A stretch of 64,000 bases of DNA from a virus, in IMG/VR virus record IMGVR_UViG_3300028831_000155, positions 6,725-70,724 of that record; one strand, 5' to 3'. How positions within the stretch are numbered: position 1 is the stretch's first letter; the number at the start of each line of letters is the position of its first letter. A program made the position numbers and the translations under genes. The notes beneath the pieces are model-generated. The model was not told the DNA's origin and ran no database searches. It saw only the letters and a list, made by a program, of their open reading frames with translations. Below, piece after piece: positions 1 through 64,000 of the stretch.

Positions 1-252
1 TACCGTTCGTGGCGTGGCACGGAGACACGAGCCGCGGTTTCACGGCCAGATTCCGGGGTCACTCCATGAGTGTCAGACCCTTCTGGATGGGCGATACATG
101 GACATGGGTAGTGACGCGGCCCACCGGGAAGCAGGAATACGGCACGGCTGAAGACCTGATCGCCGCCAAACGAGCCGCGACCGAAGTCGCGTTATGAGAG
201 GGGATGAGCCGCAGCCATTCGCTGTGATGGTAATGCGGCGCTCCTCGTCCCT

Positions 253-507
253 ATGAAGGCTAGGTTTTACGGCGGTCCACTGGACAATCAGGTGAGAACC
301 CTACCGCCAAATACGCAGCGCTTTGAAGTACCGCTAATCGAGAATATGCCGCCCTTCGATTGGGAGCGCGGCGTCTTCGTGGGCACCATCACGGATAGGC
401 CGCCGATACTACATCGAGCGATATATATCCGCCAGACTCGACGGGTGGATCAGCCAGATAATGTCAAGCTACTTCACGTGCCGTTCGTCCTAGAACGCGA
501 AATCTGA
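253..507 (+). CDS. hypothetical protein
   Basis: 84-aa ORF with no recognisable motif. Confidence 0.3.
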   Translation: MKARFYGGPLDNQVRTLPPNTQRFEVPLIENMPPFDWERGVFVGTITDRPPILHRAIYIRQTRRVDQPDNVKLLHVPFVLEREI

Positions 508-530
508 AATGTTGCGCGCGCCGCGAAAAG
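504..530 (+). promoter_or_regulatory. conserved early regulatory motif, copy 1 (CTGAAATGTTGCGCGCGCCGCGAAAAG)
   Basis: The 16-mer TGTTGCGCGCGCCGCG is repeated exactly at 3027-3042. It sits just upstream of the ATG at 535 and contains a TTGCGC hexamer that resembles a -35 box. Confidence 0.45.
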
Positions 531-534
531 ACAA

Positions 535-753
535 ATGACCGATCTGCCCCAAATCTTCGACGGTCGGAATTTGACGCCGCGCGACCTGCGAATCCTCGCT
601 GAGTACGGCCGTCACGGAAACATCCGAGATGCGGCCAAACAATTAGGCATAGCGCCGCAGACCATGAAGGACAAACTGCACCTGATCTATGCCCAACTCG
701 GCGTCCATTCGGTCGGCGCCGCGATCTGGAAAGTGTTTGTAGGAAACGAGTGA
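535..753 (+). CDS. LuxR/GerE-family HTH transcriptional regulator
   Basis: 72 aa; LTPRDLRILAEYGRHGNIRDAAKQLGIAPQTMKDKLHLIYAQLGVHS matches the GerE-type helix-turn-helix pattern. Confidence 0.6.
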   Translation: MTDLPQIFDGRNLTPRDLRILAEYGRHGNIRDAAKQLGIAPQTMKDKLHLIYAQLGVHSVGAAIWKVFVGNE

Positions 754-765
754 CCACCTAGAACA

Positions 766-862
766 GCGGCGAACAACATCCCCTTACAGGGGATTTGTTG
801 TTGTTCGGCGCGCTGTAACTAGGCCCGAACAAGTGTTTGGCCTGTTCGGAAGTGTTGTTCGG
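766..862. repeat. iteron-like repeats (core TGTTCGG/CCGAACA, 5 copies in both orientations)
   Basis: Copies seen: cgaacaaca, tgttgttgttcgg, ccgaacaag, tgttcgg, tgttgttcggg. They lie between the HTH regulator gene and the end of the RepA-like gene. Confidence 0.4.
778..806 (+). terminator. hairpin ATCCCCttacaGGGGAT followed by a T-rich tract
   Basis: Perfect 6-bp inverted repeat immediately after the LuxR-like stop codon, followed by TTTGTTGTTGTT. Confidence 0.4.
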
Positions 863-863
863 G

Positions 864-2237
864 TTAGAGGGAATTGCTTTTCAGACCCCAGCGCATTGTT
901 CCATCCGGCGCCGTGAAGGTGACGAATAGTTTTCCCTCCCCCCGCTTCAAAGTCACTCTCACCGCATCAGTGGTGGCATCCAATTCCTCAGCGATCTCCC
1001 AGATGGCGAGAGCGCCGCGTTTGAGAACCTCGGCGATCTGAATCTTGAGCGGCAAGCGCTGCGCGAGGGCCGGAACAGACTTGACCTCTGTGGGTCGGAT
1101 GCTTATGTGCTCGTCACTGAACACGTACTCAAAGGCCGTGGCTGGATACTGCGGCCCGAGATTGTTCTTCTTGCTGAACAAGCCAACCGTGATGCGGTCA
1201 GCGCCGGGTGACTGATGCTTTTTGACAAACCATGTGCGGCGCGCTCCGTTATGGAAGAACGTGCTGCCGAACGGCTTGTCCTCGTCCTGAGCCTTGGTGT
1301 TATGGGCGATGGTGATGACTGGCACCGCCAATCTGCGTACCGAACGGTAGAAGTTGCTGGCAATTTCTTGCTCGTTGGCGTCACCCCCGGCAGCCTGTGC
1401 CAGAGAGTCGAGCGCAACCAATTCGATCTTCTCGTCTCTGACGACTGCCCGTAACTGATCCACTGCGTCTGTTACGGGTCGATCCATACGTAGATAGCGG
1501 ATCACGGGACGCTCGTCGGTCTGCATGAGCTGGCGCATTCGGTCCTTGTGGACCCAATCCTCATCTTCCCAGTCGAGGTACAGCACCTTGCGCGTACTGA
1601 GCGGCTTGATGCCGATGAACGCCTCACTGCCAGTTCGTAACGCCAGCGCGAACGCGAGTAGCAGGGTCGATTTCCCGGTCCCTCCATCGCCAAAGAAGAT
1701 CGTTACACCGGACGGAGAAATAAAATTGCCGAGCAGTTCGTTCTCGGCAGGTGGATCAGGAGCATCCCATAGGTCCTCAGTAGGCTGACCATTACGGTAT
1801 GCCGTCAGCGCTCTGATAGATGCCCACTCGACCATGCTTTCCCACGCAAACCCGAAGTCTTTGGTGCGGCGGTCGAGCGTGTTCGCAAGTGTGACCTTGG
1901 AATTGGACGAGAGCAGGTTCAGACGGCTCTTGTTCAGCGGTCCCTCAAGCATGGCCGCCGCGCTATCTAGGTAGACCGTCACCTCAGCAAAGGTCTCTCC
2001 ATGGCTGTCAGTACGTAGAAGATCGAAGTCGATCTGCACGTGCTGGTCTTGGAAAAGGGCTGTGTGTATCTCGTGATCCGTGAAGAAGATGCGACCATCC
2101 GCAGTAGTGCTATGCAGAGCCTTGATCGCAGATCGCAGTTCTTCCGTGCGCTCAACAACTGTGCGTTGAGCAGGAGTGAGCATTTGGCCGCCCTTCTCGT
2201 TGTTGACAGCGGCTTTTGGAGGCTTATATGATGGCAC
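864..2237 (-). CDS. RepA-like AAA-ATPase (RecA-fold) primase/helicase-type replication protein
   Basis: 457 aa; Walker A GDGGTGKST; Walker B-like LYLDWEDE; DSLAQAAGG motif; C-terminal winged-helix-like tail. Confidence 0.7.
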   Translation of the reverse strand: MPSYKPPKAAVNNEKGGQMLTPAQRTVVERTEELRSAIKALHSTTADGRIFFTDHEIHTALFQDQHVQIDFDLLRTDSHGETFAEVTVYLDSAAAMLEGPLNKSRLNLLSSNSKVTLANTLDRRTKDFGFAWESMVEWASIRALTAYRNGQPTEDLWDAPDPPAENELLGNFISPSGVTIFFGDGGTGKSTLLLAFALALRTGSEAFIGIKPLSTRKVLYLDWEDEDWVHKDRMRQLMQTDERPVIRYLRMDRPVTDAVDQLRAVVRDEKIELVALDSLAQAAGGDANEQEIASNFYRSVRRLAVPVITIAHNTKAQDEDKPFGSTFFHNGARRTWFVKKHQSPGADRITVGLFSKKNNLGPQYPATAFEYVFSDEHISIRPTEVKSVPALAQRLPLKIQIAEVLKRGALAIWEIAEELDATTDAVRVTLKRGEGKLFVTFTAPDGTMRWGLKSNSL

Positions 2238-2412
2238 CAGCGTTCTCCTTGGAAGGTGTTTCGGCGCTTCTCCTTGGTGAGTGCGGTGCGAGAGCCGAAC
2301 GATTCGCGGGTCGAGCTTCCTAGCCCTCCTCGCGGTCTGTGCCCCGGCGAATCGCCTTCAGGACCCGTCTCGTAAGAGGCGGGTTCTGTCTTAGACAGGG
2401 AATCCTACGCCC

Positions 2413-2448
2413 AACAAAAAGCCGCCGCAAGCCTCAACCTGCGGCGGC
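2413..2448 (-). terminator. rho-independent terminator (9-bp GC stem GCCGCCGCA/TGCGGCGGC followed by TTTTTGTT on the minus strand)
   Basis: Perfect inverted repeat at 2421-2429 and 2440-2448, preceded on the plus strand by an A-run. It lies 18 nt downstream of the small minus-strand gene. Confidence 0.55.
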
Positions 2449-2466
2449 TGTGGATAGCCTGTGGAT

Positions 2467-2639
2467 TACTTCATGTTCGGGGCGCGGGCCTCCTTATCGG
2501 ACAGATCGGTCTGCGGCGCCGCAGGCTTGTTGGTGGTCTGCTCGCTCGACTGCTTGTCCACTCGCTCCTGCGTCGTCTTGTTCTGGGTGTCGGGTGTCTG
2601 CGACACATTCTGGGATGGATTGGGGTCTCGCTGCGACAC
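2467..2639 (-). CDS. small hydrophilic Q/T/K-rich protein (57 aa; below the ORF-track cutoff)
   Basis: GTG start 8 nt after a perfect AGGAGG; translation VSQRDPNPSQNVSQTPDTQNKTTQERVDKQSSEQTTNKPAAPQTDLSDKEARAPNMK; terminator follows. Confidence 0.4.
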
Positions 2640-3020
2640 GGGGTGTACCTCCTAGTATCTGAAGGGCCGCCGCACACCTGCTCGGCAAGTGCCATGCCAG
2701 AAGGGTCTTGACAGTGGTGATATCGTTTCGCTCACGTCCCGGCGACGGTCGGGGCGAGAGAGATAGCCCAACCCCGTTGGCTGAAGACGGGAAGGCACAC
2801 TCGGCAGCAGAAAACGGCGCCGCGAGGGTGACAGAGAGTAGCGGCGTCAGAGATGGAATCCCCGTCGAACCTGCGGGCCGCTCAGGGCCTTGAAAACTCT
2901 GGGTGGGGATGACCGAACGAGTGGTCGTGGTTGAATTGCTACATTCAAAAGGCAGCGCCACGTCGAGGTGAAGTCCTCGCTCTCAGCAAGAACCCAGCCG
3001 AAAGGTTGGGTTTCTTGTTT

Positions 3021-3058
3021 TCTGAAAATGTTGCGCGCGCCGCGGAGAGTGATATCAT
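3021..3058 (+). promoter_or_regulatory. early promoter with conserved motif, copy 2 (TTGCGC, 16 nt spacer, TATCAT); leaderless start for 3065
   Basis: -35 TTGCGC at 3031-3036 and -10 TATCAT at 3053-3058; ATG 7 nt downstream. Shares the 16-mer with 511-526. Confidence 0.5.
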
Positions 3059-3064
3059 CACAGC

Positions 3065-3439
3065 ATGGACAAGTTGCGACTGTTCATCTGGGAGGGCGAC
3101 GGGATCAGCGACGCCTATCACGATGATGGCACGCTAGTAATGCTGGCTGAAAGCCCAGATCAGGCACGCGAGGTATTACGGCGCACGATTGAGGCCGACA
3201 AGCCTCAACAGGAGATTCATAACGCCGCGTGGGAGTCCCAGATGGAAAAGTTCAGGCAGGCGGGTGGATTTAGAACTTCGACTCGCTTTTGGGAGAGCGA
3301 GTACGCCAAAAATCTTCCCGACCAACCTCCCAACCGAGCCGATGGTGGCACACTGAAGGCCATGGAGCGCGAGCCAGACCGCGTGATTGAACTCGACAAG
3401 CCGCGGTGGGTTGCCTTCAACGGCGGAGGATACGACTGA
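3065..3439 (+). CDS. hypothetical protein
   Basis: 124-aa ORF; its stop overlaps the next start (TGAATG). Confidence 0.45.
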   Translation: MDKLRLFIWEGDGISDAYHDDGTLVMLAESPDQAREVLRRTIEADKPQQEIHNAAWESQMEKFRQAGGFRTSTRFWESEYAKNLPDQPPNRADGGTLKAMEREPDRVIELDKPRWVAFNGGGYD

Positions 3440-3850
3440 ATGACTCTCAAGCGCTCCTACATTCGCCGCAAGCCGCGGCGCAACCGTGAACCCGTAGACT
3501 GGCCCGCCCTACAGGAACACGTACGCCTACGCGATGCAGCGCAGAGCGCCATCAAACTCCGCGAGCGGCTCGATCCGCTGACCGCGGCGAGGATGGCTTC
3601 GCAGGGCGACCTGCCCTGCGTGGCGTGGGTCATCGAGGGCGGCCCCATAGTGTGCGGGCCCACCAAGTCATGGCGTCTGGACCACGTGCAGGAGAACTAC
3701 GGACGTGCGGGCCGCAAGGCTGAGGATCAGGAGGATCGCTTAGTCTCGCTATGCGAGGTCCACGATGAACGGGGGATGAAGGGCGGCGCTCAATGGAATA
3801 CCTCGCATCGCGAGGATGAGCGCCGCTATCTGGAATCACTCTACGGTTAG
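3440..3850 (+). CDS. putative HNH-like nuclease
   Basis: Cys pairs plus LDHV...N...LCEVHD spacing resemble an HNH/zinc-finger nuclease core. Confidence 0.35.
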   Translation: MTLKRSYIRRKPRRNREPVDWPALQEHVRLRDAAQSAIKLRERLDPLTAARMASQGDLPCVAWVIEGGPIVCGPTKSWRLDHVQENYGRAGRKAEDQEDRLVSLCEVHDERGMKGGAQWNTSHREDERRYLESLYG

Positions 3851-3859
3851 GAGGAAGTC

Positions 3860-4450
3860 ATGGACCTATCTACCATCAGCATGCAGAAGGAGCAGGCCGA
3901 GGCCGCTTTCCGAGAGTATCGCGGCGCGTTCCTCGCCGAGCGCAATCGCATCGACGGCGAACTGATGCGCGGCTACAAGGCACTCAAGGAAGGCAAGCAG
4001 CTCATCCGCTTGGCCGAAACTATCGCCACTGGTGGCGTGGATGATCTGGGACGCCCGCGCCTCGCTATTGCACGAGCCGACGAGCGTGAAATCGGAATGG
4101 TTCGCTGGCGCTCGGGTGAGGTGAACTATGAGCCTTCCAGCCGACGCATCCGTGCCCGAGATCGAGTGTTTCGGTTCCCAAGCGGTACGCTGCCAGCCGA
4201 TGACAATGTGGAATGGAAGTACTGGTACGCGCTGACACCATTGGTGCCACCGCGTTTCCGAGCACCCAACTCCGCGCTGAGCAACTTCCACGTTCTTTGG
4301 GAGGCCGAGTGGTACGCTCAAGCCAAGACTCGCGTCGCACCACGCGACCCCGCACTACTTCGTCACCTCGGCGGTGATCTATGGGTCGTTCTCGCTACGT
4401 GGGACCTTACTGAACTAGAGCGGGCCGTACTAGAAATGCGCGCCAGTTAG
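3860..4450 (+). CDS. hypothetical protein
   Basis: 196-aa ORF with coding-like composition. Confidence 0.45.
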   Translation: MDLSTISMQKEQAEAAFREYRGAFLAERNRIDGELMRGYKALKEGKQLIRLAETIATGGVDDLGRPRLAIARADEREIGMVRWRSGEVNYEPSSRRIRARDRVFRFPSGTLPADDNVEWKYWYALTPLVPPRFRAPNSALSNFHVLWEAEWYAQAKTRVAPRDPALLRHLGGDLWVVLATWDLTELERAVLEMRAS

Positions 4451-4638
4451 GATGGCTTGCCCTTCTTGGCCTTGGCGGCAGAGGTCGCCGCAGGACGTAC
4501 GGCGGTGTTCTCGTCCTTCTCAACCACGCCAGCGCGGTCGCCATGCTTCGCGTTCCACTCTAGGGTGTTCTCCTGAGTGGGGTCATAGTTGCCGCGGTAC
4601 ATCGGGTCTTCTGTCTGGGTCTGGGTTTTATCGGCCAT
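4447..4638 (-). CDS. small hydrophilic, probably disordered protein, antisense to the early block
   Basis: 63 aa, rich in D/E/K/T/Q; AGGAGA sits 5 nt upstream of the ATG. Confidence 0.4.
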   Translation of the reverse strand: MADKTQTQTEDPMYRGNYDPTQENTLEWNAKHGDRAGVVEKDENTAVRPAATSAAKAKKGKPS

Positions 4639-4653
4639 CGGAGTCTCCTCTGA

Positions 4654-4869
4654 ATGGGTTTACCACATGAAGATGCAGAGGCCATGCCAGTGAGAGACCG
4701 TATCGAGGTCTCGCTGCTGGTGGGATTGCTGACCGCTCTGGGCATGGCCGCGATATGGGCTGGCTGGGAACTGGTTACCCATGGCTTGGTGGTGCTGACG
4801 GTGGTGTTCTTCGGTTTCATCGCCGCGATCCTGACCTTCATCATTGATACGGTGACATCGCGGCCATGA
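4654..4869 (+). CDS. small membrane protein
   Basis: 71 aa with two hydrophobic helices (LLVGLLTALGMAAIWAGW, VVLTVVFFGFIAAILTFII). Confidence 0.5.
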   Translation: MGLPHEDAEAMPVRDRIEVSLLVGLLTALGMAAIWAGWELVTHGLVVLTVVFFGFIAAILTFIIDTVTSRP

Positions 4870-5318
4870 AACCACTGAAGGTAACCGCGGTCGGCGTCAG
4901 CCCAAAGTCAGCGCCAGTCGTGGTTGATCCGGGGCTAGTGAGAGCCGAGGACCTATGCCGCAAACTAGCGGCGTGGGCTGATGTCGCGGAGGTTTCCTCG
5001 CCGCGGTGCGGCACTGGCAGCCTCGGCATCTGGAAGTCTGACCTCCTGAACCGGCTGATCTATGCGGCTGAGATGCCGAGTCAGACGCCTTGCCCAGTTC
5101 ACAAGGGCAAGTGGAGCGGCTGTCACTTCGGATGGCCCGGATCGACTTGGGTCGGCATCGACCCCAAGACTGGCGAGCGGACTGAGAAGCCCGCAGATGT
5201 TGAGCCACGTCTCCAAGAATGGTGGGACGCGGGTTGCCGCTGCGCCACCCATCAAGGCTCGTCCTGCACGACCGGGTGGAACCCCGACGCCGCGTGCGGA
5301 TGCCTCAGCAATGATTAG
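4866..5318 (+). CDS. hypothetical Cys-rich protein
   Basis: 150 aa; ATGA overlap with the upstream gene. Confidence 0.45.
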   Translation: MKPLKVTAVGVSPKSAPVVVDPGLVRAEDLCRKLAAWADVAEVSSPRCGTGSLGIWKSDLLNRLIYAAEMPSQTPCPVHKGKWSGCHFGWPGSTWVGIDPKTGERTEKPADVEPRLQEWWDAGCRCATHQGSSCTTGWNPDAACGCLSND

Positions 5319-5547
5319 CACCTTCCGACGTGACCTGCGGCGCTTCCGAGAGGAATGCGACCACGGCCGCAGTCACACCCAACTCGACCCGCACCAGCAT
5401 CGCATCCTGTGGCGTGACGGCCGCCATCATCACGAAGTCCTGTGCTCATGGTGCGGCCAGTGGGCCGAGATCAACAAGGAATCGGACCTACCCGACTCAT
5501 GGTCGCCGCAAGCCAAAGAGTTCTGGAAGCAGAAGCATCTGCGATGA
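5311..5547 (+). CDS. hypothetical His/Cys-containing protein
   Basis: Internal ATG at 5311 within track ORF 5062-5547; the upstream part of that ORF is an overlap artefact. Confidence 0.35.
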   Translation: MISTFRRDLRRFREECDHGRSHTQLDPHQHRILWRDGRHHHEVLCSWCGQWAEINKESDLPDSWSPQAKEFWKQKHLR

Positions 5548-5705
5548 GCAAACGTGGGCTAGCCGCTGTTCTCGCATTCTGGGGCTGGCTTATTGTCATC
5601 CTTTTGATCGGTTTCACCTTGTCGTGGAACGCCGCCGTAGTGTTCTGTTTCGGAACAATTATTGTTGTGTGTCTGAGCGCCATCGTCTATGGATTCGCCG
5701 CATAA
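5544..5705 (+). CDS. small membrane protein
   Basis: 53 aa, MSKRGLAAVLAFWGWLIVILLIGF...; ATGA overlap with the upstream gene. Confidence 0.4.
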   Translation: MSKRGLAAVLAFWGWLIVILLIGFTLSWNAAVVFCFGTIIVVCLSAIVYGFAA

Positions 5706-5707
5706 CC

Positions 5708-6025
5708 GTGAGCGCCGCAGAAGATGCACTGGCTACCCTGCTCAAGTGGGAGAAACTGGACTACGGCATGGAACGGGAGTTCAGGTTCGCGGCGCCGCGG
5801 CGATGGAGATTCGATTTCGCTTTCCCGCACGCCATGACCGCCATCGAGGTAGAGGGTGGTTCGTGGATCGGCGGCGCCCACACCCGCGGCGCTCACTTCG
5901 AGGCTGACTGTGAGAAATACAACGCCGCGGTCAGTGCCCACTGGAGGGTGCTGCGAGTGACGCCACGCATGATTGACGACGGTCGTGCTGTCGCCGCGCT
6001 CAAGGACTTGTGGGGCATCACATGA
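5708..6025 (+). CDS. DUF559/Vsr-like endonuclease-domain protein
   Basis: RFDFAFP...AIEVEGGSWIG...H...WRVLRV resembles the (R)xDFAxP...iEvDG...H restriction-endonuclease-like core. Start codon is uncertain (GTG at 5708 or ATG near 5768). Confidence 0.4.
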   Translation: MSAAEDALATLLKWEKLDYGMEREFRFAAPRRWRFDFAFPHAMTAIEVEGGSWIGGAHTRGAHFEADCEKYNAAVSAHWRVLRVTPRMIDDGRAVAALKDLWGIT

Positions 6026-6276
6026 GGATCAGCCGGAGGTATTCGTCCGAGGCCGCGGACTTCATCGAGAAGATCGAGCAGCACCTCGACGCGCCGCCGA
6101 ACTCGCTTTCGATCTACCTCGTGGCGCTGCTGATAAACAAGGGCGACGACCTGCCGCCACGCTGCCATGCCCATGAACTGGTGAGCGCCGCCAACTGGAT
6201 GCCGCAATTCGGAATGTTGCGCTGGCACCGGGAAGGAAATGAGACAGTGGTGTCATGGCGCGAACATCTGAACTAG
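6010..6276 (+). CDS. hypothetical protein
   Basis: 88-aa ORF. Confidence 0.4.
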   Translation: MGHHMRISRRYSSEAADFIEKIEQHLDAPPNSLSIYLVALLINKGDDLPPRCHAHELVSAANWMPQFGMLRWHREGNETVVSWREHLN

Positions 6277-6506
6277 AAAGATTCCGCATCCAGCGGCTCG
6301 CTAACTACAACAGCGAAACAGGCCGTGGCCTTGTGCATACCCGAGACTGGACCTACTTCATGGTCAAGGAACAGATGTGGTACGACAATGACTACATGCC
6401 GCACATGTGGGCAGAAAGAGGATACGAACCTGACCCCGATAGCAAGGGGCCATTCATCGTTTACCGCAAGGTCAAGCAGTCCCCATGGTGGAGGCGGCTG
6501 CTCTGA
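6255..6506 (+). CDS. hypothetical protein
   Basis: 83-aa ORF, W/Y-rich. Confidence 0.4.
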   Translation: MARTSELERFRIQRLANYNSETGRGLVHTRDWTYFMVKEQMWYDNDYMPHMWAERGYEPDPDSKGPFIVYRKVKQSPWWRRLL

Positions 6507-6766
6507 TGGTCTTCATGGATGTAGCACCGCCTAGCAACAAGCGTCGCGCCGAGATCAAGCGCGAGTACGAGAACAAGGAGTTCAACCGCGTGCGAGGGGC
6601 ACTGCGGCAGATGGTGGATGAGACCCGGATCGCCGCAGACCTGACCGAATTCCTAGTGTTGCATGGCGCGCCGCAGAACTTGATCGTATTCGTCTCTCAG
6701 AATCTCAAGCGCCTAGCGTGGGACCTCAACGCTGTGGGAGCAGGCACCGAGCCGCGTGACGAGTGA
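6485..6766 (+). CDS. hypothetical protein
   Basis: 93-aa ORF. Confidence 0.4.
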   Translation: MVEAAALMVFMDVAPPSNKRRAEIKREYENKEFNRVRGALRQMVDETRIAADLTEFLVLHGAPQNLIVFVSQNLKRLAWDLNAVGAGTEPRDE

Positions 6767-7128
6767 GAGTCTTAGTCTGCGGCGACCGTCACTGGAAGGA
6801 CTACGGCTATATCTTCGACCGTCTGGATGATATGAGTCTCTACTACAACATCACCGAGATCATAGAGGGATGTGCTCGCGGCGCTGATCGTTTCGCTGAA
6901 CATTGGGCAGCCGGTAAGGAAATGCCGATCCAGCACTTCCCAGCGGACTGGAATAGGTATGGTAAGGCTGCTGGAATCATCCGCAATCAGCAGATGCTCG
7001 ATGAAGGCAAGCCCGACATGGTGGTGGCCTTTCACACTGCCCTCATGCAGAGCAAGGGCACCAAGGATATGGTGCAACGTGCCCGCGCCGCTGGCATCGA
7101 GACCTTTGTATTCCCGCACCACGAGTGA
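6763..7128 (+). CDS. DUF2493 / SLOG-family Rossmann-like protein
   Basis: VLVCGDRHW...GCARGADRFAEHWA...IIRNQQMLDEGKPDMVVAFH matches the phage DUF2493/SLOG pattern. Confidence 0.5.
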   Translation: MRVLVCGDRHWKDYGYIFDRLDDMSLYYNITEIIEGCARGADRFAEHWAAGKEMPIQHFPADWNRYGKAAGIIRNQQMLDEGKPDMVVAFHTALMQSKGTKDMVQRARAAGIETFVFPHHE

Positions 7129-7553
7129 GGTTCATCCTCGCCGCGAACCGTAGCCTTCCGATTGCGGCGGTCGCCAACCACACGCTGATGAAGTTAGCGG
7201 CGCTGCCCATGGATGCATGGGTGCTGCTCCGCAAACCAGTCTCAGGCAATCCCGCCGCATACGAGACCTTCGTGGCCCAGTTGTGCGGCGATCTGGGCAT
7301 CAGCGTGGAGTGGTTCGCGCCTGACCCAGAAGGTCATGGCCGCTCCTCTGTCTATGAACGCGACGTGAGAATGGCCCGCGCCGCAGACGGTGCCATCTGT
7401 TACTTCGATCCAGACACCCCCATGGACGGCGGCACAGGTCACGTCGCAGAGCGCTGCATCGAGGAGGACACTCCGGTCGAATGTTTCGTGTGGGAGCCAA
7501 CTGTCAATCGCCTCGATTTGATCGGCTCGATTGAAAAGAACAGCGGCCTTTGA
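7125..7553 (+). CDS. hypothetical protein, possible divergent SLOG-like paralog
   Basis: 142 aa; ATGA overlap with 6763-7128; the GGTGHV motif loosely parallels DUF2493. Confidence 0.35.
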   Translation: MRFILAANRSLPIAAVANHTLMKLAALPMDAWVLLRKPVSGNPAAYETFVAQLCGDLGISVEWFAPDPEGHGRSSVYERDVRMARAADGAICYFDPDTPMDGGTGHVAERCIEEDTPVECFVWEPTVNRLDLIGSIEKNSGL

Positions 7554-7574
7554 CATAAGTGCTACCCTACGCGC

Positions 7575-8102
7575 GTGCTCGCCGCCGCAACCCTACAGTG
7601 GACAAATGCCACTGTTGCGCGCCTCAGTTACGAATGGAAGTCCGAAGTACCCCTGTCCATGCACCGCATGGGTGAGCGCGGCTTAGGCTCGGATGGGAAT
7701 CCGCAGTGGACTCAGGAATTCGAGTTCTACCTGACGCGCGGCATTGGCAGAGCCGAAACCGATACGCGACCCGACGACTGGGAGGAACGAAACATTCACG
7801 AGCGCCGCGGCCCGTACCAACAGCCTCCCGCCCGAGTCAGGACCACCCGAGCCTTCCGCAAACTGCGCCGCCATTCCAATGCCGAGTTCATCGTGGCCTA
7901 TCGGCTATGCGTCTTGGACCCGCCGCTATACGACCACAAGAACCTCGAAGCCTCGTCTCGAAGTTTCTCGGGCGCGCTAAACAGGACCGTCCACTGGCTC
8001 AACCAGCGGGCGGTGCAACGTGAAACAGGAGAGACCTACACCTTCGAGCAGGTGGCCCTGCTCGCCTACGCCGCCGCCGAGAAACTCAATTCTTGGGCGT
8101 GA
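7575..8102 (+). CDS. hypothetical protein
   Basis: 175-aa ORF. Confidence 0.45.
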   Translation: MLAAATLQWTNATVARLSYEWKSEVPLSMHRMGERGLGSDGNPQWTQEFEFYLTRGIGRAETDTRPDDWEERNIHERRGPYQQPPARVRTTRAFRKLRRHSNAEFIVAYRLCVLDPPLYDHKNLEASSRSFSGALNRTVHWLNQRAVQRETGETYTFEQVALLAYAAAEKLNSWA

Positions 8103-8655
8103 AGGCGGTGTTGGGCAGTAGGACAGGCGGCGCCACGATCAGCGCCGGGACTGGCAACGGACGCAGTGGCGCGACAGGCGGCAGCACTGCCTTGGGGATG
8201 GCTAGGTAGCAGTCGAAGAACCAGCGGTCGCTGGTGGAGATCACGACGTGGGTGGCCCCGCAGCCGATGCGGGTGTAACTGCGATTCACGAGGATGGCGT
8301 GATGCTCGGGGCTCGCCATCCACGCACTCACGATCTGTGCGACCGGATCAGCGGCGCCGCCGTTGTAGCCGATGACTTCTGCTTCACCCCCGGCTATGGG
8401 GCAGTCGTGTAGCGCCTCTGCTGCGGCCATCCGCAGCGTGCAAGCCGCAGCACGTACCTGAAATCCCAAATCGACCGTGCGCGAGATGCCGGTCACCGCC
8501 GCGATCTGACCCTCGATGGTCAGCGGATCGGGTGCAGCCTGCGGTCGGGCAGTGGGACTGGGAGTTACCTGATGGGCTGTCGGTGCAATCGCTGAGGTGG
8601 GATGAGCCAGCAGCAGCAGCATGACTACAGCCAATGCGCCGAGCAGGACTTTCAT
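8086..8655 (-). CDS. secreted CAP/SCP (PR-1-like) domain protein
   Basis: N-terminal signal peptide MKVLLGALAVVMLLLLAHPTSA; SPEHHAILVNRSYTRIGCGA matches the CAP-domain signature region. Confidence 0.55.
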   Translation of the reverse strand: MKVLLGALAVVMLLLLAHPTSAIAPTAHQVTPSPTARPQAAPDPLTIEGQIAAVTGISRTVDLGFQVRAAACTLRMAAAEALHDCPIAGGEAEVIGYNGGAADPVAQIVSAWMASPEHHAILVNRSYTRIGCGATHVVISTSDRWFFDCYLAIPKAVLPPVAPLRPLPVPALIVAPPVLLPNTAFTPKN

Positions 8656-9162
8656 TCAGCGCCGCCGATAGAGCACCGACGATGACAGCAGGACGCCCGC
8701 GAACAACACCAGCCAGCCTGCATCACCCTGCCTTGGCGGGCCCGGACAGGTTCTGCCGTGGTTGACCCAGCCGAGGTGCTTACCCTTGGTCACGCAGGGA
8801 AGCGGGGTCGGTAAAGGGACTGGGCTCAGGCTGGGTAATGGCAGGCTCGGGAGAGGGAGAGTCGGGATCGGAATAAATGTGCTCGTGGGAGATGCCGTAG
8901 AGGAGGCCGAGGCGGCCGCTTTTGTCGGGGTGCTCGTGCGGGACGGCACGGGCGATGAGGTCACCGCGGGCGTTGGTGATCTCGTGGGTGTGGCGGAGGA
9001 TTGCGCTGATGGTGATGGGGAGATCGTGCTCGGGGATGGCGTCACCTCCTGTGAGGGCGTGGGAATGATTTTGACACCGACCGCTACACCCCCTGCCATG
9101 ACGCTCAGTCCCAGAGCGACGACCACCCATGGGCGGAACAGGAGTGCGGCGATGAGTTTCAC
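8656..9162 (-). CDS. Pro/Ser/Thr-rich membrane-anchored protein
   Basis: N-terminal TM helix, about 90-aa PST-rich spacer, C-terminal hydrophobic segment plus RRR tail. Confidence 0.5.
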   Translation of the reverse strand: MKLIAALLFRPWVVVALGLSVMAGGVAVGVKIIPTPSQEVTPSPSTISPSPSAQSSATPTRSPTPAVTSSPVPSRTSTPTKAAASASSTASPTSTFIPIPTLPLPSLPLPSLSPVPLPTPLPCVTKGKHLGWVNHGRTCPGPPRQGDAGWLVLFAGVLLSSSVLYRRR

Positions 9163-9635
9163 GATGTATCCGGCTTCTCGGTGGGTTTCGCGTGCTCGGC
9201 CCGTTTCGCCTGCTCGGCCCGCTCGGCGGCAATGCCTTCCAGCCTGCCCTCGGCTATGGCTGCCTTGCGGGTCAGTTCCAGCAGTTCGGTCAGTTTCCCA
9301 TCCACACGTCGGTCAAGGGCGTACACGTCCTTGCCGACTTGGATCAGGGTGGCCTCGTTCTTTGCGGCGGCTTCCTTAGCCTCGCGGCGCGTCTGCTCGG
9401 CGGCGACCTTGGCTGCTTCAGCCGCCGCTACCGCGTTTGCCTGTTTCTCGGCCAGAATTTCAGCCTTGTGACTATTGCGGTTGGCGATCCAGAAACTACC
9501 GACAGCGACGATGGCGGCTCCGGTGGCCGCGATGAGAGTGCCGATAGACGTGATCGTCGCTGAGATATCGGCTACTGGATTCACAGGGGCACTCCACGTT
9601 CTCCTAACGGTAAGCGGCGTGGGCGCCGCAGCCAT
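9159..9635 (-). CDS. membrane-anchored coiled-coil protein
   Basis: TM helix (ITSIGTLIAATGAAIVAVGSFWIA) followed by an A/E/K-rich helical region. Confidence 0.5.
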   Translation of the reverse strand: MAAAPTPLTVRRTWSAPVNPVADISATITSIGTLIAATGAAIVAVGSFWIANRNSHKAEILAEKQANAVAAAEAAKVAAEQTRREAKEAAAKNEATLIQVGKDVYALDRRVDGKLTELLELTRKAAIAEGRLEGIAAERAEQAKRAEHAKPTEKPDTS

Positions 9636-9647
9636 TCTAACAGCGGA

Positions 9648-10379
9648 CTAGACAATCACCGCATCCAATCTCAGAGATGCGGAACGCAGCACCTTGTGCT
9701 TCTCACGGGCCGTGATCCGTGCGTCGAGGTCAATCAGCACGTCCATCAGGTCCTCGTTCTTGGCGTAGCGATCAAAGCCCTGAGCCAGTACGTGGTCCAC
9801 CACGTGGTCCACACCGGAGTGGAAAGTGGTGCGGTCGTGCTTGATAACCGCGAGGTCGAGGTAGGCATCGAGAGTAAGGCTGCGAGACTGGTTGCGTTTG
9901 ATGACTGCGGCGGCGGTGAGTGAGGTCGAGACAGTTCTGACCAGCGCCGCATCGAGGGTAAATGACCTCGAAATGGTGTTAGTGATGGTCGCGTCGAGGG
10001 TGAGGCTCGAAGACTGAGATCGCCGCAGAACCGCGTTGGCTGTGAACGAAGCGTTCTGAGTTCTGAGGAGAACGGCATCGAGGGTGAGGGTCGCGGTTCC
10101 GGGCAGCGCCGAAGTCTGGAAAGCGTCGGTTTGGAAGGCATCGCTTTGGAATGCAGGAGCGCCCGGAACGCCCTGAATGACCGCATCCAGCGTGAATGAG
10201 TATTGGATAAAGGCATTGAGGGTGAGGGACGCGCTCTGGGAGCGCCGCAGGACACCATCTAGCGTGAGACTAGATGTCTGGCTGCGGAGCAGGACCGCAT
10301 CGAGAGTCAGGGTCGGACTAGCGGCACCAGTCTCGAACGAGTCGCCTTGGAATGAATCTGACTGGAAGGCTCCGGCCAT
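9648..10379 (-). CDS. fibrous protein with 14-aa SASLTLDAVLxRTQ tandem repeats (tail fibre or decoration paralog)
   Basis: 243 aa; about 9 repeat units shared with 29329-30903 and 30873-34079; strong SD (AAAGGAGGGTGAGGC). Confidence 0.5.
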   Translation of the reverse strand: MAGAFQSDSFQGDSFETGAASPTLTLDAVLLRSQTSSLTLDGVLRRSQSASLTLNAFIQYSFTLDAVIQGVPGAPAFQSDAFQTDAFQTSALPGTATLTLDAVLLRTQNASFTANAVLRRSQSSSLTLDATITNTISRSFTLDAALVRTVSTSLTAAAVIKRNQSRSLTLDAYLDLAVIKHDRTTFHSGVDHVVDHVLAQGFDRYAKNEDLMDVLIDLDARITAREKHKVLRSASLRLDAVIV

Positions 10380-10390
10380 GCCTCACCCTC

Positions 10391-10443
10391 CTTTAGATTT
10401 CGACTAAACACGCGCCCCGGATGATCGTAAACCGGAGCGCGTG
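10391..10443 (-). terminator. candidate intra-operon terminator/attenuator hairpin
   Basis: CACGCGCCCCGG/CCGGAGCGCGTG stem (one mismatch) with an 11-nt loop, followed on the minus strand by TTTAGTCGAAATC. Confidence 0.35.
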
Positions 10444-10480
10444 GGGAGAGAAGGTATTCAGTTGTGGGGCGATTATAGGA

Positions 10481-11011
10481 CTAGGACGACGTGATCTGAA
10501 GAGCCGTGAGGCTTGAGCCCTTGTTGGTGATGCCACCGTTGTTCGCTGTCCTGAGAATCGTCCCATCCGAGCTGCGGCTATCCCAAGCGGCGGCCCGGAT
10601 GGCAGTGCTGCCATTGACCGTGACACGGGCCTGAATCACCATTGGGAAGTCGTTGGTAGACAGCCCCGGTGTGACGGCGCCCATGCTCTTCACGCCGGTA
10701 TCTCCGCTCAGGACGTTGCTCGACAAGCTGCCGCCCGTTGCGATCTTGGCCGCCATACCCGTCTGGGAGGCGCTGGCCGACTGCAATTGCAGGCAGGCAG
10801 TCACGAGATAGTCGCCAGCCGGTGGAGTCAGGGCTAGGTCGGCGTGGCTGTACCAAGTGCTGGAACTGGCCATCGAGACGTCCGCAGTGGTAAGGAAACT
10901 TTCGTAGCAGTTCGACCCTCCGGTGTGGTTAGCGTTCCAGTCGCTGGGCCTGACTAGCGTCGCGTCTCCCCCGTCCGACTTGGCGCTGACGAATGTGTGC
11001 GTAATGGGCAT
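10481..11011 (-). CDS. minor tail protein (hypothetical)
   Basis: 176 aa, Gly/Ser/Thr-rich beta-type composition, within the tail block. Confidence 0.4.
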   Translation of the reverse strand: MPITHTFVSAKSDGGDATLVRPSDWNANHTGGSNCYESFLTTADVSMASSSTWYSHADLALTPPAGDYLVTACLQLQSASASQTGMAAKIATGGSLSSNVLSGDTGVKSMGAVTPGLSTNDFPMVIQARVTVNGSTAIRAAAWDSRSSDGTILRTANNGGITNKGSSLTALQITSS

Positions 11012-11551
11012 CTAACAGACCTCGCTGACTGCAGTTCCGCTGCTGTAGTTTGTGGCGGCAGTAGGTGAAATTGTCCACGTCGTGCTGCCAGCGCCGCCTG
11101 TCACCGTGTACTGCGTGGAGCCGATCTGGATGGTGTAGCCGTTCGCGGCAGGGAAGGTGACGGTGCTCGTCACGGTGATGGTAGAAGCGCCGCTAGACAC
11201 AGGTGCGGCCAAGGTAGTCGAGCCGCCCGCGTGATCGAGGAAGTAGGCGTCTAGGCTTAGGCTGCGGCTGACTGTGCCGCGAATCTGAGCATCAAGCGTC
11301 AGGTTCTTGGCGGGCCGAATCACCGCATCCAGTGTCAATTGCCGCGGCCCGCCGATCCACGCCGAGAGAAGCAGGGTAGTTACTACGCTTCCCGGATTAG
11401 CCTCGATAAAAGTCAGGCGTGCGGCCATATCAGTGAGCACGACTTGCACCGTGGTGCCGCTCGCATAGCGACCAATGGGCGCGGACAGCACTGCGGTATC
11501 AGTAGACTCGGTGCCAGTGTGATAGATGGTCCGGTCGTGCTGACTGGTCAC
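11012..11551 (-). CDS. minor tail protein (hypothetical)
   Basis: 179 aa, adjacent and co-oriented. Confidence 0.4.
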   Translation of the reverse strand: MTSQHDRTIYHTGTESTDTAVLSAPIGRYASGTTVQVVLTDMAARLTFIEANPGSVVTTLLLSAWIGGPRQLTLDAVIRPAKNLTLDAQIRGTVSRSLSLDAYFLDHAGGSTTLAAPVSSGASTITVTSTVTFPAANGYTIQIGSTQYTVTGGAGSTTWTISPTAATNYSSGTAVSEVC

Positions 11552-13119
11552 AACATCCGCGCGTATATGAATAGTGCGGCGCCAGAGTGCGGCGCGGTGG
11601 TGAAGGTGATCTGGCCGATGGCCGCGTTGCTCACCGTGTATTCAAATCCCGGTCGCTGGAACAGCAGGTCCACCGTTACCACTTGGGTCCCAGAGATGAA
11701 GCCAAGGTCATTCGGTACGTGGAAGACCTTGTTGGTCCCGTCTGCGGCGGGCAGCAGAGTGAACTGCCCGAATGCTCCATAGGTGGTGGTGGTCGAGGAA
11801 TCATTGGCGATGCCCGCTATCGAGCCCTGCACTATGCGCTGGCGTGCCAGCAGATAGCGCCACAGCGTGAACGGATCATCGGCCAGCAGCCCGAACATGC
11901 CATCGAAGCGAACGTAAGGCAGCCCATCACTGAGCGTGACGATGGTGATGGTGGTTTGCCGTAATGGAAGCAATTGGATCAGCCCGCTGGGCCAATTGGC
12001 ATCCTCCATCACGAACAGCACGATGGTCACCAGATCGCCCGGATTGAGGTGCTGCGGCTGACCCGCGTAGACCGGAACGTCCTGCCCGAACCACGCGAAG
12101 CGGAACGACCATTGAGGATTGAGATAGCCGCGCCGCGTGCCGGTGCTCGGGTCAGTGCCGCCATCGGTTCCACTTACGATCTGGTTGGCCCTGACTGTCA
12201 CCGTGTGCTGGCTCCCAAAGCCAGTCTGGCCCGCATGATTCTCGGCGTACTGCCAGCGGCCATGAATGGACTCAGAGGTCGCGTCCTGCGCACGAGCGAA
12301 GAAGATGCCCGCTCCCGACGGATCGCCTATTGCCGAGCCGCCCCATATCAGCGCATCGTTGACGATGATCGAGCCGTCCTCAGTGGCATCCAGTTCACGG
12401 AAGCCATAGGTTGCCAGCGGACTGGGTGTGCCGTTCAGCGGCAGTTTGTTGGGAACGTCGGAAAAGCCCCAGATGGCCTGCGTGTCCTCGATGGCCTTAT
12501 AGATCAACTTCTTGTCGGCATTGATGTAGTAGATCGTGCCGCAGTTGATGGCGAGGTCGTCCATCTGCTGGCGCCACGTGGTGCCTTGGATGTTGTTGCC
12601 GGTCGAGTACCACTGGAAGAACGGCGCGTCGATGGCAGGCTGAGTCACGTTCTGCACCAGCGTGGTGGTGTCGAAGCCCGCGGGGATGTCGAGGTAGGTC
12701 GAGCACAACTTCTTGACCAACGCGCCGTCATACGAGGTGTTCGCCTCGTTGGGTGGCTGGGTGGTGTAGGAGGTCGGGTAGCGGAACACCAGTTTGTCGA
12801 ACAGGATGTTGTAGTCCACGCCGCGCAGCACCCACTGCCGTTCCTTGACCGCAGAAGGAGTAGTGGTATCCGCCGCTGGGAAGGCATGCGTGCGGCTGAC
12901 CTGCGTCAGGTAGCCACCAAACAGCCGCTTGCTGTCCAGCGTCAACACGATCTCCTTGCCGGTGATGAACGAATGCGTCTGGTTCGGATCACGCACCGTC
13001 ATCTCGAAGGTCCCCGGCTGCGCTGACAACTGGGACTCGAAGGACACCGAGGAATAGATCACGTCGGTCGAAATCTCGACGTTGTTGTACTTGATCGAGA
13101 TCGTTGACGGCCCGCTCAT
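11548..13119 (-). CDS. minor tail protein
   Basis: 523 aa downstream of the tape measure gene; start/stop overlaps with neighbours. Confidence 0.5.
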   Translation of the reverse strand: MSGPSTISIKYNNVEISTDVIYSSVSFESQLSAQPGTFEMTVRDPNQTHSFITGKEIVLTLDSKRLFGGYLTQVSRTHAFPAADTTTPSAVKERQWVLRGVDYNILFDKLVFRYPTSYTTQPPNEANTSYDGALVKKLCSTYLDIPAGFDTTTLVQNVTQPAIDAPFFQWYSTGNNIQGTTWRQQMDDLAINCGTIYYINADKKLIYKAIEDTQAIWGFSDVPNKLPLNGTPSPLATYGFRELDATEDGSIIVNDALIWGGSAIGDPSGAGIFFARAQDATSESIHGRWQYAENHAGQTGFGSQHTVTVRANQIVSGTDGGTDPSTGTRRGYLNPQWSFRFAWFGQDVPVYAGQPQHLNPGDLVTIVLFVMEDANWPSGLIQLLPLRQTTITIVTLSDGLPYVRFDGMFGLLADDPFTLWRYLLARQRIVQGSIAGIANDSSTTTTYGAFGQFTLLPAADGTNKVFHVPNDLGFISGTQVVTVDLLFQRPGFEYTVSNAAIGQITFTTAPHSGAALFIYARML

Positions 13120-16052
13120 CCGATTACCACCACCTCGAAATTGAAGCAGCCGTAGGCAATGTGGGTCTGGCCGATGTTCTGGCCGTACGCCTCATTGATG
13201 GCGGAGTTGGTGATGATGATGAGGCCGTTCACGTAGTCCTCGGTGTAGTCCAGCAGGTAGCGCAGGAACAAGCCGTCGTACCAGACCTGACTGGTTCCCG
13301 GCTGGTAGGAGTTACCCGGATAGCCTGTACCTGTGGAGTAGTAAAGATAAGTCGTGTTTGAGCCCTGCGGCGGATCAATGTGGGTCAGGTTCAGGCAGGA
13401 GTGGCCGTTGCTGGTGCCCGCACACGGTTCGTGGAACAGATGCAGCAGGTGAGTATCGCCAGCACCACCAGCGTCGCTGGGGTACTGGAAGGTGGTGATG
13501 CCGTTGAACCATGTATTCGGTGTGGGGCTGGACAGGGACAGACGTGGCAGGATGCGGCCCGCGCTGTCGCCGCCGAGGTTCCCTCCGTCTGCTCCAACGA
13601 TAGAGTAGGTGCGCAGGAAGAACTGGATGTACTGCGGGTTGGGGACATTCCAAGACACGCTGATGGGAATGACCTGATCCTGACCCGGATGGATGCCGGT
13701 CGCCACCACGTAGGCATTGCCGGGGAGTTGCCATTCGATGTCGGCCACATTGACTGGAGTCGAGCCCGACAGGCCGTAGAGAGCCTTGGGGTCGCCCAGA
13801 TCGACCGCAAACAGTTTCCAGACCGCGGGTATGTTCTGGTTGCTGAACGGCACACCGTTGGTGTTGGGCAGGACCGCGTACAGATTTCCCGTCAGCAGGA
13901 CGCCATAGCAGCCTGTCCCTGAGTACAGCGGGTTCACGAACGAGAGGATGTTGTAGGTCTCCACGTCGGTGACCCACGTCGGGCTACCGCTCAGAACGTC
14001 GTCCTGCCACGTCCCGAACAGGCGAGGAATGCTTGCGGACGTGAACAACTGGAAGTGATAGAACTCGTCCACGTGCTGCGTCTGGCTAGGAGGATAGGTG
14101 TCGTAGTGATGGGTCGCCACCACGCAGGTTCCAGTCGTCCCGTGATTGGCTTGGGCTGGAGACAGGACCAAGGCCGCTGGACGGTCATCACATGTAGTTG
14201 GCGGCGGCGGCGGTAGGAAATCGAATGGCGGAAATTGGAATGGCGGAAACGCTGGCAATCGGAAATCGAATGGGAAGAAGTCGAATCCCATCCATGGCTG
14301 GTCGTACTCGGTGCCAATGCCCAGTTCCCACTTTGGCTCGTGCTGGGTCTCAAATGTGATGCGGCAGGTCCGAATCGGCAATGTCAGGTCAGTGCCGAAC
14401 ACGGTGCTGATGACCCGGATAACCTGCGCCACCCGCAGTCCAGAACGGTAGACTGCGCACTTGATGCCTATCGCGTCGTCCTTGTGACCGCGATGGTGCT
14501 GCGGCGAGCCGTAGACGTAAGTCGATGAGGTTCGATCCGCCGTGGTCTGCTTGTAGATCGGCAGTAGCGCGGTGCCGACCTGCCAACGACTATGGGTTGA
14601 GATACTGGTTGCATCGGTACTGCGCGAGAACACCACCGAGTTAGAGCCGAGGCCCGCACCCCACACCAAGGCATCATTGATGAGGTTGGCTCCATCCAGC
14701 AGTTCTTCGTACTCGGAGTAGCCGACCTGACCGCCAGTCGGCCTGTCCGAGATCACGAACGGGGCGCTCTCGGTCTCGTCGTCAGCCCACACCAGTTTCT
14801 TGTCAGGATTGATGTAATAGATGGCCCCGATGTTGAAGTTGATGAAGCCCATAAACTGCTGCCACGACCACGACGCTGCGGCGCTGATCGGCGCGTCGGT
14901 CGAGGGCGTTCCCACATGCTGCACGAGGCTGGTGGTGTCGATACCGTCGCCAGACAGGTCGAGGTGGTTGGCGCAGTAGTACTCGATCACGGTCTGGTCG
15001 GGAGTATCGGCCGGGAACGAGGTCAGGCTGGTAAGAGTGGGGTTGGACTTGTCGTACAGGAAGCGCCGCTGGAATAGGACATTGGTATCGGCACCGATGA
15101 TCTCGAAGTAACGCGGCACGCTATGGCAGCGGCACTTGGTGTCCTCCACGTCGAAGAAGTAGCCGCGCTTGATCTGCTGCAGAAAGCCGGTCCATTCCCG
15201 CACGCCGTCAATGGTCAGGGTGATCGGAGCGCCAGTGGTGAATGACTCGACGTGCGTGAGATCACGTACCCGGAAGTGGCAGGTGCCCGCCTGTGCATTG
15301 GCCGCGGACAGGAACTCGGCGTCAGCATAGATGACGTTGTTGGTGATGTCGTTGCCAGCCACGCTGATAGAAACGGTAGAAGGCGTGATCGGCGGATTGA
15401 CGGGCGGCCCCAGCCCCGCCACGACCGCATCCAGCGTGAAGGTTTGGGTGTGGGTGACCGCATTCGGGCCGTAGGTGATACAGAAGTCGTCGGTGTCGAA
15501 CTCATCGCTGGCTGATGAGCCGAAGAAAGTGAGTGACAGGAAGTCCCAGTTGCCGGGGTTGTAGGTGCCTGAGGCGTGGCTCTGGGTGATCTGCGGGGCA
15601 GGTTCGGCCCCGGTGGCCCACACCGCCAGCGTAGTCTGAGTGTCGGTGATGACCAGATGGATATTGACGGTGCCGCCCGTGAAGCCGGTGATGACCGGCG
15701 TATCGCTGCCGCCCTCGACATTGGCATTTACGGTGGTACTTGCGGCAGCCTTGCTGATCGCTAGATCGAACGGATTCGTGAGCGGCGAGAAATCGAATTC
15801 TAGGAAGCCCGAGCCGCTAGGCCAGATCGTCTTGACCCGGAACTCGATTGGGAAGTCGCTGCTGGTGTACGGAACCGACGAGAAGTTGAGGTTGCTGGTG
15901 GCACGGTTGAAGCTGCCATTAGTGATGGCGATGGCCTTGGAGCCATCGGTGGATAGCGTGCCACGTTGCTGCTCCCAGATGGCATTCGGTATTTCACTGG
16001 TGCCCCAATCACCGCTAGTCGTGCGGCTAAAGGTGTCGCAGGCCTGAGTCAT
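13116..16052 (-). CDS. large minor tail protein (tail tip or baseplate-like)
   Basis: 978 aa immediately after the tape measure gene; contains an FPPFDF-type aromatic/proline repeat block. Confidence 0.55.
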   Translation of the reverse strand: MTQACDTFSRTTSGDWGTSEIPNAIWEQQRGTLSTDGSKAIAITNGSFNRATSNLNFSSVPYTSSDFPIEFRVKTIWPSGSGFLEFDFSPLTNPFDLAISKAAASTTVNANVEGGSDTPVITGFTGGTVNIHLVITDTQTTLAVWATGAEPAPQITQSHASGTYNPGNWDFLSLTFFGSSASDEFDTDDFCITYGPNAVTHTQTFTLDAVVAGLGPPVNPPITPSTVSISVAGNDITNNVIYADAEFLSAANAQAGTCHFRVRDLTHVESFTTGAPITLTIDGVREWTGFLQQIKRGYFFDVEDTKCRCHSVPRYFEIIGADTNVLFQRRFLYDKSNPTLTSLTSFPADTPDQTVIEYYCANHLDLSGDGIDTTSLVQHVGTPSTDAPISAAASWSWQQFMGFINFNIGAIYYINPDKKLVWADDETESAPFVISDRPTGGQVGYSEYEELLDGANLINDALVWGAGLGSNSVVFSRSTDATSISTHSRWQVGTALLPIYKQTTADRTSSTYVYGSPQHHRGHKDDAIGIKCAVYRSGLRVAQVIRVISTVFGTDLTLPIRTCRITFETQHEPKWELGIGTEYDQPWMGFDFFPFDFRLPAFPPFQFPPFDFLPPPPPTTCDDRPAALVLSPAQANHGTTGTCVVATHHYDTYPPSQTQHVDEFYHFQLFTSASIPRLFGTWQDDVLSGSPTWVTDVETYNILSFVNPLYSGTGCYGVLLTGNLYAVLPNTNGVPFSNQNIPAVWKLFAVDLGDPKALYGLSGSTPVNVADIEWQLPGNAYVVATGIHPGQDQVIPISVSWNVPNPQYIQFFLRTYSIVGADGGNLGGDSAGRILPRLSLSSPTPNTWFNGITTFQYPSDAGGAGDTHLLHLFHEPCAGTSNGHSCLNLTHIDPPQGSNTTYLYYSTGTGYPGNSYQPGTSQVWYDGLFLRYLLDYTEDYVNGLIIITNSAINEAYGQNIGQTHIAYGCFNFEVVVIG

Positions 16053-16055
16053 GGG

Positions 16056-19000
16056 CTAACTAGGAGAAGGGCCGCGGAATCCGAGGAGCGAGGTTTTCCG
16101 GGCAAGCGACTGCTCGATGGCTCGTACCAGTTCGGCCCGCATGCGCGCCTCGTCCTGACGGGTCTGGAACTGGTTGCCAGTGATGGTGATGTTGATCGTG
16201 ATTCCACCGCCACCGAAGATGGCGCTTGGAGCAGAACCCACGAAGCCACCAGCGTAGTGCGGCACCTCGCCCTGCCCCATGGTCCCGAAGTAGCCTTCCG
16301 CATAACTCGGCGGGTTCTTGACGATGCCCACCGTCTGGCCCTGAGCCTGCCCGACCGTCATCTGCATCGGGCCACGGGGATGGACTGTCACATCGCGCGG
16401 CTGGGCTAGGACTGCCACCTTCTCGGTGCCCGCCTCGCCAGCATGGAACAGGGTGTCGGTGCTGACGTTGCCGAGATAGCCGATCTGCGCACCAGTTCCG
16501 CCCGGATTGGGAGTGCCGTATCCCAAACCAGTACCACTCAGCAAACCGCCCTGCGTGGCGCTCTGGAATGACTTGAAGGCGGCATCGAAACCTGCTGCAG
16601 CCTGCAGGGCACCTTGGCTGATGGCGGTGCCGAATGCGGACGAGATGCCTTGGAAGAACTGAGCGGCACTTTGCTCCAGCGTTTCGGTCGATTTCTTGTA
16701 GGTGGCGACGTACTTGGCGGCCTCGCTGTTGATGGCGCTGATGACCGCCTCACCCTGCTGCAGGAGTTGCTGGAGATCGGCCTCGGCCGCCTGCATGCGG
16801 GCCTGAATGAAGGCAATCGCCTCTTGTGCTCCAGCGGTGTCGATGGTGACCTGCCGCGCACGCTCCAGCAGTCCTAGCGCATTGCGGGCGCTGATGTAAT
16901 CGCGGTTGTGCTGGATGTCCTCGATGCGGAAGGTGATCGGCAGGATTTGGCCTGCCAGCCTGACCTGCCGCGTGGCGAGCGCTTGCTGCTCCTTCTGGAT
17001 ATCGAGTTGCTTCTGGGCGTAGGACGCTTCCTGCTTGGCTTCTTCCTGCCGCGCGGCGCGTTCCTCTGGGGTGGCACCCGGACCGCCCGCGAAGCCAGCC
17101 ACCGCGACTTGGAAGTTGATCTGGCGCTGCGCCAGTTGAATCTGTAGCGCTTGGCTCTGGAGTTGGAGTTGCTGAGTCTGGAGTTGCAGTTCGGCGCTCT
17201 GCCGTCCTAGCACGATGGCTTGGCGCTCGTAGATACCAAGGTTGTCTCCAGCGGTCTGGCCGATCTTGCCGGTGATCTGGGCAAGGTCGTTGAGAGCGAG
17301 GCTCTGCTGGCGAATCTGCTCATCGAACTGCGCGGTCTGCAGCCCGACCTGCTCTTGGGTGATCCCGGCTTGGATGCCCGCGATCTGCCGCCCGCCAGCC
17401 TGAATGGCCCCGAAGTCGGCGACTGCCTGACGAGAGGCACCCTCGAAGCCGGGAGTGCCGTTGGCGCCCGCAATCTGGGCGATCTGGACCTGCGCCGCCT
17501 GAATCTGGCGGACTTGGATAGTGTCGAAGTTCTGGGTATTGCCGATCAGCCCGCGGATGCCCGGAGAGACCGATCCGATACCTCCCGGAATGCTGGTGCC
17601 GAGCGGCAGCAATGGCTGCTGTGCAGCCTGTATCCCGATCTGGGCCGTGGATACCTGCCTCTGCAGAGCCGCCTGAGTAACGGCTTGGAAGATGGCGGCT
17701 GGGAGAGTCCGCTCACGGGTAGTCGCCAGCGCTTCCTCGCTGGTTGGCAGTGCGGCGCCTTTCTGGGCGGCGGTAGCGAAGGCCTGAGCCTGAGCCGCGG
17801 TCGCCACTGGAGCAGTCGGGCCCGTGCCACCCGGCCCCAGCAGAGCGAAGCCCTGCGCCCGGAGTTGCTTGATCTGGTCGTCGGTGGCGCCTTCTGCCTT
17901 GAGCAGGTTGGCGGTGGCATCTGCCTGTGCAGCCGTGGCGTGCAGGACCGCGGTGCCCAAAGCCTCGACATTCGGTGCGCCGCGCTTGGCAGCGTCATCG
18001 AGGTTGGTGATACCCAGTTGCAGAACATCGAGGTCCTGCTTGGACTGGGTTGCGGCTTGCTTTAGGTCCTGTGGGCTGGGTCCACTTATCAGTCCGCCGA
18101 GGAAGCCAGCGGCACCGCCCACTCCGGGCGCCAGCACGCTGGCACCACCACCCAGCAGGCCACCGACGACTGGCACTTGGTTGACTGCGTTCTGCAGAGA
18201 CCGGCCAGCCGCGGCGCCCTGTCCTAGCCCGCGAACCGCGATGTCGAAGTTATTGGGTGAGGGTGTGCCGGTAGCCGCGGCTCCGATTCCGCCACCAGCG
18301 ATCCCACCGATAGCACCACCGATCAGGGCTCCAGCCAGCGTACCGGGACCGGGCAGGATGCTTCCGGCGATGCCACCCGCAATCGCACCGCCGAGCACGC
18401 CTGCTCCGGCACCCAGCGCCGCGCCGCCGATCTGGCGCTGCTGCTGCGCGCCCTGCGGTGTCAGGCGCGCCAGTTGCTCGATGATGCCCGGTGTCTGGAA
18501 CAGCGGCGTGTTGAGGAAACCGCCCGTGCCAGTCGTGAAGCCCGGAATGGCACCCGGTGTCTGACCCAAGCCGACTGCCTGACCGCCTTGCGCCAAGACT
18601 TGCTGGTGCTGGAGTTGAGCGGCGGCATTGATCTGGTCGATCTGCTCGCCGAGTGCCTTGTTGCCCGCCTCGATGGCGACGCGCTGCTCGATCAGCGGTC
18701 GAATGGTGTTGGAGACATTCTCGGACAGACCAGACTGCGCGAACGAGGCCGCCACTACCAGATCGGTACTGCCATGCAGCGCGCGACTCTGGTCCGCCAG
18801 CGTGCTAACCATGTTGTTGGTCAGCGTCGTGAAGCCTGTGGCCCGCTCGATGGCTGGGTCGAATGCCTTGGCAACCAGACCGACTACGGCAGTGACACCC
18901 TGCATGGCGACACTGAAAGCGAGGCCACCCGCCACACCACCAGCGAAGGATGCGGCCAGCGCTGACCCGCCCGTGCCAGCGTTCTTGAGTTCTTGGTTAA

Positions 19001-20825
19001 CGCCAGCCAGTCCTTGCCGCAGTCCGGGCAGTTGGCTGCGAATCTCTCCCAGCCGCTTGCCAGAAGCCTCGTACTGCCGGTTGAGTTCCTCGAACTTATC
19101 AGTCCCAATCGCATTGGTGACCTGCTCGAACTCATCGGGCAGCCGCTTGGTGATCCTTTCTTCCTCACCGATATTGGCGACGATGCGACTGGTGAAATCG
19201 CGCTGCTGATCTTCGAGTTCGGCTACCTTGCCACGAGCACCAGATAGGGTGAAGAACAGCGAGGAGATGGTGGAGCGCAGGCTCCCTACTCGCGCCTCGC
19301 CCGCGGTGGTCACTCGCTGTGCGCGGGCCTCAGCGATTTCTGGCAATTCTGCCGCACGAGCAGGAACCACCTCGCCAGCGGTAGGCGTCAGACCTGTGGC
19401 CGCGACCTCCTCCAGTGGGCGGGGAATCTGTGGCACTGGGGTTCCGGCTTGCAGCAGCGAACTGATGACACGCTGCTGCTGGTCAGGCGGCAGGTCGGCA
19501 ATGCGACGCCCGCCATACGGCACGTTGGCAAAGGCCGCGGTGTGCTCGGCAGTGACCGGCACCGCACCTCGTGGCGCGGTCGCCACTGGCTCGGCTGCGC
19601 GTGGCACCACCACTGGTGCCTGCTGGATGGGAGGTGATGGCAAGACCGCTGGGAGATTGCCAGTGCTGATCTGGCGCAGGAGTTCTACGGCACCCTGAGC
19701 ACCGCCTATCGCTGGTCGTTGCAGAGAAGCAGTCTGGGCCGACTCGATCTGCTGTCGAGCAGGAAGCCGCACGATCTGCTGAAGGAATTGCTGGGTCTGC
19801 TGCAGTTCAGCGCGGCTCGACCTAGCGAATGTACTGCTCTCATCAGATAGCGCGGACAGTTGGCGGCTGACCTGAACGAGAGCCTGCTGCGCTGGAGTAT
19901 CGGTTGGAGCGGCGACGATCCTGCCGCCCGGACCACGGAACTGCGATCCGGTGGCCGCCAGACGAGGATCGAAGATAGGACCACTGGGCGCAGGCGCACC
20001 ACGTCCGAGTTGTCCTTCTAGTTCTGAAACCCGTGCCGAGAGACTGCGGATGATCTCGCCCGAGGTGGGAGTGGCACCCGCTTCTTCAGCGCCGCGGATA
20101 CCACGAGTAAGAGGCAGCGCGAACTCGCCGACGGTCTCTGGCCGCTCTCCTTCTCCGACTGGTCCCGCCGTCTGCGGGAAGACACGGCCGAGACCTGTCG
20201 CTGTTTGGAATTGGACCGCGCGGCCCAGCCGATTGGCACGTTCCTGTGCAATCTCAGTCTGGCTTGGTTCGCCTGCGACTGGGATCGTGACCGAGGCCTG
20301 CGGGATGGTGGCCGCGATAGCCTCTCGGACACCTCCGCGAGTCTGAGTCGAAGCGACTCCGATCTCCTGCGCCAGTTGAGCATCGTGGGTCCGCAGCGCC
20401 AGATCGGTGAGTGGCGTGCCAGACAGAGCCGCAGCCTGAACAGGAGAGATGAAGCGACCACCGATACCACCCGCTGCACCAGCCGGAGCCCGCAATTGCT
20501 CGATGGCGACCGGGCTGACGGTGCCTTCTGCGATGAGCCGCTGGGTCTGCTCCCGAACCGTGGCGGCCTGCTGACGAGTAGGCGCCGCGATAGTGGCGGG
20601 GATCGCAACCGCTGACTCACGGCCCAGCCGTGCTGACAGTTCGCGCGCGTTGCCGACAAGCGCCTGCTGGTTGGGCAGTTGCAGATTGGCGGCGATCTGG
20701 ACGGTGGTGTGGCCCCAGCGAGAATCGAAGGCCCGCAGTGCGGCCTCCGCCTTTTCCAAGGCAGCCAGAAGCGGAGCCGCATTAGCGGTAATCTCCGCAG
20801 ACAGACCTTGGATTTCGTCAGGCAT
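16056..20825 (-). CDS. tape measure protein
   Basis: 1589 aa; long Q/A/L-rich helical segments plus a glycine-zipper hydrophobic stretch (GGAIAGGIAGSILPG...); position after the chaperone pair. Confidence 0.8.
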   Translation of the reverse strand: MPDEIQGLSAEITANAAPLLAALEKAEAALRAFDSRWGHTTVQIAANLQLPNQQALVGNARELSARLGRESAVAIPATIAAPTRQQAATVREQTQRLIAEGTVSPVAIEQLRAPAGAAGGIGGRFISPVQAAALSGTPLTDLALRTHDAQLAQEIGVASTQTRGGVREAIAATIPQASVTIPVAGEPSQTEIAQERANRLGRAVQFQTATGLGRVFPQTAGPVGEGERPETVGEFALPLTRGIRGAEEAGATPTSGEIIRSLSARVSELEGQLGRGAPAPSGPIFDPRLAATGSQFRGPGGRIVAAPTDTPAQQALVQVSRQLSALSDESSTFARSSRAELQQTQQFLQQIVRLPARQQIESAQTASLQRPAIGGAQGAVELLRQISTGNLPAVLPSPPIQQAPVVVPRAAEPVATAPRGAVPVTAEHTAAFANVPYGGRRIADLPPDQQQRVISSLLQAGTPVPQIPRPLEEVAATGLTPTAGEVVPARAAELPEIAEARAQRVTTAGEARVGSLRSTISSLFFTLSGARGKVAELEDQQRDFTSRIVANIGEEERITKRLPDEFEQVTNAIGTDKFEELNRQYEASGKRLGEIRSQLPGLRQGLAGVNQELKNAGTGGSALAASFAGGVAGGLAFSVAMQGVTAVVGLVAKAFDPAIERATGFTTLTNNMVSTLADQSRALHGSTDLVVAASFAQSGLSENVSNTIRPLIEQRVAIEAGNKALGEQIDQINAAAQLQHQQVLAQGGQAVGLGQTPGAIPGFTTGTGGFLNTPLFQTPGIIEQLARLTPQGAQQQRQIGGAALGAGAGVLGGAIAGGIAGSILPGPGTLAGALIGGAIGGIAGGGIGAAATGTPSPNNFDIAVRGLGQGAAAGRSLQNAVNQVPVVGGLLGGGASVLAPGVGGAAGFLGGLISGPSPQDLKQAATQSKQDLDVLQLGITNLDDAAKRGAPNVEALGTAVLHATAAQADATANLLKAEGATDDQIKQLRAQGFALLGPGGTGPTAPVATAAQAQAFATAAQKGAALPTSEEALATTRERTLPAAIFQAVTQAALQRQVSTAQIGIQAAQQPLLPLGTSIPGGIGSVSPGIRGLIGNTQNFDTIQVRQIQAAQVQIAQIAGANGTPGFEGASRQAVADFGAIQAGGRQIAGIQAGITQEQVGLQTAQFDEQIRQQSLALNDLAQITGKIGQTAGDNLGIYERQAIVLGRQSAELQLQTQQLQLQSQALQIQLAQRQINFQVAVAGFAGGPGATPEERAARQEEAKQEASYAQKQLDIQKEQQALATRQVRLAGQILPITFRIEDIQHNRDYISARNALGLLERARQVTIDTAGAQEAIAFIQARMQAAEADLQQLLQQGEAVISAINSEAAKYVATYKKSTETLEQSAAQFFQGISSAFGTAISQGALQAAAGFDAAFKSFQSATQGGLLSGTGLGYGTPNPGGTGAQIGYLGNVSTDTLFHAGEAGTEKVAVLAQPRDVTVHPRGPMQMTVGQAQGQTVGIVKNPPSYAEGYFGTMGQGEVPHYAGGFVGSAPSAIFGGGGITINITITGNQFQTRQDEARMRAELVRAIEQSLARKTSLLGFRGPSPS

Positions 20826-20993
20826 CTAGGTCTACCTCCTCTGGAGGTTTCTTCCACGCTTCGGCGTCCATGTCGATCCGGTCCCACAAGGCATCCAGCA
20901 TTTCGCGGTACTGCGCCGCGGGTCTGGCCCTCACCTCATCGGGCCACTTGCCGAATGACATGGCGACCATGTTCTGCCAGAAGGCGCGCTCGC

Positions 20994-21452
20994 TCAGGCG
21001 CCTTCCGCTTTTCCCACTGGTCGGCTCGGGAAGTGGACCGCGTTGACCGTATCGAACAATTCACCGCGCTTGGTGAACGGCAGTTTGTTGATCTCGGCGA
21101 GACTCATCTTGGGAGTCACAGAGCGCTCGGTCATGAACTTCAGGAGCAAGTTGGTATCGACGCCCGTCTCGGTCTTGGCGAGGTCGATGCACTCGTCGTA
21201 GACGCCGCCCTCCAACTCGTTGACGGTGTACTCGGTGTCACCGATGGTGATGGTCTTAGAACCGAATAGGGACTGCGGCTCGTCACTCACGGCTTTGAGG
21301 CTTCCTCGGGCAGGCATAGCCTGACTCCTTCCATCTCTAGCGTGCCGGGGTCTTTCTCGAAACGAGTGGCACGCCCCTCGTCCTGACACAGTTGGTAGGC
21401 CTTCTCGCGCGAGAGTTTGACAGTCACGGTCTTTCGATAATCCTGAGCCCAC
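20994..21452 (-). CDS. tail assembly chaperone, T-frame part
   Basis: Overlaps 21287-21619 in the -1 frame directly upstream of the tape measure gene; own ATG at 21317. Confidence 0.45.
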   Translation of the reverse strand: MGSGLSKDRDCQTLAREGLPTVSGRGACHSFRERPRHARDGRSQAMPARGSLKAVSDEPQSLFGSKTITIGDTEYTVNELEGGVYDECIDLAKTETGVDTNLLLKFMTERSVTPKMSLAEINKLPFTKRGELFDTVNAVHFPSRPVGKAEGA

Positions 21453-21619
21453 AGCGTGGCATTGACATGGGCAAAAGTGCCACGGAACAAGTAGGTTCCA
21501 TCTCCCTGCTTACTCATGTGCCATGAGGAAAAGTAGCCGACCAGCACGCCGATATCGGGCATGCGAACTTGGCCGTCTGTGCCCTTGATGGACTGGATGT
21601 CAATCGGGACCATGGTCAT
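21287..21619 (-). CDS. tail assembly chaperone (G-like)
   Basis: 110 aa between the major tail and tape measure genes; 3' end overlaps the -1 frame ORF. Confidence 0.45.
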   Translation of the reverse strand: MTMVPIDIQSIKGTDGQVRMPDIGVLVGYFSSWHMSKQGDGTYLFRGTFAHVNATLWAQDYRKTVTVKLSREKAYQLCQDEGRATRFEKDPGTLEMEGVRLCLPEEASKP

Positions 21620-21749
21620 AGGATGTGGGCCTCCTTACAAACACAAAGACGCCAGCCCTCAAGGCAAACGTCACGCTCATTCGCGTGGGGTGTCTGCTCT
21701 GAGGACTGGCGTCAGTCTACGAGGGTTGTCGCGCGGCGATGACCGCTAA

Positions 21750-22139
21750 TTACAGGTCGATTACCCAGTTACCACTGGCGCGGAAGTTGCCAGTGATGCG
21801 GATCGCATCCGACACGCCCGCGGTCACCGTGGCATCCACATAGCCGGAACCATGCGCCACTTCAACCGACGAATCAGTCGCCCACAACGCGATGCCAACA
21901 GGAGTCGAGTTCGCGGCGTTGGTCAGCAGCAGGTCGCCGGAGGTATCGAGGAATCCAGCGAAGGAGCCTGACACATCGGGCAGGCCCGCCACGTAGGTCT
22001 TATTGGTGTCACCAAACGAGGTGACCTCAATCGTGTCTCGGGCGCGGTTCAAGGTCCACTGCGCTTTGGCAGCGATCTTGGTGCCAGCGATGTAAATCGC
22101 AGCATTGGCACCCGAGATTCTGGTATCAGAGTTAGCCAT
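21750..22139 (-). CDS. putative major tail protein
   Basis: 129 aa; synteny (precedes the chaperone pair); AGGA ribosome-binding site. Confidence 0.4.
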   Translation of the reverse strand: MANSDTRISGANAAIYIAGTKIAAKAQWTLNRARDTIEVTSFGDTNKTYVAGLPDVSGSFAGFLDTSGDLLLTNAANSTPVGIALWATDSSVEVAHGSGYVDATVTAGVSDAIRITGNFRASGNWVIDL

Positions 22140-22186
22140 GATGAGCAGTCCTCATTCCTAGTGGGGACCGCGGCGCGTGGGCACGC

Positions 22187-22600
22187 TCAGGTCAGGGATT
22201 GGTAGGAGATCACGTGGTAGGTGCCTCCGCGGCGGTACACGCGATTCCCGGTTTCGTCTATCTCGGTGATTCTTAGTCCCTCGATACGACGAGCGAAGAT
22301 GACCGTCTGGCCCGTAACCGATACGGAGTCCTCTAGGGTGCTCATCACCATCTGGTCGAGGTCGGAAGCGGTCACCTGATCTCGCGCCCAAGCCCAGACA
22401 TCCCAGTCTGATCGGATGGTGCGCGCCGAAAAGTCGTCTTCATACGGCGCGGACACCAACCCGTAAGTCAGGAATGGGTAGTCAGTGTCCTTGGGTGCGA
22501 CTTCCTCGTGAATGCCGTGAACCGCAGCCTTGAGAGTGGTGTTGGCCCGCAGCGTACTCACGATGGCTTGGACGATGGGCTGCTCAGTGGTTCTGGTCAC
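22187..22600 (-). CDS. head-tail joining / tail terminator-like protein
   Basis: 137 aa; position in the head-tail joining block. Confidence 0.35.
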   Translation of the reverse strand: MTRTTEQPIVQAIVSTLRANTTLKAAVHGIHEEVAPKDTDYPFLTYGLVSAPYEDDFSARTIRSDWDVWAWARDQVTASDLDQMVMSTLEDSVSVTGQTVIFARRIEGLRITEIDETGNRVYRRGGTYHVISYQSLT

Positions 22601-23085
22601 TGGCCTATCGCCGTGGCTAGGCGTTCTCGGTAAGCAGACCGTTGATCGGCCAGCGCCGGACGCAGGTAAGGTTGGGCTCGGTTATGCCGCGTCCCGAACT
22701 CCACGTACTTGGCGTACGGGGTAGGCGACAAAACCGTAGCGATGAAGACCGGACCGCCACTAGCAGGCTCGGCATAAATCTCGGATCGCAGTCTGCCACC
22801 AAGGTAGGTGCGTGATCCGACTTGGATGTTGGCTCGTCCTGTTTGCAGCTCGTACCGGCCACGAGTGGTGAGCGGATTGTTGAAGCGCAGCCTGCCCGGA
22901 GCGGCCAGCACCCGTCGCGCTCCGAAGCCATGAATAGAGGCGCCGCGCGGCGCCGCGAACACCTTGCGCACCGGAGCGCGCTGCTGGGCATTGAGCGCCG
23001 CAGCCTGCGCTGTCTCATTGACCGCAGCCTCGATCTGGGCGCTGACGCGCTTGAAGATAGCCTGCGCTGAATAGGTGACCGTCAT
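22597..23085 (-). CDS. HK97 gp10-like head-tail joining protein
   Basis: C-terminal YAKYVEFGTRHNRAQPYLRPAL matches the gp10-family yvEfGT...aqPyl motif. Confidence 0.5.
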   Translation of the reverse strand: MTVTYSAQAIFKRVSAQIEAAVNETAQAAALNAQQRAPVRKVFAAPRGASIHGFGARRVLAAPGRLRFNNPLTTRGRYELQTGRANIQVGSRTYLGGRLRSEIYAEPASGGPVFIATVLSPTPYAKYVEFGTRHNRAQPYLRPALADQRSAYRERLATAIGQ

Positions 23086-23453
23086 GTCAACTTCCGGCAG
23101 GTGCAGATCAGGAACAGGCGGTAGGTATCCTCATCGTTGGTGTGCTCGACGGTGAAGCGCTGGGAGCCATCCACCACCACTTGATCTCCCGACTTGACTC
23201 CTGAATCTGGCGGCAGAAACAACTGGAATAGTTCTGGCACGCCGATCACGCCACCGACGTTTTCAAGAATCTCACGAGCAGGAGTTATCTCGGCCAGCCA
23301 ACCGGGAAGCGTCGCGACTTGAGCCATGTAGGTCTCGGGATCATCGCCTTCGGGACCTTCAGTGGCAGGTTGAATCCGAAAGACGCTGACCGTGCTGGTC
23401 AGGGTGATATGGCCCAGATCACGGAGCGCCTGTATCTCTGCGGCGCTTATCAC
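23082..23453 (-). CDS. head-tail connector/adaptor protein (hypothetical)
   Basis: 123 aa; synteny. Confidence 0.35.
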   Translation of the reverse strand: MISAAEIQALRDLGHITLTSTVSVFRIQPATEGPEGDDPETYMAQVATLPGWLAEITPAREILENVGGVIGVPELFQLFLPPDSGVKSGDQVVVDGSQRFTVEHTNDEDTYRLFLICTCRKLT

Positions 23454-24337
23454 GAGCGGAACCTGAACGGCTCAAGCAGCCACGCGGCCTCCTCGGGAAT
23501 CGAGGGCAGGTCCGAGTTACGCGGCAGGGTCGCCACGCCGCCTTGCCGCAGTTCGATCTCCCCCGGTGCCACACGGATGGATGACAGGCCGGTCAGACCT
23601 CGGGCCCGGATACGGGCCTGACCGATCATGTCCGCGGCGATGACCGCGCTGGCACGCGCGATCTGTGGAAACAGGCGGTAGTTGTAATCAGCGCTCACCA
23701 CGTCGCCTGCATCCAGTTCGCTGCTGTAAGTGGCGGTGCCCTCGTTGTAATCGAGCGTGAAATCAGTGGTGTGATCGGTGCCGTTGATATAGACCTTAGG
23801 TGTGACAGTCGAGTCCCACCACTGGTTGGCAGCACGGAAGGTCTGGCCGTCAGTCTCCAGCAGTTCCTCGCCTGCCACCGGGAATGAGGAGCCGTAGGTG
23901 TAGCCCAGCGATGACACCGGCTGCGACAGCGACAGGTTGGCGAGCACCGGGAAGATGCCGATGCCCAGTGTCAGAGCCACAACCTCGACGTAGCCCGCCG
24001 AGTTGTTGATGAACATGTCATCGGGCTGAATGACGATGTAGTTGCCCTCGGTGACGAGGATGCGGAACGAGTCGATGGATTTGACCGGCTGGTGCCACGG
24101 CCGCACGCGACGCGTGCCGACCCGCGACTGGCCGCCGATATCCCACTCGTGGCGCTCATCGGTGATAGTGCCGCCGCGAAAGTCATGCGGCTGTGGCAGG
24201 TTCGGAGCACTGGTGTATGCATTCACCCGCGCCGCCGCAGCCTGCAGAATCGAGCGCAGTTCCTCATCAGAATACGGAGTCAGGTCCACACCCAGACCTT
24301 GGGTACGAAACGCCGCGGTCGTGATGTACGAAACCAT
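23450..24337 (-). CDS. hypothetical structural protein
   Basis: 295 aa immediately downstream of the capsid gene. Confidence 0.4.
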   Translation of the reverse strand: MVSYITTAAFRTQGLGVDLTPYSDEELRSILQAAAARVNAYTSAPNLPQPHDFRGGTITDERHEWDIGGQSRVGTRRVRPWHQPVKSIDSFRILVTEGNYIVIQPDDMFINNSAGYVEVVALTLGIGIFPVLANLSLSQPVSSLGYTYGSSFPVAGEELLETDGQTFRAANQWWDSTVTPKVYINGTDHTTDFTLDYNEGTATYSSELDAGDVVSADYNYRLFPQIARASAVIAADMIGQARIRARGLTGLSSIRVAPGEIELRQGGVATLPRNSDLPSIPEEAAWLLEPFRFRS

Positions 24338-24398
24338 CAGCGCCTCCTAGAGATGTGGGGGAGGAGGGCGGCGACGAGTGACCGCCCTCCTCGGAAGA

Positions 24399-25721
24399 CT
24401 AGGCCTCGAACTGGGCCTGAACCTTGGCTTGGAACTGAGGCACCAAGAGCGCGAAGCCGATCATGATGTACACGATGTAGTAGTGGACCAGTTGGCCCGC
24501 CACACCGATTGGGATGTCAAGAGTCGTGATCGAGTCCGAACCGAGGTACGGCATCACGATCTTGCTCTCATCGAGCACGTAGATGTCGGCGGTGTCCTTG
24601 GTGGGGTTGTCGTAGAAGCCGATGGAGTCTCCGGGCACGCCCACGAAGGGCACGAATCCGGCGTCGGTGGCGATGCCGGTCACGTTGATACCGGGCACGT
24701 ACTCCACGCGGTCATTGCCATTGACGATTCGCACGAACTGGAGGTTCTGGCGATTCCACTCAGTGTGCTCGGCAAAGCGAGAATAGACCACTGAGGGGCT
24801 GCCACCAGAGTTGCTGACGTTGGATGCGGCCTGATTGATAGCGGTGGTGATATCGCCGCGGCTGGAGAGTGTGGCCGAGGAGATATCCACCGTGGTGTTG
24901 TTGGCGTTGCTCGCCAGCAACTTGCGCAGACCGTCGAACGCGTTGGCGTCATAGGCGCCGTTCTCATCGTCAGCAGTTCCACCCGAGGCGGTGGCGTTGC
25001 CTTGGAAGATGGTCTTCTGGAGTTTGTGCGCCATGGCGGTCAGGGCGCCTTCGATCTCCAGTTCCTCCAAGTTGTAGCCAGCGCCGCCCTGCTGGACCGC
25101 GAACTGGCTCTTGAGGCTGACGCCCACCCGGCGAGCCAGCACCGCGACTGGGCTGGTTGCTCGGTTGTAGACGTTGTTGTCATCGACCACGGTGCCCAGT
25201 TCAGGCATGAACTGCGCATCGCCGTACGACGTGATCTGGTTGAAGGCGTGGACAAGGCCGTTGGACGGGACCTTGCGCATGCGCTGCCATGCTGGGAACT
25301 TCGACACGAAGATGCGGTACACCATTGGGTCGAGGTCCTGCCGGATCAGCGCGCCAGCGCCGGTCGAGTCGATGGCCTTCTGGAGCATCTGACCATCGGG
25401 GCCAGAGGTCGAGAGGGCGTCGTAGATCGCCTGCGAGTTGCCGCTATGCGCGGCCCACTGAGCGAAGGGAATGCCCTGATCCTTGCGTGACGCCTGCTCG
25501 TTGAGCAGGGCCATCGTCTCAGGAATGGATTTGGTCAGCATCCGCTCGCGCATCTCCATCAGAGCCGAGCGACCCATGACCTTGCTCAGGTTGCCAGAGG
25601 TGCTACCAGTGATGGCGGCAGGCTCGACAGCCGGAGTGTCGTTGAGTTTGTCCAGCGCGCCGGACTTGGAATACTCCTCCAGCGCTTCGTGGACCTTGGT
25701 CAGAAGGGGGTCCATTGACAT
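24399..25721 (-). CDS. putative major capsid protein
   Basis: 440 aa directly after the protease/scaffold gene; composition consistent with an HK97-fold capsid protein. Confidence 0.55.
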   Translation of the reverse strand: MSMDPLLTKVHEALEEYSKSGALDKLNDTPAVEPAAITGSTSGNLSKVMGRSALMEMRERMLTKSIPETMALLNEQASRKDQGIPFAQWAAHSGNSQAIYDALSTSGPDGQMLQKAIDSTGAGALIRQDLDPMVYRIFVSKFPAWQRMRKVPSNGLVHAFNQITSYGDAQFMPELGTVVDDNNVYNRATSPVAVLARRVGVSLKSQFAVQQGGAGYNLEELEIEGALTAMAHKLQKTIFQGNATASGGTADDENGAYDANAFDGLRKLLASNANNTTVDISSATLSSRGDITTAINQAASNVSNSGGSPSVVYSRFAEHTEWNRQNLQFVRIVNGNDRVEYVPGINVTGIATDAGFVPFVGVPGDSIGFYDNPTKDTADIYVLDESKIVMPYLGSDSITTLDIPIGVAGQLVHYYIVYIMIGFALLVPQFQAKVQAQFEA

Positions 25722-27458
25722 CTATTTCTTCTCCAGCGACTTGAGGACTTCAGGCGAATAGATGCCGCCGAACTTGGTCTCCAGAGAATCAAACTCCGAG
25801 ACCTTTTCGGCGACCACCGCCTTGCGTCCAAAGGGGGTCTTGGCGATCTGCCCCACGATCTGCTTTGCCAACACCAAGTTGGTTTCGGCATCGTGGAGTT
25901 TCTGCTTGAGCGTGGCGTTCTCACTCTGGGTGGTCTCCAACTGCTTGCGAAGCGTCACGTTCTCACGCGAGGTGGACTTCACAAGATCAGCCAGAACCGC
26001 CGTAGAGCGAGTGAGCGTGTCACTCAGCAGAGCGTCTTCCTCAGCGGACTCAGGGTCACCAGACGGTTCCTGCGCTGGAGTCTCGTCAACAGGATCAGCA
26101 GCGACGACAGCCGCTTCCTTGACGAGTTCAAGAGGTTCGGCGGCCTTCTCGGAATCTCCGATACCGGCCTTGCGGGCTGCGGCACGCACTGTGTCACATC
26201 CGCATTGGTCATTAGACGAGTCTCCGCAGCGGCTCAGTGCCGCGCGGATGTGGGCCTTGTCATGGATGGGGTACTTACGCTTGGACGGACACGCGAACTG
26301 CGAATCGCCGAGGTTGTTGCGAGCCGCCGCACTCAGTGGCGCCTTGAGCAGGTCAAGGTTAGCTGAGAAGGAGACTTCCTCCTTGGCCGCACCCTGCGCG
26401 TCCATCTCGGCATACCACGCCTCGGCTTCGGCATCGTCGCCTTCGGGCAGGTTATCGAAGTCGATGTCGAGGTCCTTGAGCAGGTCGAGGTCGGCATCCT
26501 TCTCGGCCTCGGCTGGCTGGACAAGTTCGGCCTCCTCGCCTTCCTTGACCTCGATGCCCTCCTTGACGCTGCCGTCAGCCGCGGCCACCTTCTCAACCTG
26601 TGGGTCTTCTATGACCGCCTGTGTGCCATCCGCCGCGATCTCGACCGCCTCCTCGGGGGCCACGTTCTTCTCGGTCTCGGTCACGAACCCATCGTTGGTG
26701 TCTTCCTCGTCCTCGACCTCGATGTCGAAGGCTTTGATCGCCTTGACCGCGTTGAGCACGAAGGCACGCGGGTTGTCAGGGATACCGACGATGGAGGCTT
26801 CTAGCAGGCTCAGGTTGTCGAAGGTGTATCCGCCCGCGGCATTCTTCTTGGCGCCACCCGCAGGAATCTGGGCACCAATCGAAACGCCCAACTGCAAGCC
26901 GTCAGTCACCATGTCGTAGGTGGCTTGGCTTTTCTCGTCCTTATTGACGATGATGTCGCTCATCAGGTCCCAGACCGGACTGCCATTCGAGTCGAAGGCA
27001 TTGGTCTGCTGCACATGCGCCGATTCGATGTAGCCGAACACGTCGTCGGGCACCTTGTGAGAATGATTGCGGAAGACGGTCAAGCCCTTGGCCGAGGCCG
27101 CCATTCTCTGCAGGGCAGGAAGCGATACGACATCGCCGGAGCGATCCTCGATTGAGGAACTGACGATGGTGCGCACGCGCTTCTTGCCATCTCCAGTGTC
27201 CGCGATAGGCCGCATTGCGCCTGATGCGATCTTGAAATGTGGACCCTCGGGATTGCGGGTCTCCGCATTCGTAAGTTCCATAGACTTCGTGCCTCCTTGA
27301 CAACGTTTGGCGGCGGCATGTGCAGTCGCAAAGGCGCGACCTTCATCGCCGTGATCCGCGTACTCGCCGTTCCACGTTGCGCGGAAGGCGTCTTGACATT
27401 TGTCGGAATAGCGGCTTCTGACTGCGGCAGGCAGGTCGCTATTGCTTGAATAGGGCAT
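25722..27458 (-). CDS. ChaB-like N-domain + HK97-family prohead protease + acidic scaffold-like C-domain fusion
   Basis: N-terminal LPAAVRSRYSDKCQDAFRATWN...GDEGRAFATAHAAAKR (ChaB-like); SSSIEDRSGDVV...GLTVFRNHSH (prohead protease); C-terminal D/E-rich helical region. Confidence 0.6.
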   Translation of the reverse strand: MPYSSNSDLPAAVRSRYSDKCQDAFRATWNGEYADHGDEGRAFATAHAAAKRCQGGTKSMELTNAETRNPEGPHFKIASGAMRPIADTGDGKKRVRTIVSSSIEDRSGDVVSLPALQRMAASAKGLTVFRNHSHKVPDDVFGYIESAHVQQTNAFDSNGSPVWDLMSDIIVNKDEKSQATYDMVTDGLQLGVSIGAQIPAGGAKKNAAGGYTFDNLSLLEASIVGIPDNPRAFVLNAVKAIKAFDIEVEDEEDTNDGFVTETEKNVAPEEAVEIAADGTQAVIEDPQVEKVAAADGSVKEGIEVKEGEEAELVQPAEAEKDADLDLLKDLDIDFDNLPEGDDAEAEAWYAEMDAQGAAKEEVSFSANLDLLKAPLSAAARNNLGDSQFACPSKRKYPIHDKAHIRAALSRCGDSSNDQCGCDTVRAAARKAGIGDSEKAAEPLELVKEAAVVAADPVDETPAQEPSGDPESAEEDALLSDTLTRSTAVLADLVKSTSRENVTLRKQLETTQSENATLKQKLHDAETNLVLAKQIVGQIAKTPFGRKAVVAEKVSEFDSLETKFGGIYSPEVLKSLEKK

Positions 27459-27573
27459 GTGATATCCTCACGCCAATCCGGCTTCGTCACCGGAGGTGGA
27501 TAGCGGGTCCCGCTATCGGAGCGTCAACGCTGGCTACGTCGGGTGACTCCCGTTCCTCTAGACCAGCGCCGCT

Positions 27574-28896
27574 CTACGCAGTCAGCGCAGTGCTCTGCGG
27601 CTCCCTGATTGCAGCATCGAAGACTGCGGCCGCATCACTCCACCTGAATGTCTTGCGCACGTGCTCGATCCCCGCGCGGCCATAGCGCTTGCGGAAGCCG
27701 CTGTTCAGATACAGGTGCTCTATCGCCTCGGTGAAAGCGGGGATATCTGCGGCGAACATATCCTGTCCACCGGGCGCGGTGACCATGAAGCCGCCCTCGA
27801 TCAGCACGCCTCCGGGTCCAACCACCTCGGGAATGGATGACACGTTCTGAGCGATAACCGGCACGCCACAGGCCAGTGCCTCGCCGAGGGTGAGCCCGAA
27901 ACCTTCTCCGAACGAAGTCGTTACAAACAGGTCCGCGGCGTTGTAGAGCGCCACCAGATCGTTGTTGTCCCAGCCGGTCCAGTCGATGAAATCGGTCGGC
28001 AATTTGAAGCGCGGTGCGGTTTCCACGTCCCTCGTGAACAATTCCGGCATCTGCACGCCACCTGCCGCAGGGTCGCTGCCTGCACAATGGAAATGCGCGT
28101 ACACGTCATCGTGGCGCTGCATGACTGGCAGGATGGCCTTCCACGTCGAGGCGAAGTCCTTGCGCCACGAGTTCTTGTCCACTCGCAGGATCAGGAACGA
28201 ATCGGGCGGATAGCCAAACAGTTGCTTGGCTTCACGCTTGGAGGTGATCTTGCGGTCCCGCGACCAGATCGGCTGCTTGTCCGATACCGGATGGAAGACT
28301 TCAGTGTCGATGCCGTGATAGGCGAGGTCCGATCCGGGCATCTGGGCCTGCCCGAACTTGCTCATCGCGATCTGGTGCGATACCTCGAACGTCTCGCCGT
28401 TGACCTTGATCTGGCGCAGAGCATCCCAGCCCTTCGGCCCGTTCAGGCCATCGCGCGGCTGGTAGGTAATCAGCGTCCGGTCCCCGCTATCGAACAGGGT
28501 CTTGTATTTGAGCAGGACCAGTTCAGGATCGAACTTGTTGCGGAACAGGTAATGAGTGCAGATAAACGGGTCGTTGAAGATGACGACCGCGTGCGGCATG
28601 ACCTTGCCCAGCACCTCGACCACCCGCGTGTATCCGTAGATATCCGAGGGCTCGATGCTGCTCGCCATCATCAGGCTGACCTTGGATGGCTTGGAGTCGC
28701 CGCGATAGTTGACGCCTAGAACCGTGACCTCATGGCCGCGATCCACTAGCCGATTGCAAATCTCCTGCGTGGCCCTTCCGAACCCTGTAGACGCCCAATC
28801 TCCAAGCCACAGGACTCTAGCCATTCGGGAAGCAGCGACGGCAGGCACGCGCCCCGCCGTTCGCCAGTAGTTCCTCTGCCTGCTCTCGGCCCGCAT
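27574..28896 (-). CDS. GT-B glycosyltransferase (family 4-like)
   Basis: EGFGLTLGEALACGVPVIA (E-x7-E motif); 440 aa. Confidence 0.7.
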   Translation of the reverse strand: MRAESRQRNYWRTAGRVPAVAASRMARVLWLGDWASTGFGRATQEICNRLVDRGHEVTVLGVNYRGDSKPSKVSLMMASSIEPSDIYGYTRVVEVLGKVMPHAVVIFNDPFICTHYLFRNKFDPELVLLKYKTLFDSGDRTLITYQPRDGLNGPKGWDALRQIKVNGETFEVSHQIAMSKFGQAQMPGSDLAYHGIDTEVFHPVSDKQPIWSRDRKITSKREAKQLFGYPPDSFLILRVDKNSWRKDFASTWKAILPVMQRHDDVYAHFHCAGSDPAAGGVQMPELFTRDVETAPRFKLPTDFIDWTGWDNNDLVALYNAADLFVTTSFGEGFGLTLGEALACGVPVIAQNVSSIPEVVGPGGVLIEGGFMVTAPGGQDMFAADIPAFTEAIEHLYLNSGFRKRYGRAGIEHVRKTFRWSDAAAVFDAAIREPQSTALTA

Positions 28897-29011
28897 CGCC
28901 GATGAACTCGGTTCGGCCCTTCAGGGCATCGAGGTTATCACCCTCAAAACTGCGGCCATCCACCACTAGGTGCATAACCTTGGTCGCTGCATTGAGCACG
29001 TAGGTTTTCAT
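28817..29011 (-). CDS. hypothetical small protein
   Basis: 64 aa; overlaps the end of the glycosyltransferase gene; Cys-containing. Confidence 0.3.
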   Translation of the reverse strand: MKTYVLNAATKVMHLVVDGRSFEGDNLDALKGRTEFIGDAGREQAEELLANGGARACRRCFPNG

Positions 29012-29319
29012 TGCCTTCTCACCACGATCTGATTGGTGGGATCGGTGGTCTGAATGGATGCATCGTTGTAGTGAAGCTCGAATTGGACCTGATACGTGCC
29101 GGGACGGGATAGGTCATCCGCGGCCCACGAGTAGCGGACCCTGCCGGTTGGCTTGTCCACGAAGTCCGCGGCCGCATTGACCGTGTAGCGCTTGTCAGTG
29201 TTCTCGCGCATCTGGAAGCGGACGGTAGCCACATCGGATAGGTCAATCGGATCGCCGCTGACCGAATCTTTGAGTGTGGCATTCAGGTCGGGCTTGGTGT
29301 CGCCCTGCACAAATTCCAT
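29008..29319 (-). CDS. hypothetical structural (Ig-like?) protein
   Basis: 103 aa upstream of and co-oriented with the fibre genes. Confidence 0.35.
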   Translation of the reverse strand: MEFVQGDTKPDLNATLKDSVSGDPIDLSDVATVRFQMRENTDKRYTVNAAADFVDKPTGRVRYSWAADDLSRPGTYQVQFELHYNDASIQTTDPTNQIVVRRQ

Positions 29320-29328
29320 GCCACTCTC

Positions 29329-30903
29329 CTAACTGACAGGGTTGCTGTCGGTCTCGCTCCAAGGGCCGTAGCGTACATCCACGAAGGCGTCGAGACTGAA
29401 CGAGGTTTCGACTGGTGGCGCTGCCGCGCTGATCTCGGAGTCTAGCGTCAGGCTCGCGCTCTGGCTCGCGAATAGCACCGCATCTGCGGCAACGCTGGTC
29501 TGGGCGCTCCTGAGCAGGACCGAATCTAGGTTGAGCGCCGCAGCCTGCTCGGATTGAATGACCGCATCTAGGTCGAGATGCAGGACTGCCGAAGCACTGA
29601 TGAAGGCATCCAGCGTCAGGCTTGCTGTCTGCGGCGCGGACAGAACCGCATCTAGGTCGAGCGAAACCTGCTGGCTGCCTCGCAGCACTCCATCCAGCGT
29701 TAGGCTCTGTGATCGCGGCGCCTGTAGAACTGCGTCCAGACCCAGTGCTGCAGACTGGGTGACCTTGATAGTCGCATCCGCTGTCAGGCTTTGCGAATGG
29801 CTACGAGACAGAAGCGCATCGACCGTTAGTGTCGCCGAGTGCGTAACCCGCAGGACCGCATTCAGGCTGGCTGAGACGCTCTGGGTGCGGAGCGTGGTCG
29901 CATCTAGGCTCAGGCTGGCGGCTTGTGTCTTACGTACGACCGCATCTGCGACCAGCGAGGCTGACTGGGTTCCTTTGAGGACCGCGTTGAGCGGCAGCGA
30001 GGCAGATTGCGTCTTGGCAATAAGCGCATTCAGGCTGAGTGACGTGCTCTGGGTCCTGAGCAGCGTTGCATCTGCGGTGAGGCTGGCCGTCAGGGTCTTC
30101 TTGAGGACCGCATCAGCCGTCAGTGAGGCCGACTGGATGCTCTTGAGAATCGCGTCAGCGGCTAGCGAGGCCGACTGCGTGTCTTGCAGGATCGCGTCCG
30201 CTGTGAACGAGGTAATGACCGTCGCGCCGGGGCGGAAGACCGCCGCGACTATCGCGGCACCGGATAGGTTGGTGGTGACCGAGAAGGCCGCAACAGCAGT
30301 ATCGGCACCGGAGTTCGAGTTGGTGATGCCGTAGGCGAACGAGTAGTGGTTCTGACTCGATGTACCGTTGTTATTGCCAGCCGCAGTAACGGTGGTGACG
30401 TGGTTCGAGGTGAACGTGTCGTTCGGCGAGCGAGCCGTCGAGCGGCGGTCTGCCACCGCCATGAGCAATAGACAAGCACTGGCAGGATCGGCGCCAGACA
30501 GGGTGACTGTGGTTGGTGAGGCCGAGGCGGTGCCCGATCCATCTGCCACATCCAGCGAAGAAACCGCACCTGAGTACTCGGCCAGTTGCGCGGCGATGAC
30601 GCCAGAGGTGATGGCCGCGATAGTCGGAGCAGCATCAGAGCCGAGCGCGACCTTGGCATAGATCGTGGCCGAAGCGTTGGTGCCCGCTATCTGCTTGGCA
30701 ATGAACCAGCCATCAGGCGTGGTTGGCAGGGTGGCAACGCCCTCGACCGATACGAAGCAGACCAGCAGGTTGCCAGCGGTGCGGTTCTCGGATACTCCGA
30801 AAGTCGGGCTGACGGCATTACCCGCGGTGCCCTGCGTGGCAGTCCCGATGGTCCCAACCAATGCGATTGCCACTACACGCCTCCCCGCACGCGGCGATAC
30901 CAC
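29329..30903 (-). CDS. fibre protein with 14-aa tandem repeats (about 19 units)
   Basis: 524 aa; C-terminal half built from SASLTADAVLKxTQ-type units. Confidence 0.55.
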   Translation of the reverse strand: MVSPRAGRRVVAIALVGTIGTATQGTAGNAVSPTFGVSENRTAGNLLVCFVSVEGVATLPTTPDGWFIAKQIAGTNASATIYAKVALGSDAAPTIAAITSGVIAAQLAEYSGAVSSLDVADGSGTASASPTTVTLSGADPASACLLLMAVADRRSTARSPNDTFTSNHVTTVTAAGNNNGTSSQNHYSFAYGITNSNSGADTAVAAFSVTTNLSGAAIVAAVFRPGATVITSFTADAILQDTQSASLAADAILKSIQSASLTADAVLKKTLTASLTADATLLRTQSTSLSLNALIAKTQSASLPLNAVLKGTQSASLVADAVVRKTQAASLSLDATTLRTQSVSASLNAVLRVTHSATLTVDALLSRSHSQSLTADATIKVTQSAALGLDAVLQAPRSQSLTLDGVLRGSQQVSLDLDAVLSAPQTASLTLDAFISASAVLHLDLDAVIQSEQAAALNLDSVLLRSAQTSVAADAVLFASQSASLTLDSEISAAAPPVETSFSLDAFVDVRYGPWSETDSNPVS

Positions 30904-33900
30904 GTGCCAGCCGAGAGCGGGTCAACGATGGTCAGGCGCGCCGCGTTGCCGCAGTATGCGATTGGGACTCCACTGGGCGGGAATGGCTGCCACGTGGCTC
31001 CGTCAAAGTATTCCCAGTTGGCCGTATCAATAGTGGTCCGATAATCACGGTAATTCGGACCGTTGAAACTTGGTGTCTGATCGAGTTCGATCTCGAACTG
31101 CATGGGCAGTACCGAGTTCGGCATCTGGAAGGTCAGGACCGGCGTGCCGCTGATCGGGTCGCCGTCTGGCGGGCTGATCCACGTCGGCTGCCCAATCAGG
31201 ACGATGACCGCATCAAAAGTCAGGCTGCGGCGATGGACTCCGTAGTCGAACTCGGCGTAGATGAAATCGGCGGCCAACTCAGCGGTGATGGCGCTCGTGG
31301 TGAATTCGGCAGAAATCCCTGAGACTTCCAAGTCAGCGACGAGCGTCGCAACAGAGAGTTCGGCACTGATGGCCGCCGCAGAAATATCGGCGCTGATGTG
31401 GGAGGGATGAATCCCCGCGATCCACGCCGAGAGGGTTAGGCTCTTGCTCTCGGTGGCCCTGAGAACCGCGTCAGCGGTAAGTGCCTGATTGACTGCGGCG
31501 CTGATGATCGCATCGAGTCGCAGTGTGGCCTGCGTCGCACCACTGATCGTGGCATCCAGCGTGAAACTGGTGCTCTGGCTGCGGAAAACAATTGCGTCCG
31601 CAGTGAGAGAACGCTTCTGAACACGGAGCAGGACCGCATCGAGAGTGAGGGCAACGGTGGGCGGTACGAGGACCGCATCGAGCGTAAGAGAGGCACTTCG
31701 CGGGGACAGGATTACCGCATCGGCGGTGAAGGCACCTGTGCGCCCCTTGCGAAGCACCGCATCCGCCGTGAGGGCGGCGGAGAATGTTCTCTTTACAACG
31801 GCATCAACGGTGAGCGAAGCGCTTTGCGCTCGCCGCAGAACCGCGTCGAGTGTGAATGTAACAGATTGCGTCCGCTTTGCAATAGCGTCGAGCGTTAGGC
31901 TCGCGCTTTGGGTGCGGAACAGGACCGCATCGACCGTCAGGTTATGAGTGGCCGATGTTGAAATCGACGCATCTAGCGTCAGTGATGCACTGCGGCCTGC
32001 CTTTATGACCGCATCGGCATTCAGGCTGGCAGCCTGCGTGCGCAGGATTACCGCATCGGTAGTGAGAGCCGCAGATTCGGTCGCTCGAATGACCGCATCG
32101 AGTATCAAAGCGGCGTTTTGGGTCGCCTTTGTAACGGCGTCGAGGTTGAGTGCGGCGCTCTGGGTTCGGAGGAGTACCGCGTCGGTCGTTAGGGCCGCAG
32201 ACTCAGTGGCCTTGAGAACTGCGTCCAGACTGAAGCCGGTAACACCGACGCCTTGGACCCAAGCGTTGAGATTGAGGCTGGCGCTCTGCGTGACACGGAT
32301 GACCGCATCTAGGGTCAACCGTGGACTGATGACCGCATCGAGGCTCAGGCTCGCGGTCTCGGTTGTCTTGATTACGGCGTCGAGCGTGAAGCTCGGCATC
32401 AGTACCGCGTCGAGGCTTAGAGCAGCGGCCTGCGTTCGGAATAGAACCGCGTCTGCGGTCATCACCGCCGACTGGCCGCGCAGGATCACCGCATCCGCTG
32501 TGAGGGCGGCCGTCTGAGTGACACGCAGAATCGCGTCAGCAGTCAGGCTGGCGGCTTCGATACGCTCGATGACAGCATCGAGGGTTAGCGAGGCGCTTTC
32601 GGTCGCCTTCAGCACCGCGTCCGCTGTGAAAGCGGCGGTCTGCGTGTGCAGGATTACAGCGTCGAGGCTCAGGCTTGCCGATTGGGTCCTGAGCAGAACG
32701 CTATCGAGCGTGAGAGTCGCAGTCTGACTACGCAGGATGACTGCATCAGCCGTCAGCGCCGCGCTCTGAGTGACGCGCAGAACCGCGTTGAGGGTGAACG
32801 AGGCTTGCTGCGTACCGGCCGCGATAACCGCGTCGAGAGTGAACGAGGCGGTGTGACCGATCTGCATGGTCGCCACGTCGCTGGTCTGCGGCGATTCAGC
32901 AGTTGTTCGATTGAAACTCCCGGTGCGGGTTGCTACATCAGAAGTCAGCGGCGACTCAGCAGTGGTGCGACTGAAGGTTGCAGTGCGAGTCGCTACGTCG
33001 GAAGTGGTCGCACTCTCTGTGTCAGTCCTGTTGAATGTGCCGATGCGTGTAGCCGCGTCTGAAGTAGTCGGCGACTCCGAATCAGCCCTGTTGAAAGTGC
33101 CGATTCGCGTGGCTACGTCGCTGGTAGTCGGAGACTCAGATGTAGTACGACTGAATCCGACCTGCCGAGTGGCGACATCGGCCGTAGTCGGCGTCTCGGC
33201 CGTTGTGCGAGAGAAGGTGCCGGTACGTGTCGCTACGTCAGAACTTGTCGGCGACTCGTTCTCGTTGCGGCTTTCACCCTCGACCGCCAGCGCCGAGTCA
33301 GAGGTGGTGGGCGCCTCTGAGGTGGTGCGATTGAAGGTCCCGGTTCTGGTGGCTGAATCGGATGTAGTCGGTGATTCAGACGTGGACCGCGGGAAGCCGA
33401 CCGACCGTGTGGCTGCATCAGAAGTGGTCGGCGCTTCAGCGCTGGTGCGACTGAAGGTGCCGGTTCGAGTAGCAGCATCGGAGGTCAGCGGCGATTCACT
33501 GGTGGTGCGCGAGAACGTGCCCGTCCTCGTCGCCACGTCCGAGGTGGTCGGAGACTCACTGGTAGTTCGATGAAGACCGACTACACGGGTGGCCGCATCA
33601 CTGCTGGTAGGCGCTTCAGTGGTAGTGCGTGTGTAGCCCACCGACCGCGTAGCAACGTCTGAAGTTGTGAGCGCCTCCGCGGTAGTCCTAGAAAGAGTGG
33701 ACGTTCGGGTAGCAACATCAGAAATGGTCGGGGCTTCTGAAGTGGTGCGGCTGAACGTACCAGTGCGCGTCGCCGCATCAGAACTAGTCGGCGCTTCCGA
33801 GGTCGTTCTCTTGAACGCGCCTGTTCTGGTGGCTACATCGGCGGAAGTTGGGGCTTCGGCAGTAGTGCGAGAGAACGTACCTGTTCTGGTCGCAACATCG

Positions 33901-34079
33901 GAACTAGTCGGTGCCTCGGCTGCAGTACGGCCGAACGTACCAGTACGGGTGGCAACGTCTGAGGTGGTGGGCGCCTCTGTAGTAGTCGCCTGCGCGTTCT
34001 GGGGCCCGCTAACAGGCTGAGTTGGAGGCAGCCGTTGAATAAACGGCCCGCGGCGAAATAGGCCACGAGAACTCGCCAC
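30873..34079 (-). CDS. giant fibre protein: about 19 Ser/Thr-rich 20-aa repeats (APTSSDVATRTGTFSRTTAE) + about 38 14-aa repeats (SASLTLDAVLxRTQ) + C-terminal globular domain
   Basis: 1068 aa; 60-nt and 42-nt tandem DNA repeats are visible on both strands. Confidence 0.6.
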   Translation of the reverse strand: MASSRGLFRRGPFIQRLPPTQPVSGPQNAQATTTEAPTTSDVATRTGTFGRTAAEAPTSSDVATRTGTFSRTTAEAPTSADVATRTGAFKRTTSEAPTSSDAATRTGTFSRTTSEAPTISDVATRTSTLSRTTAEALTTSDVATRSVGYTRTTTEAPTSSDAATRVVGLHRTTSESPTTSDVATRTGTFSRTTSESPLTSDAATRTGTFSRTSAEAPTTSDAATRSVGFPRSTSESPTTSDSATRTGTFNRTTSEAPTTSDSALAVEGESRNENESPTSSDVATRTGTFSRTTAETPTTADVATRQVGFSRTTSESPTTSDVATRIGTFNRADSESPTTSDAATRIGTFNRTDTESATTSDVATRTATFSRTTAESPLTSDVATRTGSFNRTTAESPQTSDVATMQIGHTASFTLDAVIAAGTQQASFTLNAVLRVTQSAALTADAVILRSQTATLTLDSVLLRTQSASLSLDAVILHTQTAAFTADAVLKATESASLTLDAVIERIEAASLTADAILRVTQTAALTADAVILRGQSAVMTADAVLFRTQAAALSLDAVLMPSFTLDAVIKTTETASLSLDAVISPRLTLDAVIRVTQSASLNLNAWVQGVGVTGFSLDAVLKATESAALTTDAVLLRTQSAALNLDAVTKATQNAALILDAVIRATESAALTTDAVILRTQAASLNADAVIKAGRSASLTLDASISTSATHNLTVDAVLFRTQSASLTLDAIAKRTQSVTFTLDAVLRRAQSASLTVDAVVKRTFSAALTADAVLRKGRTGAFTADAVILSPRSASLTLDAVLVPPTVALTLDAVLLRVQKRSLTADAIVFRSQSTSFTLDATISGATQATLRLDAIISAAVNQALTADAVLRATESKSLTLSAWIAGIHPSHISADISAAAISAELSVATLVADLEVSGISAEFTTSAITAELAADFIYAEFDYGVHRRSLTFDAVIVLIGQPTWISPPDGDPISGTPVLTFQMPNSVLPMQFEIELDQTPSFNGPNYRDYRTTIDTANWEYFDGATWQPFPPSGVPIAYCGNAARLTIVDPLSAGTWYRRVRGGV

Positions 34080-34208
34080 GTCAGAGCCGCGATTCGATTA
34101 CGACGAGAGGGTCGGCCATTGCATTGGCCTCGACGCTAGACCTGATGGTATTCAGGTAGCCCCGTAACGTGGGGCCAGACGGCGGCTTGGGAACGCCGCT
34201 AGATGCTA

Positions 34209-35060
34209 CTACCCGGTTGTGGTGACCGTCGAAGTCACGGTCAAGGTGTCCGTGTTCACCAGAACCGCATCAGCATTCAGTACGGCTTCGAAGACCAAGA
34301 CTCCGCCAGCGGTCGTGTTCAACGCGGTGAACAGACCCATCTTGTGAATAGTCACCGAACTGGTCGAGGTGAATAGGTGCTGCATGGTGTAGTTGTTGGT
34401 GCCGCCCGAGTGAGCGAAAGTCGCAATTGCTCGCTTGAGGTCTGCGCCCGTCTGCTCCGTGGCAAGCGTGGTGTCAGCAGCAGATGCGGGGTTCGTATCC
34501 GCCGTCAGGCCCATGAAGCGCGGCGAGCAGGTGGGAGCGATGAAGTAGCCGTTGGTAGCAGCAGGGGTGGTGCCTGCGGTGTCGTTCACCAGCCACCACT
34601 GGTCCACGGTCACCACTGTGGCTGAGTTGGTGCCGACGTTGCCGTACACCGGAGCCGTGGTCAGGCCCGTGACCGGGCACCAGATCGTCCAGCCCTTGTA
34701 CTGGTCTGTGGTCATTCCACCGCCAGAGGGCGTGGCAGAAGTGGCAGAGGAAGCGGTCAGTGCTCCAGATTTGGCAGGTGAGTAGCCAAAAGCCGCATCC
34801 CACAGGTCACGGCCCACGTTGGTCAGCAGGTTATAACTGACACCGAGGTCCTCGAACGTCCCATCGGCATGAGTGACGAGGGCGTGGACAGCATCAGGTC
34901 CGAGATGCAGGGAATGCTCGACCTTGCGATTACGCATGATCGAGACTTCAGCGATATCGGAGGCGTGCAGGTGCTCGATACGCGTGCTGACCTCGCCGCC
35001 GAGAACAATCTTGGGATGTGCCATGGGTAGGTCCTTTCGGTACAGGGGATGACGGCGCAT
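34209..35060 (-). CDS. putative fibre tip / receptor-binding-like protein
   Basis: 283 aa, Thr/Gly/Asn-rich beta-type composition; true start probably the ATG at 35024 (MAHPK...). Confidence 0.35.
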   Translation of the reverse strand: MRRHPLYRKDLPMAHPKIVLGGEVSTRIEHLHASDIAEVSIMRNRKVEHSLHLGPDAVHALVTHADGTFEDLGVSYNLLTNVGRDLWDAAFGYSPAKSGALTASSATSATPSGGGMTTDQYKGWTIWCPVTGLTTAPVYGNVGTNSATVVTVDQWWLVNDTAGTTPAATNGYFIAPTCSPRFMGLTADTNPASAADTTLATEQTGADLKRAIATFAHSGGTNNYTMQHLFTSTSSVTIHKMGLFTALNTTAGGVLVFEAVLNADAVLVNTDTLTVTSTVTTTG

Positions 35061-35113
35061 TTCGCCTCCTAACAGAAGACCCGCCGAATGGCGGGCCTTT
35101 CTTGAAATCGCCG

Positions 35114-35461
35114 CTAACCGCGGCTTAGTAAATGCTCTGGTAAGAACCCAACTGCACCATCGTCGGTCACGATCTCCCAGTGCTCCTCGGTTCGCTTGCC
35201 GACCGCGATGCCTTCTTCGTCGTAGACCCGCTCGGCCTGCTCAAAGTGACGGATGGTGCCCTTCACCTTGCGAAGGACTGGTTCGCCAGCCTTACCGTAG
35301 GAATCGGAGTCTGGCGGCAATTGCTCATGGACCTTCTCGTAGACACCATGCTGCAGAGTGAAGGTGCCCTTGTCTCCATCTTTGGCAGCCTTGCCATCCT
35401 TGGTCTTGAGAGCCTTGGCTGGCATCAGGTGACCTCCTCGAACTCTAGATCGGCATTCCAC
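35114..35461 (-). CDS. hypothetical protein
   Basis: 115-aa ORF; internal Met at MPAKALK is the likely start. Confidence 0.3.
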   Translation of the reverse strand: MECRSRVRGGHLMPAKALKTKDGKAAKDGDKGTFTLQHGVYEKVHEQLPPDSDSYGKAGEPVLRKVKGTIRHFEQAERVYDEEGIAVGKRTEEHWEIVTDDGAVGFLPEHLLSRG

Positions 35462-35919
35462 GATGTGAGGGTCGTAGGTGTGCCCTGAATCTGTAAGAGG
35501 AAGGTGAGGTCAGGCCCAACCAGCGGTCGATCCTCAGGTAGAAAGATCAATTCCCAGCCATTTAGGTTGTTGAATCCCCGCTGCCCCATGGCGGTAAAGG
35601 TGCCTGCCCCGTTGGCACTGGCATTCGTTCCGCAAGTGGCCGCGGCGTTGGTGGTCCCACCTGCGATGGCGGAAGCAACCGAGTTGATCGCTGTTGGTGC
35701 CGGAGTGGTACTCGTGAACGTCCCGAATGCGCTTGCTTTCAGCCCCCAGCGAACGGCCAGTTCTTGGCTGGTAGAGGTCCCATGCTGGCCGAGGCTCATA
35801 CGATAGATGCGTAAGACTGAGGCACGGCTCGTGTAAGTAGTCGCGGCACGGATGGTAATGACTTCGCCATTAGCGATTACGGTCGCCGCCGCCATCGTTA
35901 CGGTGTACAGAGATGCCAT
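35425..35919 (-). CDS. hypothetical structural protein
   Basis: 164 aa, Thr/Ala-rich. Confidence 0.4.
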   Translation of the reverse strand: MASLYTVTMAAATVIANGEVITIRAATTYTSRASVLRIYRMSLGQHGTSTSQELAVRWGLKASAFGTFTSTTPAPTAINSVASAIAGGTTNAAATCGTNASANGAGTFTAMGQRGFNNLNGWELIFLPEDRPLVGPDLTFLLQIQGTPTTLTSWNADLEFEEVT

Positions 35920-35928
35920 GGCGGCTCC

Positions 35929-36450
35929 TTACTGGGCTAGATATTGGGGCATGGGATTGACATAGGGCACCTGAGCACTTCCGGCCACGAACAGGGTGAT
36001 GTCTTGGCCCATGTCGATGTAGGACGCGGCGTTGGTGGCTGAAGCCTCAGTGGTGCCGTCATACCAGACCGTATTGTTGTAGGAGGTGTTCATGCCTTGA
36101 GAGGCGACAGCGCGCCAGACCTCGAACACCAAGATATCTTGGTCAAGGGCGGCGACACCCACCTGACCTCCATAGGCGTCGCTCACCCAAACCTCGGACG
36201 TACTGGTATCTGACCCAGAGCTATTTCCGGTGACATTGAAGTCAACCACCACGCCGATCTTGGCTCCGGTACTCGGCCTCCATACCGCTATCACCATGCC
36301 CAGCCGGAATACAGAGTTGGTATTGCTCTCCTGCATGCCGGAAGCAAGCGTCATTCCGGCGGTGCCCACAGTCTGAGCAGCAATGGGTGCTGAGACACAG
36401 CGCAGGATCAAACTGGGCTGCGAAGCAGTCGTGGCGTTGGTCGCCAGCAC
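35929..36450 (-). CDS. hypothetical structural protein
   Basis: 173 aa. Confidence 0.4.
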   Translation of the reverse strand: MLATNATTASQPSLILRCVSAPIAAQTVGTAGMTLASGMQESNTNSVFRLGMVIAVWRPSTGAKIGVVVDFNVTGNSSGSDTSTSEVWVSDAYGGQVGVAALDQDILVFEVWRAVASQGMNTSYNNTVWYDGTTEASATNAASYIDMGQDITLFVAGSAQVPYVNPMPQYLAQ

Positions 36451-36614
36451 GATCGAGGTCTGCGCCGAGACGCTGATGGTTCCGTCCGCGACGCGGTTGG
36501 TATCCCCACCAGTGGCGATCTTGGTGGGCGTCGTGGCGCTGACACTGGCTCCAGCGGCAGGAAGTGTCCCAGTGTCCGTTGTCGTGCCCCTGTGGAGATA
36601 AAAGCGCTGAGTGA

Positions 36615-37016
36615 TTAGAGGACCGTCACCTTGAGGTCGCAGCAGCCTGAGAAGCCGGGGCCGACCGGATTATCCAAGCGCGTTTCCCTTGGGCCGAGGA
36701 TCGGGTCGTTAGCACCCACCAGACAGTCGCCTCGGTAGTCACATGTCCCCCGAACCTCCCAGCGCCGTCCGTCGGTGCAGGAGTAGCGGACATAGCCTGC
36801 CCGCTCCTCCTCGATGAAGACGTAGGGATCAGCGGTCGGAATCACGGGCTGACGCTGAACTCGCAAGAGGCAATCGCGGCCCCGCCCTGATTCTTCACGA
36901 CCTTGACCTTGGCCGTTCCCGGAACGCTGAAGGCGATCATCCCGCCCGAGCCATCTCCGTTCGCATCGGTCACGAAACCGATCTCGTCCTTCTGTCGGTC
37001 GGAGTAGGTCGTCCAA
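36615..37016 (-). CDS. possible Cys-rich small protein (start uncertain)
   Basis: C-terminal 75 aa has 6 Cys (SCTDGRRWEVRGTCDYRGDCL...GCCDL); the 5' part overlaps the next gene in another frame. Confidence 0.25.
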   Translation of the reverse strand: MDDLLRPTEGRDRFRDRCERRWLGRDDRLQRSGNGQGQGREESGRGRDCLLRVQRQPVIPTADPYVFIEEERAGYVRYSCTDGRRWEVRGTCDYRGDCLVGANDPILGPRETRLDNPVGPGFSGCCDLKVTVL

Positions 37017-37177
37017 GCCACAACCGAGGTATCGGCAGGGCCGCCCGTCAGGGTGACGGTATAGAGCTGCTGCTGGCCAACCGGATCAGGTGAGACAGAG
37101 CAGGAGCCTGTGCCTGCCATAACGGTTCCTCCTGCGGATAGGGCGATGGCGAGTGAGAGCGCGATGAGGAGTTTCAT
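36842..37177 (-). CDS. secreted or lipoprotein-like protein
   Basis: Signal peptide MKLLIALSLAIALSAGGTVMAGTGSC from the ATG at 37177. Confidence 0.45.
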   Translation of the reverse strand: MKLLIALSLAIALSAGGTVMAGTGSCSVSPDPVGQQQLYTVTLTGGPADTSVVAWTTYSDRQKDEIGFVTDANGDGSGGMIAFSVPGTAKVKVVKNQGGAAIASCEFSVSP

Positions 37178-37256
37178 TGGAATGACCTTTCTTGCTTGCG
37201 GCACCTTCTGGCACCATGTGATATCACTATAGTCATCTGATATCACGCTGGCAAGC

Positions 37257-39089
37257 CTATTTCACCATTCCCGCCATAGAAGTGGCCGTGGCATCCGCGG
37301 CCTGATACGGCAAACCGAAGATGTCCTCGGTGGTCCGTAGCAAGCCGAAGTGATTGTATGCGGTGGCGTCGGTGAAAGCGGCCTTCGCCATGCTGCCCGC
37401 GAAGACGGTAAGCACCTGATTGCCCTGCGAGCCGTCGTCCTCATCCCACGTCAGGATCACCAGACACTTATCGACCGTGCAGGCGGGGCTATTGAGAATA
37501 GTGGGCACGTGCTGGCTCAACCATGTATCCCCAGTGCTTATCGAGCAGTCGTGAGTATCGTCGCAGTTATCGGGCTTGACGAAGGACCAGTTCGGAGTGG
37601 TCGCGGCGCTGGCTAGATCGTTGGTCAGGTTCGGGAACATCGGGACCACGTGCGTGTAACACAGGCTACCCGGTGCGGTGTTCTGCCACATATCATCGAA
37701 ATAGATCAACGGATCATGGTGCGCCCGGTAGGTGCCGGGATTGGTCAGCGTGCAGGGTGCAGGCATGTTCTCGAAATAGCCCTTGGCGCTCAGGCCCTTG
37801 GCTAGGAACTCATCGAGCAGGCTGGTCCCCGTGATGTGGCACGTGCTCGACGGATCACAGTCGGTGGTGATGCCGTGGTTCGACCCGGCATACAGATCGA
37901 GGTAATTGGGCAGCGACGGATGCATGATCGCGAAGTAGTTCGAGGCATGCGCCCATGTAGCCACCAGACCGTTGGTGTACGGCGTGGCGCTGGTTCCGAA
38001 CACCTCGCTGTATGAGTGGTTTTCCATCACGATCACGAAGACGTGCTTGGCGCCCGAACTAGGAGTGCTTGTAGGGGTGGGAGTGGGCGTGAAGGTGGAA
38101 CTCGGGCTTGCGGTTGGTGAGGGTGATGCCGTCAGGGTTGGTGTGGGAGTGGGCGTGAACGTGCCGGAGGCCGATGAGGTAGGCGTCGGGGTGGGAGTGC
38201 CGGTGGGATTCTCGACCGTGATCCAATCGACCTGAATCTCGGAGTTTCCAGAAGTTCCAGATGGGCATCCTGTCGCGTGGCACTCCTGCTGCAAGACGAC
38301 GTGCTTGAGGGTATCGGGCAGCGTGGTGCTGCTACCTGAATAGGTCCAGACCACGGTCCCGTCGATGCTCGCGGTCACGACATGGTTGAGCCGCGTGAAC
38401 TGCAGCGTGTGGAACTGGCTCAGGTCAACGCTATAGGCATGGGCGACCTGCTGATTAGTCGAGGAGTAGTGCAGGTACGTCGAGCAGCCAGTGGTTACGT
38501 CAGCCTCGCAGTAGTCTTCCTCACCGCCAGCGGGCCACGATGAGTCATCGTCCGGCCAGCGCATGGGAATGACGTAGTGGGCGCTGACGCCCGAGTCCAC
38601 GATGCGGAAGCGCAGGGTGACTCTCTGGTCAACCGTCGAGAAGCCGTTGAGCCGCATGCCGCCCGTGTACCAAGCCGCCCCGCAGTTCCCAGAGGGCAAG
38701 TATGACTCTAGGAGGTGGAGGTAGCCACCCGTAACGAAGTCCTGCGAGGGTGCGGCACAGTTATGGGCATTGCTCCCGTAGGGGCCGTTGTAGAGACCCC
38801 AGTGGCTAGGTATCCCGCCGCTGTTGAACTCGTCGTCTACGACTAGGGACCAGCCGTTCGATGGTGATGGGCTGGGCGACGGTGATGCCGTGAGCGTAGG
38901 AGAGGCGGTAGGTGACGCCGTAACCGAAGGTGTGGGTGTCGGTGTCAAAGAGGCTGTCGGTGTAGGGGTAACGCAATGCGGGTTGCTCGGATGGAGTTGA
39001 CAAAAGTCTGGCGGCCTTGCCGCTACCGAAGATGTAAAGCTGATGACCAACACCACGACGGCGATGATCGAGAGGGCTGCTCGGGCCAC
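37257..39089 (-). CDS. secreted two-domain enzyme: GH16-like glucanase/lectin domain + phosphoesterase (PLC/acid phosphatase family) domain joined by Pro/Thr linkers
   Basis: Signal peptide; WSLVVDDEFNSGG...W and EEDYCE (ExDxxE) fit the GH16 pattern; KHVFVIVMENHSYSEVFG matches the phosphoesterase family N-motif; TPTPTPT linkers. Confidence 0.55.
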   Translation of the reverse strand: MARAALSIIAVVVLVISFTSSVAARPPDFCQLHPSNPHCVTPTPTASLTPTPTPSVTASPTASPTLTASPSPSPSPSNGWSLVVDDEFNSGGIPSHWGLYNGPYGSNAHNCAAPSQDFVTGGYLHLLESYLPSGNCGAAWYTGGMRLNGFSTVDQRVTLRFRIVDSGVSAHYVIPMRWPDDDSSWPAGGEEDYCEADVTTGCSTYLHYSSTNQQVAHAYSVDLSQFHTLQFTRLNHVVTASIDGTVVWTYSGSSTTLPDTLKHVVLQQECHATGCPSGTSGNSEIQVDWITVENPTGTPTPTPTSSASGTFTPTPTPTLTASPSPTASPSSTFTPTPTPTSTPSSGAKHVFVIVMENHSYSEVFGTSATPYTNGLVATWAHASNYFAIMHPSLPNYLDLYAGSNHGITTDCDPSSTCHITGTSLLDEFLAKGLSAKGYFENMPAPCTLTNPGTYRAHHDPLIYFDDMWQNTAPGSLCYTHVVPMFPNLTNDLASAATTPNWSFVKPDNCDDTHDCSISTGDTWLSQHVPTILNSPACTVDKCLVILTWDEDDGSQGNQVLTVFAGSMAKAAFTDATAYNHFGLLRTTEDIFGLPYQAADATATSMAGMVK

Positions 39090-39102
39090 ACCGATCTCCT
39101 AA

Positions 39103-39381
39103 TCACGGTGGGCCGTCCTCACTTATGGATGGGTGGGTAGGTGGTTCTACGGGCGAAGTAGTGGAATCCGCCACGGTCACGGCTTTCTCAACGCCTGCAA
39201 AGACTGCGGCAAGGATGCCGAGCGTGAAGGTTTGCACGGCGTGCCTGATGTCGATAAAGCCGGTGATTGCCCCAGAGGCATTCACCGCCACAGTATACAG
39301 CGCGACCTTGGTAAAGCGTTTCGCGGCGAGTTTACGGGCTAATGCCAGATCGCCTTGGAGGAGCAGGCGAGGTGACTTCAC
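39103..39381 (-). CDS. membrane protein (lysis-associated?)
   Basis: 92 aa with a hydrophobic core (ITGFIDIRHAVQTFTLGILAAVFAGV). Confidence 0.35.
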   Translation of the reverse strand: MKSPRLLLQGDLALARKLAAKRFTKVALYTVAVNASGAITGFIDIRHAVQTFTLGILAAVFAGVEKAVTVADSTTSPVEPPTHPSISEDGPP

Positions 39382-39695
39382 TTTCTCGCTTTGCGGCCCG
39401 CCATGTTGGCAACAAAATCGCCGCCATCAGATGCCTTGGAGGCTGTGCCGTAGATCGCAAGGAAGGCTAGAAATGCCGCAAACACGTTCTCCACGTTAGG
39501 CGTGGCGCCACTTCCCAGCGCAGCAAGGATCACGAACAAGGCTGAGATGGCAGCCAGCACCAAGTTTCGCACTTGGGCCGTACTGGGAATGCTGGGGACG
39601 ATGGACTGAAGATAGCCCCAGATCAGTCCCACAATGGTCGCTGCGGCGCCTACTCCGGCCGCGGTCCAGATACTCTGCAGGTCGAAACTCGGCAC
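39378..39695 (-). CDS. holin-like membrane protein
   Basis: 105 aa with 3 predicted TM helices and a charged C-tail (RKARK); immediately downstream of the peptidase gene. Confidence 0.45.
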   Translation of the reverse strand: MPSFDLQSIWTAAGVGAAATIVGLIWGYLQSIVPSIPSTAQVRNLVLAAISALFVILAALGSGATPNVENVFAAFLAFLAIYGTASKASDGGDFVANMAGRKARK

Positions 39696-39704
39696 GTCTA
39701 TCTC

Positions 39705-40460
39705 CTAGATACGAGTAAGAGTGAATGGTCCAGATTTGCCAGAGATGAGGTAATAGCCCTCGTAATACCCAGCCTGAATCAAGTAGTAGCCGGGTAGAGT
39801 GCTGGTCGCGGTCCCGGCTCCGCTGGCCCTAGCCCAATATCCACTCTTGCTGCCGGTGATGGCGCGGGTATAGCGAGCGATATGGAAGCCAGTCACGGTG
39901 CCGGGGCCGACCGTAACCTTGAAGGTGCCGGTCGGAGACGGCGCTGGTGCGGGCCGGATCAGCGATGAGCCAGCGTACACGCCGCCAGTCACGTACTGCT
40001 CAGGATTGTGGAACAGGCTGACCCCGTAACTATTGACCGTGCGGCAGGCAGTGTGCTTGTGCGGTCCGGTGGCGACCCCAGTGGCGCCTTCATAGCCAAG
40101 CAGTTGCCCGCGTTTGACGCTCTGGCCACGGCTGACCGCAGCGGAATTCAGGTGGCAGAAGGTGTAGTACATCCCGCCGTAAATCTTCACGTCCACGATG
40201 ATGCCGCCACCAGCGAAAGTGCCGGGGTTCGGCGCCCAGCCCTCGTACTGGACCACGCCTGCCTCCATCGCGTACACCGGGGTGCCTAGTCCGTCAGACC
40301 AGTCGGTGCCTGCGTGGTAGTGCTGCGCATAGGAAGAACCGTAGTACTGGCTGAAGGCGCAGGTCTGAACGCCAACATGCCAGTAGGCGTATTCGAGGTA
40401 ATTGGACTGATTGCCAAAATGCTGGGTCAGAATGCCCAGAGGCAGCAGCAGGCCACTCAC
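39705..40460 (-). CDS. M23-family peptidase (endolysin-type) with a C-terminal domain
   Basis: HYHAGTDW (HxxxD) and GPHKH (HxH) zinc-ligand motifs. Confidence 0.65.
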   Translation of the reverse strand: MSGLLLPLGILTQHFGNQSNYLEYAYWHVGVQTCAFSQYYGSSYAQHYHAGTDWSDGLGTPVYAMEAGVVQYEGWAPNPGTFAGGGIIVDVKIYGGMYYTFCHLNSAAVSRGQSVKRGQLLGYEGATGVATGPHKHTACRTVNSYGVSLFHNPEQYVTGGVYAGSSLIRPAPAPSPTGTFKVTVGPGTVTGFHIARYTRAITGSKSGYWARASGAGTATSTLPGYYLIQAGYYEGYYLISGKSGPFTLTRI

Positions 40461-40723
40461 TGGGTCACCTCGATGCTGGCCTCAGCCAGAACCTCACCTG
40501 TCAGCGACTTCAATTGGTAGCGATAGGCTCCAGCAGCCTGCCAAGACATGAGGGTATCGAATTCAGCATCGGCCTCGATCCCCAACGTCCCTTCAACTTG
40601 ATTGCCGTCAGGAGCGGTAACCGACAATATCGTGTTCTCATCGGTCGGCATGTCGGCGACCTTGACCGAGAAGGGCTCATCCACTTTCGCAGTGGCCGGA
40701 TCAAACGTGATTGCGGGCATCAC
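40457..40723 (-). CDS. hypothetical protein
   Basis: 88 aa; start/stop overlap with neighbours. Confidence 0.4.
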   Translation of the reverse strand: MMPAITFDPATAKVDEPFSVKVADMPTDENTILSVTAPDGNQVEGTLGIEADAEFDTLMSWQAAGAYRYQLKSLTGEVLAEASIEVTQ

Positions 40724-41148
40724 TAGCCTCTCATCAGCGAATCAATGTCGTGGTCATCACACACCAGACCATCCTGCGTGATCCACACTCCATCACGCGT
40801 CCCGTCCGCTCGCTTGGCACCGATGCCGTAGGCCACCCATTCGATTCCTTGGAACGGGCCATTCAGATCGGTGGTGTGGCGCTTGTAGTAGAAGGGTTGG
40901 TCGTCTTCGTAGACCTCTATCCCAAACACCACCGTGTCATTCGACTTGCGGCACAGATACCAGCGCGACCGAACGCCGCGTATCCAGTCCTTCCAAATCT
41001 GCGCCCAGCCCGGATAGTCGAGGTCGATCTTGGTGTTCTGCGTGTTCTCACGGACGATGAACAGGAAATATGGGTTGTCGCCTACCCATTCGTGATGAAC
41101 CTCGCCCACGGCCACATCGGCGGCTTGAACGCTCTCATGTACGGTCAC
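40723..41148 (-). CDS. hypothetical protein
   Basis: 141 aa, W-rich. Confidence 0.4.
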   Translation of the reverse strand: MTVHESVQAADVAVGEVHHEWVGDNPYFLFIVRENTQNTKIDLDYPGWAQIWKDWIRGVRSRWYLCRKSNDTVVFGIEVYEDDQPFYYKRHTTDLNGPFQGIEWVAYGIGAKRADGTRDGVWITQDGLVCDDHDIDSLMRG

Positions 41149-41996
41149 TGCTTGAGCCTGTGGAATGCCTGCAGCGGGGTGACCGTGCTCAGTCCCATGC
41201 GGTTATTCGCCTTGCGGCGCTCCTTGACGACTGCCTTGTCACGCAGGGCCAGTTCCACTAGAAAGTCACGCTCGGTGATCTCCCGCTCTGCGACATGCCC
41301 GATCTTGATGCGGGTGTCCACGAAGATGTGACAGCCCGCGGCCTTGGCATCCTGACAGAATCGCAGGTCCTCTCCGAGTAGACCCTGCCACTTGAAGAAC
41401 TCGGGTGGCCCAGTCCTCATCCGATCTTCGAGAGAGGGGATCGGGTTCCCGGCGATCTTCTCGAACACGCGCTTATGAATCACGGCGAAGGCGAGGCCGG
41501 TGGCGTCCACCTCGGCAATGTCGGCATCCCATGACTCGACGTAGTTGTAGAGCCCCGCATCGGCGGACTCACGCATGTACATGGTCGGCTGGAACGGCTC
41601 GGAGCGCCGGAAGCACAGAGCGCCCAGCATGTCGAGATCGTATTCCTCGCGGGTCGCGATCAGCCTACCCACCGCGTCGGGCTGCCACACCATATCGTCG
41701 TCAATGAAACAAATCCAATCGCCCTCAAGCCTCTGCACTGCCTCATTACGGGCCAGTGTCAGTACTGAGGAGCCGTGGATAATCAGCGGCCCTTTGACGT
41801 AGTACTCCGGCTTGAGCCATGTCCAGTCTGTACCGACCAGTGACATGACTGAGGAAGCTGGCATGCGATCCAGCATCGGGATCGCCACCGTGCCCGCGCA
41901 GACGCCGCCGCCACCCTTGCGAGTCGAGTAGATCATGTGCTCGCCGTCAGGATTTGGCGTTAGCGGTTGCTTCACCGTGATATCATTGTAGGCCAC
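41145..41996 (-). CDS. GT-A glycosyltransferase (family 2-like)
   Basis: ICFIDDDMVWQPD (DxD motif); 283 aa. Confidence 0.65.
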   Translation of the reverse strand: MAYNDITVKQPLTPNPDGEHMIYSTRKGGGGVCAGTVAIPMLDRMPASSVMSLVGTDWTWLKPEYYVKGPLIIHGSSVLTLARNEAVQRLEGDWICFIDDDMVWQPDAVGRLIATREEYDLDMLGALCFRRSEPFQPTMYMRESADAGLYNYVESWDADIAEVDATGLAFAVIHKRVFEKIAGNPIPSLEDRMRTGPPEFFKWQGLLGEDLRFCQDAKAAGCHIFVDTRIKIGHVAEREITERDFLVELALRDKAVVKERRKANNRMGLSTVTPLQAFHRLKQ

Positions 41997-42065
41997 CGCA
42001 TGGCTCTGCTCCGCTCATCAGCGCAAGGCAACGCAGCGCCAATCTCCGTCTCGCTCCGCATCGGA

Positions 42066-42986
42066 CTAAGCTGCGTGGGCACGGCTTAGGCTGTCCATCA
42101 CTTTCTGAAGCCCTTGATAAAGGGTCACTCGCGGTCGGTAGTATTGCAGCATCTCACTCGGGTCCGCATAGCGCGCATGCACACCTTCGGGCTTCGATTC
42201 ATCGGTCACGATCTTCGGCTTGTAGCCCGCGATTTCTGCAGCGGCCTTGGCGATCTCAACGAAGGTGACTGGCACCCCAGTCCCGATGTTCATGGGCACG
42301 TAGCCCAGCACGCCCCGGCTCAGGCGTACCACGGTGGCTGCCACGAGGTCTTTGACATGGATGAAGTCACGGCTCTGGTGGCCCGAGCCCCAGACCTGTA
42401 GCGGGTCCTCATGGTTCAAGGCCCGTTGGCAGATGGCGGTGACCGGATAGGAAGCCGCCTGTCCCTCGCCGTAGCCCGAGAAGGGCCGCAGCACCAGCGT
42501 GTTGAGGCCGAACTTCTCCGACGCCATCCACGCTAGATACTCGGCCATCATCTTCTCGACGCCGTACCACTCGTCAGCCCGAGCCCACTCGGTCTGGGAG
42601 GGATGGAACATGGACTCCGCCAGTTTCATGCCCTTGTCGGACTGGTACTTGATGCCGTACACCGCCGAGGACGAGGGATAGACGGCAACCTTGGTATGCC
42701 CGGCCGCCCAAGAGAAGAAGGCCGCATCCAATCCCGCGTTACCGACCTGCTGGAACGGGTCGTTCTCGATCACTTCGCGGCCACCGACCACCGCCGCGAA
42801 ATGCAGGGCGATGTCGAACACGCGCCCGGAAGTGAATATGTCCATGGCGTCGATGTGCAGCACGCCCTGTGGGCGTTCCTTGGCAGTATCGACTGCCACC
42901 ACTTGGGTATTCGGCTGTGAATGGTAGTGATCGAGGAAGTGGCGACCCAAGAAGCCCGCCGCTCCCGTAATCAGGACTTGGCTCAC
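42066..42986 (-). CDS. NAD-dependent sugar epimerase/dehydratase (SDR family)
   Basis: ITGAAGFLGRHF (GxxGxxG) and YGVEK (YxxxK) motifs. Confidence 0.7.
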   Translation of the reverse strand: MSQVLITGAAGFLGRHFLDHYHSQPNTQVVAVDTAKERPQGVLHIDAMDIFTSGRVFDIALHFAAVVGGREVIENDPFQQVGNAGLDAAFFSWAAGHTKVAVYPSSSAVYGIKYQSDKGMKLAESMFHPSQTEWARADEWYGVEKMMAEYLAWMASEKFGLNTLVLRPFSGYGEGQAASYPVTAICQRALNHEDPLQVWGSGHQSRDFIHVKDLVAATVVRLSRGVLGYVPMNIGTGVPVTFVEIAKAAAEIAGYKPKIVTDESKPEGVHARYADPSEMLQYYRPRVTLYQGLQKVMDSLSRAHAA

Positions 42987-43033
42987 GACTTTCGGGTGGG
43001 GGGCGGGCGGCCCACCACCACGCCCCCCATGTT

Positions 43034-43360
43034 CTAAGAGACGACCACGTCGGCCGAGGCGATCTGTGAATCGTCCGAGGTGTCACGCAGAGTCAATGTC
43101 CACGTGCCAGCAGCCGGGAAAATCACGCTGTTCCATTCGGCCGTGCCGGATGGGTTGGTGCTGAACGGATTGCTCAACAGATCATCCGAGCCTGACTTAC
43201 GAAGGCGGAAGCGGTACACGATCTCCGGCTCGGTCGGATATGTGGACGCACTGAAGGCGCCACTATCGTTGCTCGGCTCATCAACACAGGTGATGTTGCA
43301 CGCGGTCAACTTGGCGGTGATGTGTCCTGAAGTGGGGCTGATAGCGATTCCTGCGGCCAT
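43034..43360 (-). CDS. hypothetical small beta-rich protein
   Basis: 108-aa ORF. Confidence 0.3.
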   Translation of the reverse strand: MAAGIAISPTSGHITAKLTACNITCVDEPSNDSGAFSASTYPTEPEIVYRFRLRKSGSDDLLSNPFSTNPSGTAEWNSVIFPAAGTWTLTLRDTSDDSQIASADVVVS

Positions 43361-43369
43361 AATTACCTC

Positions 43370-44128
43370 CTAGAGCCATTCAGATCGGGTCCAGACTGCG
43401 GCGGGATCGTAACGCTCGATCAGTTCGCCACGAAACAACTTCGCACGTTCATCGTCATAGCGGTAGTAGACACAGCGCGTGCATTGCACGTACTTGAAAG
43501 ATTTTCGAGTAGTTTCCACTAGGTCGTGTACGGCGCAGCCGTTGATCTTGGGCGGTAGCCACGGTGCCCGTTCGCGGGTATCGCCATGCTTGAGTTCGAT
43601 GGAGTGCCACGAGAACGGCGGCTCCAGAATATAGACCGCGTGCTCCTCAGAGCGCTGCATCAGACGCGAGCCGAGTTGCTGGTCCTCTGACTCGTGCAGG
43701 CCATTGAAGGCCATGTCGAAAGCGCCAAAGTCCTTGATGAACTGCGTATCGGCGGCGAACATGCCGCCATAGCAGGACTGGTAACCGTGCCAGTGCGGAG
43801 GTTCGGGATGCTCGCGGCTCTCGCCGTCCTTCATGTTGAGCGCCATGATCTGGTCTGCGTTGTAGTTGGCGAAGTCCACAAGGCGATGGTTGCCCCACAA
43901 GTACTCGTCAAGGTTTTCGATCACGTCACCGATCATGGAATGCGGCGCGATCTGGTCATCGCCTTGGATCACAATCGTGTCGCACTTCGCGGCGAAGATG
44001 CCCACGTTCTGACGCAGTGCCACATCGAGATAGCCAATCGGATACCTCTCCGATGAGAAGCGCAGCAGCCGCACCTTCAGCCCGTAGTTTGAAAAGCGAT
44101 GCGCCTCATTGGTCACCACCGTCACCAC
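43370..44128 (-). CDS. putative glycosyltransferase / sugar-modifying enzyme (uncertain)
   Basis: 252 aa within the glyco island; possible IVIQGDDQ DxD-like motif. Confidence 0.3.
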   Translation of the reverse strand: MVTVVTNEAHRFSNYGLKVRLLRFSSERYPIGYLDVALRQNVGIFAAKCDTIVIQGDDQIAPHSMIGDVIENLDEYLWGNHRLVDFANYNADQIMALNMKDGESREHPEPPHWHGYQSCYGGMFAADTQFIKDFGAFDMAFNGLHESEDQQLGSRLMQRSEEHAVYILEPPFSWHSIELKHGDTRERAPWLPPKINGCAVHDLVETTRKSFKYVQCTRCVYYRYDDERAKLFRGELIERYDPAAVWTRSEWL

Positions 44129-44202
44129 ATCGGGCTGCGGATCGCACTTACTGAGTGAGTAGACCAGCCGCTCGACAGGTTCCTGCCGTAACGACGGGAT
44201 AA

Positions 44203-45114
44203 CTACTTCAACGCCGATTCGTAGACCTTCACCAGTTTGGCCGCGACTTTGGCTTCATCGTGGTACTTCTCGACATGGAAGCGACCCAGAGCACCGAAAT
44301 GCTTGCGTAGAACCGGATCGGCGGCCATCTCACTGATTCTCTGCCGCAATCGGCTCTGATCGGTGAGGAGAAATGGCAGATACCCGTACACGTAATTCAT
44401 CAACATGAGGATCGCCGGGTCAAACGCGCCAGAAATGACCGGAATCCCCATCGCCATCGCTTCGATGGCCGAGAGGGCATAGCCGATGTGGAGTTGATCG
44501 TAAAAGATATCTGCTTGGGACTTGCGCTGGAGACACTCGTCGTGGCTGGTCCACTCGATGAGGTCCACGTCGAGGTCGAGTTCTGCCACTGCACCCAGAA
44601 AGTCATCAGTGTTCTTGACTCCTCTGTGTGTCGGTGAATGAGCGATCTTCAGTCTGCGGCGCTTGGCTAACGACCGCATGGCCGCCAGTCTAGGGATATC
44701 GACCGGATTGGGGAGCCATTCTGCGTCAGGGTCGATCAAGGTCAGGTCGATAGTCGAGACGATGTGCTGAACCCCGTATTCCTTGGTGGTTCGCAGAATC
44801 TCGGCGGTGTTATCGACTCGGAACTCGGTGCCGTGTGAGTGAAACACCATCGGCTTGTCACGCCAGTTCGGAAACTCACCGGCCGCAGACCAGCGCTCCA
44901 TGATATGGATTAGGTCGGCTTCATCCCAGAGCCGCAATAATTCCTCTGTAACCGGCTCACCCTTGGGCCAGAAGATGTCCTGCTCGTAGCCGATGTAGTT
45001 CTGATGCCGCGTCACCGAACGGGCAGTCCAGTCGGTGTATCGCTCCAAGGCGTGCTTCAGAGCGATCCCGACGCCACCCACATCCTCGTGGTCGCTGAGG
45101 ATGAGTGATCTCAT
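44203..45114 (-). CDS. GT-B-type glycosyltransferase
   Basis: LSAIEAMAMGIPVISG resembles the GT4 C-terminal motif. Confidence 0.5.
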   Translation of the reverse strand: MRSLILSDHEDVGGVGIALKHALERYTDWTARSVTRHQNYIGYEQDIFWPKGEPVTEELLRLWDEADLIHIMERWSAAGEFPNWRDKPMVFHSHGTEFRVDNTAEILRTTKEYGVQHIVSTIDLTLIDPDAEWLPNPVDIPRLAAMRSLAKRRRLKIAHSPTHRGVKNTDDFLGAVAELDLDVDLIEWTSHDECLQRKSQADIFYDQLHIGYALSAIEAMAMGIPVISGAFDPAILMLMNYVYGYLPFLLTDQSRLRQRISEMAADPVLRKHFGALGRFHVEKYHDEAKVAAKLVKVYESALK

Positions 45115-45761
45115 TCCACGCGGCGACCCACTCCGATCACCATATCTGGGTAGGGTCCCATGTTGAAGTGGAACGCTTCTTCAAGGCGGTGCCCGTTGGC
45201 CGAGAACCAGTTGTAGAAATCAGAGAGTTGATAGGCCCACCGATGACCCGGCTCGTCATCCGAGGCATCTCCGACCAGCGGATGGCCGATGACGCTCCAT
45301 CGGGCTCGCGGCATCCAATCTGCGGCAACCTTGAGTGGATCGGTGAGGTGCTCAAGCACCTCAGTCAGGATCAGAACGTCGGAATCCCTCGGCTCGACAT
45401 CCTCGACCTTGGACAGGATGAAGTCGAGGTCCGGCCATCGTTCGGCGCAGATGGTCTGAGCCACCGGCACCACGTCCACACCATGGACCTCATGGCCGTT
45501 GCTGAACGGGCCAGAGATATCCGCCGAGCCACAGCCCAATTCCCAAATGGTGCCCGGAAACTCCACCGCGTCGAGGCAGCGCCACACCAGTCCGCGGGCC
45601 ACCGCGATCCGCCACGGCTGAGTCTCTACGAATAGCGGAGCGTCATTGCGGTCAAGATGAACCTGTACCACGTCGAGTTCGGGAGGTTTGGCAAGCCGCA
45701 TCAGGCGGCCAGTATGCGCTTGAGGGTCTCCACATCCTTGGCAAATCCGTTTGCCATCCAT
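45111..45761 (-). CDS. class I SAM-dependent methyltransferase
   Basis: IWELGCGSADIS (motif I) and acidic motif II VLILTEVLEH. Confidence 0.55.
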   Translation of the reverse strand: MDGKRICQGCGDPQAHTGRLMRLAKPPELDVVQVHLDRNDAPLFVETQPWRIAVARGLVWRCLDAVEFPGTIWELGCGSADISGPFSNGHEVHGVDVVPVAQTICAERWPDLDFILSKVEDVEPRDSDVLILTEVLEHLTDPLKVAADWMPRARWSVIGHPLVGDASDDEPGHRWAYQLSDFYNWFSANGHRLEEAFHFNMGPYPDMVIGVGRRVE

Positions 45762-46390
45762 CTCGCGAAGGCGGCCTTGTCGTGGTCGATCATCTCGCTA
45801 CTGTTCACACGCTGGTAGCCCATATCCATCGCGGCTTTCCCGGCGAACGGATGCAGGTGCTCGATCACCACCTCTGGGAAGTAGAACAGCCGTCCTGTAG
45901 CCGATCCCAGCGAGCGCCAAGCGTTGTCCACCCACAGGTGCTTGAGCACTGGCGGCGCCATCCAACCCAGCGCGCTGATGATCGAGGAACTCATCACGAC
46001 TTGAGTCGGCAGGTTCGCACCCTGATATAGATCATTGCCGTAGGCAAAGCCGCCACCTCTCCTGTCGAGTTTGGTGACGAATATCTTGTCCCAGCCCTTG
46101 GTGCGAGGGCGATGATCGTCTCCGAAGAAACCGATGTAGTTGTAGACCCCAATCGCTGAGTGCAGCGTGGCGGCCGCATTCAGCGCACGGACCATGGAGC
46201 CAATCGACTCGTTGATCTCGATATTGCCCGAGGGCAGCAGTTCAAGATAGGCGTCCAGTTCGGGATCATCCTCATCGACCACGAACAGGCAGGTCGTGTG
46301 CTTGAACTTCTTGGTTGCCTCGAACTCGGTCAGCAGTTCCAGCGCGTTGGTGGGTCGCCCTCTGCTCGGGACTAGGACGAGAAGAGACAT
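45701..46390 (-). CDS. GT-A-like glycosyltransferase
   Basis: LVLVPSRGRP N-terminus and FFGDDH DxD-like motif. Confidence 0.45.
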   Translation of the reverse strand: MSLLVLVPSRGRPTNALELLTEFEATKKFKHTTCLFVVDEDDPELDAYLELLPSGNIEINESIGSMVRALNAAATLHSAIGVYNYIGFFGDDHRPRTKGWDKIFVTKLDRRGGGFAYGNDLYQGANLPTQVVMSSSIISALGWMAPPVLKHLWVDNAWRSLGSATGRLFYFPEVVIEHLHPFAGKAAMDMGYQRVNSSEMIDHDKAAFARWMANGFAKDVETLKRILAA

Positions 46391-46392
46391 CT

Positions 46393-46539
46393 AGAGCGCC
46401 GGAAAATGTACCTGCGCCAAGATCAGGAGGGCCACTCCCAACGCCCACCACTTGGGAGCCAGCGTGCCCAGAGCCACCGAGAACGACTCGAACAGGAAAC
46501 AGATCGCCGCGGCTATCAGGAGAATCAGAACCAGCATCA
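46393..46539 (-). CDS. small membrane protein (48 aa; below the ORF-track cutoff)
   Basis: MLVLILLIAAAICFLFESFSVALGTLAPKWWALGVALLILAQVHFPAL, two TM helices. Confidence 0.3.
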
Positions 46540-47466
46540 CGTCAGTCCTTTCGCTTTAGCCCATTCCTGAGCGGCCAGTGCCGCCGCCCTATTGCCCCGA
46601 GCATGACGCAGGACGGCCCACTTGGCGATCTGCGCCCAGAAGGTGATGTCGCAGGCCTGCGCCAGACAGCCAGACGGTTGCGGCGCAGGGGTCGGTGTGG
46701 GGAGAGGGATCGGGAGATCGTGGCCGGTGAGGCTCTTGAAGGCCGCGGCCAGTTTGGTCGAGTCAATGCCGGTCAGGAATTGGGTGGTGCCGAGGTTTTC
46801 GGGCCAGACCACCACCCATGCCTCCTCGACCAGATGTGACCAGAAGCCATCGGTGAAGGAAGTCTCCTTTGCCCACGTGATGAACTTCTCGTCTGAGCCC
46901 GGCGTCGAGGGGTTATAGCCGCCAGTCTCCACCGAGTGCCCGCCTTCAATCCCGGCGTTGGGATGGTAGTCCCACGGCCTGCCCGCATCGAAGTCATCCA
47001 TGTTGGCGTTCTGGACGTTGATGCCGACCCAGATATGGCCGAAGATCGCCATCGCCGCGGCGGCTTCCTGCGGATTGGTGTAGTCCACCTTGGCGAACGC
47101 AATGGCCTTGACGCCATCCGGGCCACCCTTGCTGACGAGGTACTCCAAGCAAGTCTGGATGTCCATGCCATTGTCGTCGTTCGGAAACTGCGGGTTCTGG
47201 GTCTTATAGACCTCGATCACGTCGCTCTGGCTCGGATAGTTCTCCTTGCCTCCCAGCAACGCGGTCATCAGGCGGCGCTGGTTGGCCCACGTGACGGCCA
47301 CGCAGTCGCCCCAGCGGTCGTTTCCAAGCATCGCCCAGCCAGACAAACGGCCTAGATAGTCGGCCGAGGCTGGATGCTCGGGCACCACTCCTGATAAAAA
47401 CTGAGAGAGCCGCAGTGCAGGAGCATTCTTGGGTGGGCGCCGTCCGAGTTTCACGTCAGGCATCAA
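46537..47466 (-). CDS. putative papain-like cysteine peptidase
   Basis: GDCVAVTWAN (Cys region) and IEGGHSVETGGYN (GGHxVxxxGY His region) resemble the C1-peptidase catalytic dyad; 309 aa. Confidence 0.35.
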   Translation of the reverse strand: MMPDVKLGRRPPKNAPALRLSQFLSGVVPEHPASADYLGRLSGWAMLGNDRWGDCVAVTWANQRRLMTALLGGKENYPSQSDVIEVYKTQNPQFPNDDNGMDIQTCLEYLVSKGGPDGVKAIAFAKVDYTNPQEAAAAMAIFGHIWVGINVQNANMDDFDAGRPWDYHPNAGIEGGHSVETGGYNPSTPGSDEKFITWAKETSFTDGFWSHLVEEAWVVVWPENLGTTQFLTGIDSTKLAAAFKSLTGHDLPIPLPTPTPAPQPSGCLAQACDITFWAQIAKWAVLRHARGNRAAALAAQEWAKAKGLT

Positions 47467-47832
47467 AGGCTCCTTACATGGAAAGACTCGCGGCTGATGT
47501 GGGCGATTCAGTCACGAGTCCTGCCATTCACGGCAACCGATACTGCAGATGGTGCTGCGGGCCGCCGCTATTCAAGGGGAGGGCTTGCGGGTCCTCGCAA
47601 GGGATAATTGCTGCCCAACTGCCCGCTCGCTCGCCGCAAGCCCTCTAGGGAGACTCCGCCTTGCGGCGATTGCCCGAGCCATCCCTGTTTCTAATGCGGC
47701 GCCACGAGTCAGATTAGGAGTTTTGCGCCTTCGCTTTTAGCAAAGAACTCCGTGGGCCGAACCCGCTCGCGCCGCGATATCACCTTAGCGACTGGACTCA
47801 GTAGAGTCAAGCCTTTTCCTACGATAGCCTTC
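47467..47832. other. 366-nt structured noncoding spacer inside the late operon
   Basis: Nested inverted repeats GGGCTTGCGG...CCGCAAGCCC, CTTGCGggtcctCGCAAG and GGAGTT(23 nt)AACTCC; no ORF. Confidence 0.3.
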
Positions 47833-48321
47833 CTAGGTCTCATCGTACGAGACACTCGCTATTTCCTGTGTCCAGTTGCCGGGTCCGCAGGTTGCGTCAA
47901 CTTGCAACTGGAAGACGAAGTACTTGGTGGTGGCGTTGGTCGCCGAGTACGACGCCGAGTCGAAGGTCAGTTTGTTGCCCGCGGTGAAGTTGACGAAGGT
48001 CGTGTTGGCGACCGTGCTGGTCGCAGTGGTTGGAGTGGCCCCAGTCACATAGGCGCCAGTCACCATCAGCGTGGTGCTGGTTTGTACGGCGCCGTCACCC
48101 CAAATCTTGAAGTTGGTCACCGCGTTGGCGGGAGCGGTGTCCACCTTCATCTTGAGCCACTTCTCGTAGGAGTTGGTGCCGACCGTGATCGGGTTGGCTT
48201 GGCGGTTGCCAAGCGTGTTGGTGGCGTTGTCGGCCGACTCCAGATCAATACCTGTGACTACGGCGGATTCGGTTCCGGCTGAAGCGCCGGTATAGACCCT
48301 GAACGAAAGACTAGCGGCCAT
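47833..48321 (-). CDS. hypothetical structural protein
   Basis: 162 aa, Thr/Ala-rich, directly downstream of the portal gene. Confidence 0.4.
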   Translation of the reverse strand: MAASLSFRVYTGASAGTESAVVTGIDLESADNATNTLGNRQANPITVGTNSYEKWLKMKVDTAPANAVTNFKIWGDGAVQTSTTLMVTGAYVTGATPTTATSTVANTTFVNFTAGNKLTFDSASYSATNATTKYFVFQLQVDATCGPGNWTQEIASVSYDET

Positions 48322-48338
48322 GAGATATCACATTTCTC

Positions 48339-49736
48339 CTACGCTGGACCCTTGGATGCGGCGTTGGCTGGAGCCTGTGGGCGCGGCTGGCTCACCCCAT
48401 TTGCGGGAGGGTTGGATGGTGCCGCGGCGGCGGCCTTCTTGGATAGACCCGCCATATCGGCAGGTGTTGGAATGTCATCGGCCTTGCCCGTCAAGCGGAC
48501 AATGCCGAGCGGGGTGTTGGCGATCAATTGGTTGAACGGGTTTTCTGGATCGTTCACATCACCGATTGGCTCGCGGCCCGCGTCAATCAGAGCGGCATTG
48601 ATGGTCAGGTACGGCATACCCGCCAGAGCGATCTTGTTGATGGTGGCCTGCGCGGTGGACTCGCGGATGGTCAGGCGCGGGAAGCGGAAGGCGAGATTGT
48701 TATCGGGGCCGCCGAAACTGTGGTGCCAGACGTACTGCTGGGTTAGTTCGTCTTGGATCAGATCGGCAAGGGGCCGCAGACCACGGTCCTCGGACAGATC
48801 GACCTGCGTATCGGAAGTAGAACGGTTGATGTCGAACAGCAGGCCGAGGTCTTGGATCGACAGGCCGAACACGATGGCGAACTGGCGCACCAGCCATTGC
48901 TGGTACTCCAAGAACTGCATGTCCTTGTTGGTCGGACGGAACGCGGTGTAGCCGGGATTCTTGCCGCCCGCGGTGATGGCAAGCGCCCCAGACGACTGCA
49001 GGTCTTGGTAGAACTCTGACTTGAACCGCTCACGGTCATCGGGCGTCACGCCCTCGCCCAGATGTAGCAATCCATCAGGAATCGGGAAGTCGATCAGGCG
49101 CCGGTTGTAATCACTGGCCGCCATCTCCGAGACGACCACATCACGCAGCACTTCCAGCGGCGAGACACCCAGCACGGTGTAGGTGCTGGGGTTCTGCATC
49201 ATGTAACTCATCTGGGAGTTCTTCCATGACGTGCCGTGATATTGGCCGTCTGGATACCAGAAGTAGCGCGGCTCGTTGCGATCCGAGCCATCCCACGTGG
49301 TCGAGACACGCACCTTGGCCGCATCTACTGGATGAATCTGGACCAGATCGCGGAAGCCGTCCTCTACGCCCTCCGATACGCCCGCATCCAGCGTCATCAG
49401 GTCTTCGATGATGGGGGTGATGAAGGCTCGGAAGGAGCGCTGCGTGTCATTGGGATGCGCGAACAGATCGGTGATCTTGGCGGCCAGACGCTTGGAATAG
49501 GGCCGGTTCACGTCGAATGGCCCGATCTCGAAGTCTGCTGAGGCGATCTGGTTCTTGCGAATGTCGATGGCGCCGCGAATCCACGGATTACTTCTGGTCC
49601 ACGAGCGATAGCCATTGACATTGGTCTTGAAGGCACGGTTCTGGGATACGGCGATAGACGCCAGCGTGGACGGGCTGCGATCAACCGCCTTGGGGGCGAT
49701 GGCGCGCTGCAGCCATTGGGTAACAATTCCTGCCAA
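48339..49736 (-). CDS. portal protein
   Basis: 465 aa immediately after the large terminase gene; HK97-type portal-like composition and size. Confidence 0.65.
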   Translation of the reverse strand: MAGIVTQWLQRAIAPKAVDRSPSTLASIAVSQNRAFKTNVNGYRSWTRSNPWIRGAIDIRKNQIASADFEIGPFDVNRPYSKRLAAKITDLFAHPNDTQRSFRAFITPIIEDLMTLDAGVSEGVEDGFRDLVQIHPVDAAKVRVSTTWDGSDRNEPRYFWYPDGQYHGTSWKNSQMSYMMQNPSTYTVLGVSPLEVLRDVVVSEMAASDYNRRLIDFPIPDGLLHLGEGVTPDDRERFKSEFYQDLQSSGALAITAGGKNPGYTAFRPTNKDMQFLEYQQWLVRQFAIVFGLSIQDLGLLFDINRSTSDTQVDLSEDRGLRPLADLIQDELTQQYVWHHSFGGPDNNLAFRFPRLTIRESTAQATINKIALAGMPYLTINAALIDAGREPIGDVNDPENPFNQLIANTPLGIVRLTGKADDIPTPADMAGLSKKAAAAAPSNPPANGVSQPRPQAPANAASKGPA

Positions 49737-49740
49737 CGCC

Positions 49741-51294
49741 TTACCTCATTCCAAAGTGATTGGACAGCAGTTGCCGCATTTCACGCTTGATAAGGTCCGA
49801 TTCTTGGCTCTTGGCGGCTGCCGCGATCTTCTCAGGTTCTACGGGCTTGGGGCCGTGTGCGATTTTCACATCGCTGGGACGTATCACGCTAAAGGAAAAA
49901 TCACCGCCACCGAGGTCCATGGCGAAGCCCAACGAGTCCACGAAGTCGTCATGGCCTCGGTTGAAACTGAGCAGTTCGCGCTCGAAGTCACTGCCACGCA
50001 GTGAAACGTGGTGATAGACCTTGTGAGCCTCGTATCGCGCGGCCACGCCTCGGCCGCGGGTGGTCTTGTCGGTATCGGTCTTCTTGGGGCTGACCGGGAT
50101 GCGCGGATAGTCCCGCATCAGTTCTTGGACCAGAAGCGTCTGCGCCTGCACCGCCTCGACCTTGACCAGCGAGATTTGGGGGAAGGCCTGATAGCCCGCG
50201 TTCACGAAAGCGGCGTGGCCGCCCTCCATCTTGTCGCGGTAAGCACTCATCACGAAGAAGTCGCCGGTCCGATTCTCAGCCACCACTACCCGCGCGGTGT
50301 AGTCGGCGCGCTCGCGGGTGCTCATGGCGAGGTCTACGCCCATGCGGTAGGTGTACTCGCCCTCCGGCAGGACATCGAAGTACTGGAACCACTCGGCGCG
50401 GAAGATATTGCCCTCCAGCAGGCCGGTGATGTCGTTGAGGTAGGCGCACGCGAAAAGCGGGCCGCCCATGTTCTCCTTCATTTCCAGCAGCTTGGATACG
50501 GGCCACACCTCAGGCCAGTACGAGAACAGGTTGCCTTCTCGCTCGATCAGGGCTGAGGTGATGCGGTGCCGCCAGCCGCGGCCCTTGGGCTTGGGCTGGA
50601 TCAGCATTTGGTACAGGTCGTCCTCGGCCCACGCGGTGCCGATGACCAGAATCACGCCCTGATCCGAAAGACACGGGTACAGCGTCTTCCACATCCACTG
50701 GTTGACGCGCTCACGCTGCTCGGGAGTGGCCGAGTTCTCGTCGTCAATCACGTCATCGAGGATCACCACATCGAAGCGCTTGGATACGACCTGCCCGCCC
50801 ACGCCTCCGGCGAACATAGTCACGTCCTTGGAGCCTTCCCAGCGGCTTCCGGCCCGCAGCCACGTGGCATCGGTCCACTTGGTATCGGACACCAGATGGC
50901 CGAATATCTCCCTGAAGCGCTCGTTGCGCTCTAGGGTCAGCCGAATACCACGGCTCATGTCGAAGGCGCGCTCGGCGGTCTTGCTGAATAGGCCGATGCG
51001 GATATTGGGCCGTTTGGCAACGAGGTAACTGCCGAGGATGGTGGTCACCCACGTGGTCTTGGCACCACCGCGCGGCTCCATATCAACCGAATCGGTGTGA
51101 GTATCTATACCCTCAAGGCAGAACTCCACCATCTCGCGATGGTGTTTGGCGGGTTCGTAGCCGAATACGTACTCGCCGTACTTGAAAACGTCATTCGGCG
51201 CCTGAAACCTCAGAATCAGGTCCAGCGCTTCTCTGGCTTCCTCCGGGCTCAACGAGTCGGAGTCGGGAGGCTCGTTCGATCCGTTCGATGGCAT
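49741..51294 (-). CDS. terminase large subunit
   Basis: GGAKTTW Walker A-like and VVILDDVIDDE Walker B motifs; C-terminal nuclease-like region; 517 aa. Confidence 0.75.
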   Translation of the reverse strand: MPSNGSNEPPDSDSLSPEEAREALDLILRFQAPNDVFKYGEYVFGYEPAKHHREMVEFCLEGIDTHTDSVDMEPRGGAKTTWVTTILGSYLVAKRPNIRIGLFSKTAERAFDMSRGIRLTLERNERFREIFGHLVSDTKWTDATWLRAGSRWEGSKDVTMFAGGVGGQVVSKRFDVVILDDVIDDENSATPEQRERVNQWMWKTLYPCLSDQGVILVIGTAWAEDDLYQMLIQPKPKGRGWRHRITSALIEREGNLFSYWPEVWPVSKLLEMKENMGGPLFACAYLNDITGLLEGNIFRAEWFQYFDVLPEGEYTYRMGVDLAMSTRERADYTARVVVAENRTGDFFVMSAYRDKMEGGHAAFVNAGYQAFPQISLVKVEAVQAQTLLVQELMRDYPRIPVSPKKTDTDKTTRGRGVAARYEAHKVYHHVSLRGSDFERELLSFNRGHDDFVDSLGFAMDLGGGDFSFSVIRPSDVKIAHGPKPVEPEKIAAAAKSQESDLIKREMRQLLSNHFGMR

Positions 51295-51739
51295 CGTTGT
51301 CTAGTCCTTGGAAGGCATGGAGGTTGAGAACACCTTTTCTCTCCTCCGTGCGGGCCGTGGGCTGGCCGATGATGACGCGGACCAATTTGGAGATCAAGTC
51401 GAACTCGCGCACGCTGATCGGGGTCTTGCCCGCGGCGATCTGTTCTTCCCAGACCGGGACCTGCTTTTCAACGAGGCCGAAGACCTGATCGGCGATCTTG
51501 AGCATTGCCATGTTGCGCTTCGCCAGATCGACCGCACCCGAGTCGGCCATGAGGTCGTACGCCTTGGAGGACAGCGAATTGCGGTAGGCGTCGCGCTTGG
51601 CGTCCCAGCCACCCTTCTTCGCCTCGCGGCTGACAGTCGAGACGTTGATCTCAAAGCGGCGCCCGATCTCGCGCATCGAGTACTCGCCGGTCACGTACTC
51701 GGCCTCGATACGAGCCCAGTCCATCGCTTTTCGAGACAT
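51191..51739 (-). CDS. terminase small subunit (HTH)
   Basis: N-terminal HTH (YSMREIGRRFEINVSTVSR); located upstream of the large terminase gene. Confidence 0.5.
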   Translation of the reverse strand: MSRKAMDWARIEAEYVTGEYSMREIGRRFEINVSTVSREAKKGGWDAKRDAYRNSLSSKAYDLMADSGAVDLAKRNMAMLKIADQVFGLVEKQVPVWEEQIAAGKTPISVREFDLISKLVRVIIGQPTARTEERKGVLNLHAFQGLDNDAIERIERASRLRLVEPGGSQRSAGPDSEVSGAE

Positions 51740-52083
51740 CAGTCCTTCTTTCGGCGCTGGACGCTGACTAGGACCGCGATCCGGTCAGAGACGGTGCGCT
51801 TCTCAGGATGCGGCTTGGAGTAGCCGTGACGATCCCACTCCCTCTGGCGCCGTTCCTCACGATGCACTGGATCGAGCCGATAGTAGGTCGTGCCCTCAAC
51901 TACCACCTCGGCCGTCGTGAAGCGCCGACCGCAGTCCATGCAGCCTCGCCAGCGTATGCGGAGTTGCTCTGGCGCTTCGCTGTAGCCACTGGCGCGAGTC
52001 TGGGACCACGTAGAGCCGCAATATGGACATTCTGGACCACGATAGTTGACGGAGCGCCGCTTGCGCGGCCGCTTCAACGCCAC
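51739..52083 (-). CDS. zinc-ribbon protein
   Basis: CPYCGS...CMDCGR Cys4 pattern. Confidence 0.4.
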   Translation of the reverse strand: MALKRPRKRRSVNYRGPECPYCGSTWSQTRASGYSEAPEQLRIRWRGCMDCGRRFTTAEVVVEGTTYYRLDPVHREERRQREWDRHGYSKPHPEKRTVSDRIAVLVSVQRRKKD

Positions 52084-52262
52084 AGGTGCTTGCGTCGCTT
52101 GGCCCTCGTGAATTCGCGCCAGTCCAATTGGACGTTCTTGCGTTGCGGCAATTGCTCGTCTTCCGCCTGCTCAAGCATGCAGGCTGCGCATACGATCACG
52201 CCATGCACGTAATTGCCGCGCTCGATGGGCTTGGAGCAGATAGCGCACGTTAGGGACGGCAT
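52074..52262 (-). CDS. small zinc-finger protein
   Basis: CAIC...CAAC motif. Confidence 0.35.
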   Translation of the reverse strand: MPSLTCAICSKPIERGNYVHGVIVCAACMLEQAEDEQLPQRKNVQLDWREFTRAKRRKHLWR

Positions 52263-52747
52263 TGCGCCTTCCGTGCTGCAGCATAGCGCCGCATGTTCAA
52301 TCTAGCCGCATTTCTCCTGCAAATCCGGCAGTCCCTTCTACCGTCTGGATAACGATACAAGTTCAGACCAAAGAGGGCATGACCTCGCTTACAGATCACC
52401 TTGTGAGTGTTCTGATTCCCTGAACGCCGGTTATTTTCTAGGCGAGTGACTGGTTCTAAGTGAACCGGATTTACGCAGCGCCGAACACCGCATAGATGAT
52501 CGAGATGCAATCCATCTGGGATAGGACCTACCAATTCCAAGTAGGCGCGGCGCTGAGCCGTAGTCTGGACACCCCTCCAATGCGCTCGCCCGTATCCACT
52601 GGACGAAACAGCGCCAGTCCAGAGCCAGCATTCTCCAGACTTATCCACGCGCTCCCAAAATGAGAGATATTGGCGGGGAGCACAAAACACAGACCTACTG
52701 ACTCGACTATCGAGCATGGGGCTATTCGGCTTCGGTGGCAGCGCCAT
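52250..52747 (-). CDS. HNH endonuclease
   Basis: LHLDHLCGVRRCVNPVHLEPVTRLENN is a canonical HNH motif; adjacent to the terminase genes. Confidence 0.7.
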   Translation of the reverse strand: MALPPKPNSPMLDSRVSRSVFCAPRQYLSFWERVDKSGECWLWTGAVSSSGYGRAHWRGVQTTAQRRAYLELVGPIPDGLHLDHLCGVRRCVNPVHLEPVTRLENNRRSGNQNTHKVICKRGHALFGLNLYRYPDGRRDCRICRRNAARLNMRRYAAARKAQCRP

Positions 52748-53003
52748 CTTCGTCTAGCAAGGAGGGTATGTCAACCTCGTTTTGCTCTCGCGGCGCTTCA
52801 AACTTGTCGCGCCACGTCCCATCGGGGTCCATTCGCACGTCGAAGATGAATTCCTCGCAGGACGCGAAGCCTACGCTACCGTCCGTCTCGCAGAATAGGA
52901 AGCGGTCTCCGGTGACGTAGGCGTAGACCAGCACATTGCGGATTCCAGACGAAAATCGGCCTAATTCGGCGCCGATTGGCGATTCAAACGCAAATCCAGC
53001 CAT
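52722..53003 (-). CDS. hypothetical acidic protein
   Basis: 93 aa; ATGA start-stop overlap with the upstream RHH gene. Confidence 0.35.
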   Translation of the reverse strand: MAGFAFESPIGAELGRFSSGIRNVLVYAYVTGDRFLFCETDGSVGFASCEEFIFDVRMDPDGTWRDKFEAPREQNEVDIPSLLDEDGAATEAE

Positions 53004-53242
53004 TATTTCCCATTTTCGGCCGTTTTTTGCCTCCAGCCGCTATTCTGGAGTGTTTTATGCCGAGATTTAGCCTCTGAAAGCGCTTTTATGGCCCACGGCT
53101 CTGCCATTTCAATAGCGGACACCCATTCAGCGCTGAGAGCCTCGACTAAGGCCGTAGTGCTGACTCCGACCGATTTGGCCGCAGCCCGCAGATCGTCCCA
53201 CGTCTCATCCTCGAAGCGGACTGCACGCTGGATTCGAGTCAC
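53003..53242 (-). CDS. ribbon-helix-helix (CopG/Arc-like) DNA-binding protein
   Basis: RAVRFEDETWDDLRAAAKSVGVSTTALVEAL fits the RHH beta-alpha-alpha pattern. Confidence 0.45.
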   Translation of the reverse strand: MTRIQRAVRFEDETWDDLRAAAKSVGVSTTALVEALSAEWVSAIEMAEPWAIKALSEAKSRHKTLQNSGWRQKTAENGK

Positions 53243-53267
53243 GCCGCTCTTATATCACATCACGCAA

Positions 53268-53756
53268 CTAGCGCGTGCTCGTGTTCGGAAGAAGCATTCT
53301 AGGAGGGGATGCAGCGGATTCCACATCAACTGGCCACAATCCGAGGGCTGGATTCAGACCGAGGGCCGCTACGACACCACTTTGAAGGTCAACGATCCGC
53401 TCGTCTGGGGTGCCTGTGTAGCAGTCGCAGAAATCTATGGGCCTGACAGTCACAGAGCGGCCGGTCTGGACGGATGTAATCGTCAGCAAGGAACAGCCTG
53501 AGCTGTGGCGGAGCGCCCAAGTACACGCGTTGGTCGCCACTCCCCTCCCCGGTCCGTAAGTCGAGGCCATGCCGCGACCGAGCCGCAGACAGCCCGCTAT
53601 TCCTGTCGGAGTGTTGGCCGTGACTGGGATTGGGTAGCAACCGGATAACTCGATTCGTGGGCTAATCGGAGGCTCGGTGCTCCGAGATAGGACTGGTGAC
53701 AAAACCAAGGGGAAAAGGATCGCGGCGCTAGTTGTAGCGAGTAGTCTGGCCCTCAC
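53268..53756 (-). CDS. secreted RlpA-like double-psi beta-barrel (DPBB) protein
   Basis: Signal peptide; MASTYGPGRGVATNACTWAL...VTVRPIDFCDC...IVDLQSGVVAALG matches the RlpA/3D-domain pattern. Confidence 0.55.
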   Translation of the reverse strand: MRARLLATTSAAILFPLVLSPVLSRSTEPPISPRIELSGCYPIPVTANTPTGIAGCLRLGRGMASTYGPGRGVATNACTWALRHSSGCSLLTITSVQTGRSVTVRPIDFCDCYTGTPDERIVDLQSGVVAALGLNPALGLWPVDVESAASPPRMLLPNTSTR

Positions 53757-54102
53757 TAGGCGGGGTCCTCATAGCGAGTTCGGACAGAGCGGCGTCGCGC
53801 TGCGCAAGCGCCGCATCGGTCAGGCTAATCGAGTCTGTCAATATGCGGTGCTGGTTAGCGAGGAGGTTCTGCTGCTTGTCAATGACCGCGGTCTGCTTGC
53901 GCGAGAGACGAATCCACAGCAGCGATACGATCATCCACAGCACGGCGCACAGCCAGCCAGCAGCCGCCAAAACAATCAGAGCCGCGATCATAGGTACTGC
54001 TTCAAGAACAGCCACAGCAGCGCCGCAATCACCAGCACGATCACCAGCCGCACCAGTATTTCGCGCTCGCTCACTCTGAATCCCTCTTTCTATACCGCCC
54101 AA
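53728..54102 (-). CDS. membrane protein with coiled-coil tail
   Basis: TM segment (MIAALIVLAAAGWLCAVLWMIVSLLWI) followed by a helical Q/L-rich tail. Confidence 0.4.
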   Translation of the reverse strand: MGGIERGIQSERARNTGAAGDRAGDCGAAVAVLEAVPMIAALIVLAAAGWLCAVLWMIVSLLWIRLSRKQTAVIDKQQNLLANQHRILTDSISLTDAALAQRDAALSELAMRTPPSEGQTTRYN

Positions 54103-54115
54103 GGGGTCGGCTTAG

Positions 54116-54436
54116 TCACGAAGTCTCCCCCACTCCCGGCATGCCCTCAGATTTCTTAGAGGAGGATGGGGCGGCGAGTTCCCAAGGATGCTTGTTGCAG
54201 TAGGCGCATCGGGTGTGGTTGGTCTGCTGCTCGGTCCACCAGACGTGGCGGACATGCTCACCGTTCTCCCAGCCGAAGGCCGCAACCGTGAATGCCACGG
54301 CCTCATCGATGATCCGTAAGGTGAGGCGGCCTGAAGCCGAGTTGTCGCAGTAGTCAGTCACCGTTCCACTCCCGGCATGGGGGTTGTGTCGGACTTGGAA
54401 GGGAGGGAGGCGTGGCACTTGCACAAGCACGGGCAC
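54116..54436 (-). CDS. hypothetical protein
   Basis: ORF with W/H/C residues; start uncertain. Confidence 0.3.
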   Translation of the reverse strand: MPVLVQVPRLPPFQVRHNPHAGSGTVTDYCDNSASGRLTLRIIDEAVAFTVAAFGWENGEHVRHVWWTEQQTNHTRCAYCNKHPWELAAPSSSKKSEGMPGVGETS

Positions 54437-54579
54437 TCGATCCCGATGGTGCTGATCGTCCCCTTGCAGAGATAGTGCAGGTGCTTACCGCAGGCTCGCG
54501 TCAGGTCGCCATTGAGCCATCGAGGGAACTCGGGTTCTCCGAAAGCGGGCTGGCCCGGAATCCGCCGCACCATCCTCAC
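54358..54579 (-). CDS. hypothetical Cys-rich protein
   Basis: 7 Cys in 73 aa. Confidence 0.3.
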   Translation of the reverse strand: MRMVRRIPGQPAFGEPEFPRWLNGDLTRACGKHLHYLCKGTISTIGIECPCLCKCHASLPSKSDTTPMPGVER

Positions 54580-55148
54580 TCCCGATCCCCTCCTACAGGT
54601 TGGCTGGAAGACTGCCCTGCAAGGCGGTGATATTCGGCGGCGATGGAGCGCCAGTCATCGGGCCTCGTATCGCGACCACTCAGGCGCACAGCGATGTCGC
54701 GACCACCGACCCGCCGCCCATCCATGACATTGCCCCAAGCCTCTGCAACGAGACTCCAGTCCACGTCCACTGGCGCAGCGGCGGGGTCCACGATGATCGC
54801 TTTGTGTCCATCGCTTCCATCAACGACATCAAAGGTTGGGGGTGGCGCAGCGGCGGGGAGTCGGAGTGCGATTGCGTAGTCGAGCCCGTCCTTCCAGCCA
54901 GCCTCGTAGTCCTCGCTGCCTTCTCCAAGCGGCCCATCCCGCAGCCGTTCCAGCGCAGCCCTCACCGCGTCACTCGGGGCAGCGGGGTCGGTCATGCGAT
55001 GCGCCTCAGACGGCGTTCGCGGCGCTCGGCCTTTGCTGCAAGCGTGGCCGAGGTCAGGGCGGGCTTCCAATCCCAGGTATCCGCCAGATGAAGCCCGTTG
55101 ATGTCTGCTCGCCGCAGATGCCCGGACTTGTCCACGACGACTGCCCAC
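54576..55148 (-). CDS. hypothetical protein
   Basis: Likely starts at internal MTDPAAPSD... Confidence 0.35.
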   Translation of the reverse strand: MGSRRGQVRASAASRHQRASSGGYLGLEARPDLGHACSKGRAPRTPSEAHRMTDPAAPSDAVRAALERLRDGPLGEGSEDYEAGWKDGLDYAIALRLPAAAPPPTFDVVDGSDGHKAIIVDPAAAPVDVDWSLVAEAWGNVMDGRRVGGRDIAVRLSGRDTRPDDWRSIAAEYHRLAGQSSSQPVGGDRE

Positions 55149-55225
55149 TTCGGAGGTAGGAAGCCCACGATACCCACTGGCTCGCCGCCGTTCGTGATCG
55201 CTGCCATTGCTCGCACACTAGTCAT
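54992..55225 (-). CDS. hypothetical protein
   Basis: 77-aa ORF. Confidence 0.3.
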   Translation of the reverse strand: MTSVRAMAAITNGGEPVGIVGFLPPKWAVVVDKSGHLRRADINGLHLADTWDWKPALTSATLAAKAERRERRLRRIA

Positions 55226-55253
55226 CGCTTTCTCCTTCGTTCCTCATGCTCGC

Positions 55254-55475
55254 TCACTTCGGTTCCTCCGCCTTGATTCGGCGTTCAGCTACTTGGAGGG
55301 TGGGGCAGTCGCAACGCTCGACGGCGTGATTGCAGGCATCACACATGAGCCAATACTCATGGCGGCGACCGAGCCAGCCCATCCGTCTCTTGGTCGCGCC
55401 GCAAACAGAGCACCGACCGTCAGTCTTCCCCAGCGACGCATAGATGTCGGCTTTGGCCGTGATTACGGAGGTCAC
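55254..55475 (-). CDS. zinc-finger protein
   Basis: CSVCG...CDACNHAVERCDC motif. Confidence 0.4.
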   Translation of the reverse strand: MTSVITAKADIYASLGKTDGRCSVCGATKRRMGWLGRRHEYWLMCDACNHAVERCDCPTLQVAERRIKAEEPK

Positions 55476-56047
55476 TCCCTCTCCTCTCCGGGCAGGAACC
55501 GTCCGAACCGATCTCGCTGCCGTTCCCTACCAGTCCACGGTCGCTTATTGCGGTTCTGCTCGCTGTGAGTAGCCCACCTGACATTCCCCGGCTCATAGCC
55601 TCGCTCGTTGTCGATGCGATCGAGCGTGTAGCCGAGACCGGGGCGAGGACCGATGTGGGCTAGGAAGGCCGGGAAGTCATTGACCCATTCGGGAGCCATC
55701 GTGATCCCGCGCTCACCGTAGTTCTTGTAGCTCTTCATCTTGGGGTTGAAGCACCGAGCCTTGGCGTTCTGCCAAGCCCAATACTCCCGATGCGTCTCTT
55801 TGTATCTGCGGTCGGCCTCCACCTTCGCATCGTGGCTGCCACGGTAATCGGCATGGGCTAGGCGATACCTGCGGTTCTCTTCCCGCTTGGCGGCTGCACA
55901 GATATCGCAACGGCAGCCCTGCGTGTAGAGATACGAGCCGTGCTGGACCGTCCTATTCATCGTCCTGCTCCTCTGTGGCCGCTGGCGGGTCCGGATCGGG
56001 CCCTTCGGGGCGGTGACCCTGCTCTTTCGCAGTTGGGCGACGGTCAT
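55472..56047 (-). CDS. HNH endonuclease (AP2/HNH_3-like)
   Basis: GYTLDRIDNERGYEPGNVRWATHSEQNRN; N-terminal Cys cluster. Confidence 0.65.
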   Translation of the reverse strand: MTVAQLRKSRVTAPKGPIRTRQRPQRSRTMNRTVQHGSYLYTQGCRCDICAAAKREENRRYRLAHADYRGSHDAKVEADRRYKETHREYWAWQNAKARCFNPKMKSYKNYGERGITMAPEWVNDFPAFLAHIGPRPGLGYTLDRIDNERGYEPGNVRWATHSEQNRNKRPWTGRERQRDRFGRFLPGEERE

Positions 56048-56492
56048 CTTCCGCGCCTATCCCAGAGCTCTGACCAGCAGAGTTGTGGCGTGGCCGGTCG
56101 ATCGGCACCCGATCCGGTGCTGTGGCCGCTGGCGGGTTGGCGGCAAGGAACCGGGCGCGATGGCCTTCGTCGCCCCACGTCACGACGCCCTCGTTCTCCA
56201 TAAGCGCGACGGTTCGGGCGGCGGCTTCAACCTCGATAGCGAGGACCGTCTTGAGTGCTGCGGCCCGCAATGCATCCTTCTGCGACTCAGGGATGAATGG
56301 GTCACTAGCCGTGGCCTCCACCACGGCCCGTCCCGCATCCGTCCGTGGTTCCAGCAGCGCCTTTCCAGCGGGGGTCATCGCCGCGTACCAAAGGCGGTGT
56401 CCAAAAGTTTCCCAACCTTCTTCAGATCGTAGTCTACGAGGGGGCACCACATGCGGCGGTCTGCGGTCAGGTACATGTTGTCCTTGGGACAC
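55953..56492 (-). CDS. hypothetical protein with acidic C-terminus
   Basis: ORF; start uncertain. Confidence 0.3.
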   Translation of the reverse strand: MSQGQHVPDRRPPHVVPPRRLRSEEGWETFGHRLWYAAMTPAGKALLEPRTDAGRAVVEATASDPFIPESQKDALRAAALKTVLAIEVEAAARTVALMENEGVVTWGDEGHRARFLAANPPAATAPDRVPIDRPRHNSAGQSSGIGAEDDRRPTAKEQGHRPEGPDPDPPAATEEQDDE

Positions 56493-56613
56493 GCAAAGCC
56501 GCGGATATGGGTCCTGCCGTCCGCGGCGGTGGCAGAGCCTTTGATGCCTCGCGCCGCATTCCGGTCAAGGTTCTGACCTAGCCGCCCTGAGCCGTGAGAT
56601 TTCTTGTCGATCA

Positions 56614-57504
56614 TCACTTGGCCGGGATAACCACGCCAGTGCTGCTGCCCCAACACGAGAATCCGGCAGGCAGAGCGTAGCCCTTACTGATTGCATCGTT
56701 GAGCAGATCAAAGCATTTCGACACCAGCACGTTGGGGTCCTTGGATACCGATGCGGCCAGTTCGGCATTGGCGTTGGCCTGTGCCTGAGCCGTCTTGACG
56801 GCCTGCTGTGCAATGCGGGTCTGGGCGATCTGAGCCTGTAGTGCATTCAGACGGGCCTGCGTGCTGGTGTCAAAGTGCAGAACCGGGATGAACACGCTCA
56901 AGACTTCGACCTGAACGCCAATCTGGGCCTGCATCTGGGCAAGGACCGAGGCGGCCAACGAGCTGAGTGTCGGCGCTGCCGAGTTACCGCTGCTATCGAC
57001 CAGCAGCGGATCGTAGTCAGCCAGCACTGCATTCAAGTCGGTCGCCAGTTCCCGAGTGACGAGCGAGTTACGCACGTTGTCGAAATCGCGGTAGTCCTGA
57101 AACAACTCGGGTGCGGCCGATTCTCTGATCCGCCAGCGAATGGTCACGTCAGTGCAGGCCACGATCTGGTGCGCAATGCGAGTAGGTACGCACGAGTTCT
57201 GGTTAGAGGCGTCGCGCAAGTCGGTCTGCACCGCCGCATCCATCTCGGTCACATCTTCCCAAGGCGCCTTCCAATGCAGGCCGTTATCCAACACGCCGAC
57301 TGGACGCGCGAAGGCGGTCACGATGCCGACTTCCTTGGTACCGACGATGACGATGGTCGAGAACAGGATGGCTATCAGCGCCAACAGCAGGCTGCCGATG
57401 CCAGCGGCGATGAGTCCGCCGCGCTCCTGAACATCAACAACGGCTGCGAAGAACAGCGCGATGGACACCAATATCAGTACAAGGCCAAGAATGAAAGGAA
57501 TCAT
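56614..57504 (-). CDS. SPFH/band-7 (prohibitin-like) membrane protein
   Basis: N-terminal TM helices; TKEVGIVTAFARPVGVLDNGLHWKAPW matches the SPFH core. Confidence 0.65.
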   Translation of the reverse strand: MIPFILGLVLILVSIALFFAAVVDVQERGGLIAAGIGSLLLALIAILFSTIVIVGTKEVGIVTAFARPVGVLDNGLHWKAPWEDVTEMDAAVQTDLRDASNQNSCVPTRIAHQIVACTDVTIRWRIRESAAPELFQDYRDFDNVRNSLVTRELATDLNAVLADYDPLLVDSSGNSAAPTLSSLAASVLAQMQAQIGVQVEVLSVFIPVLHFDTSTQARLNALQAQIAQTRIAQQAVKTAQAQANANAELAASVSKDPNVLVSKCFDLLNDAISKGYALPAGFSCWGSSTGVVIPAK

Positions 57505-57821
57505 GTGCTCACCTTATGGGTGCGCTGGTATTGGTGGGCCTGAGAAGAATTGATGCCGTGCGCCTTCACGATCTGGTTCCACTCGGCATCATCCCATAGC
57601 GGCTTTTCGACCAACTCCAAAGGGGGCTTCTGGGCGCTGACTGAAATATCGCCGGGTGAATACGTGGCGGTCGAAGTAGACAGCATGCCCAGCGCATCCT
57701 TGAGCACGAGGTTGGTGAACTGGCTGGCCGACTCACCGCGCTTAGAGGAATGGGAAACGAGGTTGTCCCAGACCTGATCCTCGATGTTCAGGGTATGCGG
57801 CCGCGACAGAGATCGGCTCAA
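57501..57821 (-). CDS. putative RHH-like DNA-binding protein
   Basis: LNIEDQVWDNLVSHSSKRGESASQFTNLVLKDAL; ATGA overlap with the SPFH gene. Confidence 0.35.
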   Translation of the reverse strand: MSRSLSRPHTLNIEDQVWDNLVSHSSKRGESASQFTNLVLKDALGMLSTSTATYSPGDISVSAQKPPLELVEKPLWDDAEWNQIVKAHGINSSQAHQYQRTHKVST

Positions 57822-58063
57822 TTCAGTCTCCCCATATCGGTGACCTCAGCCACACGGCGATGCAGCCATGTCAGCGAGTCCTCCGGCTTCGGAGCCGTCT
57901 CCTGCAAGATGGGGTCGGAGGAGACAACTGGCCTCGGGTAGGCAACACCTGTCTGATAGGTGCTGTTATCGCTCCACGTGCTGAAGTCGGTGTACAGGAT
58001 GGTGTTGGAAGTGGTCGCGGACGTGTTCAGGTTGAAGACCGGCCACGGCTCGTAGACGGGCAT
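57818..58063 (-). CDS. hypothetical protein
   Basis: 81 aa; translationally coupled. Confidence 0.35.
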   Translation of the reverse strand: MPVYEPWPVFNLNTSATTSNTILYTDFSTWSDNSTYQTGVAYPRPVVSSDPILQETAPKPEDSLTWLHRRVAEVTDMGRLN

Positions 58064-58599
58064 CAGTCATCCACCAGCGCGGTCTTCTTACCTGTCGGTC
58101 GCTTGCTGCCATTGGCGCCACCCAGCGCAATGTGCTCGGTCACGTTGGGAAGACGCTCCAGCACCTTGCCGATGGTCTTGTGCAGGTACTCGACTTCCTT
58201 CTCGAATCGGGCGGTGGTGAACTTCATCTGCTCCTCGAACCTGTCCCGGTCGGCCTGCAGGTTCTCCTCGCGCACCTCAAGAATAGCCTTGTCGCGCTCC
58301 AACTTGGTCTCGGTCTCGACCTGCTTCCTGAGTAGACCGACCTCGTGCCGAACCTCGCGCTCCTTGCGGGCCTGCTCCTCCTCTTTGGTTGATTTCTCGA
58401 TCTTCAGCGTCGAGATTTCCTCCCGCAGCAGATTGATCTCGGCGACATATTTCTTGGCCTTGGCCAGCCCCTCCTTATCGCCGGACAATTCAGCGATCTG
58501 CTTCTTGAGTCCACGGATTTCTTCGAGCAATTGGTCTTGCCCAGAATAGTCGCGGACCTTGCGGAGAAATTGCTGCTCAGAGCCGACCCAGAAACCCAC
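58063..58599 (-). CDS. coiled-coil protein
   Basis: 178 aa, E/K/L heptad-rich; first gene of the leftward operon. Confidence 0.5.
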   Translation of the reverse strand: MGFWVGSEQQFLRKVRDYSGQDQLLEEIRGLKKQIAELSGDKEGLAKAKKYVAEINLLREEISTLKIEKSTKEEEQARKEREVRHEVGLLRKQVETETKLERDKAILEVREENLQADRDRFEEQMKFTTARFEKEVEYLHKTIGKVLERLPNVTEHIALGGANGSKRPTGKKTALVDD

Positions 58600-58777
58600 C
58601 GGCGTTCTCCTTGCTGAGTTAGTGCGGTAAGGCGTCCATTGTAGCGTTCAGGCAGTAGGATGTCAATGTTGCGTGGGGTACGGAATACGACGCTCGACCA
58701 CCATTTCCCTTGCTCGGGAACTTTCGAGGTGGGGCCTAGCATAGGGCTGGTGGTGAGGTCAAGCTGATTGTTTGGGC

Positions 58778-58805
58778 TTGCGGTAGCGCCGCAAGGTGGT
58801 ATGCT
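58778..58805 (+). promoter_or_regulatory. early promoter copy 3: TTGCGG, 16 nt spacer, TATGCT, with an embedded palindrome TTGCGGtagcgCCGCAA
   Basis: Near-consensus sigma70-type spacing; shares TTGCGnnnGCGCCGC with the motifs at 511-530 and 3031-3047; ATG at 58812 lies 6 nt past the -10 (leaderless). Confidence 0.5.
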
Positions 58806-58811
58806 GAGTGC

Positions 58812-58991
58812 ATGAGGATCGTAGAGGAGAGCCGAACCTATAAGAATGCGGCTTTCGTGCTCATTGGCGCCTCAGAACAGGAGGCGTACTTGTGGGCGCG
58901 GCGCAACCGGCCTAGCGGCTGGACTATCGCCGCAGTCACACGCACCAAGCACACAGCCGACAACTATACGGTTCGGTTCAGAAAGGAATGA
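58812..58991 (+). CDS. small hypothetical protein (59 aa; below the ORF-track cutoff)
   Basis: MRIVEESRTYKNAAFVLIGASEQEAYLW...; ATGA overlap with the ORF at 58988. Confidence 0.3.
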   Translation: MRIVEESRTYKNAAFVLIGASEQEAYLWARRNRPSGWTIAAVTRTKHTADNYTVRFRKE

Positions 58992-59209
58992 TGCGAGAAA
59001 CAATCGAAGGCGCCGGAGTTACGGCACCAACCAACAGGGTCAATCTTCGCTTCAGCGTTGACGTTGATCTGGCCGCATGGCGAGCCGAGTACGGTACTCG
59101 TGAGTCATGGGCTGACATCAAGGAGAGCATCCGATATGCGGCGCTAGAGGCCATTCGCACGGCGGCATTCGGCCACCTAGCGCACGTCTTGACCGTTCAG
59201 GAGTCGTGA
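58988..59209 (+). CDS. hypothetical protein
   Basis: 73-aa ORF. Confidence 0.4.
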   Translation: MMRETIEGAGVTAPTNRVNLRFSVDVDLAAWRAEYGTRESWADIKESIRYAALEAIRTAAFGHLAHVLTVQES

Positions 59210-59343
59210 GGGCAGCGGCGATCATGCGGCACCGCTGATAGGCCGTCATCCGTATGCGGCGGTCTGGTTAGATCACGGCGGACAGTATCGCGGCGCGGTC
59301 CTGTCCAGCGCGATCTAGCGCTAACGGCTAGGAGTAGAACGCA

Positions 59344-59688
59344 ATGGCACGCACCTACAACAGGCTAGGCGGCGAGAAGACCAGCATCGGCGGCATGGTC
59401 GCTGCGGCTGTAGAGGACTTGGAGAACGGGCAGCGCAGCGTATGGCGCAGCGTCACTCACTACAGCGTAGAAGGTGAGGCTAGCAGGAGCGGCCGCGTAT
59501 GGTCGCTGAAGCTCCGCCACTACGGAACGATCATTCTCGCAGTCTCGCAGCACTACAGCGGCGAACGTACATCGGCCATCGGCCCCTATTGGTGGGGATC
59601 AAAAACCGACATGGCCGCGATTGCCAAAACGCACCGCGCGCTAGGTATGCGGCGCTCAATCAAGCGCGGGCAACTAGTCAGCTACTAG
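59344..59688 (+). CDS. hypothetical protein
   Basis: 114 aa; GGAG 8 nt upstream. Confidence 0.4.
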   Translation: MARTYNRLGGEKTSIGGMVAAAVEDLENGQRSVWRSVTHYSVEGEASRSGRVWSLKLRHYGTIILAVSQHYSGERTSAIGPYWWGSKTDMAAIAKTHRALGMRRSIKRGQLVSY

Positions 59689-59702
59689 AGGAGTAAGAGG
59701 CT

Positions 59703-59897
59703 ATGCAGTCATTCCCGATTCGCGGCCGATTCGTGCCGTGCTGGTGTGGGCTTCCGCCCGCTAATCACAATACCAACCTAGCAGCTCAGGACCGCGGCGC
59801 TTGGGCAGGGCACGAGTACGCGCCGATCAAGCCGCCGCAGGAATCCCCATTCGTTAGGCGGGCACGCTCTGCGGCGCTGCCCACGAAGGAACTTTGA
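59703..59897 (+). CDS. hypothetical protein
   Basis: 64 aa. Confidence 0.3.
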   Translation: MQSFPIRGRFVPCWCGLPPANHNTNLAAQDRGAWAGHEYAPIKPPQESPFVRRARSAALPTKEL

Positions 59898-60184
59898 GCA
59901 TGAGCGGGCCGGATGGCTTCCGCCGAGTCTCGGCTACGGCTGAGGAGCGGGCAACCTACGGCAAGCGGGCGCCTGCGGTCTATCGCCTAGAGTGCCTAGA
60001 GTGCGGCGCGCGCATATGGGGATCGGGTCTCGGCATCGGATCACATCGGCGCAGTCGTGCTCACATGCGGCCCGGACTGCTACGGCAAGCCGAGCACATG
60101 GAGTCACTCGCGGCACAGGCGAGCGGCACGGATGCCGACTGGTACAAAGCCGATGCTGCCCGACTGCGGGCGCTCGCTGAGTAG
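59894..60184 (+). CDS. hypothetical Cys/His protein
   Basis: 96 aa (CLECGARIWG motif). Confidence 0.4.
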   Translation: MSMSGPDGFRRVSATAEERATYGKRAPAVYRLECLECGARIWGSGLGIGSHRRSRAHMRPGLLRQAEHMESLAAQASGTDADWYKADAARLRALAE

Positions 60185-60262
60185 ACTTGCGGCGCTGCCG
60201 CAGTCCTGCTAAGGTGATTAGGGCACACAACAAGGCAACGCAACGGCTAGGAGAATGACGCA

Positions 60263-60475
60263 ATGACAACGCGCAAGCATCGCAAGGCGAGCGACCAGTA
60301 TCCGCCCGCGGGACCATCGGCTATGCCGCATGAGGACCGCCCGATATGCGGTTGGTGCGGCGGTCGGTACGTCCCCGGATTCTGGCCTTGGCACGCAATG
60401 TGGAATCACACTCACGGCCCGTACACGAAAGGCGACTGGCGCGATGCCATGCCGCCAGACGTTCCGAGTAACTAG
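60263..60475 (+). CDS. hypothetical W/C-rich protein
   Basis: 70 aa (CGWCGG motif). Confidence 0.35.
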   Translation: MTTRKHRKASDQYPPAGPSAMPHEDRPICGWCGGRYVPGFWPWHAMWNHTHGPYTKGDWRDAMPPDVPSN

Positions 60476-60531
60476 CGGCAAGGCACGCCGCACAAGCATC
60501 GCGGCGATGGCCGCGGAGAAAGGCTAGGACC

Positions 60532-61062
60532 ATGACACTTACTAAGGCGTTCAGGGATCGCGGCGTCACGCAAGAGGACGTGACGCGCTGGATAGAGGAG
60601 ATGCGGCGCGATCTGCCGCCCGGTAGCACGGTCTATACCACTGTCAAGCACGTCGCACGCTCCGGCATGAGCCGATCTATCGACGTGCATACCATCGAGG
60701 ACAACGAGCCGCGTTGGATGAGCTACCGCGTCGCGGCCATTCTCGGCGAGTCCTTTGATGAGCAGCGCGAATCGGTGAGGGTCTACGGCGCGGGAATGGA
60801 CATGGGCTTCCAGCTTGTCTACAACCTGTCCAGTGTGCTCTACCCTCGCGGTTTCGGCTGCATCGGCAAGGACTGCCCATCGAACGATCATTCAAACAGT
60901 GACCGCGACTACACGCCGCACACACTGAGCGGCATGACTGGCAAGGGTGAGGACGTAGTAGCCATCGGGCTCGCACAGGAGCAGGACAACGGTCCCAAGG
61001 CGGGCGGTTACTGGCACTGGCACAGGAGCGGCGGCTATGCGCTGCGTCAGAGGTGGATGTGA
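60532..61062 (+). CDS. hypothetical protein
   Basis: 176 aa. Confidence 0.45.
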   Translation: MTLTKAFRDRGVTQEDVTRWIEEMRRDLPPGSTVYTTVKHVARSGMSRSIDVHTIEDNEPRWMSYRVAAILGESFDEQRESVRVYGAGMDMGFQLVYNLSSVLYPRGFGCIGKDCPSNDHSNSDRDYTPHTLSGMTGKGEDVVAIGLAQEQDNGPKAGGYWHWHRSGGYALRQRWM

Positions 61063-61511
61063 TGATCGCACCCGATCCGACCATGCCCGAACTCGATATT
61101 GCGGCGATGGTCGCCTACCTGTCGGAGCATGGTTACTCCGTGAGAAAGGCTAGAGCATCGCGGGCCGAGGGTCCGCTAGGCACGACACTAGCGAAGGCAC
61201 CCAAAGGGCACGAGCACTGCGCCGAGCACTATAAGGTCAACGGCTACCGTAAGCCTGTCTGCATCGCGGCGGCTGGCACGGTTCGGGAGAATGGCCGCGA
61301 CACTGGCGAACCTATCGGCCCGCAGTGGACCGAGCGCGACACGGTTCTACGCTTCGCGCTCGACATGGCCGCCGCACGTCCCGATCCGTCGCAGTCACAC
61401 GACCGCGCATGGTGGGACGCATGGCACGAGGCACGCAACGCGGCGCTAGACGCCGCACAAGAGGAACGCTACGCGGCGCTCCATGAGACACGAGAGGAGA
61501 ACGCAGCATGA
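61053..61511 (+). CDS. hypothetical protein
   Basis: 152 aa. Confidence 0.45.
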   Translation: MDVMIAPDPTMPELDIAAMVAYLSEHGYSVRKARASRAEGPLGTTLAKAPKGHEHCAEHYKVNGYRKPVCIAAAGTVRENGRDTGEPIGPQWTERDTVLRFALDMAAARPDPSQSHDRAWWDAWHEARNAALDAAQEERYAALHETREENAA

Positions 61512-61867
61512 TCCCGGTATTCCCGTGCAATGAGCGATTCGGCAAGCGTGCGTATTGCGCTCTGGATCGCGGCCACGATGGGCGGCACCTGTCCGCCAGT
61601 ACACCCCGAGGACGAGAGGCGCAGATTCAGCGAATGCTCAACGGCATCCCCGTACCGGAGAATCCGGCACGCTTGCAAGGGCCAGAGGTCGGCGCTCTAT
61701 GTCTCTACAAAGGCGAGCCGGTCACCGTCACGGCGCGGTCCTATGTCTGGTCACCTGAGAAGCAGCAGCCGAGCGGCTACTACGGATTCCGCCGCTATGA
61801 CCTGAAGGTGATTCAGCGCGCGCGCGGAAGCCTACTCGTTGACGACAAAGACCTGACGCCCGCATGA
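61508..61867 (+). CDS. hypothetical protein
   Basis: 119 aa. Confidence 0.4.
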   Translation: MIPVFPCNERFGKRAYCALDRGHDGRHLSASTPRGREAQIQRMLNGIPVPENPARLQGPEVGALCLYKGEPVTVTARSYVWSPEKQQPSGYYGFRRYDLKVIQRARGSLLVDDKDLTPA

Positions 61868-61938
61868 ATCAACGCGAGACAAAGCCGCATCAGGATCGCG
61901 GCCAAACAATCACCTAACGCAACGGAAAGAGGCTAGGA

Positions 61939-62631
61939 ATGGCAACGAAAACAGACACGCGGCAACAGGCTAAGGAACGGTCTGAGCGAGCATTCACAAC
62001 CATGCGAGCGGCAGAGGCGAAAGGCTTAGACGAGATGGCAGCGGCCAGTATCGCGCGACGCTTGGAGTATCTACGCGGCGAGATCGAGGCCGAGCGTATC
62101 AGCATGAGCGAGGTGGCCGAGCTGCAATCGCTGGCGGAGTACATAGAGCCGAGCGACGTGGTGCTCCTAGAGTGGGCGGGCGTACCGGAGTTTCCCGAGG
62201 AGGAAAGTGACTGCGGATCATGTGGCTCCATCCTTGGATTAGAACTGGCGGACGATGGCGACCTATATCACGAGCCTGATGAGGACTGCCGCGCGGTTCG
62301 CATCGCGCACAAGCCAAAGGGCGCAGACAATGACGACCTAGAGGCACTGGCCGCACGCTTTGAGCGCAACGCGGCGGATTGGCGAGCGATAGGCGGCAAT
62401 CCTGACCTAGCCGCCGCAAGAGGACTTGGATTCTCTAGCGGCATGGCTGAGGCGTGGCGTTTAGCGGCTGAGGAGGTACGTCGCGTCCTGCGGCGCGATC
62501 CCGACTACTACGACCTAGACGATGAGGAGCGGCTAGTCGCCGCATCACAGACGCTTGACGACATGATCGGCCTACCACGCGACGTGCTGGATTCCGTGGA
62601 AGCCAAGCGCAAGACCCTAAAGGACGGCTAG
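61939..62631 (+). CDS. hypothetical acidic protein
   Basis: 230 aa; GGAAAGAGG 7 nt upstream. Confidence 0.45.
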   Translation: MATKTDTRQQAKERSERAFTTMRAAEAKGLDEMAAASIARRLEYLRGEIEAERISMSEVAELQSLAEYIEPSDVVLLEWAGVPEFPEEESDCGSCGSILGLELADDGDLYHEPDEDCRAVRIAHKPKGADNDDLEALAARFERNAADWRAIGGNPDLAAARGLGFSSGMAEAWRLAAEEVRRVLRRDPDYYDLDDEERLVAASQTLDDMIGLPRDVLDSVEAKRKTLKDG

Positions 62632-62634
62632 GAC

Positions 62635-62832
62635 ATGGCACAGAAGCACACGGCGGAGGGGATCGTAGAGAGACTCGCCAACCGTCTGAGCACCGATCTT
62701 GGATCGAGCCGTCTGTCGTTTCATGTCTGCGGCGACTGGCACGAGTTTTCGCTATTCATAGACGATGGCATCCGAGTTACAGCCAGTTTTTGGACGCGCT
62801 TCTTAGACGACGAGAAAGGTGGCACGGCATGA
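62635..62832 (+). CDS. hypothetical protein
   Basis: 65 aa. Confidence 0.35.
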   Translation: MAQKHTAEGIVERLANRLSTDLGSSRLSFHVCGDWHEFSLFIDDGIRVTASFWTRFLDDEKGGTA

Positions 62833-63071
62833 TCTACACGCAGACGACCTATGACGTGGTAGAGATCAACGGCACGCGGCACGAGGACGTGCTCCCCACT
62901 CCTCGCCTCATCAGTGAGGGAACGGCTGGCAACTGGCTGCCGCGCTTCCCTGTCGAGGCATACCGCCAGAGCGTCTACAACGGCAAGGAGATATGGCGCG
63001 TGCGTGACGATGCTTATGACCCGCCGCAGACCGAATACGTCCGCGTGCGCGTCGAGGTGGTCGAGCGATGA
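62790..63071 (+). CDS. hypothetical protein
   Basis: 93 aa. Confidence 0.4.
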   Translation: MDALLRRRERWHGMIYTQTTYDVVEINGTRHEDVLPTPRLISEGTAGNWLPRFPVEAYRQSVYNGKEIWRVRDDAYDPPQTEYVRVRVEVVER

Positions 63072-63226
63072 GCACGCTAACCGTTCGCCATTGCGTGGGA
63101 GCGCCGCGAGCCATGAAGAAGAAGCGCACGACCCCACGCTGCCCGCTGTGCGGTCGCTTTGCCCGCTATGACGCTTACTACAGCCGATGGTGGTGCGAGC
63201 GTGACGAGAGAGAAGTCAGGCCATGA
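63068..63226 (+). CDS. small zinc-ribbon protein (52 aa)
   Basis: CPLCGR...WWCERDE; ATGA overlap with the upstream gene. Confidence 0.3.
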   Translation: MSTLTVRHCVGAPRAMKKKRTTPRCPLCGRFARYDAYYSRWWCERDEREVRP

Positions 63227-63360
63227 GCCGCCGCAATCAGGCATCCCCTATTCGTCCCGCGTCACGCTGGCGAATCGCGGCGAACTATCTACTCGGCGCC
63301 GCATTCTTTCTCGGCATCTTGTTCGGCTTGTACTGGATGCTGCTAGGAGCGCCGCAATGA
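63223..63360 (+). CDS. small membrane protein (45 aa)
   Basis: YLLGAAFFLGILFGLYWMLLGA hydrophobic helix. Confidence 0.3.
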   Translation: MSRRNQASPIRPASRWRIAANYLLGAAFFLGILFGLYWMLLGAPQ

Positions 63361-63569
63361 CTGCTAAGACGGTCCAGATCATGAACGTAGTCCCGAGCCA
63401 TCCGGGGCGCGGCGAGCCGTCACGAATCACGGCCTACGTCCTGCTCGAATACATCAAGAGTCAACCCCTAGCTAGTCAAGAACTGACCGAGGATGCGGCA
63501 CTCAAACTGGCTAGCCAAATCCTCGCCGCAGTCATGGCGGTACGCACCGCGAATAGGACGCCGCGATGA
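63358..63569 (+). CDS. hypothetical protein
   Basis: Internal ATG of track ORF 63159-63569. Confidence 0.3.
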
Positions 63570-64000
63570 TGGGTCCAGACGACGACTACACGCTACGCAT
63601 GGAGGAACGCGGCGATCCGTTCTATGACGGAGAGCAGGAGCAGTGCTCGGTATGCGGCGCCGCGAGCACAATCGAGATTCACGACGAGGAGCAGTCCATC
63701 ACGGTCTGTGCGCTCTGCGGCAATGACCAATGAGCGCCACCGGCTGGCTGATATTCGCAACCATTGAGTACTGCGTAGCCTTGTCCGCTCTGATACGCGG
63801 CGCTCGGTCTAGCGAGTACCTTGCATCAACGGTTGGCCTATTGCTCGGCACTTTCTTCGCTTGTGTCGGCACCGTGTGCGTACGGTTGGCTTTCCCATGA
63901 TTGCCGCGAAGATCGGCAAGGTGCTTGGAGCATGGTGCGACAGCGAGCGTGAGTCCGCATTCGTGGTGCTCACGAGCGAGGATGAGATTGCGGCTATAGC

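Follow-up and report, generated by a model that had tools for sequence, protein, structure and literature searches.

A conserved 19-nt repeat ahead of two rightward genes in an uncultivated phage as a candidate regulator-binding site

Introduction

What is the function, if any, of a short DNA word that is repeated exactly ahead of two rightward genes in a phage? This question is raised by a 64,000-nt stretch of soil-phage DNA (the whole stretch analysed, hereafter the window), for which a preliminary description made from the sequence had proposed a family of three early promoters, phage-specific in type and sharing one conserved element that LuxR-type or RHH regulators might bind. A megablast search of 50,697 phage records yielded no close relatives and detected no DNA-level relative among sequenced phages; the portal of this phage shares no more than about 25% identity with known portals, and a host search by genome scan gave chance matches only. 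Because DNA-level relatives are lacking and the portal is divergent, any cis-regulatory map for this phage is new.

Results and Discussion

Once coding repeats of the tail fibre are set aside, the longest exact repeat in the window is a 19-mer, AAATGTTGCGCGCGCCGCG, whose two copies (sites 1 and 2; Table 1) form direct repeats spaced 2,519 bp apart. The preliminary description had placed a 16-mer at 511-526 and 3027-3042, ahead of rightward gene starts. This 16-mer core, TGTTGCGCGCGCCGCG, is real and occurs exactly twice, while its coordinates are shifted by 1-2 nt (510-525 and 3029-3044) and the true repeat is the longer 19-mer. Each copy sits on the + strand in a non-coding gap within a rightward gene array, one before ATG 535 and the other before ATG 3065 as described; the extended similarity reported around the 16-mer was also found at both (CTGAAA[A]TG...GCG[A/G]A[A/G]AG). 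A motif search returned these two copies and no further good match in 65.6 kb (the window and 1.66 kb upstream), the next-best 19-mer matches having at least 5 mismatches in 19 and all lying within coding DNA.

Table 1. Features of the regions around the three sites (window coordinates).
Feature	Position	Strand	Details
Second conserved intergenic island, hairpin	198..250	+	Upstream of 84-aa gene
Site 1 element, TCTGAAATGTTGCGCGCGCCGCG	503..525	+	Exact 19-mer 507-525; 23/23 identical to L046
Nine-codon mini-ORF MLRAPRKDK*	509..538	+	Encoded by the element at site 1
72-aa helix-turn-helix (HTH) protein gene	535..753	+	Directly 3' of site 1; without ribosome-binding site
Intrinsic terminator hairpin and T-run	2990..3013	+	Adjoins site 2 upstream; composite terminator-promoter junction
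Site 2 element, CTGAAAATGTTGCGCGCGCCGCG	3022..3044	+	Exact 19-mer 3026-3044
Promoter P3065, predicted sigma-70-type	3031..3058	+	-35 TTGCGC 3031-3036; -10 TATCAT 3053-3058
GTGATATCAT	3049..3058	+	9/10 match to palindrome GTGATATCAC; overlaps -10 of P3065
124-aa gene	3065..3439	+	First of operon; 66 metagenome homologs
Divergent leftward promoter, TTGACA-17-TACAAT	58638..58666	-	11/12 matches; for the long leftward arm
Site 3, promoter P58812	58777..58805	+	-35 TTGCGG 58778-58783; -10 TATGCT 58800-58805

Several readings of the 19-mer were considered and rejected. A palindromic operator does not fit, as the 19-mer is self-complementary at only 8 of 16 positions, its sole symmetric part being GCGCGCGC, and inspection by eye ruled out reading CTGAAA...TTGC as a sigma-54 or ECF-type promoter, for which both the spacing and key bases are wrong. 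An RNA element was likewise rejected: the element shows no structure of its own beyond shuffled sequences (z of +1.1 and +1.35 for the two copies) and no match was found in Rfam. Together, the lack of RNA structure and of an Rfam match suggests recognition at the DNA level.

TCTGAAATGTTGCGCGCGCCGCG recurs at the site-1 position of L046 (L046:393-415), a fragment of a related soil phage, and the site-2 copy is identical to L046:397-417 at 21 of 21 positions. Between the window and L046, identity is 100% over 503-525 and drops to 34% in the leftward gene and 36% to the right (the range quoted for the flanks being 34-38%); the genes flanking the element are non-homologous, the helicases are just 31% identical, and L046 has no HTH gene beside the element. 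Perfect identity over 23 nt amid such divergent flanks indicates that the element is constrained at the nucleic-acid level, and its retention in a distant relative makes a role as a control site bound by protein probable. This comparative support comes from one 1,245-nt contig. The element or an analogous repeat was absent in L001, L015, L017, L047, L048, L051 and L114-L119, and no analogous repeat was found in the helicase-module surroundings of more distant syntenic relatives, the distant loci having been found via the helicase, a 181-aa protein and the 124-aa protein. Since the 124-aa homolog is operon-internal in L047, L114 and L117, these loci have no promoter there for comparison. Thirteen metagenome contigs represent the same phage at 99.9% identity or more, so they hold no variation of the element to learn from.

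Could the repeat be a G+C-rich word that recurs by chance and means nothing biologically? Scans of sequence collections with the 19-mer gave 29 matches in metagenomes and 15 in genomes, and the 16-mer matched viral contigs 47 times; the flanks were unrelated save those of L046, and composition alone predicts some 20 matches in metagenomes (a rough estimate that assumes a collection of ~10^12 bases). The proteins around the matches other than L046 showed no similarity to those of the window, and a 22-base pattern and an island-A pattern had zero matches among viral contigs. Within 64 kb, however, such a length is rare: only 4 of 200 dinucleotide shuffles had a longest exact direct repeat that reached 19 nt or more. 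Moreover, the copies are intergenic, share their orientation and show extra flanking similarity, and the sole database match that is a phage relative, L046, has the element at the syntenic position. Chance is therefore disfavoured as an extremely improbable explanation.

At site 2, the element spans about -43 to -21 from the predicted start at 3065, with the 19-mer at -39 to -21. The promoter that it overlaps, P3065, has a 16-nt spacer and an extended -10 (TGaTATCAT, TG at 3050-3051) and is predicted to serve the rightward operon 3065-8102. Its geometry is leaderless, the A of ATG 3065 being the 7th base past the -10 (N6 between); the nearest GGAG (3044-3047) is 17 nt from this ATG, too distant for a ribosome-binding site, and the start agrees with the N-terminus of a 61%-identical homolog in L047. 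The RNA of the upstream terminator region (2980-3026) folds at -22.1 kcal/mol (z -5.3). The sequence GTGATATCAT at the -10 is a possible second, symmetric operator of P3065. The palindrome that it resembles, GTGATATCAC, is separate from the 19-mer and sits on three predicted promoters.

Site 3 has similar promoter geometry (16-nt spacer, TGgTATGCT with TG at 58797-58798, N6 and ATG 58812), which bears out both the 16-nt spacer to TATGCT described there and, as sequence geometry, the leaderless placement of an ATG 6-7 nt past the -10 at 3065 and 58812. Within the window, a TGn-extended -10 followed by N6 and ATG occurs at sites 2 and 3 and once more at 7575, and 2 of 300 shuffles reached or exceeded this number of three; requiring TTG at the -35 as well leaves two sites, whereas at least one such site arose in 1 of 300 shuffles. 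The arrangement TTGnnn/TAnnnT with 16-18 nt between is present at sites 2 and 3 and missing at site 1. These results support the view that sites 2 and 3 look like genuine rightward promoters of leaderless geometry. Leaderless mRNAs from extended -10 promoters of the sigma-70/sigma-A type are common in Actinobacteria and Deinococcus-Thermus. Sites 2 and 3 resemble such promoters (TTGnnn, 16-nt spacer, TGnTAnnnT, A of the ATG as 7th base) with nothing unusual and have no ribosome-binding site at working distance; site 1 differs in having no -10. All predicted promoters of the window fit the ordinary sigma-70/sigma-A pattern, which does not bear out a phage-specific promoter type; the polymerase and sigma factor that would act at sites 2 and 3 are inferred.

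The relation of site 3 to the 19-mer proved weaker than proposed. The shared consensus suggested earlier, TTGCGnnnGCGCCGC, is out of register with sites 1 and 2, and a search allowing up to two mismatches gives 58778 and not 512 or 3031. The actual relation is TTGCG-C-GCGCCGC against TTGCG-GTA-GCGCCGC at site 3, a match that requires a 2-nt indel. GCGCCGC is the most frequent heptamer in the window (111 copies), so abundant that its occurrence at site 3 carries little weight. With a generic -35-like TTGCG, the commonest heptamer and a different spacing as all that site 3 shares, the family of three members fails. Nor is the sequence TTGCGGTAGCGCCGCAA at site 3 the perfect palindrome it was said to be; the inverted repeat that overlaps the -35 of P58812, CTTGCGG-tagcg-CCGCAAG (58777-58795), has 7-nt arms around a non-symmetric 5-nt centre. 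By its sequence, site 3 is a separate, ordinary predicted leaderless promoter that has an inverted repeat of its own and is not a copy of the 19-mer. The -35 of the divergent leftward promoter nearby is adjoined by AATGTTGCG (58665-58673, + strand). This sequence occurs exactly four times, always on the + strand, with the copy at 6213 being coding. As a wider motif it was rejected, 11 occurrences with one mismatch being observed against 13 expected, which is no enrichment and leaves a weak lead.

Site 1 lacks the promoter architecture of sites 2 and 3. It occupies the 27-nt gap between the stop codon of the 84-aa gene and the small co-directional HTH gene, overlapping the stop (TGA 505-507) and ending 9 nt ahead of ATG 535. 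No TAnnnT lies 16-18 nt past its TTGCGC (AATGAC, ATGACC and TGACCG at 16, 17 and 18 nt), and ATG 535 falls where the -10 would be expected. The promoter of shared architecture described here thus has no usable -10. L046 likewise shows AAGTCT at 16-nt spacing, and the -10 missing in both phages, along with the absence of the element from all more distant relatives, would fit a relic duplication in which site 2 is functional, site 1 is a partial dead copy and the sharing with L046 stems from a recent short mosaic exchange. Such a relic is nonetheless quite unlikely, in that a neutral 23-nt stretch would not hold 100% identity while its flanks fall to 34-38%, nor would the copies within one genome stay exact across 19 nt.

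The product of the gene at 535-753 is, judged by sequence matches, an HTH protein of uncertain subfamily. In Pfam it scores 16.9 bits against GerE (PF00196; cut-off 23.5) and 23.7 against HTH_1 (cut-off 26.6), and HTH_30 is likewise under its cut-off; it matches PHROG 3282 'sigma factor' at 6e-7, and in PDB gives weak matches to LysR- and NarL-type HTH domains (best E-values 0.27-0.73). The HTH itself therefore holds, while the LuxR-type assignment made earlier is unclear given the GerE score under the Pfam cut-off. A Pfam search of about 40 proteins from both arms, mostly small early ones, gave only weak HTH matches and none of the RHH regulators that had been proposed. L048 and L051 have homologs of the HTH gene at the corresponding position, yet the element is absent there. 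As far as these sequences indicate, nothing ties the HTH protein to the element, as the two are not found side by side in L046, L048 or L051.

The mini-ORF encoded by site 1 offers a further explanation, a translational relay in which the arrangement TGA-a-ATG ... ATGA couples the HTH gene, lacking a ribosome-binding site, to the gene upstream. The mini-ORF begins 1 nt past the upstream stop and its own stop overlaps ATG 535 (ATGA), so that the stop/start overlaps are exact at 505-511 and 535-538; L046 keeps a similar mini-ORF (MLRAPRKRKV*), and the first codon that varies between the copies is synonymous (CGA/CGG). Against this, every third codon position is identical, which argues for constraint at the DNA level, no gene follows the mini-ORF in L046, and from the ATG at site 2, which is upstream of the predicted transcription start, the frame extends over 32 codons into the 124-aa gene in the wrong phase. 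The mini-ORF also lacks a preceding ribosome-binding site. We consider a relay very unlikely and, given the identical third codon positions and the out-of-phase frame at site 2, judge the mini-ORF to be a by-product of the element.

A second conserved stretch lies upstream of the 84-aa gene. The island at 198-250 is 88% identical between the window and L046 while its flanks are 34-38% identical, and its RNA folds at -28 kcal/mol (z -3.15). Together with site 1 it brackets the 84-aa gene, for which L046 has a non-homologous replacement; the 84-aa protein and a 92-aa protein gave no alignment. In T4-type phages, promoter-early stem-loop (PeSL) cassettes combine a stem-loop terminator with a sigma-70 early promoter (PMC2839356, PMC4122927). 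A PeSL-like recombination linker could explain the element as the upstream half of an early promoter that persists at junctions as a homology patch for cassette swaps, site 1 then being the scar or substrate of exchanges and no operator. The swapped gene between conserved islands fits this explanation, as do the DNA right of the element, which differs as well (no HTH gene in L046, helicase 31% identical), the direct-repeat arrangement of the copies, and site 2, where terminator hairpin, A/T-rich stretch and sigma-70 promoter follow the PeSL layout. However, the phage is unrelated to T4, there are two copies and no dense series, and one copy has the stem-loop and full promoter while site 1 has neither stem-loop nor -10 (fold of 465-510, z -0.8). 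The element, at 19-23 nt, is also short for homologous recombination, and the gene replacement was seen against one relative and with two element copies. Furthermore, the layout of HTH gene and opposite-strand helicase found between the copies is the ancestral one for this phage group (L048, L015, L017), so the segment between them is not a recent cassette insertion; no deletion or circle junctions were seen in collections that hardly cover this phage, whose own contigs were not among the matches of the 19-mer scans. On balance, a linker appears unlikely. Insertion of a mobile element with target duplication was rejected because of the same ancestral layout.

The explanation that we tentatively favour has a putative regulatory protein recognizing CTGAAA(A)TGTTGCGCGCGCCGCG, at the DNA level, as a conserved asymmetric site. 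It is suggested by the identity of spacer bases and third codon positions, which neither a bare -35 nor a peptide would constrain, by the location of the 19-mer at -39 to -21 of a statistically supported promoter, a standard position for operators and activator sites, and by the rarity of such a repeat by chance together with its two non-coding, + strand copies. The operator idea of the preliminary description is thus retained in part: an operator role is reasonable for the conserved non-coding 19-mer common to sites 1 and 2, which overlaps the -35 region, with site 3 excluded. At site 2, the element covers the -35, the bases just upstream and the first 8 spacer bases, its 19-mer centred near -30, in what would otherwise be an ordinary host promoter of the sigma-70/sigma-A type with an extended -10, directly 3' of a strong terminator. 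A protein bound there might repress by obstructing RNA polymerase or activate by standing in for a weak -35 contact. At site 1, in the same orientation, the same protein could act on read-through into the HTH gene as a roadblock or through autoregulation. Counting against a binding site are the low copy number of two, the lack of an analogous repeat in more distant syntenic relatives, the fact that no candidate binder emerged (the HTH gene not being found beside the element in the relatives), and the non-palindromic sequence of the element, since most dimeric HTH regulators bind palindromic sites. Identity of the copies within one genome could also reflect gene conversion instead of selection.

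Among known systems, the operators and stoperators of L5-type phages are single asymmetric sites that lie over the -35 and in short intergenic gaps, oriented along transcription (PMC9283540). The element resembles them in covering a -35 (site 2) and a 27-nt gap (site 1) in the direction of transcription, albeit with n=2. By comparison, L5, a Cluster A mycobacteriophage with a gp71-type repressor, has more than 20 sites of 13 nt (PMC9283540, PMC6550527) against two copies of a 19-23-mer in the window. Pfam searches of the approximately 40 mostly small early proteins revealed no homolog of the two-domain repressor, and no lysogeny or immunity functions were seen among the screened proteins. T4 middle promoters combine a MotA box centred at -30 with a sigma-70 -10. 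The likeness to these (a box near -30, an extended -10, a weak -35) is purely positional, although here too a small protein similar to sigma region 4 is encoded beside one copy of the element; neither a MotA nor an AsiA homolog was detected, the element bears no sequence relation to the MotA box and site 1 has no -10. The start-associated sequences of Cluster K phages are conserved 13-mers at a fixed short distance before many start codons. These are not matched by the element, which has two copies, lies 9 nt (site 1) and 20 nt (site 2) from the ATG and has no gene after it in L046.

Conclusions

The best reading, still a tentative one, is that the element may be an asymmetric site for a putative regulator on one early promoter, with a second copy before a small HTH gene. 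A more speculative and rather doubtful proposal is that the element and the hairpin island at 198-250 are PeSL-like cassette-exchange junctions in soil phages unrelated to T4, or that the small sigma-region-4-like protein encoded next to it reads the element as a -30 activator box, a MotA-style replacement of the -35 that would have evolved independently. The two well-supported predicted leaderless promoters of host type hint that the host makes use of leaderless mRNAs, and the 19-23-nt element is under clear constraint at the nucleic-acid level and is testable. If it were true that the element marks cassette boundaries, the PeSL idea would extend beyond T4-type phages; otherwise, this uncultivated phage would simply have an operator-type site of the ordinary sort.

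An exact 19-nt repeat in two non-coding gaps

The longest exact repeat of the window, with the exception of the tail-fibre coding repeats, is a 19-mer, AAATGTTGCGCGCGCCGCG, found at 507-525 (site 1) and 3026-3044 (site 2); both copies are on the plus strand and both lie in non-coding gaps. Of 200 dinucleotide-preserving shuffles, 4 had a longest exact direct repeat of at least 19 nt. An exact 16-mer present twice, as reported in the preliminary description, was confirmed at 510-525 and 3029-3044, although the coordinates assigned to it were 1-2 nt off. The described similarity of the flanks was also found, across a 1-nt indel, with CTGAAA[A]TG to the left and G[A/G]A[A/G]AG to the right. The 19-nt repeat is genuine rather than a product of chance, and it is probably functional.

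The element has no RNA structure of its own (fold z +1.1 and +1.35) and no Rfam match. Its 5' part, AATGTTGCG, has four exact occurrences, all on the plus strand, including two beyond sites 1 and 2 (see table); no enrichment was seen when one mismatch was allowed. A deletion between the two copies would leave the junction GCGAAATCTGAAATGTTGCGCGCGCCGCGGAGAGTGATATC, and a circle or duplication would give TTGTTTTCTGAAAATGTTGCGCGCGCCGCGAAAAGACAAATG.

Features of the window and of related loci
Feature	Position	Strand or direction	Details
Long leftward arm	58599 down to 8086	-	includes terminase, portal, glycosyltransferase-like and tail-like genes
Terminase	49741-51294		leftward arm
Portal	48339-49736		leftward arm
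Small rightward gene arrays (n=2)	1-8102 and 58812-64000	+	
End of 181-aa HTH_39-like gene	130-197		38% identity to L046
Intergenic hairpin	198-250		88% identity to L046
84-aa gene vs non-homologous 92-aa gene	253-500		34% identity to L046
Element (site 1)	503-525		100% (23/23) identity to L046
Downstream of element	526-560		36% identity to L046
Site 2 promoter (P3065)	TTGCGC 3031-3036; TG-a-TATCAT 3050-3058	+	16-nt spacer; 6 nt to ATG 3065
Site 3 promoter (P58812)	TTGCGG 58778-58783; TG-g-TATGCT 58797-58805	+	16-nt spacer; 6 nt to ATG 58812
Predicted promoter	2203-2232	+	TTGACA-18-TATGAT
Predicted promoter	~37255 (near 37255-37227)	leftward	TTGCCA-17-TATAGT
Predicted promoter	~47823 (near 47823-47785)	leftward	TTGACT-17-TAAGGT
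AATGTTGCG	58665-58673	+	abuts -35 of leftward promoter, main control region
AATGTTGCG	6213-6221	+	inside coding region
GTGATATCAC, six copies	3049-3058, 37218-37227, 37237-37246, 41977-41986, 47774-47783, 48322-48331		
Counterparts of hairpin region 754-863	L048 5320-5440; L046 455-550		

Predicted promoters at sites 2 and 3

The site 2 copy of the 19-mer covers positions -39 to -21 of a good predicted promoter, which comes directly after a strong terminator (2990-3013; -22 kcal/mol, z -5.3). Site 3 has a promoter architecture like that of site 2, without a common specific element. The leaderless-type geometry proposed for 3065 and 58812 (-10, 6 nt, ATG) held up and is rare in shuffles. The pattern TGnTAnnnT-N6-[AG]TG was found three times at the start of an ORF of 40 codons or more (3065, 7575 and 58812); just 2 of 300 shuffles reached this count. 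Two of these sites also have TTG at -35, a combination present at least once in 1 of 300 shuffles. A 61%-identical homolog has an N-terminus consistent with the start at 3065, and the closest GGAG is 17 nt off. The third leaderless-type start (7555-7577; TGcTACCCT, 6 nt, GTG 7575), which opens a 175-aa ORF, has no -35-like hexamer 16-18 nt from its -10. Site 3 is back-to-back with a near-consensus leftward promoter (TTGACA-17-TACAAT, 58666-58638), and 58600-58811 therefore looks like the main divergent control region of the phage.

Two of the three proposed promoters, those at sites 2 and 3, are well supported, but a three-member promoter family is not. At site 1, the hexamers 16-18 nt past TTGCGC are AATGAC, ATGACC or TGACCG, and the -10 position is taken by ATG 535, the start of the gene for a 72-aa helix-turn-helix (HTH) protein; site 1 is not a promoter of this type. 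Site 3 does not belong with the other two either, as the consensus TTGCGnnnGCGCCGC matches at 58778 and misses sites 1 and 2 even at two mismatches. The spacing differs as well (TTGCG-C-GCGCCGC at sites 1 and 2 vs TTGCG-GTA-GCGCCGC at site 3); GCGCCGC is the most frequent heptamer of the window (111 copies), and TTGCG in site 3 is simply a -35-like pentamer. Site 3 had been called a perfect palindrome, which is incorrect; it reads CTTGCGG-tagcg-CCGCAAG (58777-58795). A phage-specific promoter class is unneeded, since the other predicted promoters are all ordinary sigma-70 types.

A separate 10-bp palindrome, GTGATATCAC (up to one mismatch), was observed 8 times vs 1.6 expected, and 8 copies were reached in 0 of 100 shuffles. 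One copy overlaps the P3065 -10, two flank the -10 of the leftward promoter TTGCCA-17-TATAGT, one is immediately next to the -10 of TTGACT-17-TAAGGT, also a leftward promoter, and one lies between the ribosome-binding site and ATG of gene 47833-48321. This palindrome, absent in the relatives, looks nearer to a classical dimer operator family than the 19-nt element does.

Conservation of the element in a related phage

A scan of metagenome contigs with the 19-mer gave 29 matches, with a chance expectation of ~20 by a rough composition-based estimate that takes the collection as ~10^12 bases; 28 of the 29 had unrelated flanks, mostly within genes of unrelated bacteria. The remaining match, L046 (1,245 nt), is a relative. 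It codes for the C-terminal part of a helicase that is 31% identical to the window helicase and, like it, lies on the opposite strand. TCTGAAATGTTGCGCGCGCCGCG is found there at the syntenic place, overlapping the TGA stop of an upstream plus-strand gene as at site 1; its agreement with site 2 runs over 21 nt and takes in the GGA after the element. Scans of viral and genome collections yielded chance matches only, and neither the element nor an equivalent repeat was found around the helicase module of the more distant syntenic relatives L048, L051, L047, L015, L017 and L001. The comparative support is that of one short contig, L046. That site 1 is a non-functional relic fits poorly with a 23/23 match between flanks of 34-38% identity.

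The element encodes a small reading frame (MLRAPRKDK*) that begins one base past the upstream stop and ends in a stop codon overlapping ATG 535. This frame could pass translation on to the HTH gene, which lacks a ribosome-binding site. However, the identity with L046 includes every third codon position and also spacer bases, on which a -35 hexamer by itself would impose no constraint. Therefore, the reading frame is more likely a by-product of the element, and the sequence comparison indicates that the constraint on the element acts at the nucleic-acid level.

The element may also be a recombination linker, similar to the promoter-early stem-loop (PeSL) cassettes that mediate cassette exchange in T4-type phages (PMC2839356, PMC4122927); a regulatory role could hold as well. 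Two features recall PeSL: site 2 is a composite of terminator and promoter, and short conserved intergenic islands bracket the gene swapped in L046. On the other hand, the element has no more than two copies, of which one is incomplete, and the stretch separating them is an ancestral arrangement. The hairpin island at 198-250 (L046 65-115; RNA fold -28 kcal/mol, z -3.15) is non-coding in the window and inside an extended reading frame in L046.

The phage and other features of the window

The window represents a tailed phage from soil metagenomes. No phage relative was found by megablast, and the portal is at most ~25% identical to that of any deposited phage. The same phage (≥99.9%) is present in 13 soil contigs (ENA, JGI, Logan), 2 of which reach 1,657 nt further left than the window; one window protein is assigned to a 70.7-kb contig in the protein database. 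At 869, the window has one G more in a G-run than other assemblies of this phage, altering the helicase C-terminus (457 aa vs 474-492 aa called elsewhere); the 457-aa form has the length seen in L048 (460 aa).

Between the convergent HTH and helicase genes (754-863) lies a long hairpin with short flanking repeats, probably a bidirectional terminator. The repeats vary by phage, i.e., TGTTCGG/CCGAACA (window), TGTTGG (L048) and GTTACG/CGTAAC (L046), and L015 and L017 carry the palindrome CCAACTAGTTGG twice at this place; these repeats could be iterons of a replication origin or else phage-specific binding sites. The near-consensus promoter TTGACA-18-TATGAT overlaps the helicase gene start and is directed away from it. 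The ~800 nt downstream (2238-3013) hold no convincing plus-strand gene, are antisense to a 57-aa gene, end at terminator-like hairpins (2369-2383, 2990-3013) and have no Rfam match; a non-coding RNA is possible. In L048, a promoter of this type sits at the corresponding place, with tRNA-like sequences and a TROVE (Ro60-like) gene after it.

The 1,068-aa leftward gene and its neighbours contain extensive coding repeats with periods of 42 nt and 60 nt (29400-34000 and 9980-10320); their products are probably tail-fibre-like repeat proteins. An 88-nt tRNA-Thr(AGT) called by ARAGORN (15890-15977, plus strand), inside and antisense to a 978-aa leftward ORF, is probably a false positive. The minus-strand gene 36842-37255, which has its own promoter within the leftward structural arm and a product with a signal-peptide-like N-terminus (MKLLIALSLAIALSAGG, from ATG 37177), forms a moron-like unit; the gene upstream of it has a phosphoesterase domain (37257-39089).

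Possible role of the element

The closest known layout is the operator/stoperator arrangement of L5-type mycobacteriophages (PMC9283540). That system has more than 20 sites, whereas the window has two copies and, among the ~40 proteins of both arms searched with Pfam, no recognisable repressor; therefore, the element is not a member of it. The simplest mechanism would be an asymmetric binding site of a putative regulatory protein, which at site 2 would control initiation at P3065 and at site 1 could affect transcription entering the HTH gene.

The regulators named earlier as possible binders are unsupported. The 72-aa HTH protein matched the PHROG 'sigma factor' (6e-7), had Pfam matches all below cut-off and gave weak LysR/NarL-type matches in PDB. 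Across the relatives, this protein and the element do not go together: the HTH gene is kept in L048 and L051, both without the element, and does not follow the element in L046. No Pfam ribbon-helix-helix match was found among ~40 proteins of both arms, mostly small early ones. The element would represent a new example, of modest interest, among the well-known types of phage control element, here from a phage that is uncultivated.

Follow-up and report, generated by a model that had tools for sequence, protein, structure and literature searches.

Long tandem-repeat proteins that are glycosylated by dedicated enzymes are known from bacteria, in which serine-rich repeat adhesins are paired with the GT4 enzymes GtfA/SdgA, and AIDA-I-type proteins with 19-aa beta-helix repeats are paired with heptosyltransferases. 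AIDA-I illustrates that a folded beta repeat can carry O-glycans on Ser/Thr. In viruses, fixed-length repeats form fibre shafts, such as the triple beta-spirals of adenovirus and reovirus with their 15-16-residue repeats, and repeats are also known from phage tail fibres. To our knowledge, capsid and tail-tube proteins of a few mycobacteriophages are the only virion components for which glycosylation by phage enzymes has been demonstrated (Freeman et al. 2023, as summarised in PMC11600133 and PMC12363180). Among viral enzymes of solved structure, B736L of chlorovirus NY-2A (3OY2/3OY7) is a retaining GT-B glycosyltransferase thought to be active in viral glycan synthesis (PMC4691112).

Here we describe a locus in a 64,000-nucleotide stretch (the window) of IMG/VR record IMGVR_UViG_3300028831_000155, in which a gene for a long Thr/Ser-rich repeat protein shares its strand and neighborhood with several sugar-transferase genes. 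We report the observed anatomy of this protein, its repeat family, the selection pattern across its units and its gene linkage, and weigh a reading to which we assign a probability of about 0.55, namely that the repeat array forms the proximal shaft of a virion protein, fibre-like or decoration-like and plausibly glycosylated, in an uncultured soil tailed phage.

A repeat protein with two kinds of repeat

The protein and its neighbors were mapped from the open reading frame list, translations, repeat scans and profile searches, and the features are as follows.

30873..34079, minus strand: fibre-like structural protein of 1068 aa that bears the repeats (from the ORF list and translation; begins with GTG, coordinates include the stop)
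33978..34079, minus strand: N-terminal 34 aa of that protein with the motif (M)..RGLFRR.P, candidate attachment peptide (motif common to relatives)
32838..33977, minus strand: 19 units of a 20-aa Thr/Ser-rich repeat, aa 35-414 (perfect 20-aa register)
31395..32855, minus strand: second repeat, of 14 aa, in about 35 units, aa 409-894, SASLTLDAVILRTQ (29 of 36 intervals measure 14)
30876..31193, minus strand: C-terminal globular all-beta domain, aa ~963-1068 (predicted, pLDDT 84-96)
29329..30903, minus strand: 524-aa paralogue, in which a globular N-terminal domain is joined to the 14-aa repeat in about 20 units (translation, repeat count)
29008..29319, minus strand: BppU_N-like protein, 103 aa (Pfam PF10651, E 1.1e-6)
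27574..28896, minus strand: GT4-family (GT-B fold) glycosyltransferase, candidate modifying enzyme (Pfam Glyco_trans_1_4, 2.4e-18, and Glycos_transf_1)
34209..35060, minus strand: p283, a 283-aa conserved partner protein adjoining the repeat gene
35425..35919, minus strand: p164, a 164-aa conserved partner protein (homology in relatives)
9648..10379, minus strand: 243-aa third paralogue, carrying the 14-aa repeat in about 10 units, in the tail-distal region (repeat scan, translation)

A sequence-only reading of the window had reported about 19 tandem 20-aa units in the 1068-aa protein; there are 19, with the spacing exactly 20 aa in all 18 consecutive intervals and no indel across the array. 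The unit consensus is EAPTTSDVATRTGTFSRTTS. The Ser/Thr richness also stood, at 42% over 380 aa (Thr 27%, Ser 15%) rather than the roughly 45% given earlier for 32780-33990; this phage's terminase, portal and capsid proteins have 11-14%. Overlooked altogether were the 14-aa repeats, the all-beta C-terminal domain and the two paralogues that carry the 14-aa repeat. As an observation, the repeat description was thus partly confirmed, with corrections.

An identical 1068-aa protein is encoded on a soil-metagenome contig, and 119 homologues were found, most of which share the 14-aa repeat. For the 14-aa units, prediction gives strands roughly 10 residues long (pLDDT 50-67). The C-terminal domain is common to fifteen homologues (38-51% identity), is absent from the orthologue on related contig L005, and gave only weak, non-significant matches to Ig/FN3-like folds among PDB structures. 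The motif (M)..RGLFRR.P also begins the proteins of L005, L015 and L020 and occurs in 12 of 260 family proteins whose architectures are otherwise unlike; this peptide may serve as an attachment to the particle. The N-terminal domains of the 524-aa paralogue and the L007 protein share 55% identity, and the BppU_N-like protein has a 76% identical counterpart at the same position in L005.

The partner proteins recur with the repeat protein. Homologues of p283 adjoin repeat proteins in 33 IMG/VR loci and in about 16 loci that a DNA pattern identified independently, and p164 is 77% identical to the protein directly upstream of the L015 repeat gene, with p164-like N-termini also present in L005, L008 and L020. 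Single-protein scans of viral contigs returned 0 loci with p283 as the query and 2 with the repeat; the related loci were recovered by an alignment of three p283 proteins together with a degenerate DNA pattern.

Against Pfam, PHROGs and NCBIfam, the 1068-aa protein gave a single match, of its 14-aa repeats to ShlB, which is spurious, as is the ShlB profile match of the 243-aa paralogue. Neither megablast nor tblastn matched the 1068-aa protein to any of 50,697 phage records, a search in which the low-complexity filter may mask repeats, and phmmer found no match among PDB sequences. No match was found for p283 in Pfam, PHROGs, NCBIfam, PDB sequences (profile search) or cultured phages (tblastn), nor for p164 in a tblastn search of cultured phages. 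A scan for promoters and terminators between 27.5 and 47.4 kb yielded sites no more numerous than in shuffled sequence, which speaks neither for nor against the single operon claimed by the sequence-only reading. A host search through genome contigs was uninformative, matching just three MAG contigs, each of a different phylum and two shorter than 3 kb.

A 20-residue repeat family in uncultured phages

The array units fit, in their exact period and conserved positions, a 20-residue D/E-D-A-T-R...R family, which is unannotated and was defined in this analysis. By phmmer the family counts 1219 cluster representatives at E<=1e-3, 460 at 1e-10 and 76 at 1e-30, mostly in structural proteins of uncultured phages. 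A profile of 591 units from 150 proteins has D/E at position 1 in 93%, D at 7 in 89%, A/V at 9 in 98%, R at 11 in 92% and R at 17 in 88%. The constancy of the family lies in these positions and in unit length, not in Ser/Thr, whose mean is 0.29; relatives carry hydrophobic residues in the same repeat, with Ser/Thr of 9-30%. Family members are neighbored by portal, capsid and tail genes, and 15 of 56 contain Laminin_G_3 domains.

Glycosyltransferase linkage

The sequence-only reading had placed the GT4 gene directly beside the repeat gene and the repeat gene upstream of a glycosylation island. The GT4 gene in fact lies 1977 bp downstream, with the 524-aa paralogue and the BppU_N-like gene in between, and on the coding strand the island is 5' of the repeat gene. 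The island was assigned with PHROGs and Pfam and spans 41145..47466 on the minus strand, with the following genes.

41145-41996, minus strand: GT2
42066-42986, minus strand: NAD epimerase/dehydratase
44203-45114, minus strand: p303, divergent GT4-like protein (hhalign against the GT4 family, 94% probability; NCBIfam GT4-like matches)
45111-45761, minus strand: methyltransferase
45701-46390, minus strand: PHROG glycosyltransferase
46537-47466, minus strand: gene without assignment

The best solved relative of the GT4 protein is chlorovirus B736L (3OY2, E 4e-24), and its NCBIfam matches all fall far under the cut-offs. GT4 orthologues are placed correspondingly in L005 (71% identity) and L015 (42-43%). 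On the diverged contigs L050, L115 and L128, a GT4 gene follows directly downstream of the repeat gene, and one also neighbors the family member in L138. In L020 and L074 the repeat gene is followed by a homologue of the GT4-like p303; a GT2-methyltransferase-GT4 fusion is seen on L137 and near family member P0014, and a glycosyltransferase island lies near P0077. Glycosyltransferase genes, of GT4 type or other, adjoin family members on nine other contigs.

Linkage is tracked by composition. Pfam searches of the flanks of seven high-Ser/Thr loci found three GT4, one GT2 and sugar enzymes, and the flanks of nine low-Ser/Thr loci had none. Median Ser/Thr is 0.36 in glycosyltransferase-linked members vs 0.28 in unlinked ones (Mann-Whitney p=0.003, uncorrected for relatedness and with incomplete flanks), and the surplus Ser/Thr is found partly around the loop, at unit positions 4, 5, 19 and 20, and partly on the unit's Thr face. 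L115, in turn, is GT4-linked yet has a Ser/Thr of just 0.23. No glycosyltransferase was found within 10 kb of P0030 (Ser/Thr 0.39), P0032, P0066 or P0081.

The nearby sugar-transferase genes make glycosylation of the shaft plausible. The earlier claim of an enzyme-substrate pair is borne out insofar as GT4 is syntenic with the repeat gene and linked members are richer in Ser/Thr; the repeat protein is not, however, the obvious acceptor it was taken for, since a glycosyltransferase is missing from the 10 kb around many family members. The interpretation is in that sense partly supported. From these gene and composition patterns, O-glycosylation of the 20-aa shaft would be plausible, not obvious, at somewhat less than even odds. 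A stronger version, in which GT4 and the island form a dedicated pair with the protein, building a glycan brush on the Thr ladder and the TTSEAPTTS loops, with Ser/Thr having co-evolved family-wide with the enzymes, seems rather unlikely.

A rival reading of some weight, though less likely than not, is a folded shaft that carries no glycans, the GT4 and island enzymes acting instead on the capsid or tail tube, as in mycobacteriophages, on another virion protein or on host envelope polymers. The Thr richness would then reflect only that an exposed sheet face needs high beta-propensity and solubility, or that it binds a partner directly. The scaffold-like and major capsid genes follow immediately after the GT4 gene, and capsid and tail tube are the glycosylation targets in the published accounts (PMC11600133, PMC12363180). 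Cultured phage S-CBS4 has the order portal-GT-GT-methyltransferase-protease-capsid and no repeat fibre; L014 and L029 have GT4 and p283 and no 20-aa repeat protein; and several Ser/Thr-rich family members lack a glycosyltransferase close by. Against this reading stand the major capsid protein of this phage, which has 14% Ser/Thr and no Ser/Thr-rich extension, the GT4 genes directly after repeat genes on several diverged contigs, and the correlation of linkage with Ser/Thr content.

Divergence and predicted fold of the 20-aa units

The units had been described as near-identical, and this did not hold. They average 75% identity to the consensus and, pairwise, 63% in protein and 58% in DNA (maximum 77%). 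Tandem Repeats Finder broke the array into three fragments of 2-4 copies each with 68-78% matches, and the longest exact DNA repeat in the array region is 17 nt. E1, D7 and A9 are invariant across units, and T10, R11, R17 and F15 nearly so, while 65% of same-residue codon pairs between units use different codons and synonymous sites look saturated. Invariant positions alongside this codon divergence indicate purifying selection on an old repeat. The closest relative, an orthologue, has 27 units, also in strict 20-aa register with no indel, so that copy number shifts over evolutionary time. The predicted copy-number variation was therefore right between relatives, with no sign of ongoing slippage; slipped recombination, which had been called likely, is not supported, as unit pairs share at most 17-18 identical bases here and in the 27-unit relative.

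Within the unit, positions 8-18 alternate in composition. On the even face 64% of residues are Ser/Thr and none is Arg; on the odd face, typified by Ala, Arg and Phe, Ser/Thr drops to 1%, with Ala or hydrophobic residues at 47% and Arg at 37%. AlphaFold2, run on the array as a monomer with a 56-sequence alignment, gave in one of five models 14-residue strands (38-51, 58-71 and onward) in which nine units reach pLDDT 76-84, while units 10-19 stay below pLDDT 40. Searched with the array model (model 1), PDB structures gave no match below E=1, and neither the array nor the 14-aa/C-terminal monomer model matched a PDB structure, solved fibre shafts included, at E<0.1. Six BFVD entries matched the array model at E<=1e-3, with TM-scores of at most 0.24 and rmsd of 28-56 Å, and were set aside as unusable.

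These data argue, with good confidence, that the array is a folded beta-strand repeat. Each unit would comprise a strand of about 14 residues and a 6-residue loop (TT[SA]E[AS]P), with the charges of E1, D7, R11 and R17, together with A9 and F15, keeping units in register, and with Thr/Ser packed on the opposite strand face and the loops. The sequence-only reading had instead proposed a mucin-like Ser/Thr stalk, O-glycosylated and encoded by near-identical 60-nt repeats prone to slipped recombination, and expected structure prediction to return disorder; in its full form this would be a disordered, densely O-glycosylated Pro/Thr/Ser stalk whose repeats expand and contract. The 42% Ser/Thr, a hydropathy/charge plot at the order/disorder boundary (H 0.425 vs 0.420), the low confidence of units 10-19 and the change from 19 to 27 units agree with that proposal. 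We nevertheless consider it improbable, as Pro is 4.7% and D+E+R+K 21%, Phe is kept at position 15, acidic, basic and aromatic positions stay fixed beside saturated synonymous sites, unit length is strict, relatives tolerate hydrophobic residues at low Ser/Thr, strand faces alternate, strands are predicted at pLDDT 76-84 for nine units, and the exact DNA repeats are short in both phages.

Probable virion location and significance

The repeat gene lies between the portal and capsid genes in one co-oriented late structural block. Because no protein of the 20-aa/14-aa/p283/p164 module has a relative among the cultured phages searched, its location is argued from this gene context, which suggests that the repeat protein is probably part of the virion. 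A protein secreted or displayed on the host surface during infection would fit the lack of an experimentally localised homologue and of PHROG, Pfam and NCBIfam assignments, but is very improbable given that position, relatives encoded after tape-measure or beside capsid genes, and neighbors of Laminin_G_3 and BppU_N type, which are typical of phage fibres and baseplates.

With the array as proximal shaft, the N-terminal peptide, together with p283 and p164, would probably dock the protein to the particle; the 14-aa repeats would lengthen the rod, and the Ig-like C-terminal domain would sit at its tip. The exposed Thr/Ser could plausibly be O-glycosylated by the co-oriented GT4 and the upstream sugar island, giving a glycan-coated fibre. 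If the shaft is glycosylated, the phenomenon would reach fibres and abundant uncultured soil phages, and the locus would offer for testing a peptide scaffold of defined sequence together with a candidate protein O-glycosyltransferase; if the enzymes and the protein are a dedicated pair, no earlier phage fibre would be known to be glycosylated, and this one would correspond in viruses to the bacterial glycosylated repeat adhesins. Glycosylated or not, the two repeats, p283 and p164 make up a widespread fibre module of at least 1200 sequence clusters with no entry in Pfam, PHROGs or NCBIfam, and its description would better the annotation of soil viromes.

Comparison with known systems

Like mycobacteriophages Che8, Corndog and Myrna, this phage encodes glycosyltransferases and a methyltransferase of its own; in those phages the two are adjacent and are proposed or shown to act on virion proteins (Freeman et al. 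2023, as summarised in PMC11600133 and PMC12363180). Set against the Che8/Corndog type, the enzymes present are GT4, GT2, p303, the PHROG glycosyltransferase, the methyltransferase and the epimerase. The acceptors differ: capsid and tail-tube subunits there (PMC11600133, PMC12363180), and here a candidate repeat fibre. Tblastn of GT4 against the 50,697 phage records (E<=1e-5) matched no mycobacteriophage gene; its 10 matching records, 23-51% identical, belong to cyanophages, to phages of Tetrasphaera and Pontimonas, and to faecal contigs, and the four that cover at least 80% of the query are 23-25% identical. The Synechococcus phage S-CBS4 has the same portal-GT-GT-methyltransferase-capsid layout and lacks the repeat fibre. 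B736L resembles GT4 mainly in the C-terminal half and comes from a eukaryotic giant virus whose capsid glycans are N-linked.

As in the bacterial glycosylated repeat adhesins, a long tandem-repeat protein gene lies near a glycosyltransferase gene; unlike them, the locus lacks an accessory Sec system, LPXTG and autotransporter parts, its repeat unit is unrelated in sequence to theirs, and GT4 scores far below the GtfA/SdgA-type models (TIGR02918, 23.8 bits vs a cut-off of 574.6; NF047880, 18.5 vs 800). Eukaryotic mucin PTS domains share the tandem repeats and high Ser/Thr, but are Pro-rich, disordered and conserved mainly in composition, whereas the array is Pro-poor, with fixed charged and aromatic positions and predicted strands. 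Relative to viral fibre shafts, the 20-aa unit is longer and bears a charged ladder, with no significant match in fold or sequence; the likeness would lie in fixed-length strand-turn repeats, a 14-aa period similar to theirs, an elongated rod and a distal globular domain.

Anatomy and fold of the 20-aa array

The array near the N-terminus of the 1068-aa protein (ORF 30873-34079, minus strand) is real and unusual, and represents a lineage, enriched in Thr/Ser, of a phage fibre-like beta-repeat family that is large and unannotated. It spans aa 35-414 (32838-33977), where 19 units, each exactly 20 aa long, follow one another with zero indels (consensus EAPTTSDVATRTGTFSRTTS; 42% Ser+Thr). The sequence-only reading had noticed it, at about 19 units and roughly 45% Ser/Thr. 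The units, which that reading called near-identical, have a mean pairwise identity of 63% in protein and 58% in DNA, with a longest exact DNA repeat of 17 nt. Codons differ in 65% of same-residue codon pairs between units, and Tandem Repeats Finder returned fragments only.

Across the units, E1, D7 and A9 are invariant and T10, R11, R17 and F15 almost so, unit length is constant, and synonymous sites are apparently saturated; as judged from sequence, this is the pattern of purifying selection on an old structure. At unit positions 8, 10, 12, 14, 16 and 18, Ser/Thr makes up 64% of residues and Arg is absent; at positions 9, 11, 13, 15 and 17, Ser/Thr falls to 1%, while Ala or hydrophobic residues account for 47% and Arg for 37%. 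This is the i/i+2 alternation that a two-faced beta strand would give. AlphaFold2, given a 56-sequence alignment, predicted that units 1-9 alternate between strands of 14 residues (pLDDT 76-84) and loops of 6 residues; units 10-19 scored below 40. Of the five models, only one had the strand pattern. Fold searches with the predicted array model gave no significant match.

With aa 35-414 as query, phmmer picked out 1219 proteins at E<=1e-3 from 1.84 billion representatives, 76 of them at E<=1e-30, and no model in Pfam, PHROG or NCBIfam spans the 20-aa repeat. The family units have in common the 20-aa period, D/E1, D7, A/V9, R11 and R17. Family Ser+Thr averages only 29% (range 9-48%), and hydrophobic residues are commoner than in the window array. 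Because the positions are conserved and family Ser/Thr is low, the Ser/Thr richness is a lineage feature on top of a conserved scaffold. Laminin_G_3 domains occur in 15 of 56 family members.

The array had been taken for a mucin-like, disordered stalk, with disorder expected from structure prediction. By a hydropathy/charge criterion it is borderline. Unlike mucin domains, it has 4.7% Pro and 21% charged residues; together with the fixed positions, the two faces and the strands predicted for units 1-9, this composition speaks against such a stalk. The fixed residues, constant length and saturated synonymous sites do not fit compositional selection or recent DNA homogenisation. The selection pattern, two faces, family and structure prediction instead argue for a folded beta repeat, with a probability of about 0.8.

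Copy number

The orthologue in the closest relative (L005, IMGVR_UViG_3300025910_000035) has 27 units, the differences being whole units. As both arrays retain the same landmarks (a degenerate unit ...ALAVEGESR... and a last unit ...DVATMQIGH), unit number has shifted while the proteins diverged to about 70% identity. Within each of the two arrays, units share only about 60% DNA identity, with longest exact repeats of 17-18 nt, and adjacent units of identical protein sequence have even so diverged at synonymous sites. Copy-number variation by slipped recombination had been called likely; the repeat DNA of neither array has any sign of recent or frequent slippage.

Genomic context and remainder of the protein

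The window (about 60% G+C) comes from an uncultured tailed phage and carries a late block of co-oriented genes; no cultured phage has a terminase more than 30% identical to the one encoded here. The minus-strand order is terminase, portal, sugar island, M23 peptidase and 610-aa phosphoesterase-domain protein, p164, p283, 1068-aa protein, 524-aa paralogue, BppU_N-like gene, GT4 (a glycosyltransferase gene, 27574-28896), 578-aa scaffold-like protein, major capsid protein and large tail proteins.

Features of the window
56614-57504, -, SPFH/Band 7 protein, upstream of terminase
52250-52747, -, HNH endonuclease, upstream of terminase
49741-51294, -, large terminase
48339-49736, -, portal
41145-47466, -, sugar-modification island: GT2, NAD epimerase, divergent GT4-like protein, methyltransferase, PHROG glycosyltransferase
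39705-40460, -, M23 peptidase
37257-39089, -, 610-aa protein, C-terminal phosphoesterase domain (phospholipase C / acid phosphatase, PF04185)
35425-35919, -, p164
34209-35060, -, p283
31395-32855, -, 14-aa repeat array of the 1068-aa protein, ~35 units
29329-30903, -, 524-aa paralogue, with ~20 units of the 14-aa repeat
9648-10379, -, third protein, with ~10 units of the 14-aa repeat

Between portal and capsid genes, the 610-aa protein and M23 peptidase occupy an unusual site for cell-wall/envelope-acting enzymes, and both may be virion-borne. An 88-nt tRNA-Thr (anticodon AGT) called by ARAGORN at 15890-15977 (+), within a 978-aa minus-strand ORF, is probably a false positive.

All three 14-aa arrays had been overlooked. 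In the 1068-aa protein, which has an identical copy on a 4.5-kb soil-metagenome contig, the 14-aa repeat (consensus about SASLTLDAVILRTQ) covers aa 409-894. It is common to most of 119 homologues and annotated in no library searched, a Pfam ShlB match being spurious; AlphaFold2 predicts short strands (pLDDT 50-67). Within aa 895-1068 (30876-31394), a short Ile/Ser/Ala-rich linker (HISADISAAAISAELSVATLVADLEVSGISAEFTTSAITAEL; pLDDT ~30) leads to a likewise overlooked all-beta C-terminal domain, a confidently predicted beta sandwich (pLDDT 84-96) with only weak Ig/FN3-like fold matches. The L005 orthologue keeps the linker and lacks this domain. The listed 524-aa ORF overlaps the 1068-aa gene end by 31 nt (30873-30903) and, in contig L001, the following gene call begins at the stop codon (4207), which hints that translation of the two repeat proteins is coupled.

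Both p283 and p164 are conserved repeat-protein partners across dozens of IMG/VR contigs. Homologues of p283 adjoin repeat proteins in 33 IMG/VR loci, and a DNA pattern for the repeat independently recovered about 16 loci where they do so; the p164 of phage L015 shares 77% identity with that of the window, against only 48% for the terminase. Neither partner matched Pfam, PHROGs, NCBIfam, PDB sequences or cultured phages, from which the repeat protein is also absent (megablast/tblastn, 50,697 phage records). The motif M..GLFRRPPQPQ is found at the N-terminus of family proteins whose downstream architectures differ, which suggests a common docking peptide. Relatives lie after portal, after tape-measure-type genes or beside the capsid gene, and the best reading of the 1068-aa protein, which we regard as probable, is that of a modular fibre or decoration protein of the virion.

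Candidate glycosylation of the shaft

GT4 had been placed directly beside the repeat gene; it lies 2 kb downstream with two genes intervening. The gene order is preserved in L005: p283, repeat protein, BppU_N-like, GT4 (71% identical), scaffold-like, capsid. L015 has terminase, portal, sugar island (epimerase, GDSL, hexapeptide transferase, GT2), p283, a 1262-aa repeat protein, BppU_N-like gene and GT4. GT4 homologues stand directly downstream of repeat genes in three further loci (L050, L115, L128), and in L020/L074 a homologue of the GT4-like p303 (44203-45114, minus strand) follows. Among family proteins, P0077 is followed at 2.4 kb by a large island of glycosyltransferase and methyltransferase genes, and P0014 is preceded at 2.4 kb by a GT2-methyltransferase-GT4 fusion; this fusion (991 aa, L137 4627-7602) directly follows the capsid gene. 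Pfam searches of flanking genes found three GT4, one GT2, an epimerase and other sugar enzymes at seven high-Ser/Thr loci, and zero glycosyltransferases at nine low-Ser/Thr loci. Median Ser/Thr was 0.36 in glycosyltransferase-linked loci (n=9) versus 0.28 in unlinked loci with adequate flanks (n=19; one-sided Mann-Whitney p=0.003, or 0.002 in a smaller set, ignoring shared ancestry and incomplete flanks). Unit positions 4, 5, 19 and 20, around the predicted loop (TTSEAPTTS), and the Thr face account for the excess.

The array had also been called the obvious acceptor, which goes too far. P0030 (Ser/Thr 0.39), P0032, P0066 and P0081 are without a glycosyltransferase within 10 kb; L115 is GT4-linked, yet its Ser/Thr is only 0.23; and L014 and L029 have GT4 and p283 without the 20-aa repeat protein. 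Cultured Synechococcus phage S-CBS4 encodes portal, two glycosyltransferases, methyltransferase, protease and capsid, and no such fibre. Its glycosyltransferase, galactosyltransferase and SAM methyltransferase (NC_016766, 6478-16062) lie between portal and head-protease/capsid, placed as in the window, making it a tractable system for finding targets of portal-capsid glycosyltransferase islands. GT4 is a generic family member (best solved relative chlorovirus B736L, E 4e-24; PMC4691112) that scores far under every NCBIfam equivalog cut-off, so its acceptor is not inferable from homology. Phage virion glycosylation as published acts on capsid and tail tube (PMC11600133, PMC12363180), a precedent that counts against the shaft as target. 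The enzyme-substrate pairing still stands as a hypothesis that can be tested, and comparison among loci gives it moderate support; glycosylation of the shaft itself is a reasonable proposal, judged rather less likely than not.

Follow-up and report, generated by a model that had tools for sequence, protein, structure and literature searches.

What a tailed phage would gain from a secreted protein that joins a glycan-hydrolase fold to a phosphoesterase, encoded immediately behind its lysis genes, is the question raised by a soil-virus sequence that we analyzed as a single stretch of 64,000 nucleotides (the window). The window is a tailed-phage genome, as shown by its large terminase, portal, and major head protein, and the host is probably a member of the Chloroflexota, a phylum generally regarded as monoderm. 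The gene of interest lies on the minus strand at 37257..39089, has a GTG start codon with an AGGAG ribosome-binding site a few bases 5′ of it, and encodes 610 aa plus a stop codon. Its product is composed, in order, of a Sec-type signal peptide, a Cys loop, a TP-rich linker, a GH16-fold domain, a second TP-rich linker, and a minimal PF04185 phosphoesterase. Based on these sequence features and on structural models, we predict that the product is an exported, modular, bifunctional hydrolase. A first-pass annotation, made from the DNA alone, had described a secreted two-domain protein joined by TPTPTP linkers, and this description is borne out: the signal peptide by hydropathy, the two domains by Pfam and fold matching, and the linkers by TPTPTP at aa 49, 298, 312, and 334.

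The first 24 residues (MARAALSIIAVVVLVISFTSSVAA; 39018..39089, minus strand), which precede the dipeptide RP, have a charged n-region, a hydrophobic core, and an AxA-like end, and Kyte-Doolittle hydropathy is at least 1.6 across aa 1-27; we read this N-terminus as a predicted Sec signal peptide. It is followed by a Cys-loop leader with a C-x8-C spacing (aa 25-40, RPPDFCQLHPSNPHCV; 38970..39017, minus strand), which was recognized by comparison with homologues and is present in 4/4 phage-borne copies and in 0/258 of the other homologues (262 retrieved in all). A C-x6-C variant of the same loop is found on an unrelated cargo protein of a sister phage. As judged from these sequences, the long N-terminal region of the bacterial proteins has been swapped in the phage copies for a short, phage-only leader. 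The two catalytic domains are set apart by Thr/Pro/Ser-rich linkers that comprise aa 41-77 (38859..38969) and aa 297-348 (38046..38201), both on the minus strand. Matches to three PHROG families (phrog_15511, phrog_38031, and the "transglycosylase" phrog_12661) were rejected as they cover only aa 278-349, which is essentially low-complexity TP linker.

The region between the linkers (aa 78-296; 38202..38858, minus strand) is predicted to be a divergent GH16 endo-glycanase with a β-jelly-roll fold, an assignment that draws on an AlphaFold model, PDB fold matches, and homology to members of PF00722. The model is of high quality (pLDDT 94.8, pTM 0.90), and all 50 of its top 50 PDB fold matches are GH16 enzymes, mostly laminarinases, with TM-scores of 0.70-0.80 and E values down to 4.5e-14. 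The domain is only about 20 % identical to solved GH16 structures and is missed by Pfam's own model: PF00722 gives no match even at E <= 10, where the sole Pfam match is a weak one to Laminin_G_2. An NCBIfam search with the domain gave zero matches, and a single-sequence search of the PDB found nothing. The connection is made by its relatives. Five proteins retrieved by phmmer at E = 6e-13 to 4e-10 (P0228, P0241, P0249, P0255, and P0261) each score above the PF00722 gathering threshold in the region of the phmmer match, and PF00722 is matched by 24/99 representatives of the domain family. In addition, a profile of the homologues pairs WPAGGEEDYCE with WPACGEIDIME, the catalytic strand in GH16 enzymes of known structure (GEIDIME, PDB 5nbo). 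The profile searches that the first-pass annotation had called for were productive in part: PF04185 was matched, and GH16 was reached through the homologue profile and relatives while the Pfam GH16 model stayed silent.

The ExDxxE motif that had been noticed in the sequence is present as E190-E-D192-Y-C-E195 (38505..38522, minus strand) and supports the GH16-type reading of the fold. E190 is invariant in both alignments of the domain, one of 35 close homologues and one of 99 representatives; D192 and E195 are invariant in the former and at least 90 % conserved in the latter. We predict from sequence and model that E190 and E195 act as nucleophile and acid/base with D192 as helper. The endo-β-1,3(4)-glucanases of GH16 (PF00722), such as the Thermotoga laminarinases (3azx, 4dfs) and SCLam (6xof), share both the fold and, residue for residue, the ExDxxE strand. 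The domain also contains two conserved Cys pairs. Its clade is small (559 cluster representatives among 1.84 billion) and, in species-representative genomes, is found in soil Chloroflexota and Actinomycetota metagenome-assembled genomes (MAGs).

The C-terminal domain (aa 349-610; 37260..38045, minus strand) is a minimal PF04185 phosphoesterase of about 260 aa that runs to the C-terminus of the protein. The C-terminal half of the full protein matches PF04185 at E = 3.6e-25 (89.3 bits vs a cutoff of 23), in agreement with the earlier placement in the family of AcpA and phospholipase C, and the isolated domain scores 94.4 bits. A profile match to AcpA (2d1g) at E = 1.6e-4 and a model with a pLDDT of 85.4 support the assignment; the leading PDB fold matches of the model are NPC4, RePLC, PlcN, PlcH, and AcpA (TM-scores 0.70-0.79). 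The catalytic residues are E356, N357, S392 (within HPSLPNY), H457/H458, H513, D549, and E550, and all are invariant among 27 homologues except H457, which varies. The first-pass annotation had named absent catalytic residues as one finding that would speak against it; they are present on alignment in both domains. The roles of the PF04185 active-site residues have been established by mutagenesis in SapM (PMC6635428), and we predict by sequence comparison that S392 is the nucleophile, that E356, N357, D549, and E550 form the metal site, and that H458 and H513 are the substrate histidines. These seven residues from E356 to E550, excluding H457, correspond, as judged from published residue roles and motif spacing, to E59/N60/S95/H160/H204/D238/E239 of SapM. 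From E to S the two proteins share a spacing of 36, and from S to H it is 66 in the fusion protein and 65 in SapM.

Is this domain then a phospholipase C? In this family the nucleophile is a serine in AcpA and SapM and a threonine (Thr158) in the phospholipase C NPC4, which also requires an extra C-terminal domain (PMC6635428, PMC9837106). Because the fusion protein has the serine, consists of the core of about 260 aa, lacks the phospholipase C-terminal domain, and scores 13.1 bits against the equivalog model for phosphocholine-specific phospholipase C (PC-PLC, TIGR03396; cutoff 580.25), its sequence looks like that of a SapM/AcpA-type phosphatase rather than a phospholipase C. SapM and AcpA are broad phosphomonoesterases (PMC6635428), and several homologues of our domain have been named "phosphatidylinositol-3-phosphatase" or "acid phosphatase" by JGI. 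The size of the domain and its predicted secretion are further similarities to SapM. Unlike SapM and AcpA, the domain is phage encoded and fused to a glycanase via a TP linker, and it has a PSL motif where SapM has PSE.

The gene neighborhood places this enzyme among the late genes. The upstream genes, all on the minus strand, begin with an M23 metallo-endopeptidase (39705..40460; Pfam PF01551, E = 1.7e-17, and PHROG endolysin and endopeptidase families) that lacks a signal peptide and is likely the endolysin. Next come genes for a membrane protein of 105 aa (39378..39695), which has a basic C-terminus and two to three hydrophobic segments, and for a protein of 92 aa with a single such segment (39103..39381), both described by hydropathy. 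The 105-aa protein is holin-like by anatomy only, and neither protein matches a holin family in Pfam or PHROG. The same-strand gaps from the M23 gene through the 105-aa and 92-aa genes to the fusion gene are 9, -4 (a 4-nt overlap), and 13 nt, with a further gap of 10 nt; the location claimed at the outset, directly after M23 peptidase and holin-like genes, is correct to within those 13 nt. Promoter- and terminator-like sites around the fusion gene are at or below the expectation from shuffled sequence, and the base composition of the gene is that of the phage backbone (GC 0.604, GC3 0.750). The fusion gene is packed into one late transcription unit with the M23 endolysin and holin-like genes.

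Comparison with a sister phage (TerL 72 % and M23 60 % identical), in which the M23 gene is followed by a PHROG holin (E = 3.7e-10), shows that the position of the fusion gene is a cargo slot. The sister phage has an unrelated secreted protein of 337 aa in its place, and neither this protein nor a second cargo protein of 173 aa has a Pfam match or a convincing PHROG match. The slot is flanked by conserved genes, with differing secreted proteins inside it between the sister phages. Its downstream boundary is the gene for a small, Cys-bounded, β-rich protein that hydropathy predicts to be secreted (36842..37177, minus strand; 111 aa from an internal ATG) and that is weakly homologous to a 90-aa protein of the sister phage (E = 8e-5).

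The enzyme recurs in unrelated phages, with the GH16 module present on three other phage contigs. One of these (L051), a temperate element, has the module joined to PF04185, and the fusion gene is flanked by the integrase on one side and the lysis genes on the other, with a Phage_holin_4_1-like protein encoded three genes away. In the other two, the partner of the module is a calcineurin-type metallophosphoesterase, which is not homologous to PF04185, and the module and leader are 70-73 % identical to ours; the gene follows a giant repeat protein in L002 and lies upstream of the portal module in L053, and no recognized lysis gene is nearby in either. Fusions of PF04185 to canonical GH16 in the reverse order also occur (P0104, L039). 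The pairing of one GH16 module with two non-homologous phosphoesterases, together with the reverse-order fusions, argues that cleavage of a glycan and of a phosphate ester is a selected combination. A look-up of contigs by the exact sequence of the fusion protein gave no record, tblastn with both domains against 50,697 deposited phage genomes gave zero matches, and scans of IMG/VR yielded no confirmed relative with the GH16 profile and a single distant PF04185 match with the full fusion protein. The IMG/VR matches to PF04185 (L036-L044; 32-39 % identity) are large, multi-domain, secreted proteins, some of which may lie in the host flanks of prophages.

We tentatively prefer to view the fusion protein as a late, exported enzyme whose substrate is a phosphate-bearing glycopolymer of the envelope, a reading that we hold to be plausible but somewhat short of probable. 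According to this proposal, Sec would export the protein during late infection into the wall zone of a monoderm host, where both catalytic heads would work on one polymer, perhaps a secondary cell-wall polysaccharide, a sheath, or EPS; the GH16 head would cleave a β-linked glycan backbone, and the phosphoesterase head would strip phosphate ester substituents or linkages. Loosening of this layer outside the peptidoglycan would allow the cytoplasmic M23 endopeptidase, once released by the holin, to complete lysis, and the progeny would escape. The fusion protein would be a "third-step" exit enzyme in role, like LysB or the spanins elsewhere and unrelated to both, and related phages would exchange the gene in its slot as its specificity is fitted to the envelope type of the host. 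Differing secreted proteins in the slot of sister phages fit such envelope-type-specific exit enzymes.

Like lysB of mycobacteriophages, the fusion gene stands right after endolysin and holin-like genes, and its product, as for the spanins, would act outside the peptidoglycan. Unlike LysB and the spanins, it has unrelated folds and chemistry (GH16 and PF04185 in place of a cutinase-like α/β-hydrolase) and a Sec signal peptide, and it is not conserved in the sister phage. The tail-associated GDPD phosphodiesterases of Gram-positive phages (PMC10194240) offer a second parallel, as they are likewise phage phosphoesterases proposed to act on a phosphate-containing wall glycopolymer, wall teichoic acid; these enzymes differ in fold and, as virion components, function at entry, whereas the fusion protein is predicted to be exported from the infected cell.

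Co-expression with the lysis genes, the proximity to a holin in L051, and an SLH wall-anchoring domain on one cellular family member favor the exit-enzyme reading, to a degree that still leaves it tentative. Against it, the closest known relative lacks the gene at this position, the copies in L002 and L053 lie away from recognized lysis genes, and the family includes a chromosomal homologue as well as neighbors and fusion partners that look like extracellular nutrient acquisition. We are also cautious about the chemistry, since SapM and AcpA are phosphomonoesterases and the reading assumes that the domain can act as a diesterase on a wall polymer. In a recent survey of soil viruses (bioRxiv 10.1101/2024.12.20.629349), 133 viral genes were annotated as GH16, and for 30 % of these a holin or spanin was no more than three ORFs away; the same survey states that a lysis role has not been reported for GH16 in viruses.

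The cellular relatives bear on the strongest competing explanation, that of a nutrient-scavenging moron or auxiliary metabolic gene (AMG), which we consider possible though rather doubtful. A host-derived exoenzyme would raise the supply of carbon, and especially of phosphate, for the infected cell or lysogen: GH16 would open environmental β-glucans or necromass glycopolymers, the phosphatase would free orthophosphate for phage DNA synthesis, and adjacency to the lysis genes would reflect an insertion hot-spot for cargo. The closest relatives of the fusion are secreted enzymes of soil Chloroflexota, from which, by sequence, the gene was most likely captured. P0002-P0006 carry the same GH16-PF04185 fusion, with identities of 64-73 %, and P0005, a homologue 68 % identical to ours and the only one of these whose context could be read, lies on an ordinary bacterial chromosome; the GH16-like module is multi-copy in soil Chloroflexota MAGs. 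The pairing, which had at first been called unusual, is not: glycanase-phosphoesterase fusions occur in several architectures in bacteria and phages. Among other PF04185 homologues, CBM96, GH5, and GH99-like modules serve as fusion partners, and PKD and fn3 modules also occur in fusions, as in biomass-degrading exoenzymes; the protein most similar to the C-terminal domain (85 % identity) is encoded next to a polyphosphate kinase 2 (PPK2) and an ABC transporter. Variable presence and position of the gene between phages, including its absence from the sister phage, the location in L051, which is a classic one for conversion genes, the recruitment of two phosphoesterase folds that are both typical of secreted phosphatases, and the usual treatment of soil-viral GH16 genes as AMG candidates point in the same direction.

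Scavenging sits less easily with a gene tightly packed into the late structural and lysis operon, with neither an above-chance promoter or terminator nor a shift in composition. The time for any payoff would be short just before lysis unless the latent period is long, and the window ORFs that were searched for an integrase yielded none. The phage-only leader, which is present in all phage copies and common to other phage cargo, is also not explained by the mere acquisition of a host nutrient enzyme. Reported soil-viral glycoside hydrolase AMGs (GH16 in the Global Soil Virus Atlas and a validated GH5 endomannanase) are likewise host-like genes on soil phages; unlike them, the GH16 domain described here is divergent, hidden from standard Pfam annotation, fused to a phosphatase, and equipped with a phage-specific secretion leader. 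In bacteria, the gene order around the GH16-like module is conserved and includes a PF13480 acetyltransferase together with several secreted proteins or lipoproteins; as these neighborhoods contain no polymerase- or flippase-like membrane proteins, they do not point to a substrate. CBM96, a frequent partner of PF04185 homologues, has been characterized only as alginate binding (PMC9971899), from which we draw no inference for the fusion enzyme.

A receptor-destroying or superinfection-exclusion enzyme, which would trim a phosphate-bearing receptor glycan before lysis so that infected cells and debris stop adsorbing phage and trapping progeny, seems to us unlikely. The predicted signal peptide would bring the enzyme to the cell surface in time, the differences in slot cargo between sister phages resemble the variation of receptor-related functions, and the phages carry other glycan-modifying genes (a GT2, a second glycosyltransferase, an epimerase, and a methyltransferase in the window and a polysaccharide pyruvyl-transferase in L002); however, exclusion genes are usually early or prophage-expressed while this gene is in a late operon, and these folds are present in no known exclusion system. 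We regard as very improbable the two roles offered by the first-pass annotation, namely a LysB-like enzyme hydrolyzing phospholipid and glucan of an outer lipid envelope, which has in its favor the phospholipases C within PF04185, the NPC, PlcN, and PlcH structures at the top of the fold search, and a lysB-like gene position, yet conflicts with the Ser392 nucleophile, the minimal domain without the phospholipase C-terminal extension, the 13 bits against a cutoff of 580, the lack of a cutinase-like or α/β-hydrolase fold, and likely monoderm hosts, and is further weakened because the sister-phage slot holds an unrelated secreted protein and the gene lies elsewhere in other phages; and a virion-associated depolymerase, with which a predicted, cleavable Sec signal peptide is incompatible, as it would remove the protein from the cytoplasm, the site of virion assembly, and for which the protein has neither a virion-attachment domain nor a β-helix, its PHROG matches being restricted to the linker.

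Almost nothing is known about phage lysis of and exit from Chloroflexota, a soil phylum that is abundant, poorly cultured, and unusual in its envelope. The fusion gene provides a concrete, expressible candidate, with two well-understood catalytic folds, intact active sites, and obvious mutant controls. New here are the phage-only Cys-loop leader, the GH16 module in three other phage contigs, and the differing secreted protein in the slot of the sister phage. The leader could help to find more secreted phage effectors in metagenomes. For surveys of AMGs in soil viruses the locus is a caution, as its GH16 domain is invisible to Pfam and its location and leader suggest a core viral role over carbon cycling. 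That two unrelated phosphoesterases have convergently been paired with the module points to a phosphate-bearing glycan as substrate, and the enzyme could reveal an uncharacterized wall polymer of the host. More speculatively, and with considerable doubt, we suggest that phages of monoderm soil Chloroflexota may have a new class of exported "third-step" exit enzymes, in which the phage leader (signal peptide, Cys loop, and TP linker) would serve to take exchangeable catalytic bodies to the wall zone, most commonly GH16 plus phosphoesterase, which would detach or depolymerize a phosphate-linked secondary wall or sheath glycopolymer. If this is true, the occurrence of two phosphoesterase folds, PF04185 and calcineurin-type, beside one GH16 module would mean that phosphate-ester cleavage is itself essential.

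Our analyses show that the protein encoded at 37257..39089 (minus strand) is an exported bifunctional enzyme that joins a GH16 glycanase to a SapM/AcpA-type phosphoesterase, both with intact active sites, and that it is co-encoded with lysis genes. The ORF has a GTG start with AGGAG a few bases 5' of it, and the 610-aa product is predicted to begin with a Sec-type signal peptide (aa 1–24; basic n-region, hydrophobic core with Kyte–Doolittle values of at least 1.6 over aa 1–27, VAA end). This peptide is followed by a Cys loop with two bounding cysteines (RPPDFCQLHPSNPHCV; aa 25–40, positions 38970–39017) and by two globular domains (aa 78–296 and aa 349–610), with Thr/Pro/Ser linkers at aa 41–77 and aa 297–348 and four copies of TPTPTP in the protein. 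The composition of the ORF is that of the phage backbone (GC 0.604, GC3 0.750), and promoter- and terminator-like sites in its region do not exceed shuffle expectation.

The window is a tailed-phage genome that encodes a large terminase (49741–51294), a portal (48339–49736), and a major head protein (24399–25721; phrog_752), all on the minus strand. The first-pass annotation placed the ORF beside lysis genes, and this holds: directly 5' of it on the same strand are genes for an M23 metallopeptidase (39705–40460; PF01551, E = 1.7e-17, with further matches to endolysin and endopeptidase PHROGs) and for two small proteins, one of 105 aa with two to three hydrophobic segments (39378–39695) and one of 92 aa with a single such segment, the successive intergenic gaps being 9, −4, and 13 nt; the next downstream gene follows the ORF after 10 nt. 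The location of the lysis genes between the portal and head genes is an unusual module order, and the adjacent genes at 24399–25721 and 25722–27458 (minus strand) both match major-head-protein PHROGs (phrog_752, and phrog_617 plus phrog_16160, respectively).

The N-terminal domain is a divergent member of GH16. Neither the Pfam GH16 model, even at E ≤ 10, nor an NCBIfam search recognizes it, and a profile of 35 homologues matches solved GH16 chains weakly (best E = 0.0023); these matches are centred exactly on the catalytic strand (WPAGGEEDYCE in the window protein and WPACGEIDIME in a solved GH16). The AlphaFold model (pLDDT 94.8, pTM 0.90) retrieves GH16 enzymes, mostly laminarinases, as all of its top 50 PDB matches (E down to 4.5e-14, TM-scores 0.70–0.80). 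Across the 35 close homologues, E190, D192, and E195 are all invariant; across 99 cluster representatives, E190 remains invariant, and conservation of D192 and E195 is 90% or higher. When 1.84 billion representatives were searched exhaustively with phmmer, just 559 relatives were found at E ≤ 1e-3; PF00722 is passed by 24 of the 99 examined representatives, and in five short single-domain relatives it covers the very region aligned with the window domain. Given the agreement of profile, model, conservation, and relatives, we assign the domain, in which the ExDxxE motif is intact, to a small and divergent sub-clade of GH16. The GH16-type call made at first reading therefore stands on fold, motif, and PF00722-bearing relatives, without direct profile recognition.

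At the C-terminus lies a minimal PF04185 phosphoesterase domain of the SapM/AcpA type, in keeping with the family (phospholipase C/AcpA) named at first reading. It matches PF04185 (E = 3.6e-25), and a 27-homologue profile matches Francisella AcpA (PDB 2d1g; E = 1.6e-4) with the active-site segments within the alignment. The structural model (pLDDT 85.4) resembles plant and fungal non-specific phospholipases C, PlcN, PlcH, and AcpA (TM-scores 0.70–0.79). Mutagenesis of SapM identified E59, N60, S95 (the nucleophile), H160, H204, D238, and E239 as essential (PMC6635428); the counterparts in the window protein, E356, N357, S392, H458, H513, D549, and E550, are all invariant in the homologue alignment and near-identically spaced (E to S, 36 residues in both; S to H, 65 in SapM and 66 in the window protein). 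In contrast, the phospholipase C NPC4 has a Thr158 nucleophile and requires an extra C-terminal domain (PMC9837106), whereas the window protein has a Ser nucleophile and ends at the core domain. Given these differences, a PC-PLC equivalog score of 13 bits (cutoff 580), and the JGI names of several homologues ("phosphatidylinositol-3-phosphatase" or "acid phosphatase"), phosphatase activity is favored and the phospholipase reading disfavored.

Both folds are known families, and their fusion already exists in bacteria, so that the pairing is real but not confined to phage. Metagenomic proteins carry the two domains both apart and joined, with complete fusions (P0002–P0006) at 64–73% identity to the window protein; the gene for one, P0005, lies in a plain bacterial chromosome beside UvrD, PBP transpeptidase, MoxR, and transglutaminase genes. 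Among species-representative genomes, the GH16-like module occurs chiefly in soil Chloroflexota MAGs (identity up to 68%), often in several copies per genome, and Actinomycetota copies are more distant. From this distribution and the bacterial fusions, we infer that the host is probably a soil Chloroflexota bacterium and that a genome of this type is the likeliest source of the captured gene. For the C-terminal domain, the nearest relative, at 85% identity, has polyphosphate kinase 2 and ABC transporter genes as neighbors, and cellular relatives are fused to carbohydrate-related modules (CBM96, GH5, GH99-like, PKD, and in one case SLH). Two Chloroflexota genomes (L048, 10010–13684; L049, 10119–12531) share a syntenic gene set 3' of the GH16-like gene, which encodes one or two acetyltransferases of the PF13480 type (FemAB/CelD-like), a lipoprotein-like protein of 428 aa, and secreted proteins of 705–748 aa.

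The same GH16 module is found in three further phage contexts. L051, a temperate element that carries an integrase (PF00589), encodes the full-length GH16–PF04185 homologue P0004 (67% identity), after which come proteins of 105 and 223 aa and then a Phage_holin_4_1-like protein (E = 1.7e-4; 22.1 bits, marginally below the 22.2-bit cutoff). L002, a 121-kb phage-like contig whose sole other match to the window is weak (26%, between a methyltransferase-domain gene and the window GT2), encodes P0012; this protein shares 73% identity with the window protein over the stretch from signal peptide through Cys loop and linker to GH16 module, and its C-terminal half consists of a metallophosphoesterase of the calcineurin type (PF00149; 25.6 bits, cutoff 21.5) that is non-homologous to PF04185. 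P0013 has the same architecture as P0012, and its gene lies upstream of the L053 portal, which is 47% identical to the window portal. Reverse-order fusions of PF04185 with GH16 or GH16-like domains occur in P0104 and in an L039 protein. Given these PF04185, PF00149, and reverse-order fusions, glycan-cutting and phosphate-ester-cutting activities have been paired repeatedly from non-homologous parts, which argues that the two heads are functionally coupled, with one substrate or task shared between them.

Among 262 retrieved homologues, the Cys-loop leader is present only in the window protein, P0004, P0012, and P0013, all phage-borne, and absent from the other 258; bacterial fusions have N-terminal extensions in its place, with the GH16 module starting at aa 185–222. 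The loop is either C-x8-C ([KR]Px[DN]FCxxHPxNPxC) or C-x6-C (NCHATHxC). This phage-only secretion leader, made up of signal peptide, short Cys loop, and TP linker, precedes differing catalytic bodies (window, 38970–39017; L002, 10001–11869; L053, 94–1995; L051, 2267–4033; L047, 7054–8067). L047 is the nearest IMG/VR relative of the window phage (TerL 72% and M23 60% identical), and synteny extends over the epimerase, GT2, two small genes, and M23. There, M23 is followed by a 94-aa PHROG holin (6773–7057; phrog_1299, E = 3.7e-10), a 337-aa secreted protein of unknown fold (7054–8067) with the other leader version (AKNCHATHTCPPPTPT, as in P0004), and a small protein weakly homologous to the product of the window's downstream gene (E = 8e-5). 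The slot order is therefore M23 and holin(s), exchangeable secreted cargo, and a small conserved protein. Given that the L047 holin is unrelated to the window's 105-aa and 92-aa proteins while the flanking M23 proteins are 60% identical, the lysis cassette is mosaic. Further along, L047 encodes a protein of 173 aa (8345–8866, plus strand) that has a hydrophobic, signal-like stretch at its N-terminus and that neither Pfam nor PHROG matches; its CMEMGHALGLGDY segment recalls small zinc metalloproteases, albeit with another residue in place of the first His.

Several other genes deserve mention. GT2, NAD-dependent epimerase/dehydratase, methyltransferase, and second glycosyltransferase genes (41145–41996, 42066–42986, 45111–45761, and 27574–28896, all minus strand) lie amid the structural and lysis genes; such embedded glycan-modifying genes suggest virion glycosylation or host-surface modification. 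L002, too, encodes a polysaccharide pyruvyl-transferase. A 1068-aa window protein (30873–34079, minus strand) has two repeat systems, ~20-aa TSDVATRTGTFSRTTxExP units (60-nt period, TRF) and SASLTLDAVLxxTQ-type units, and L002 encodes a 1978-aa protein with GQAQADIKxT repeats just 5' of its GH16 gene; both may be fibre or decoration proteins. A 189-aa protein with a CAP/cysteine-rich secretory protein domain (8086–8655, minus strand; PF00188, E = 2.6e-6) may be another exported phage protein. The genome also encodes a 296-aa SPFH/Band-7 domain protein (56614–57504, minus strand; PF01145, E = 9.7e-20), and ARAGORN reports a tRNA-Thr (anticodon AGT; 15890–15977, plus strand) inside and antisense to a 978-aa ORF (13116–16052); this tRNA call could be spurious or could mark an overlapping gene.

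We class the window protein as a phage accessory hydrolase or moron. A tblastn search of 50,697 deposited phage genomes gave no match for either domain, giant eukaryotic viruses are the sole source of the PF04185 fold in the BFVD viral structure library, and a recent soil-viral CAZyme survey lists GH16 with "no reported lysis role" (bioRxiv 10.1101/2024.12.20.629349). In a limited literature search, we found no description of a convergent GH16–phosphoesterase pairing in phages or of a phage-only leader. We tentatively favor a role in lysis, in which Sec would export the protein late in infection and the enzyme would attack a glycopolymer that bears phosphate and belongs to the envelope of the host itself, for example a secondary wall polysaccharide, a sheath, or EPS. 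The main rival, a nutrient-scavenging moron or AMG supplying phosphate and carbon, accords with the host origin, patchy distribution, and variable position of the gene and with the exoenzyme-like fusions of cellular homologues; however, the packing of the gene in a late operon and its phage-specific leader count against it, and we consider it somewhat less likely. A receptor-destroying or exclusion role is possible at a low probability, and the phospholipase/outer-membrane or virion-depolymerase readings raised at first pass are, even jointly, very unlikely. Under the favored lysis role, attack on the envelope would aid the holin-released M23 endopeptidase and particle exit. In this third-step exit role the window protein would resemble LysB and the spanins, to which it is unrelated, and the function would vary with the type of host envelope.
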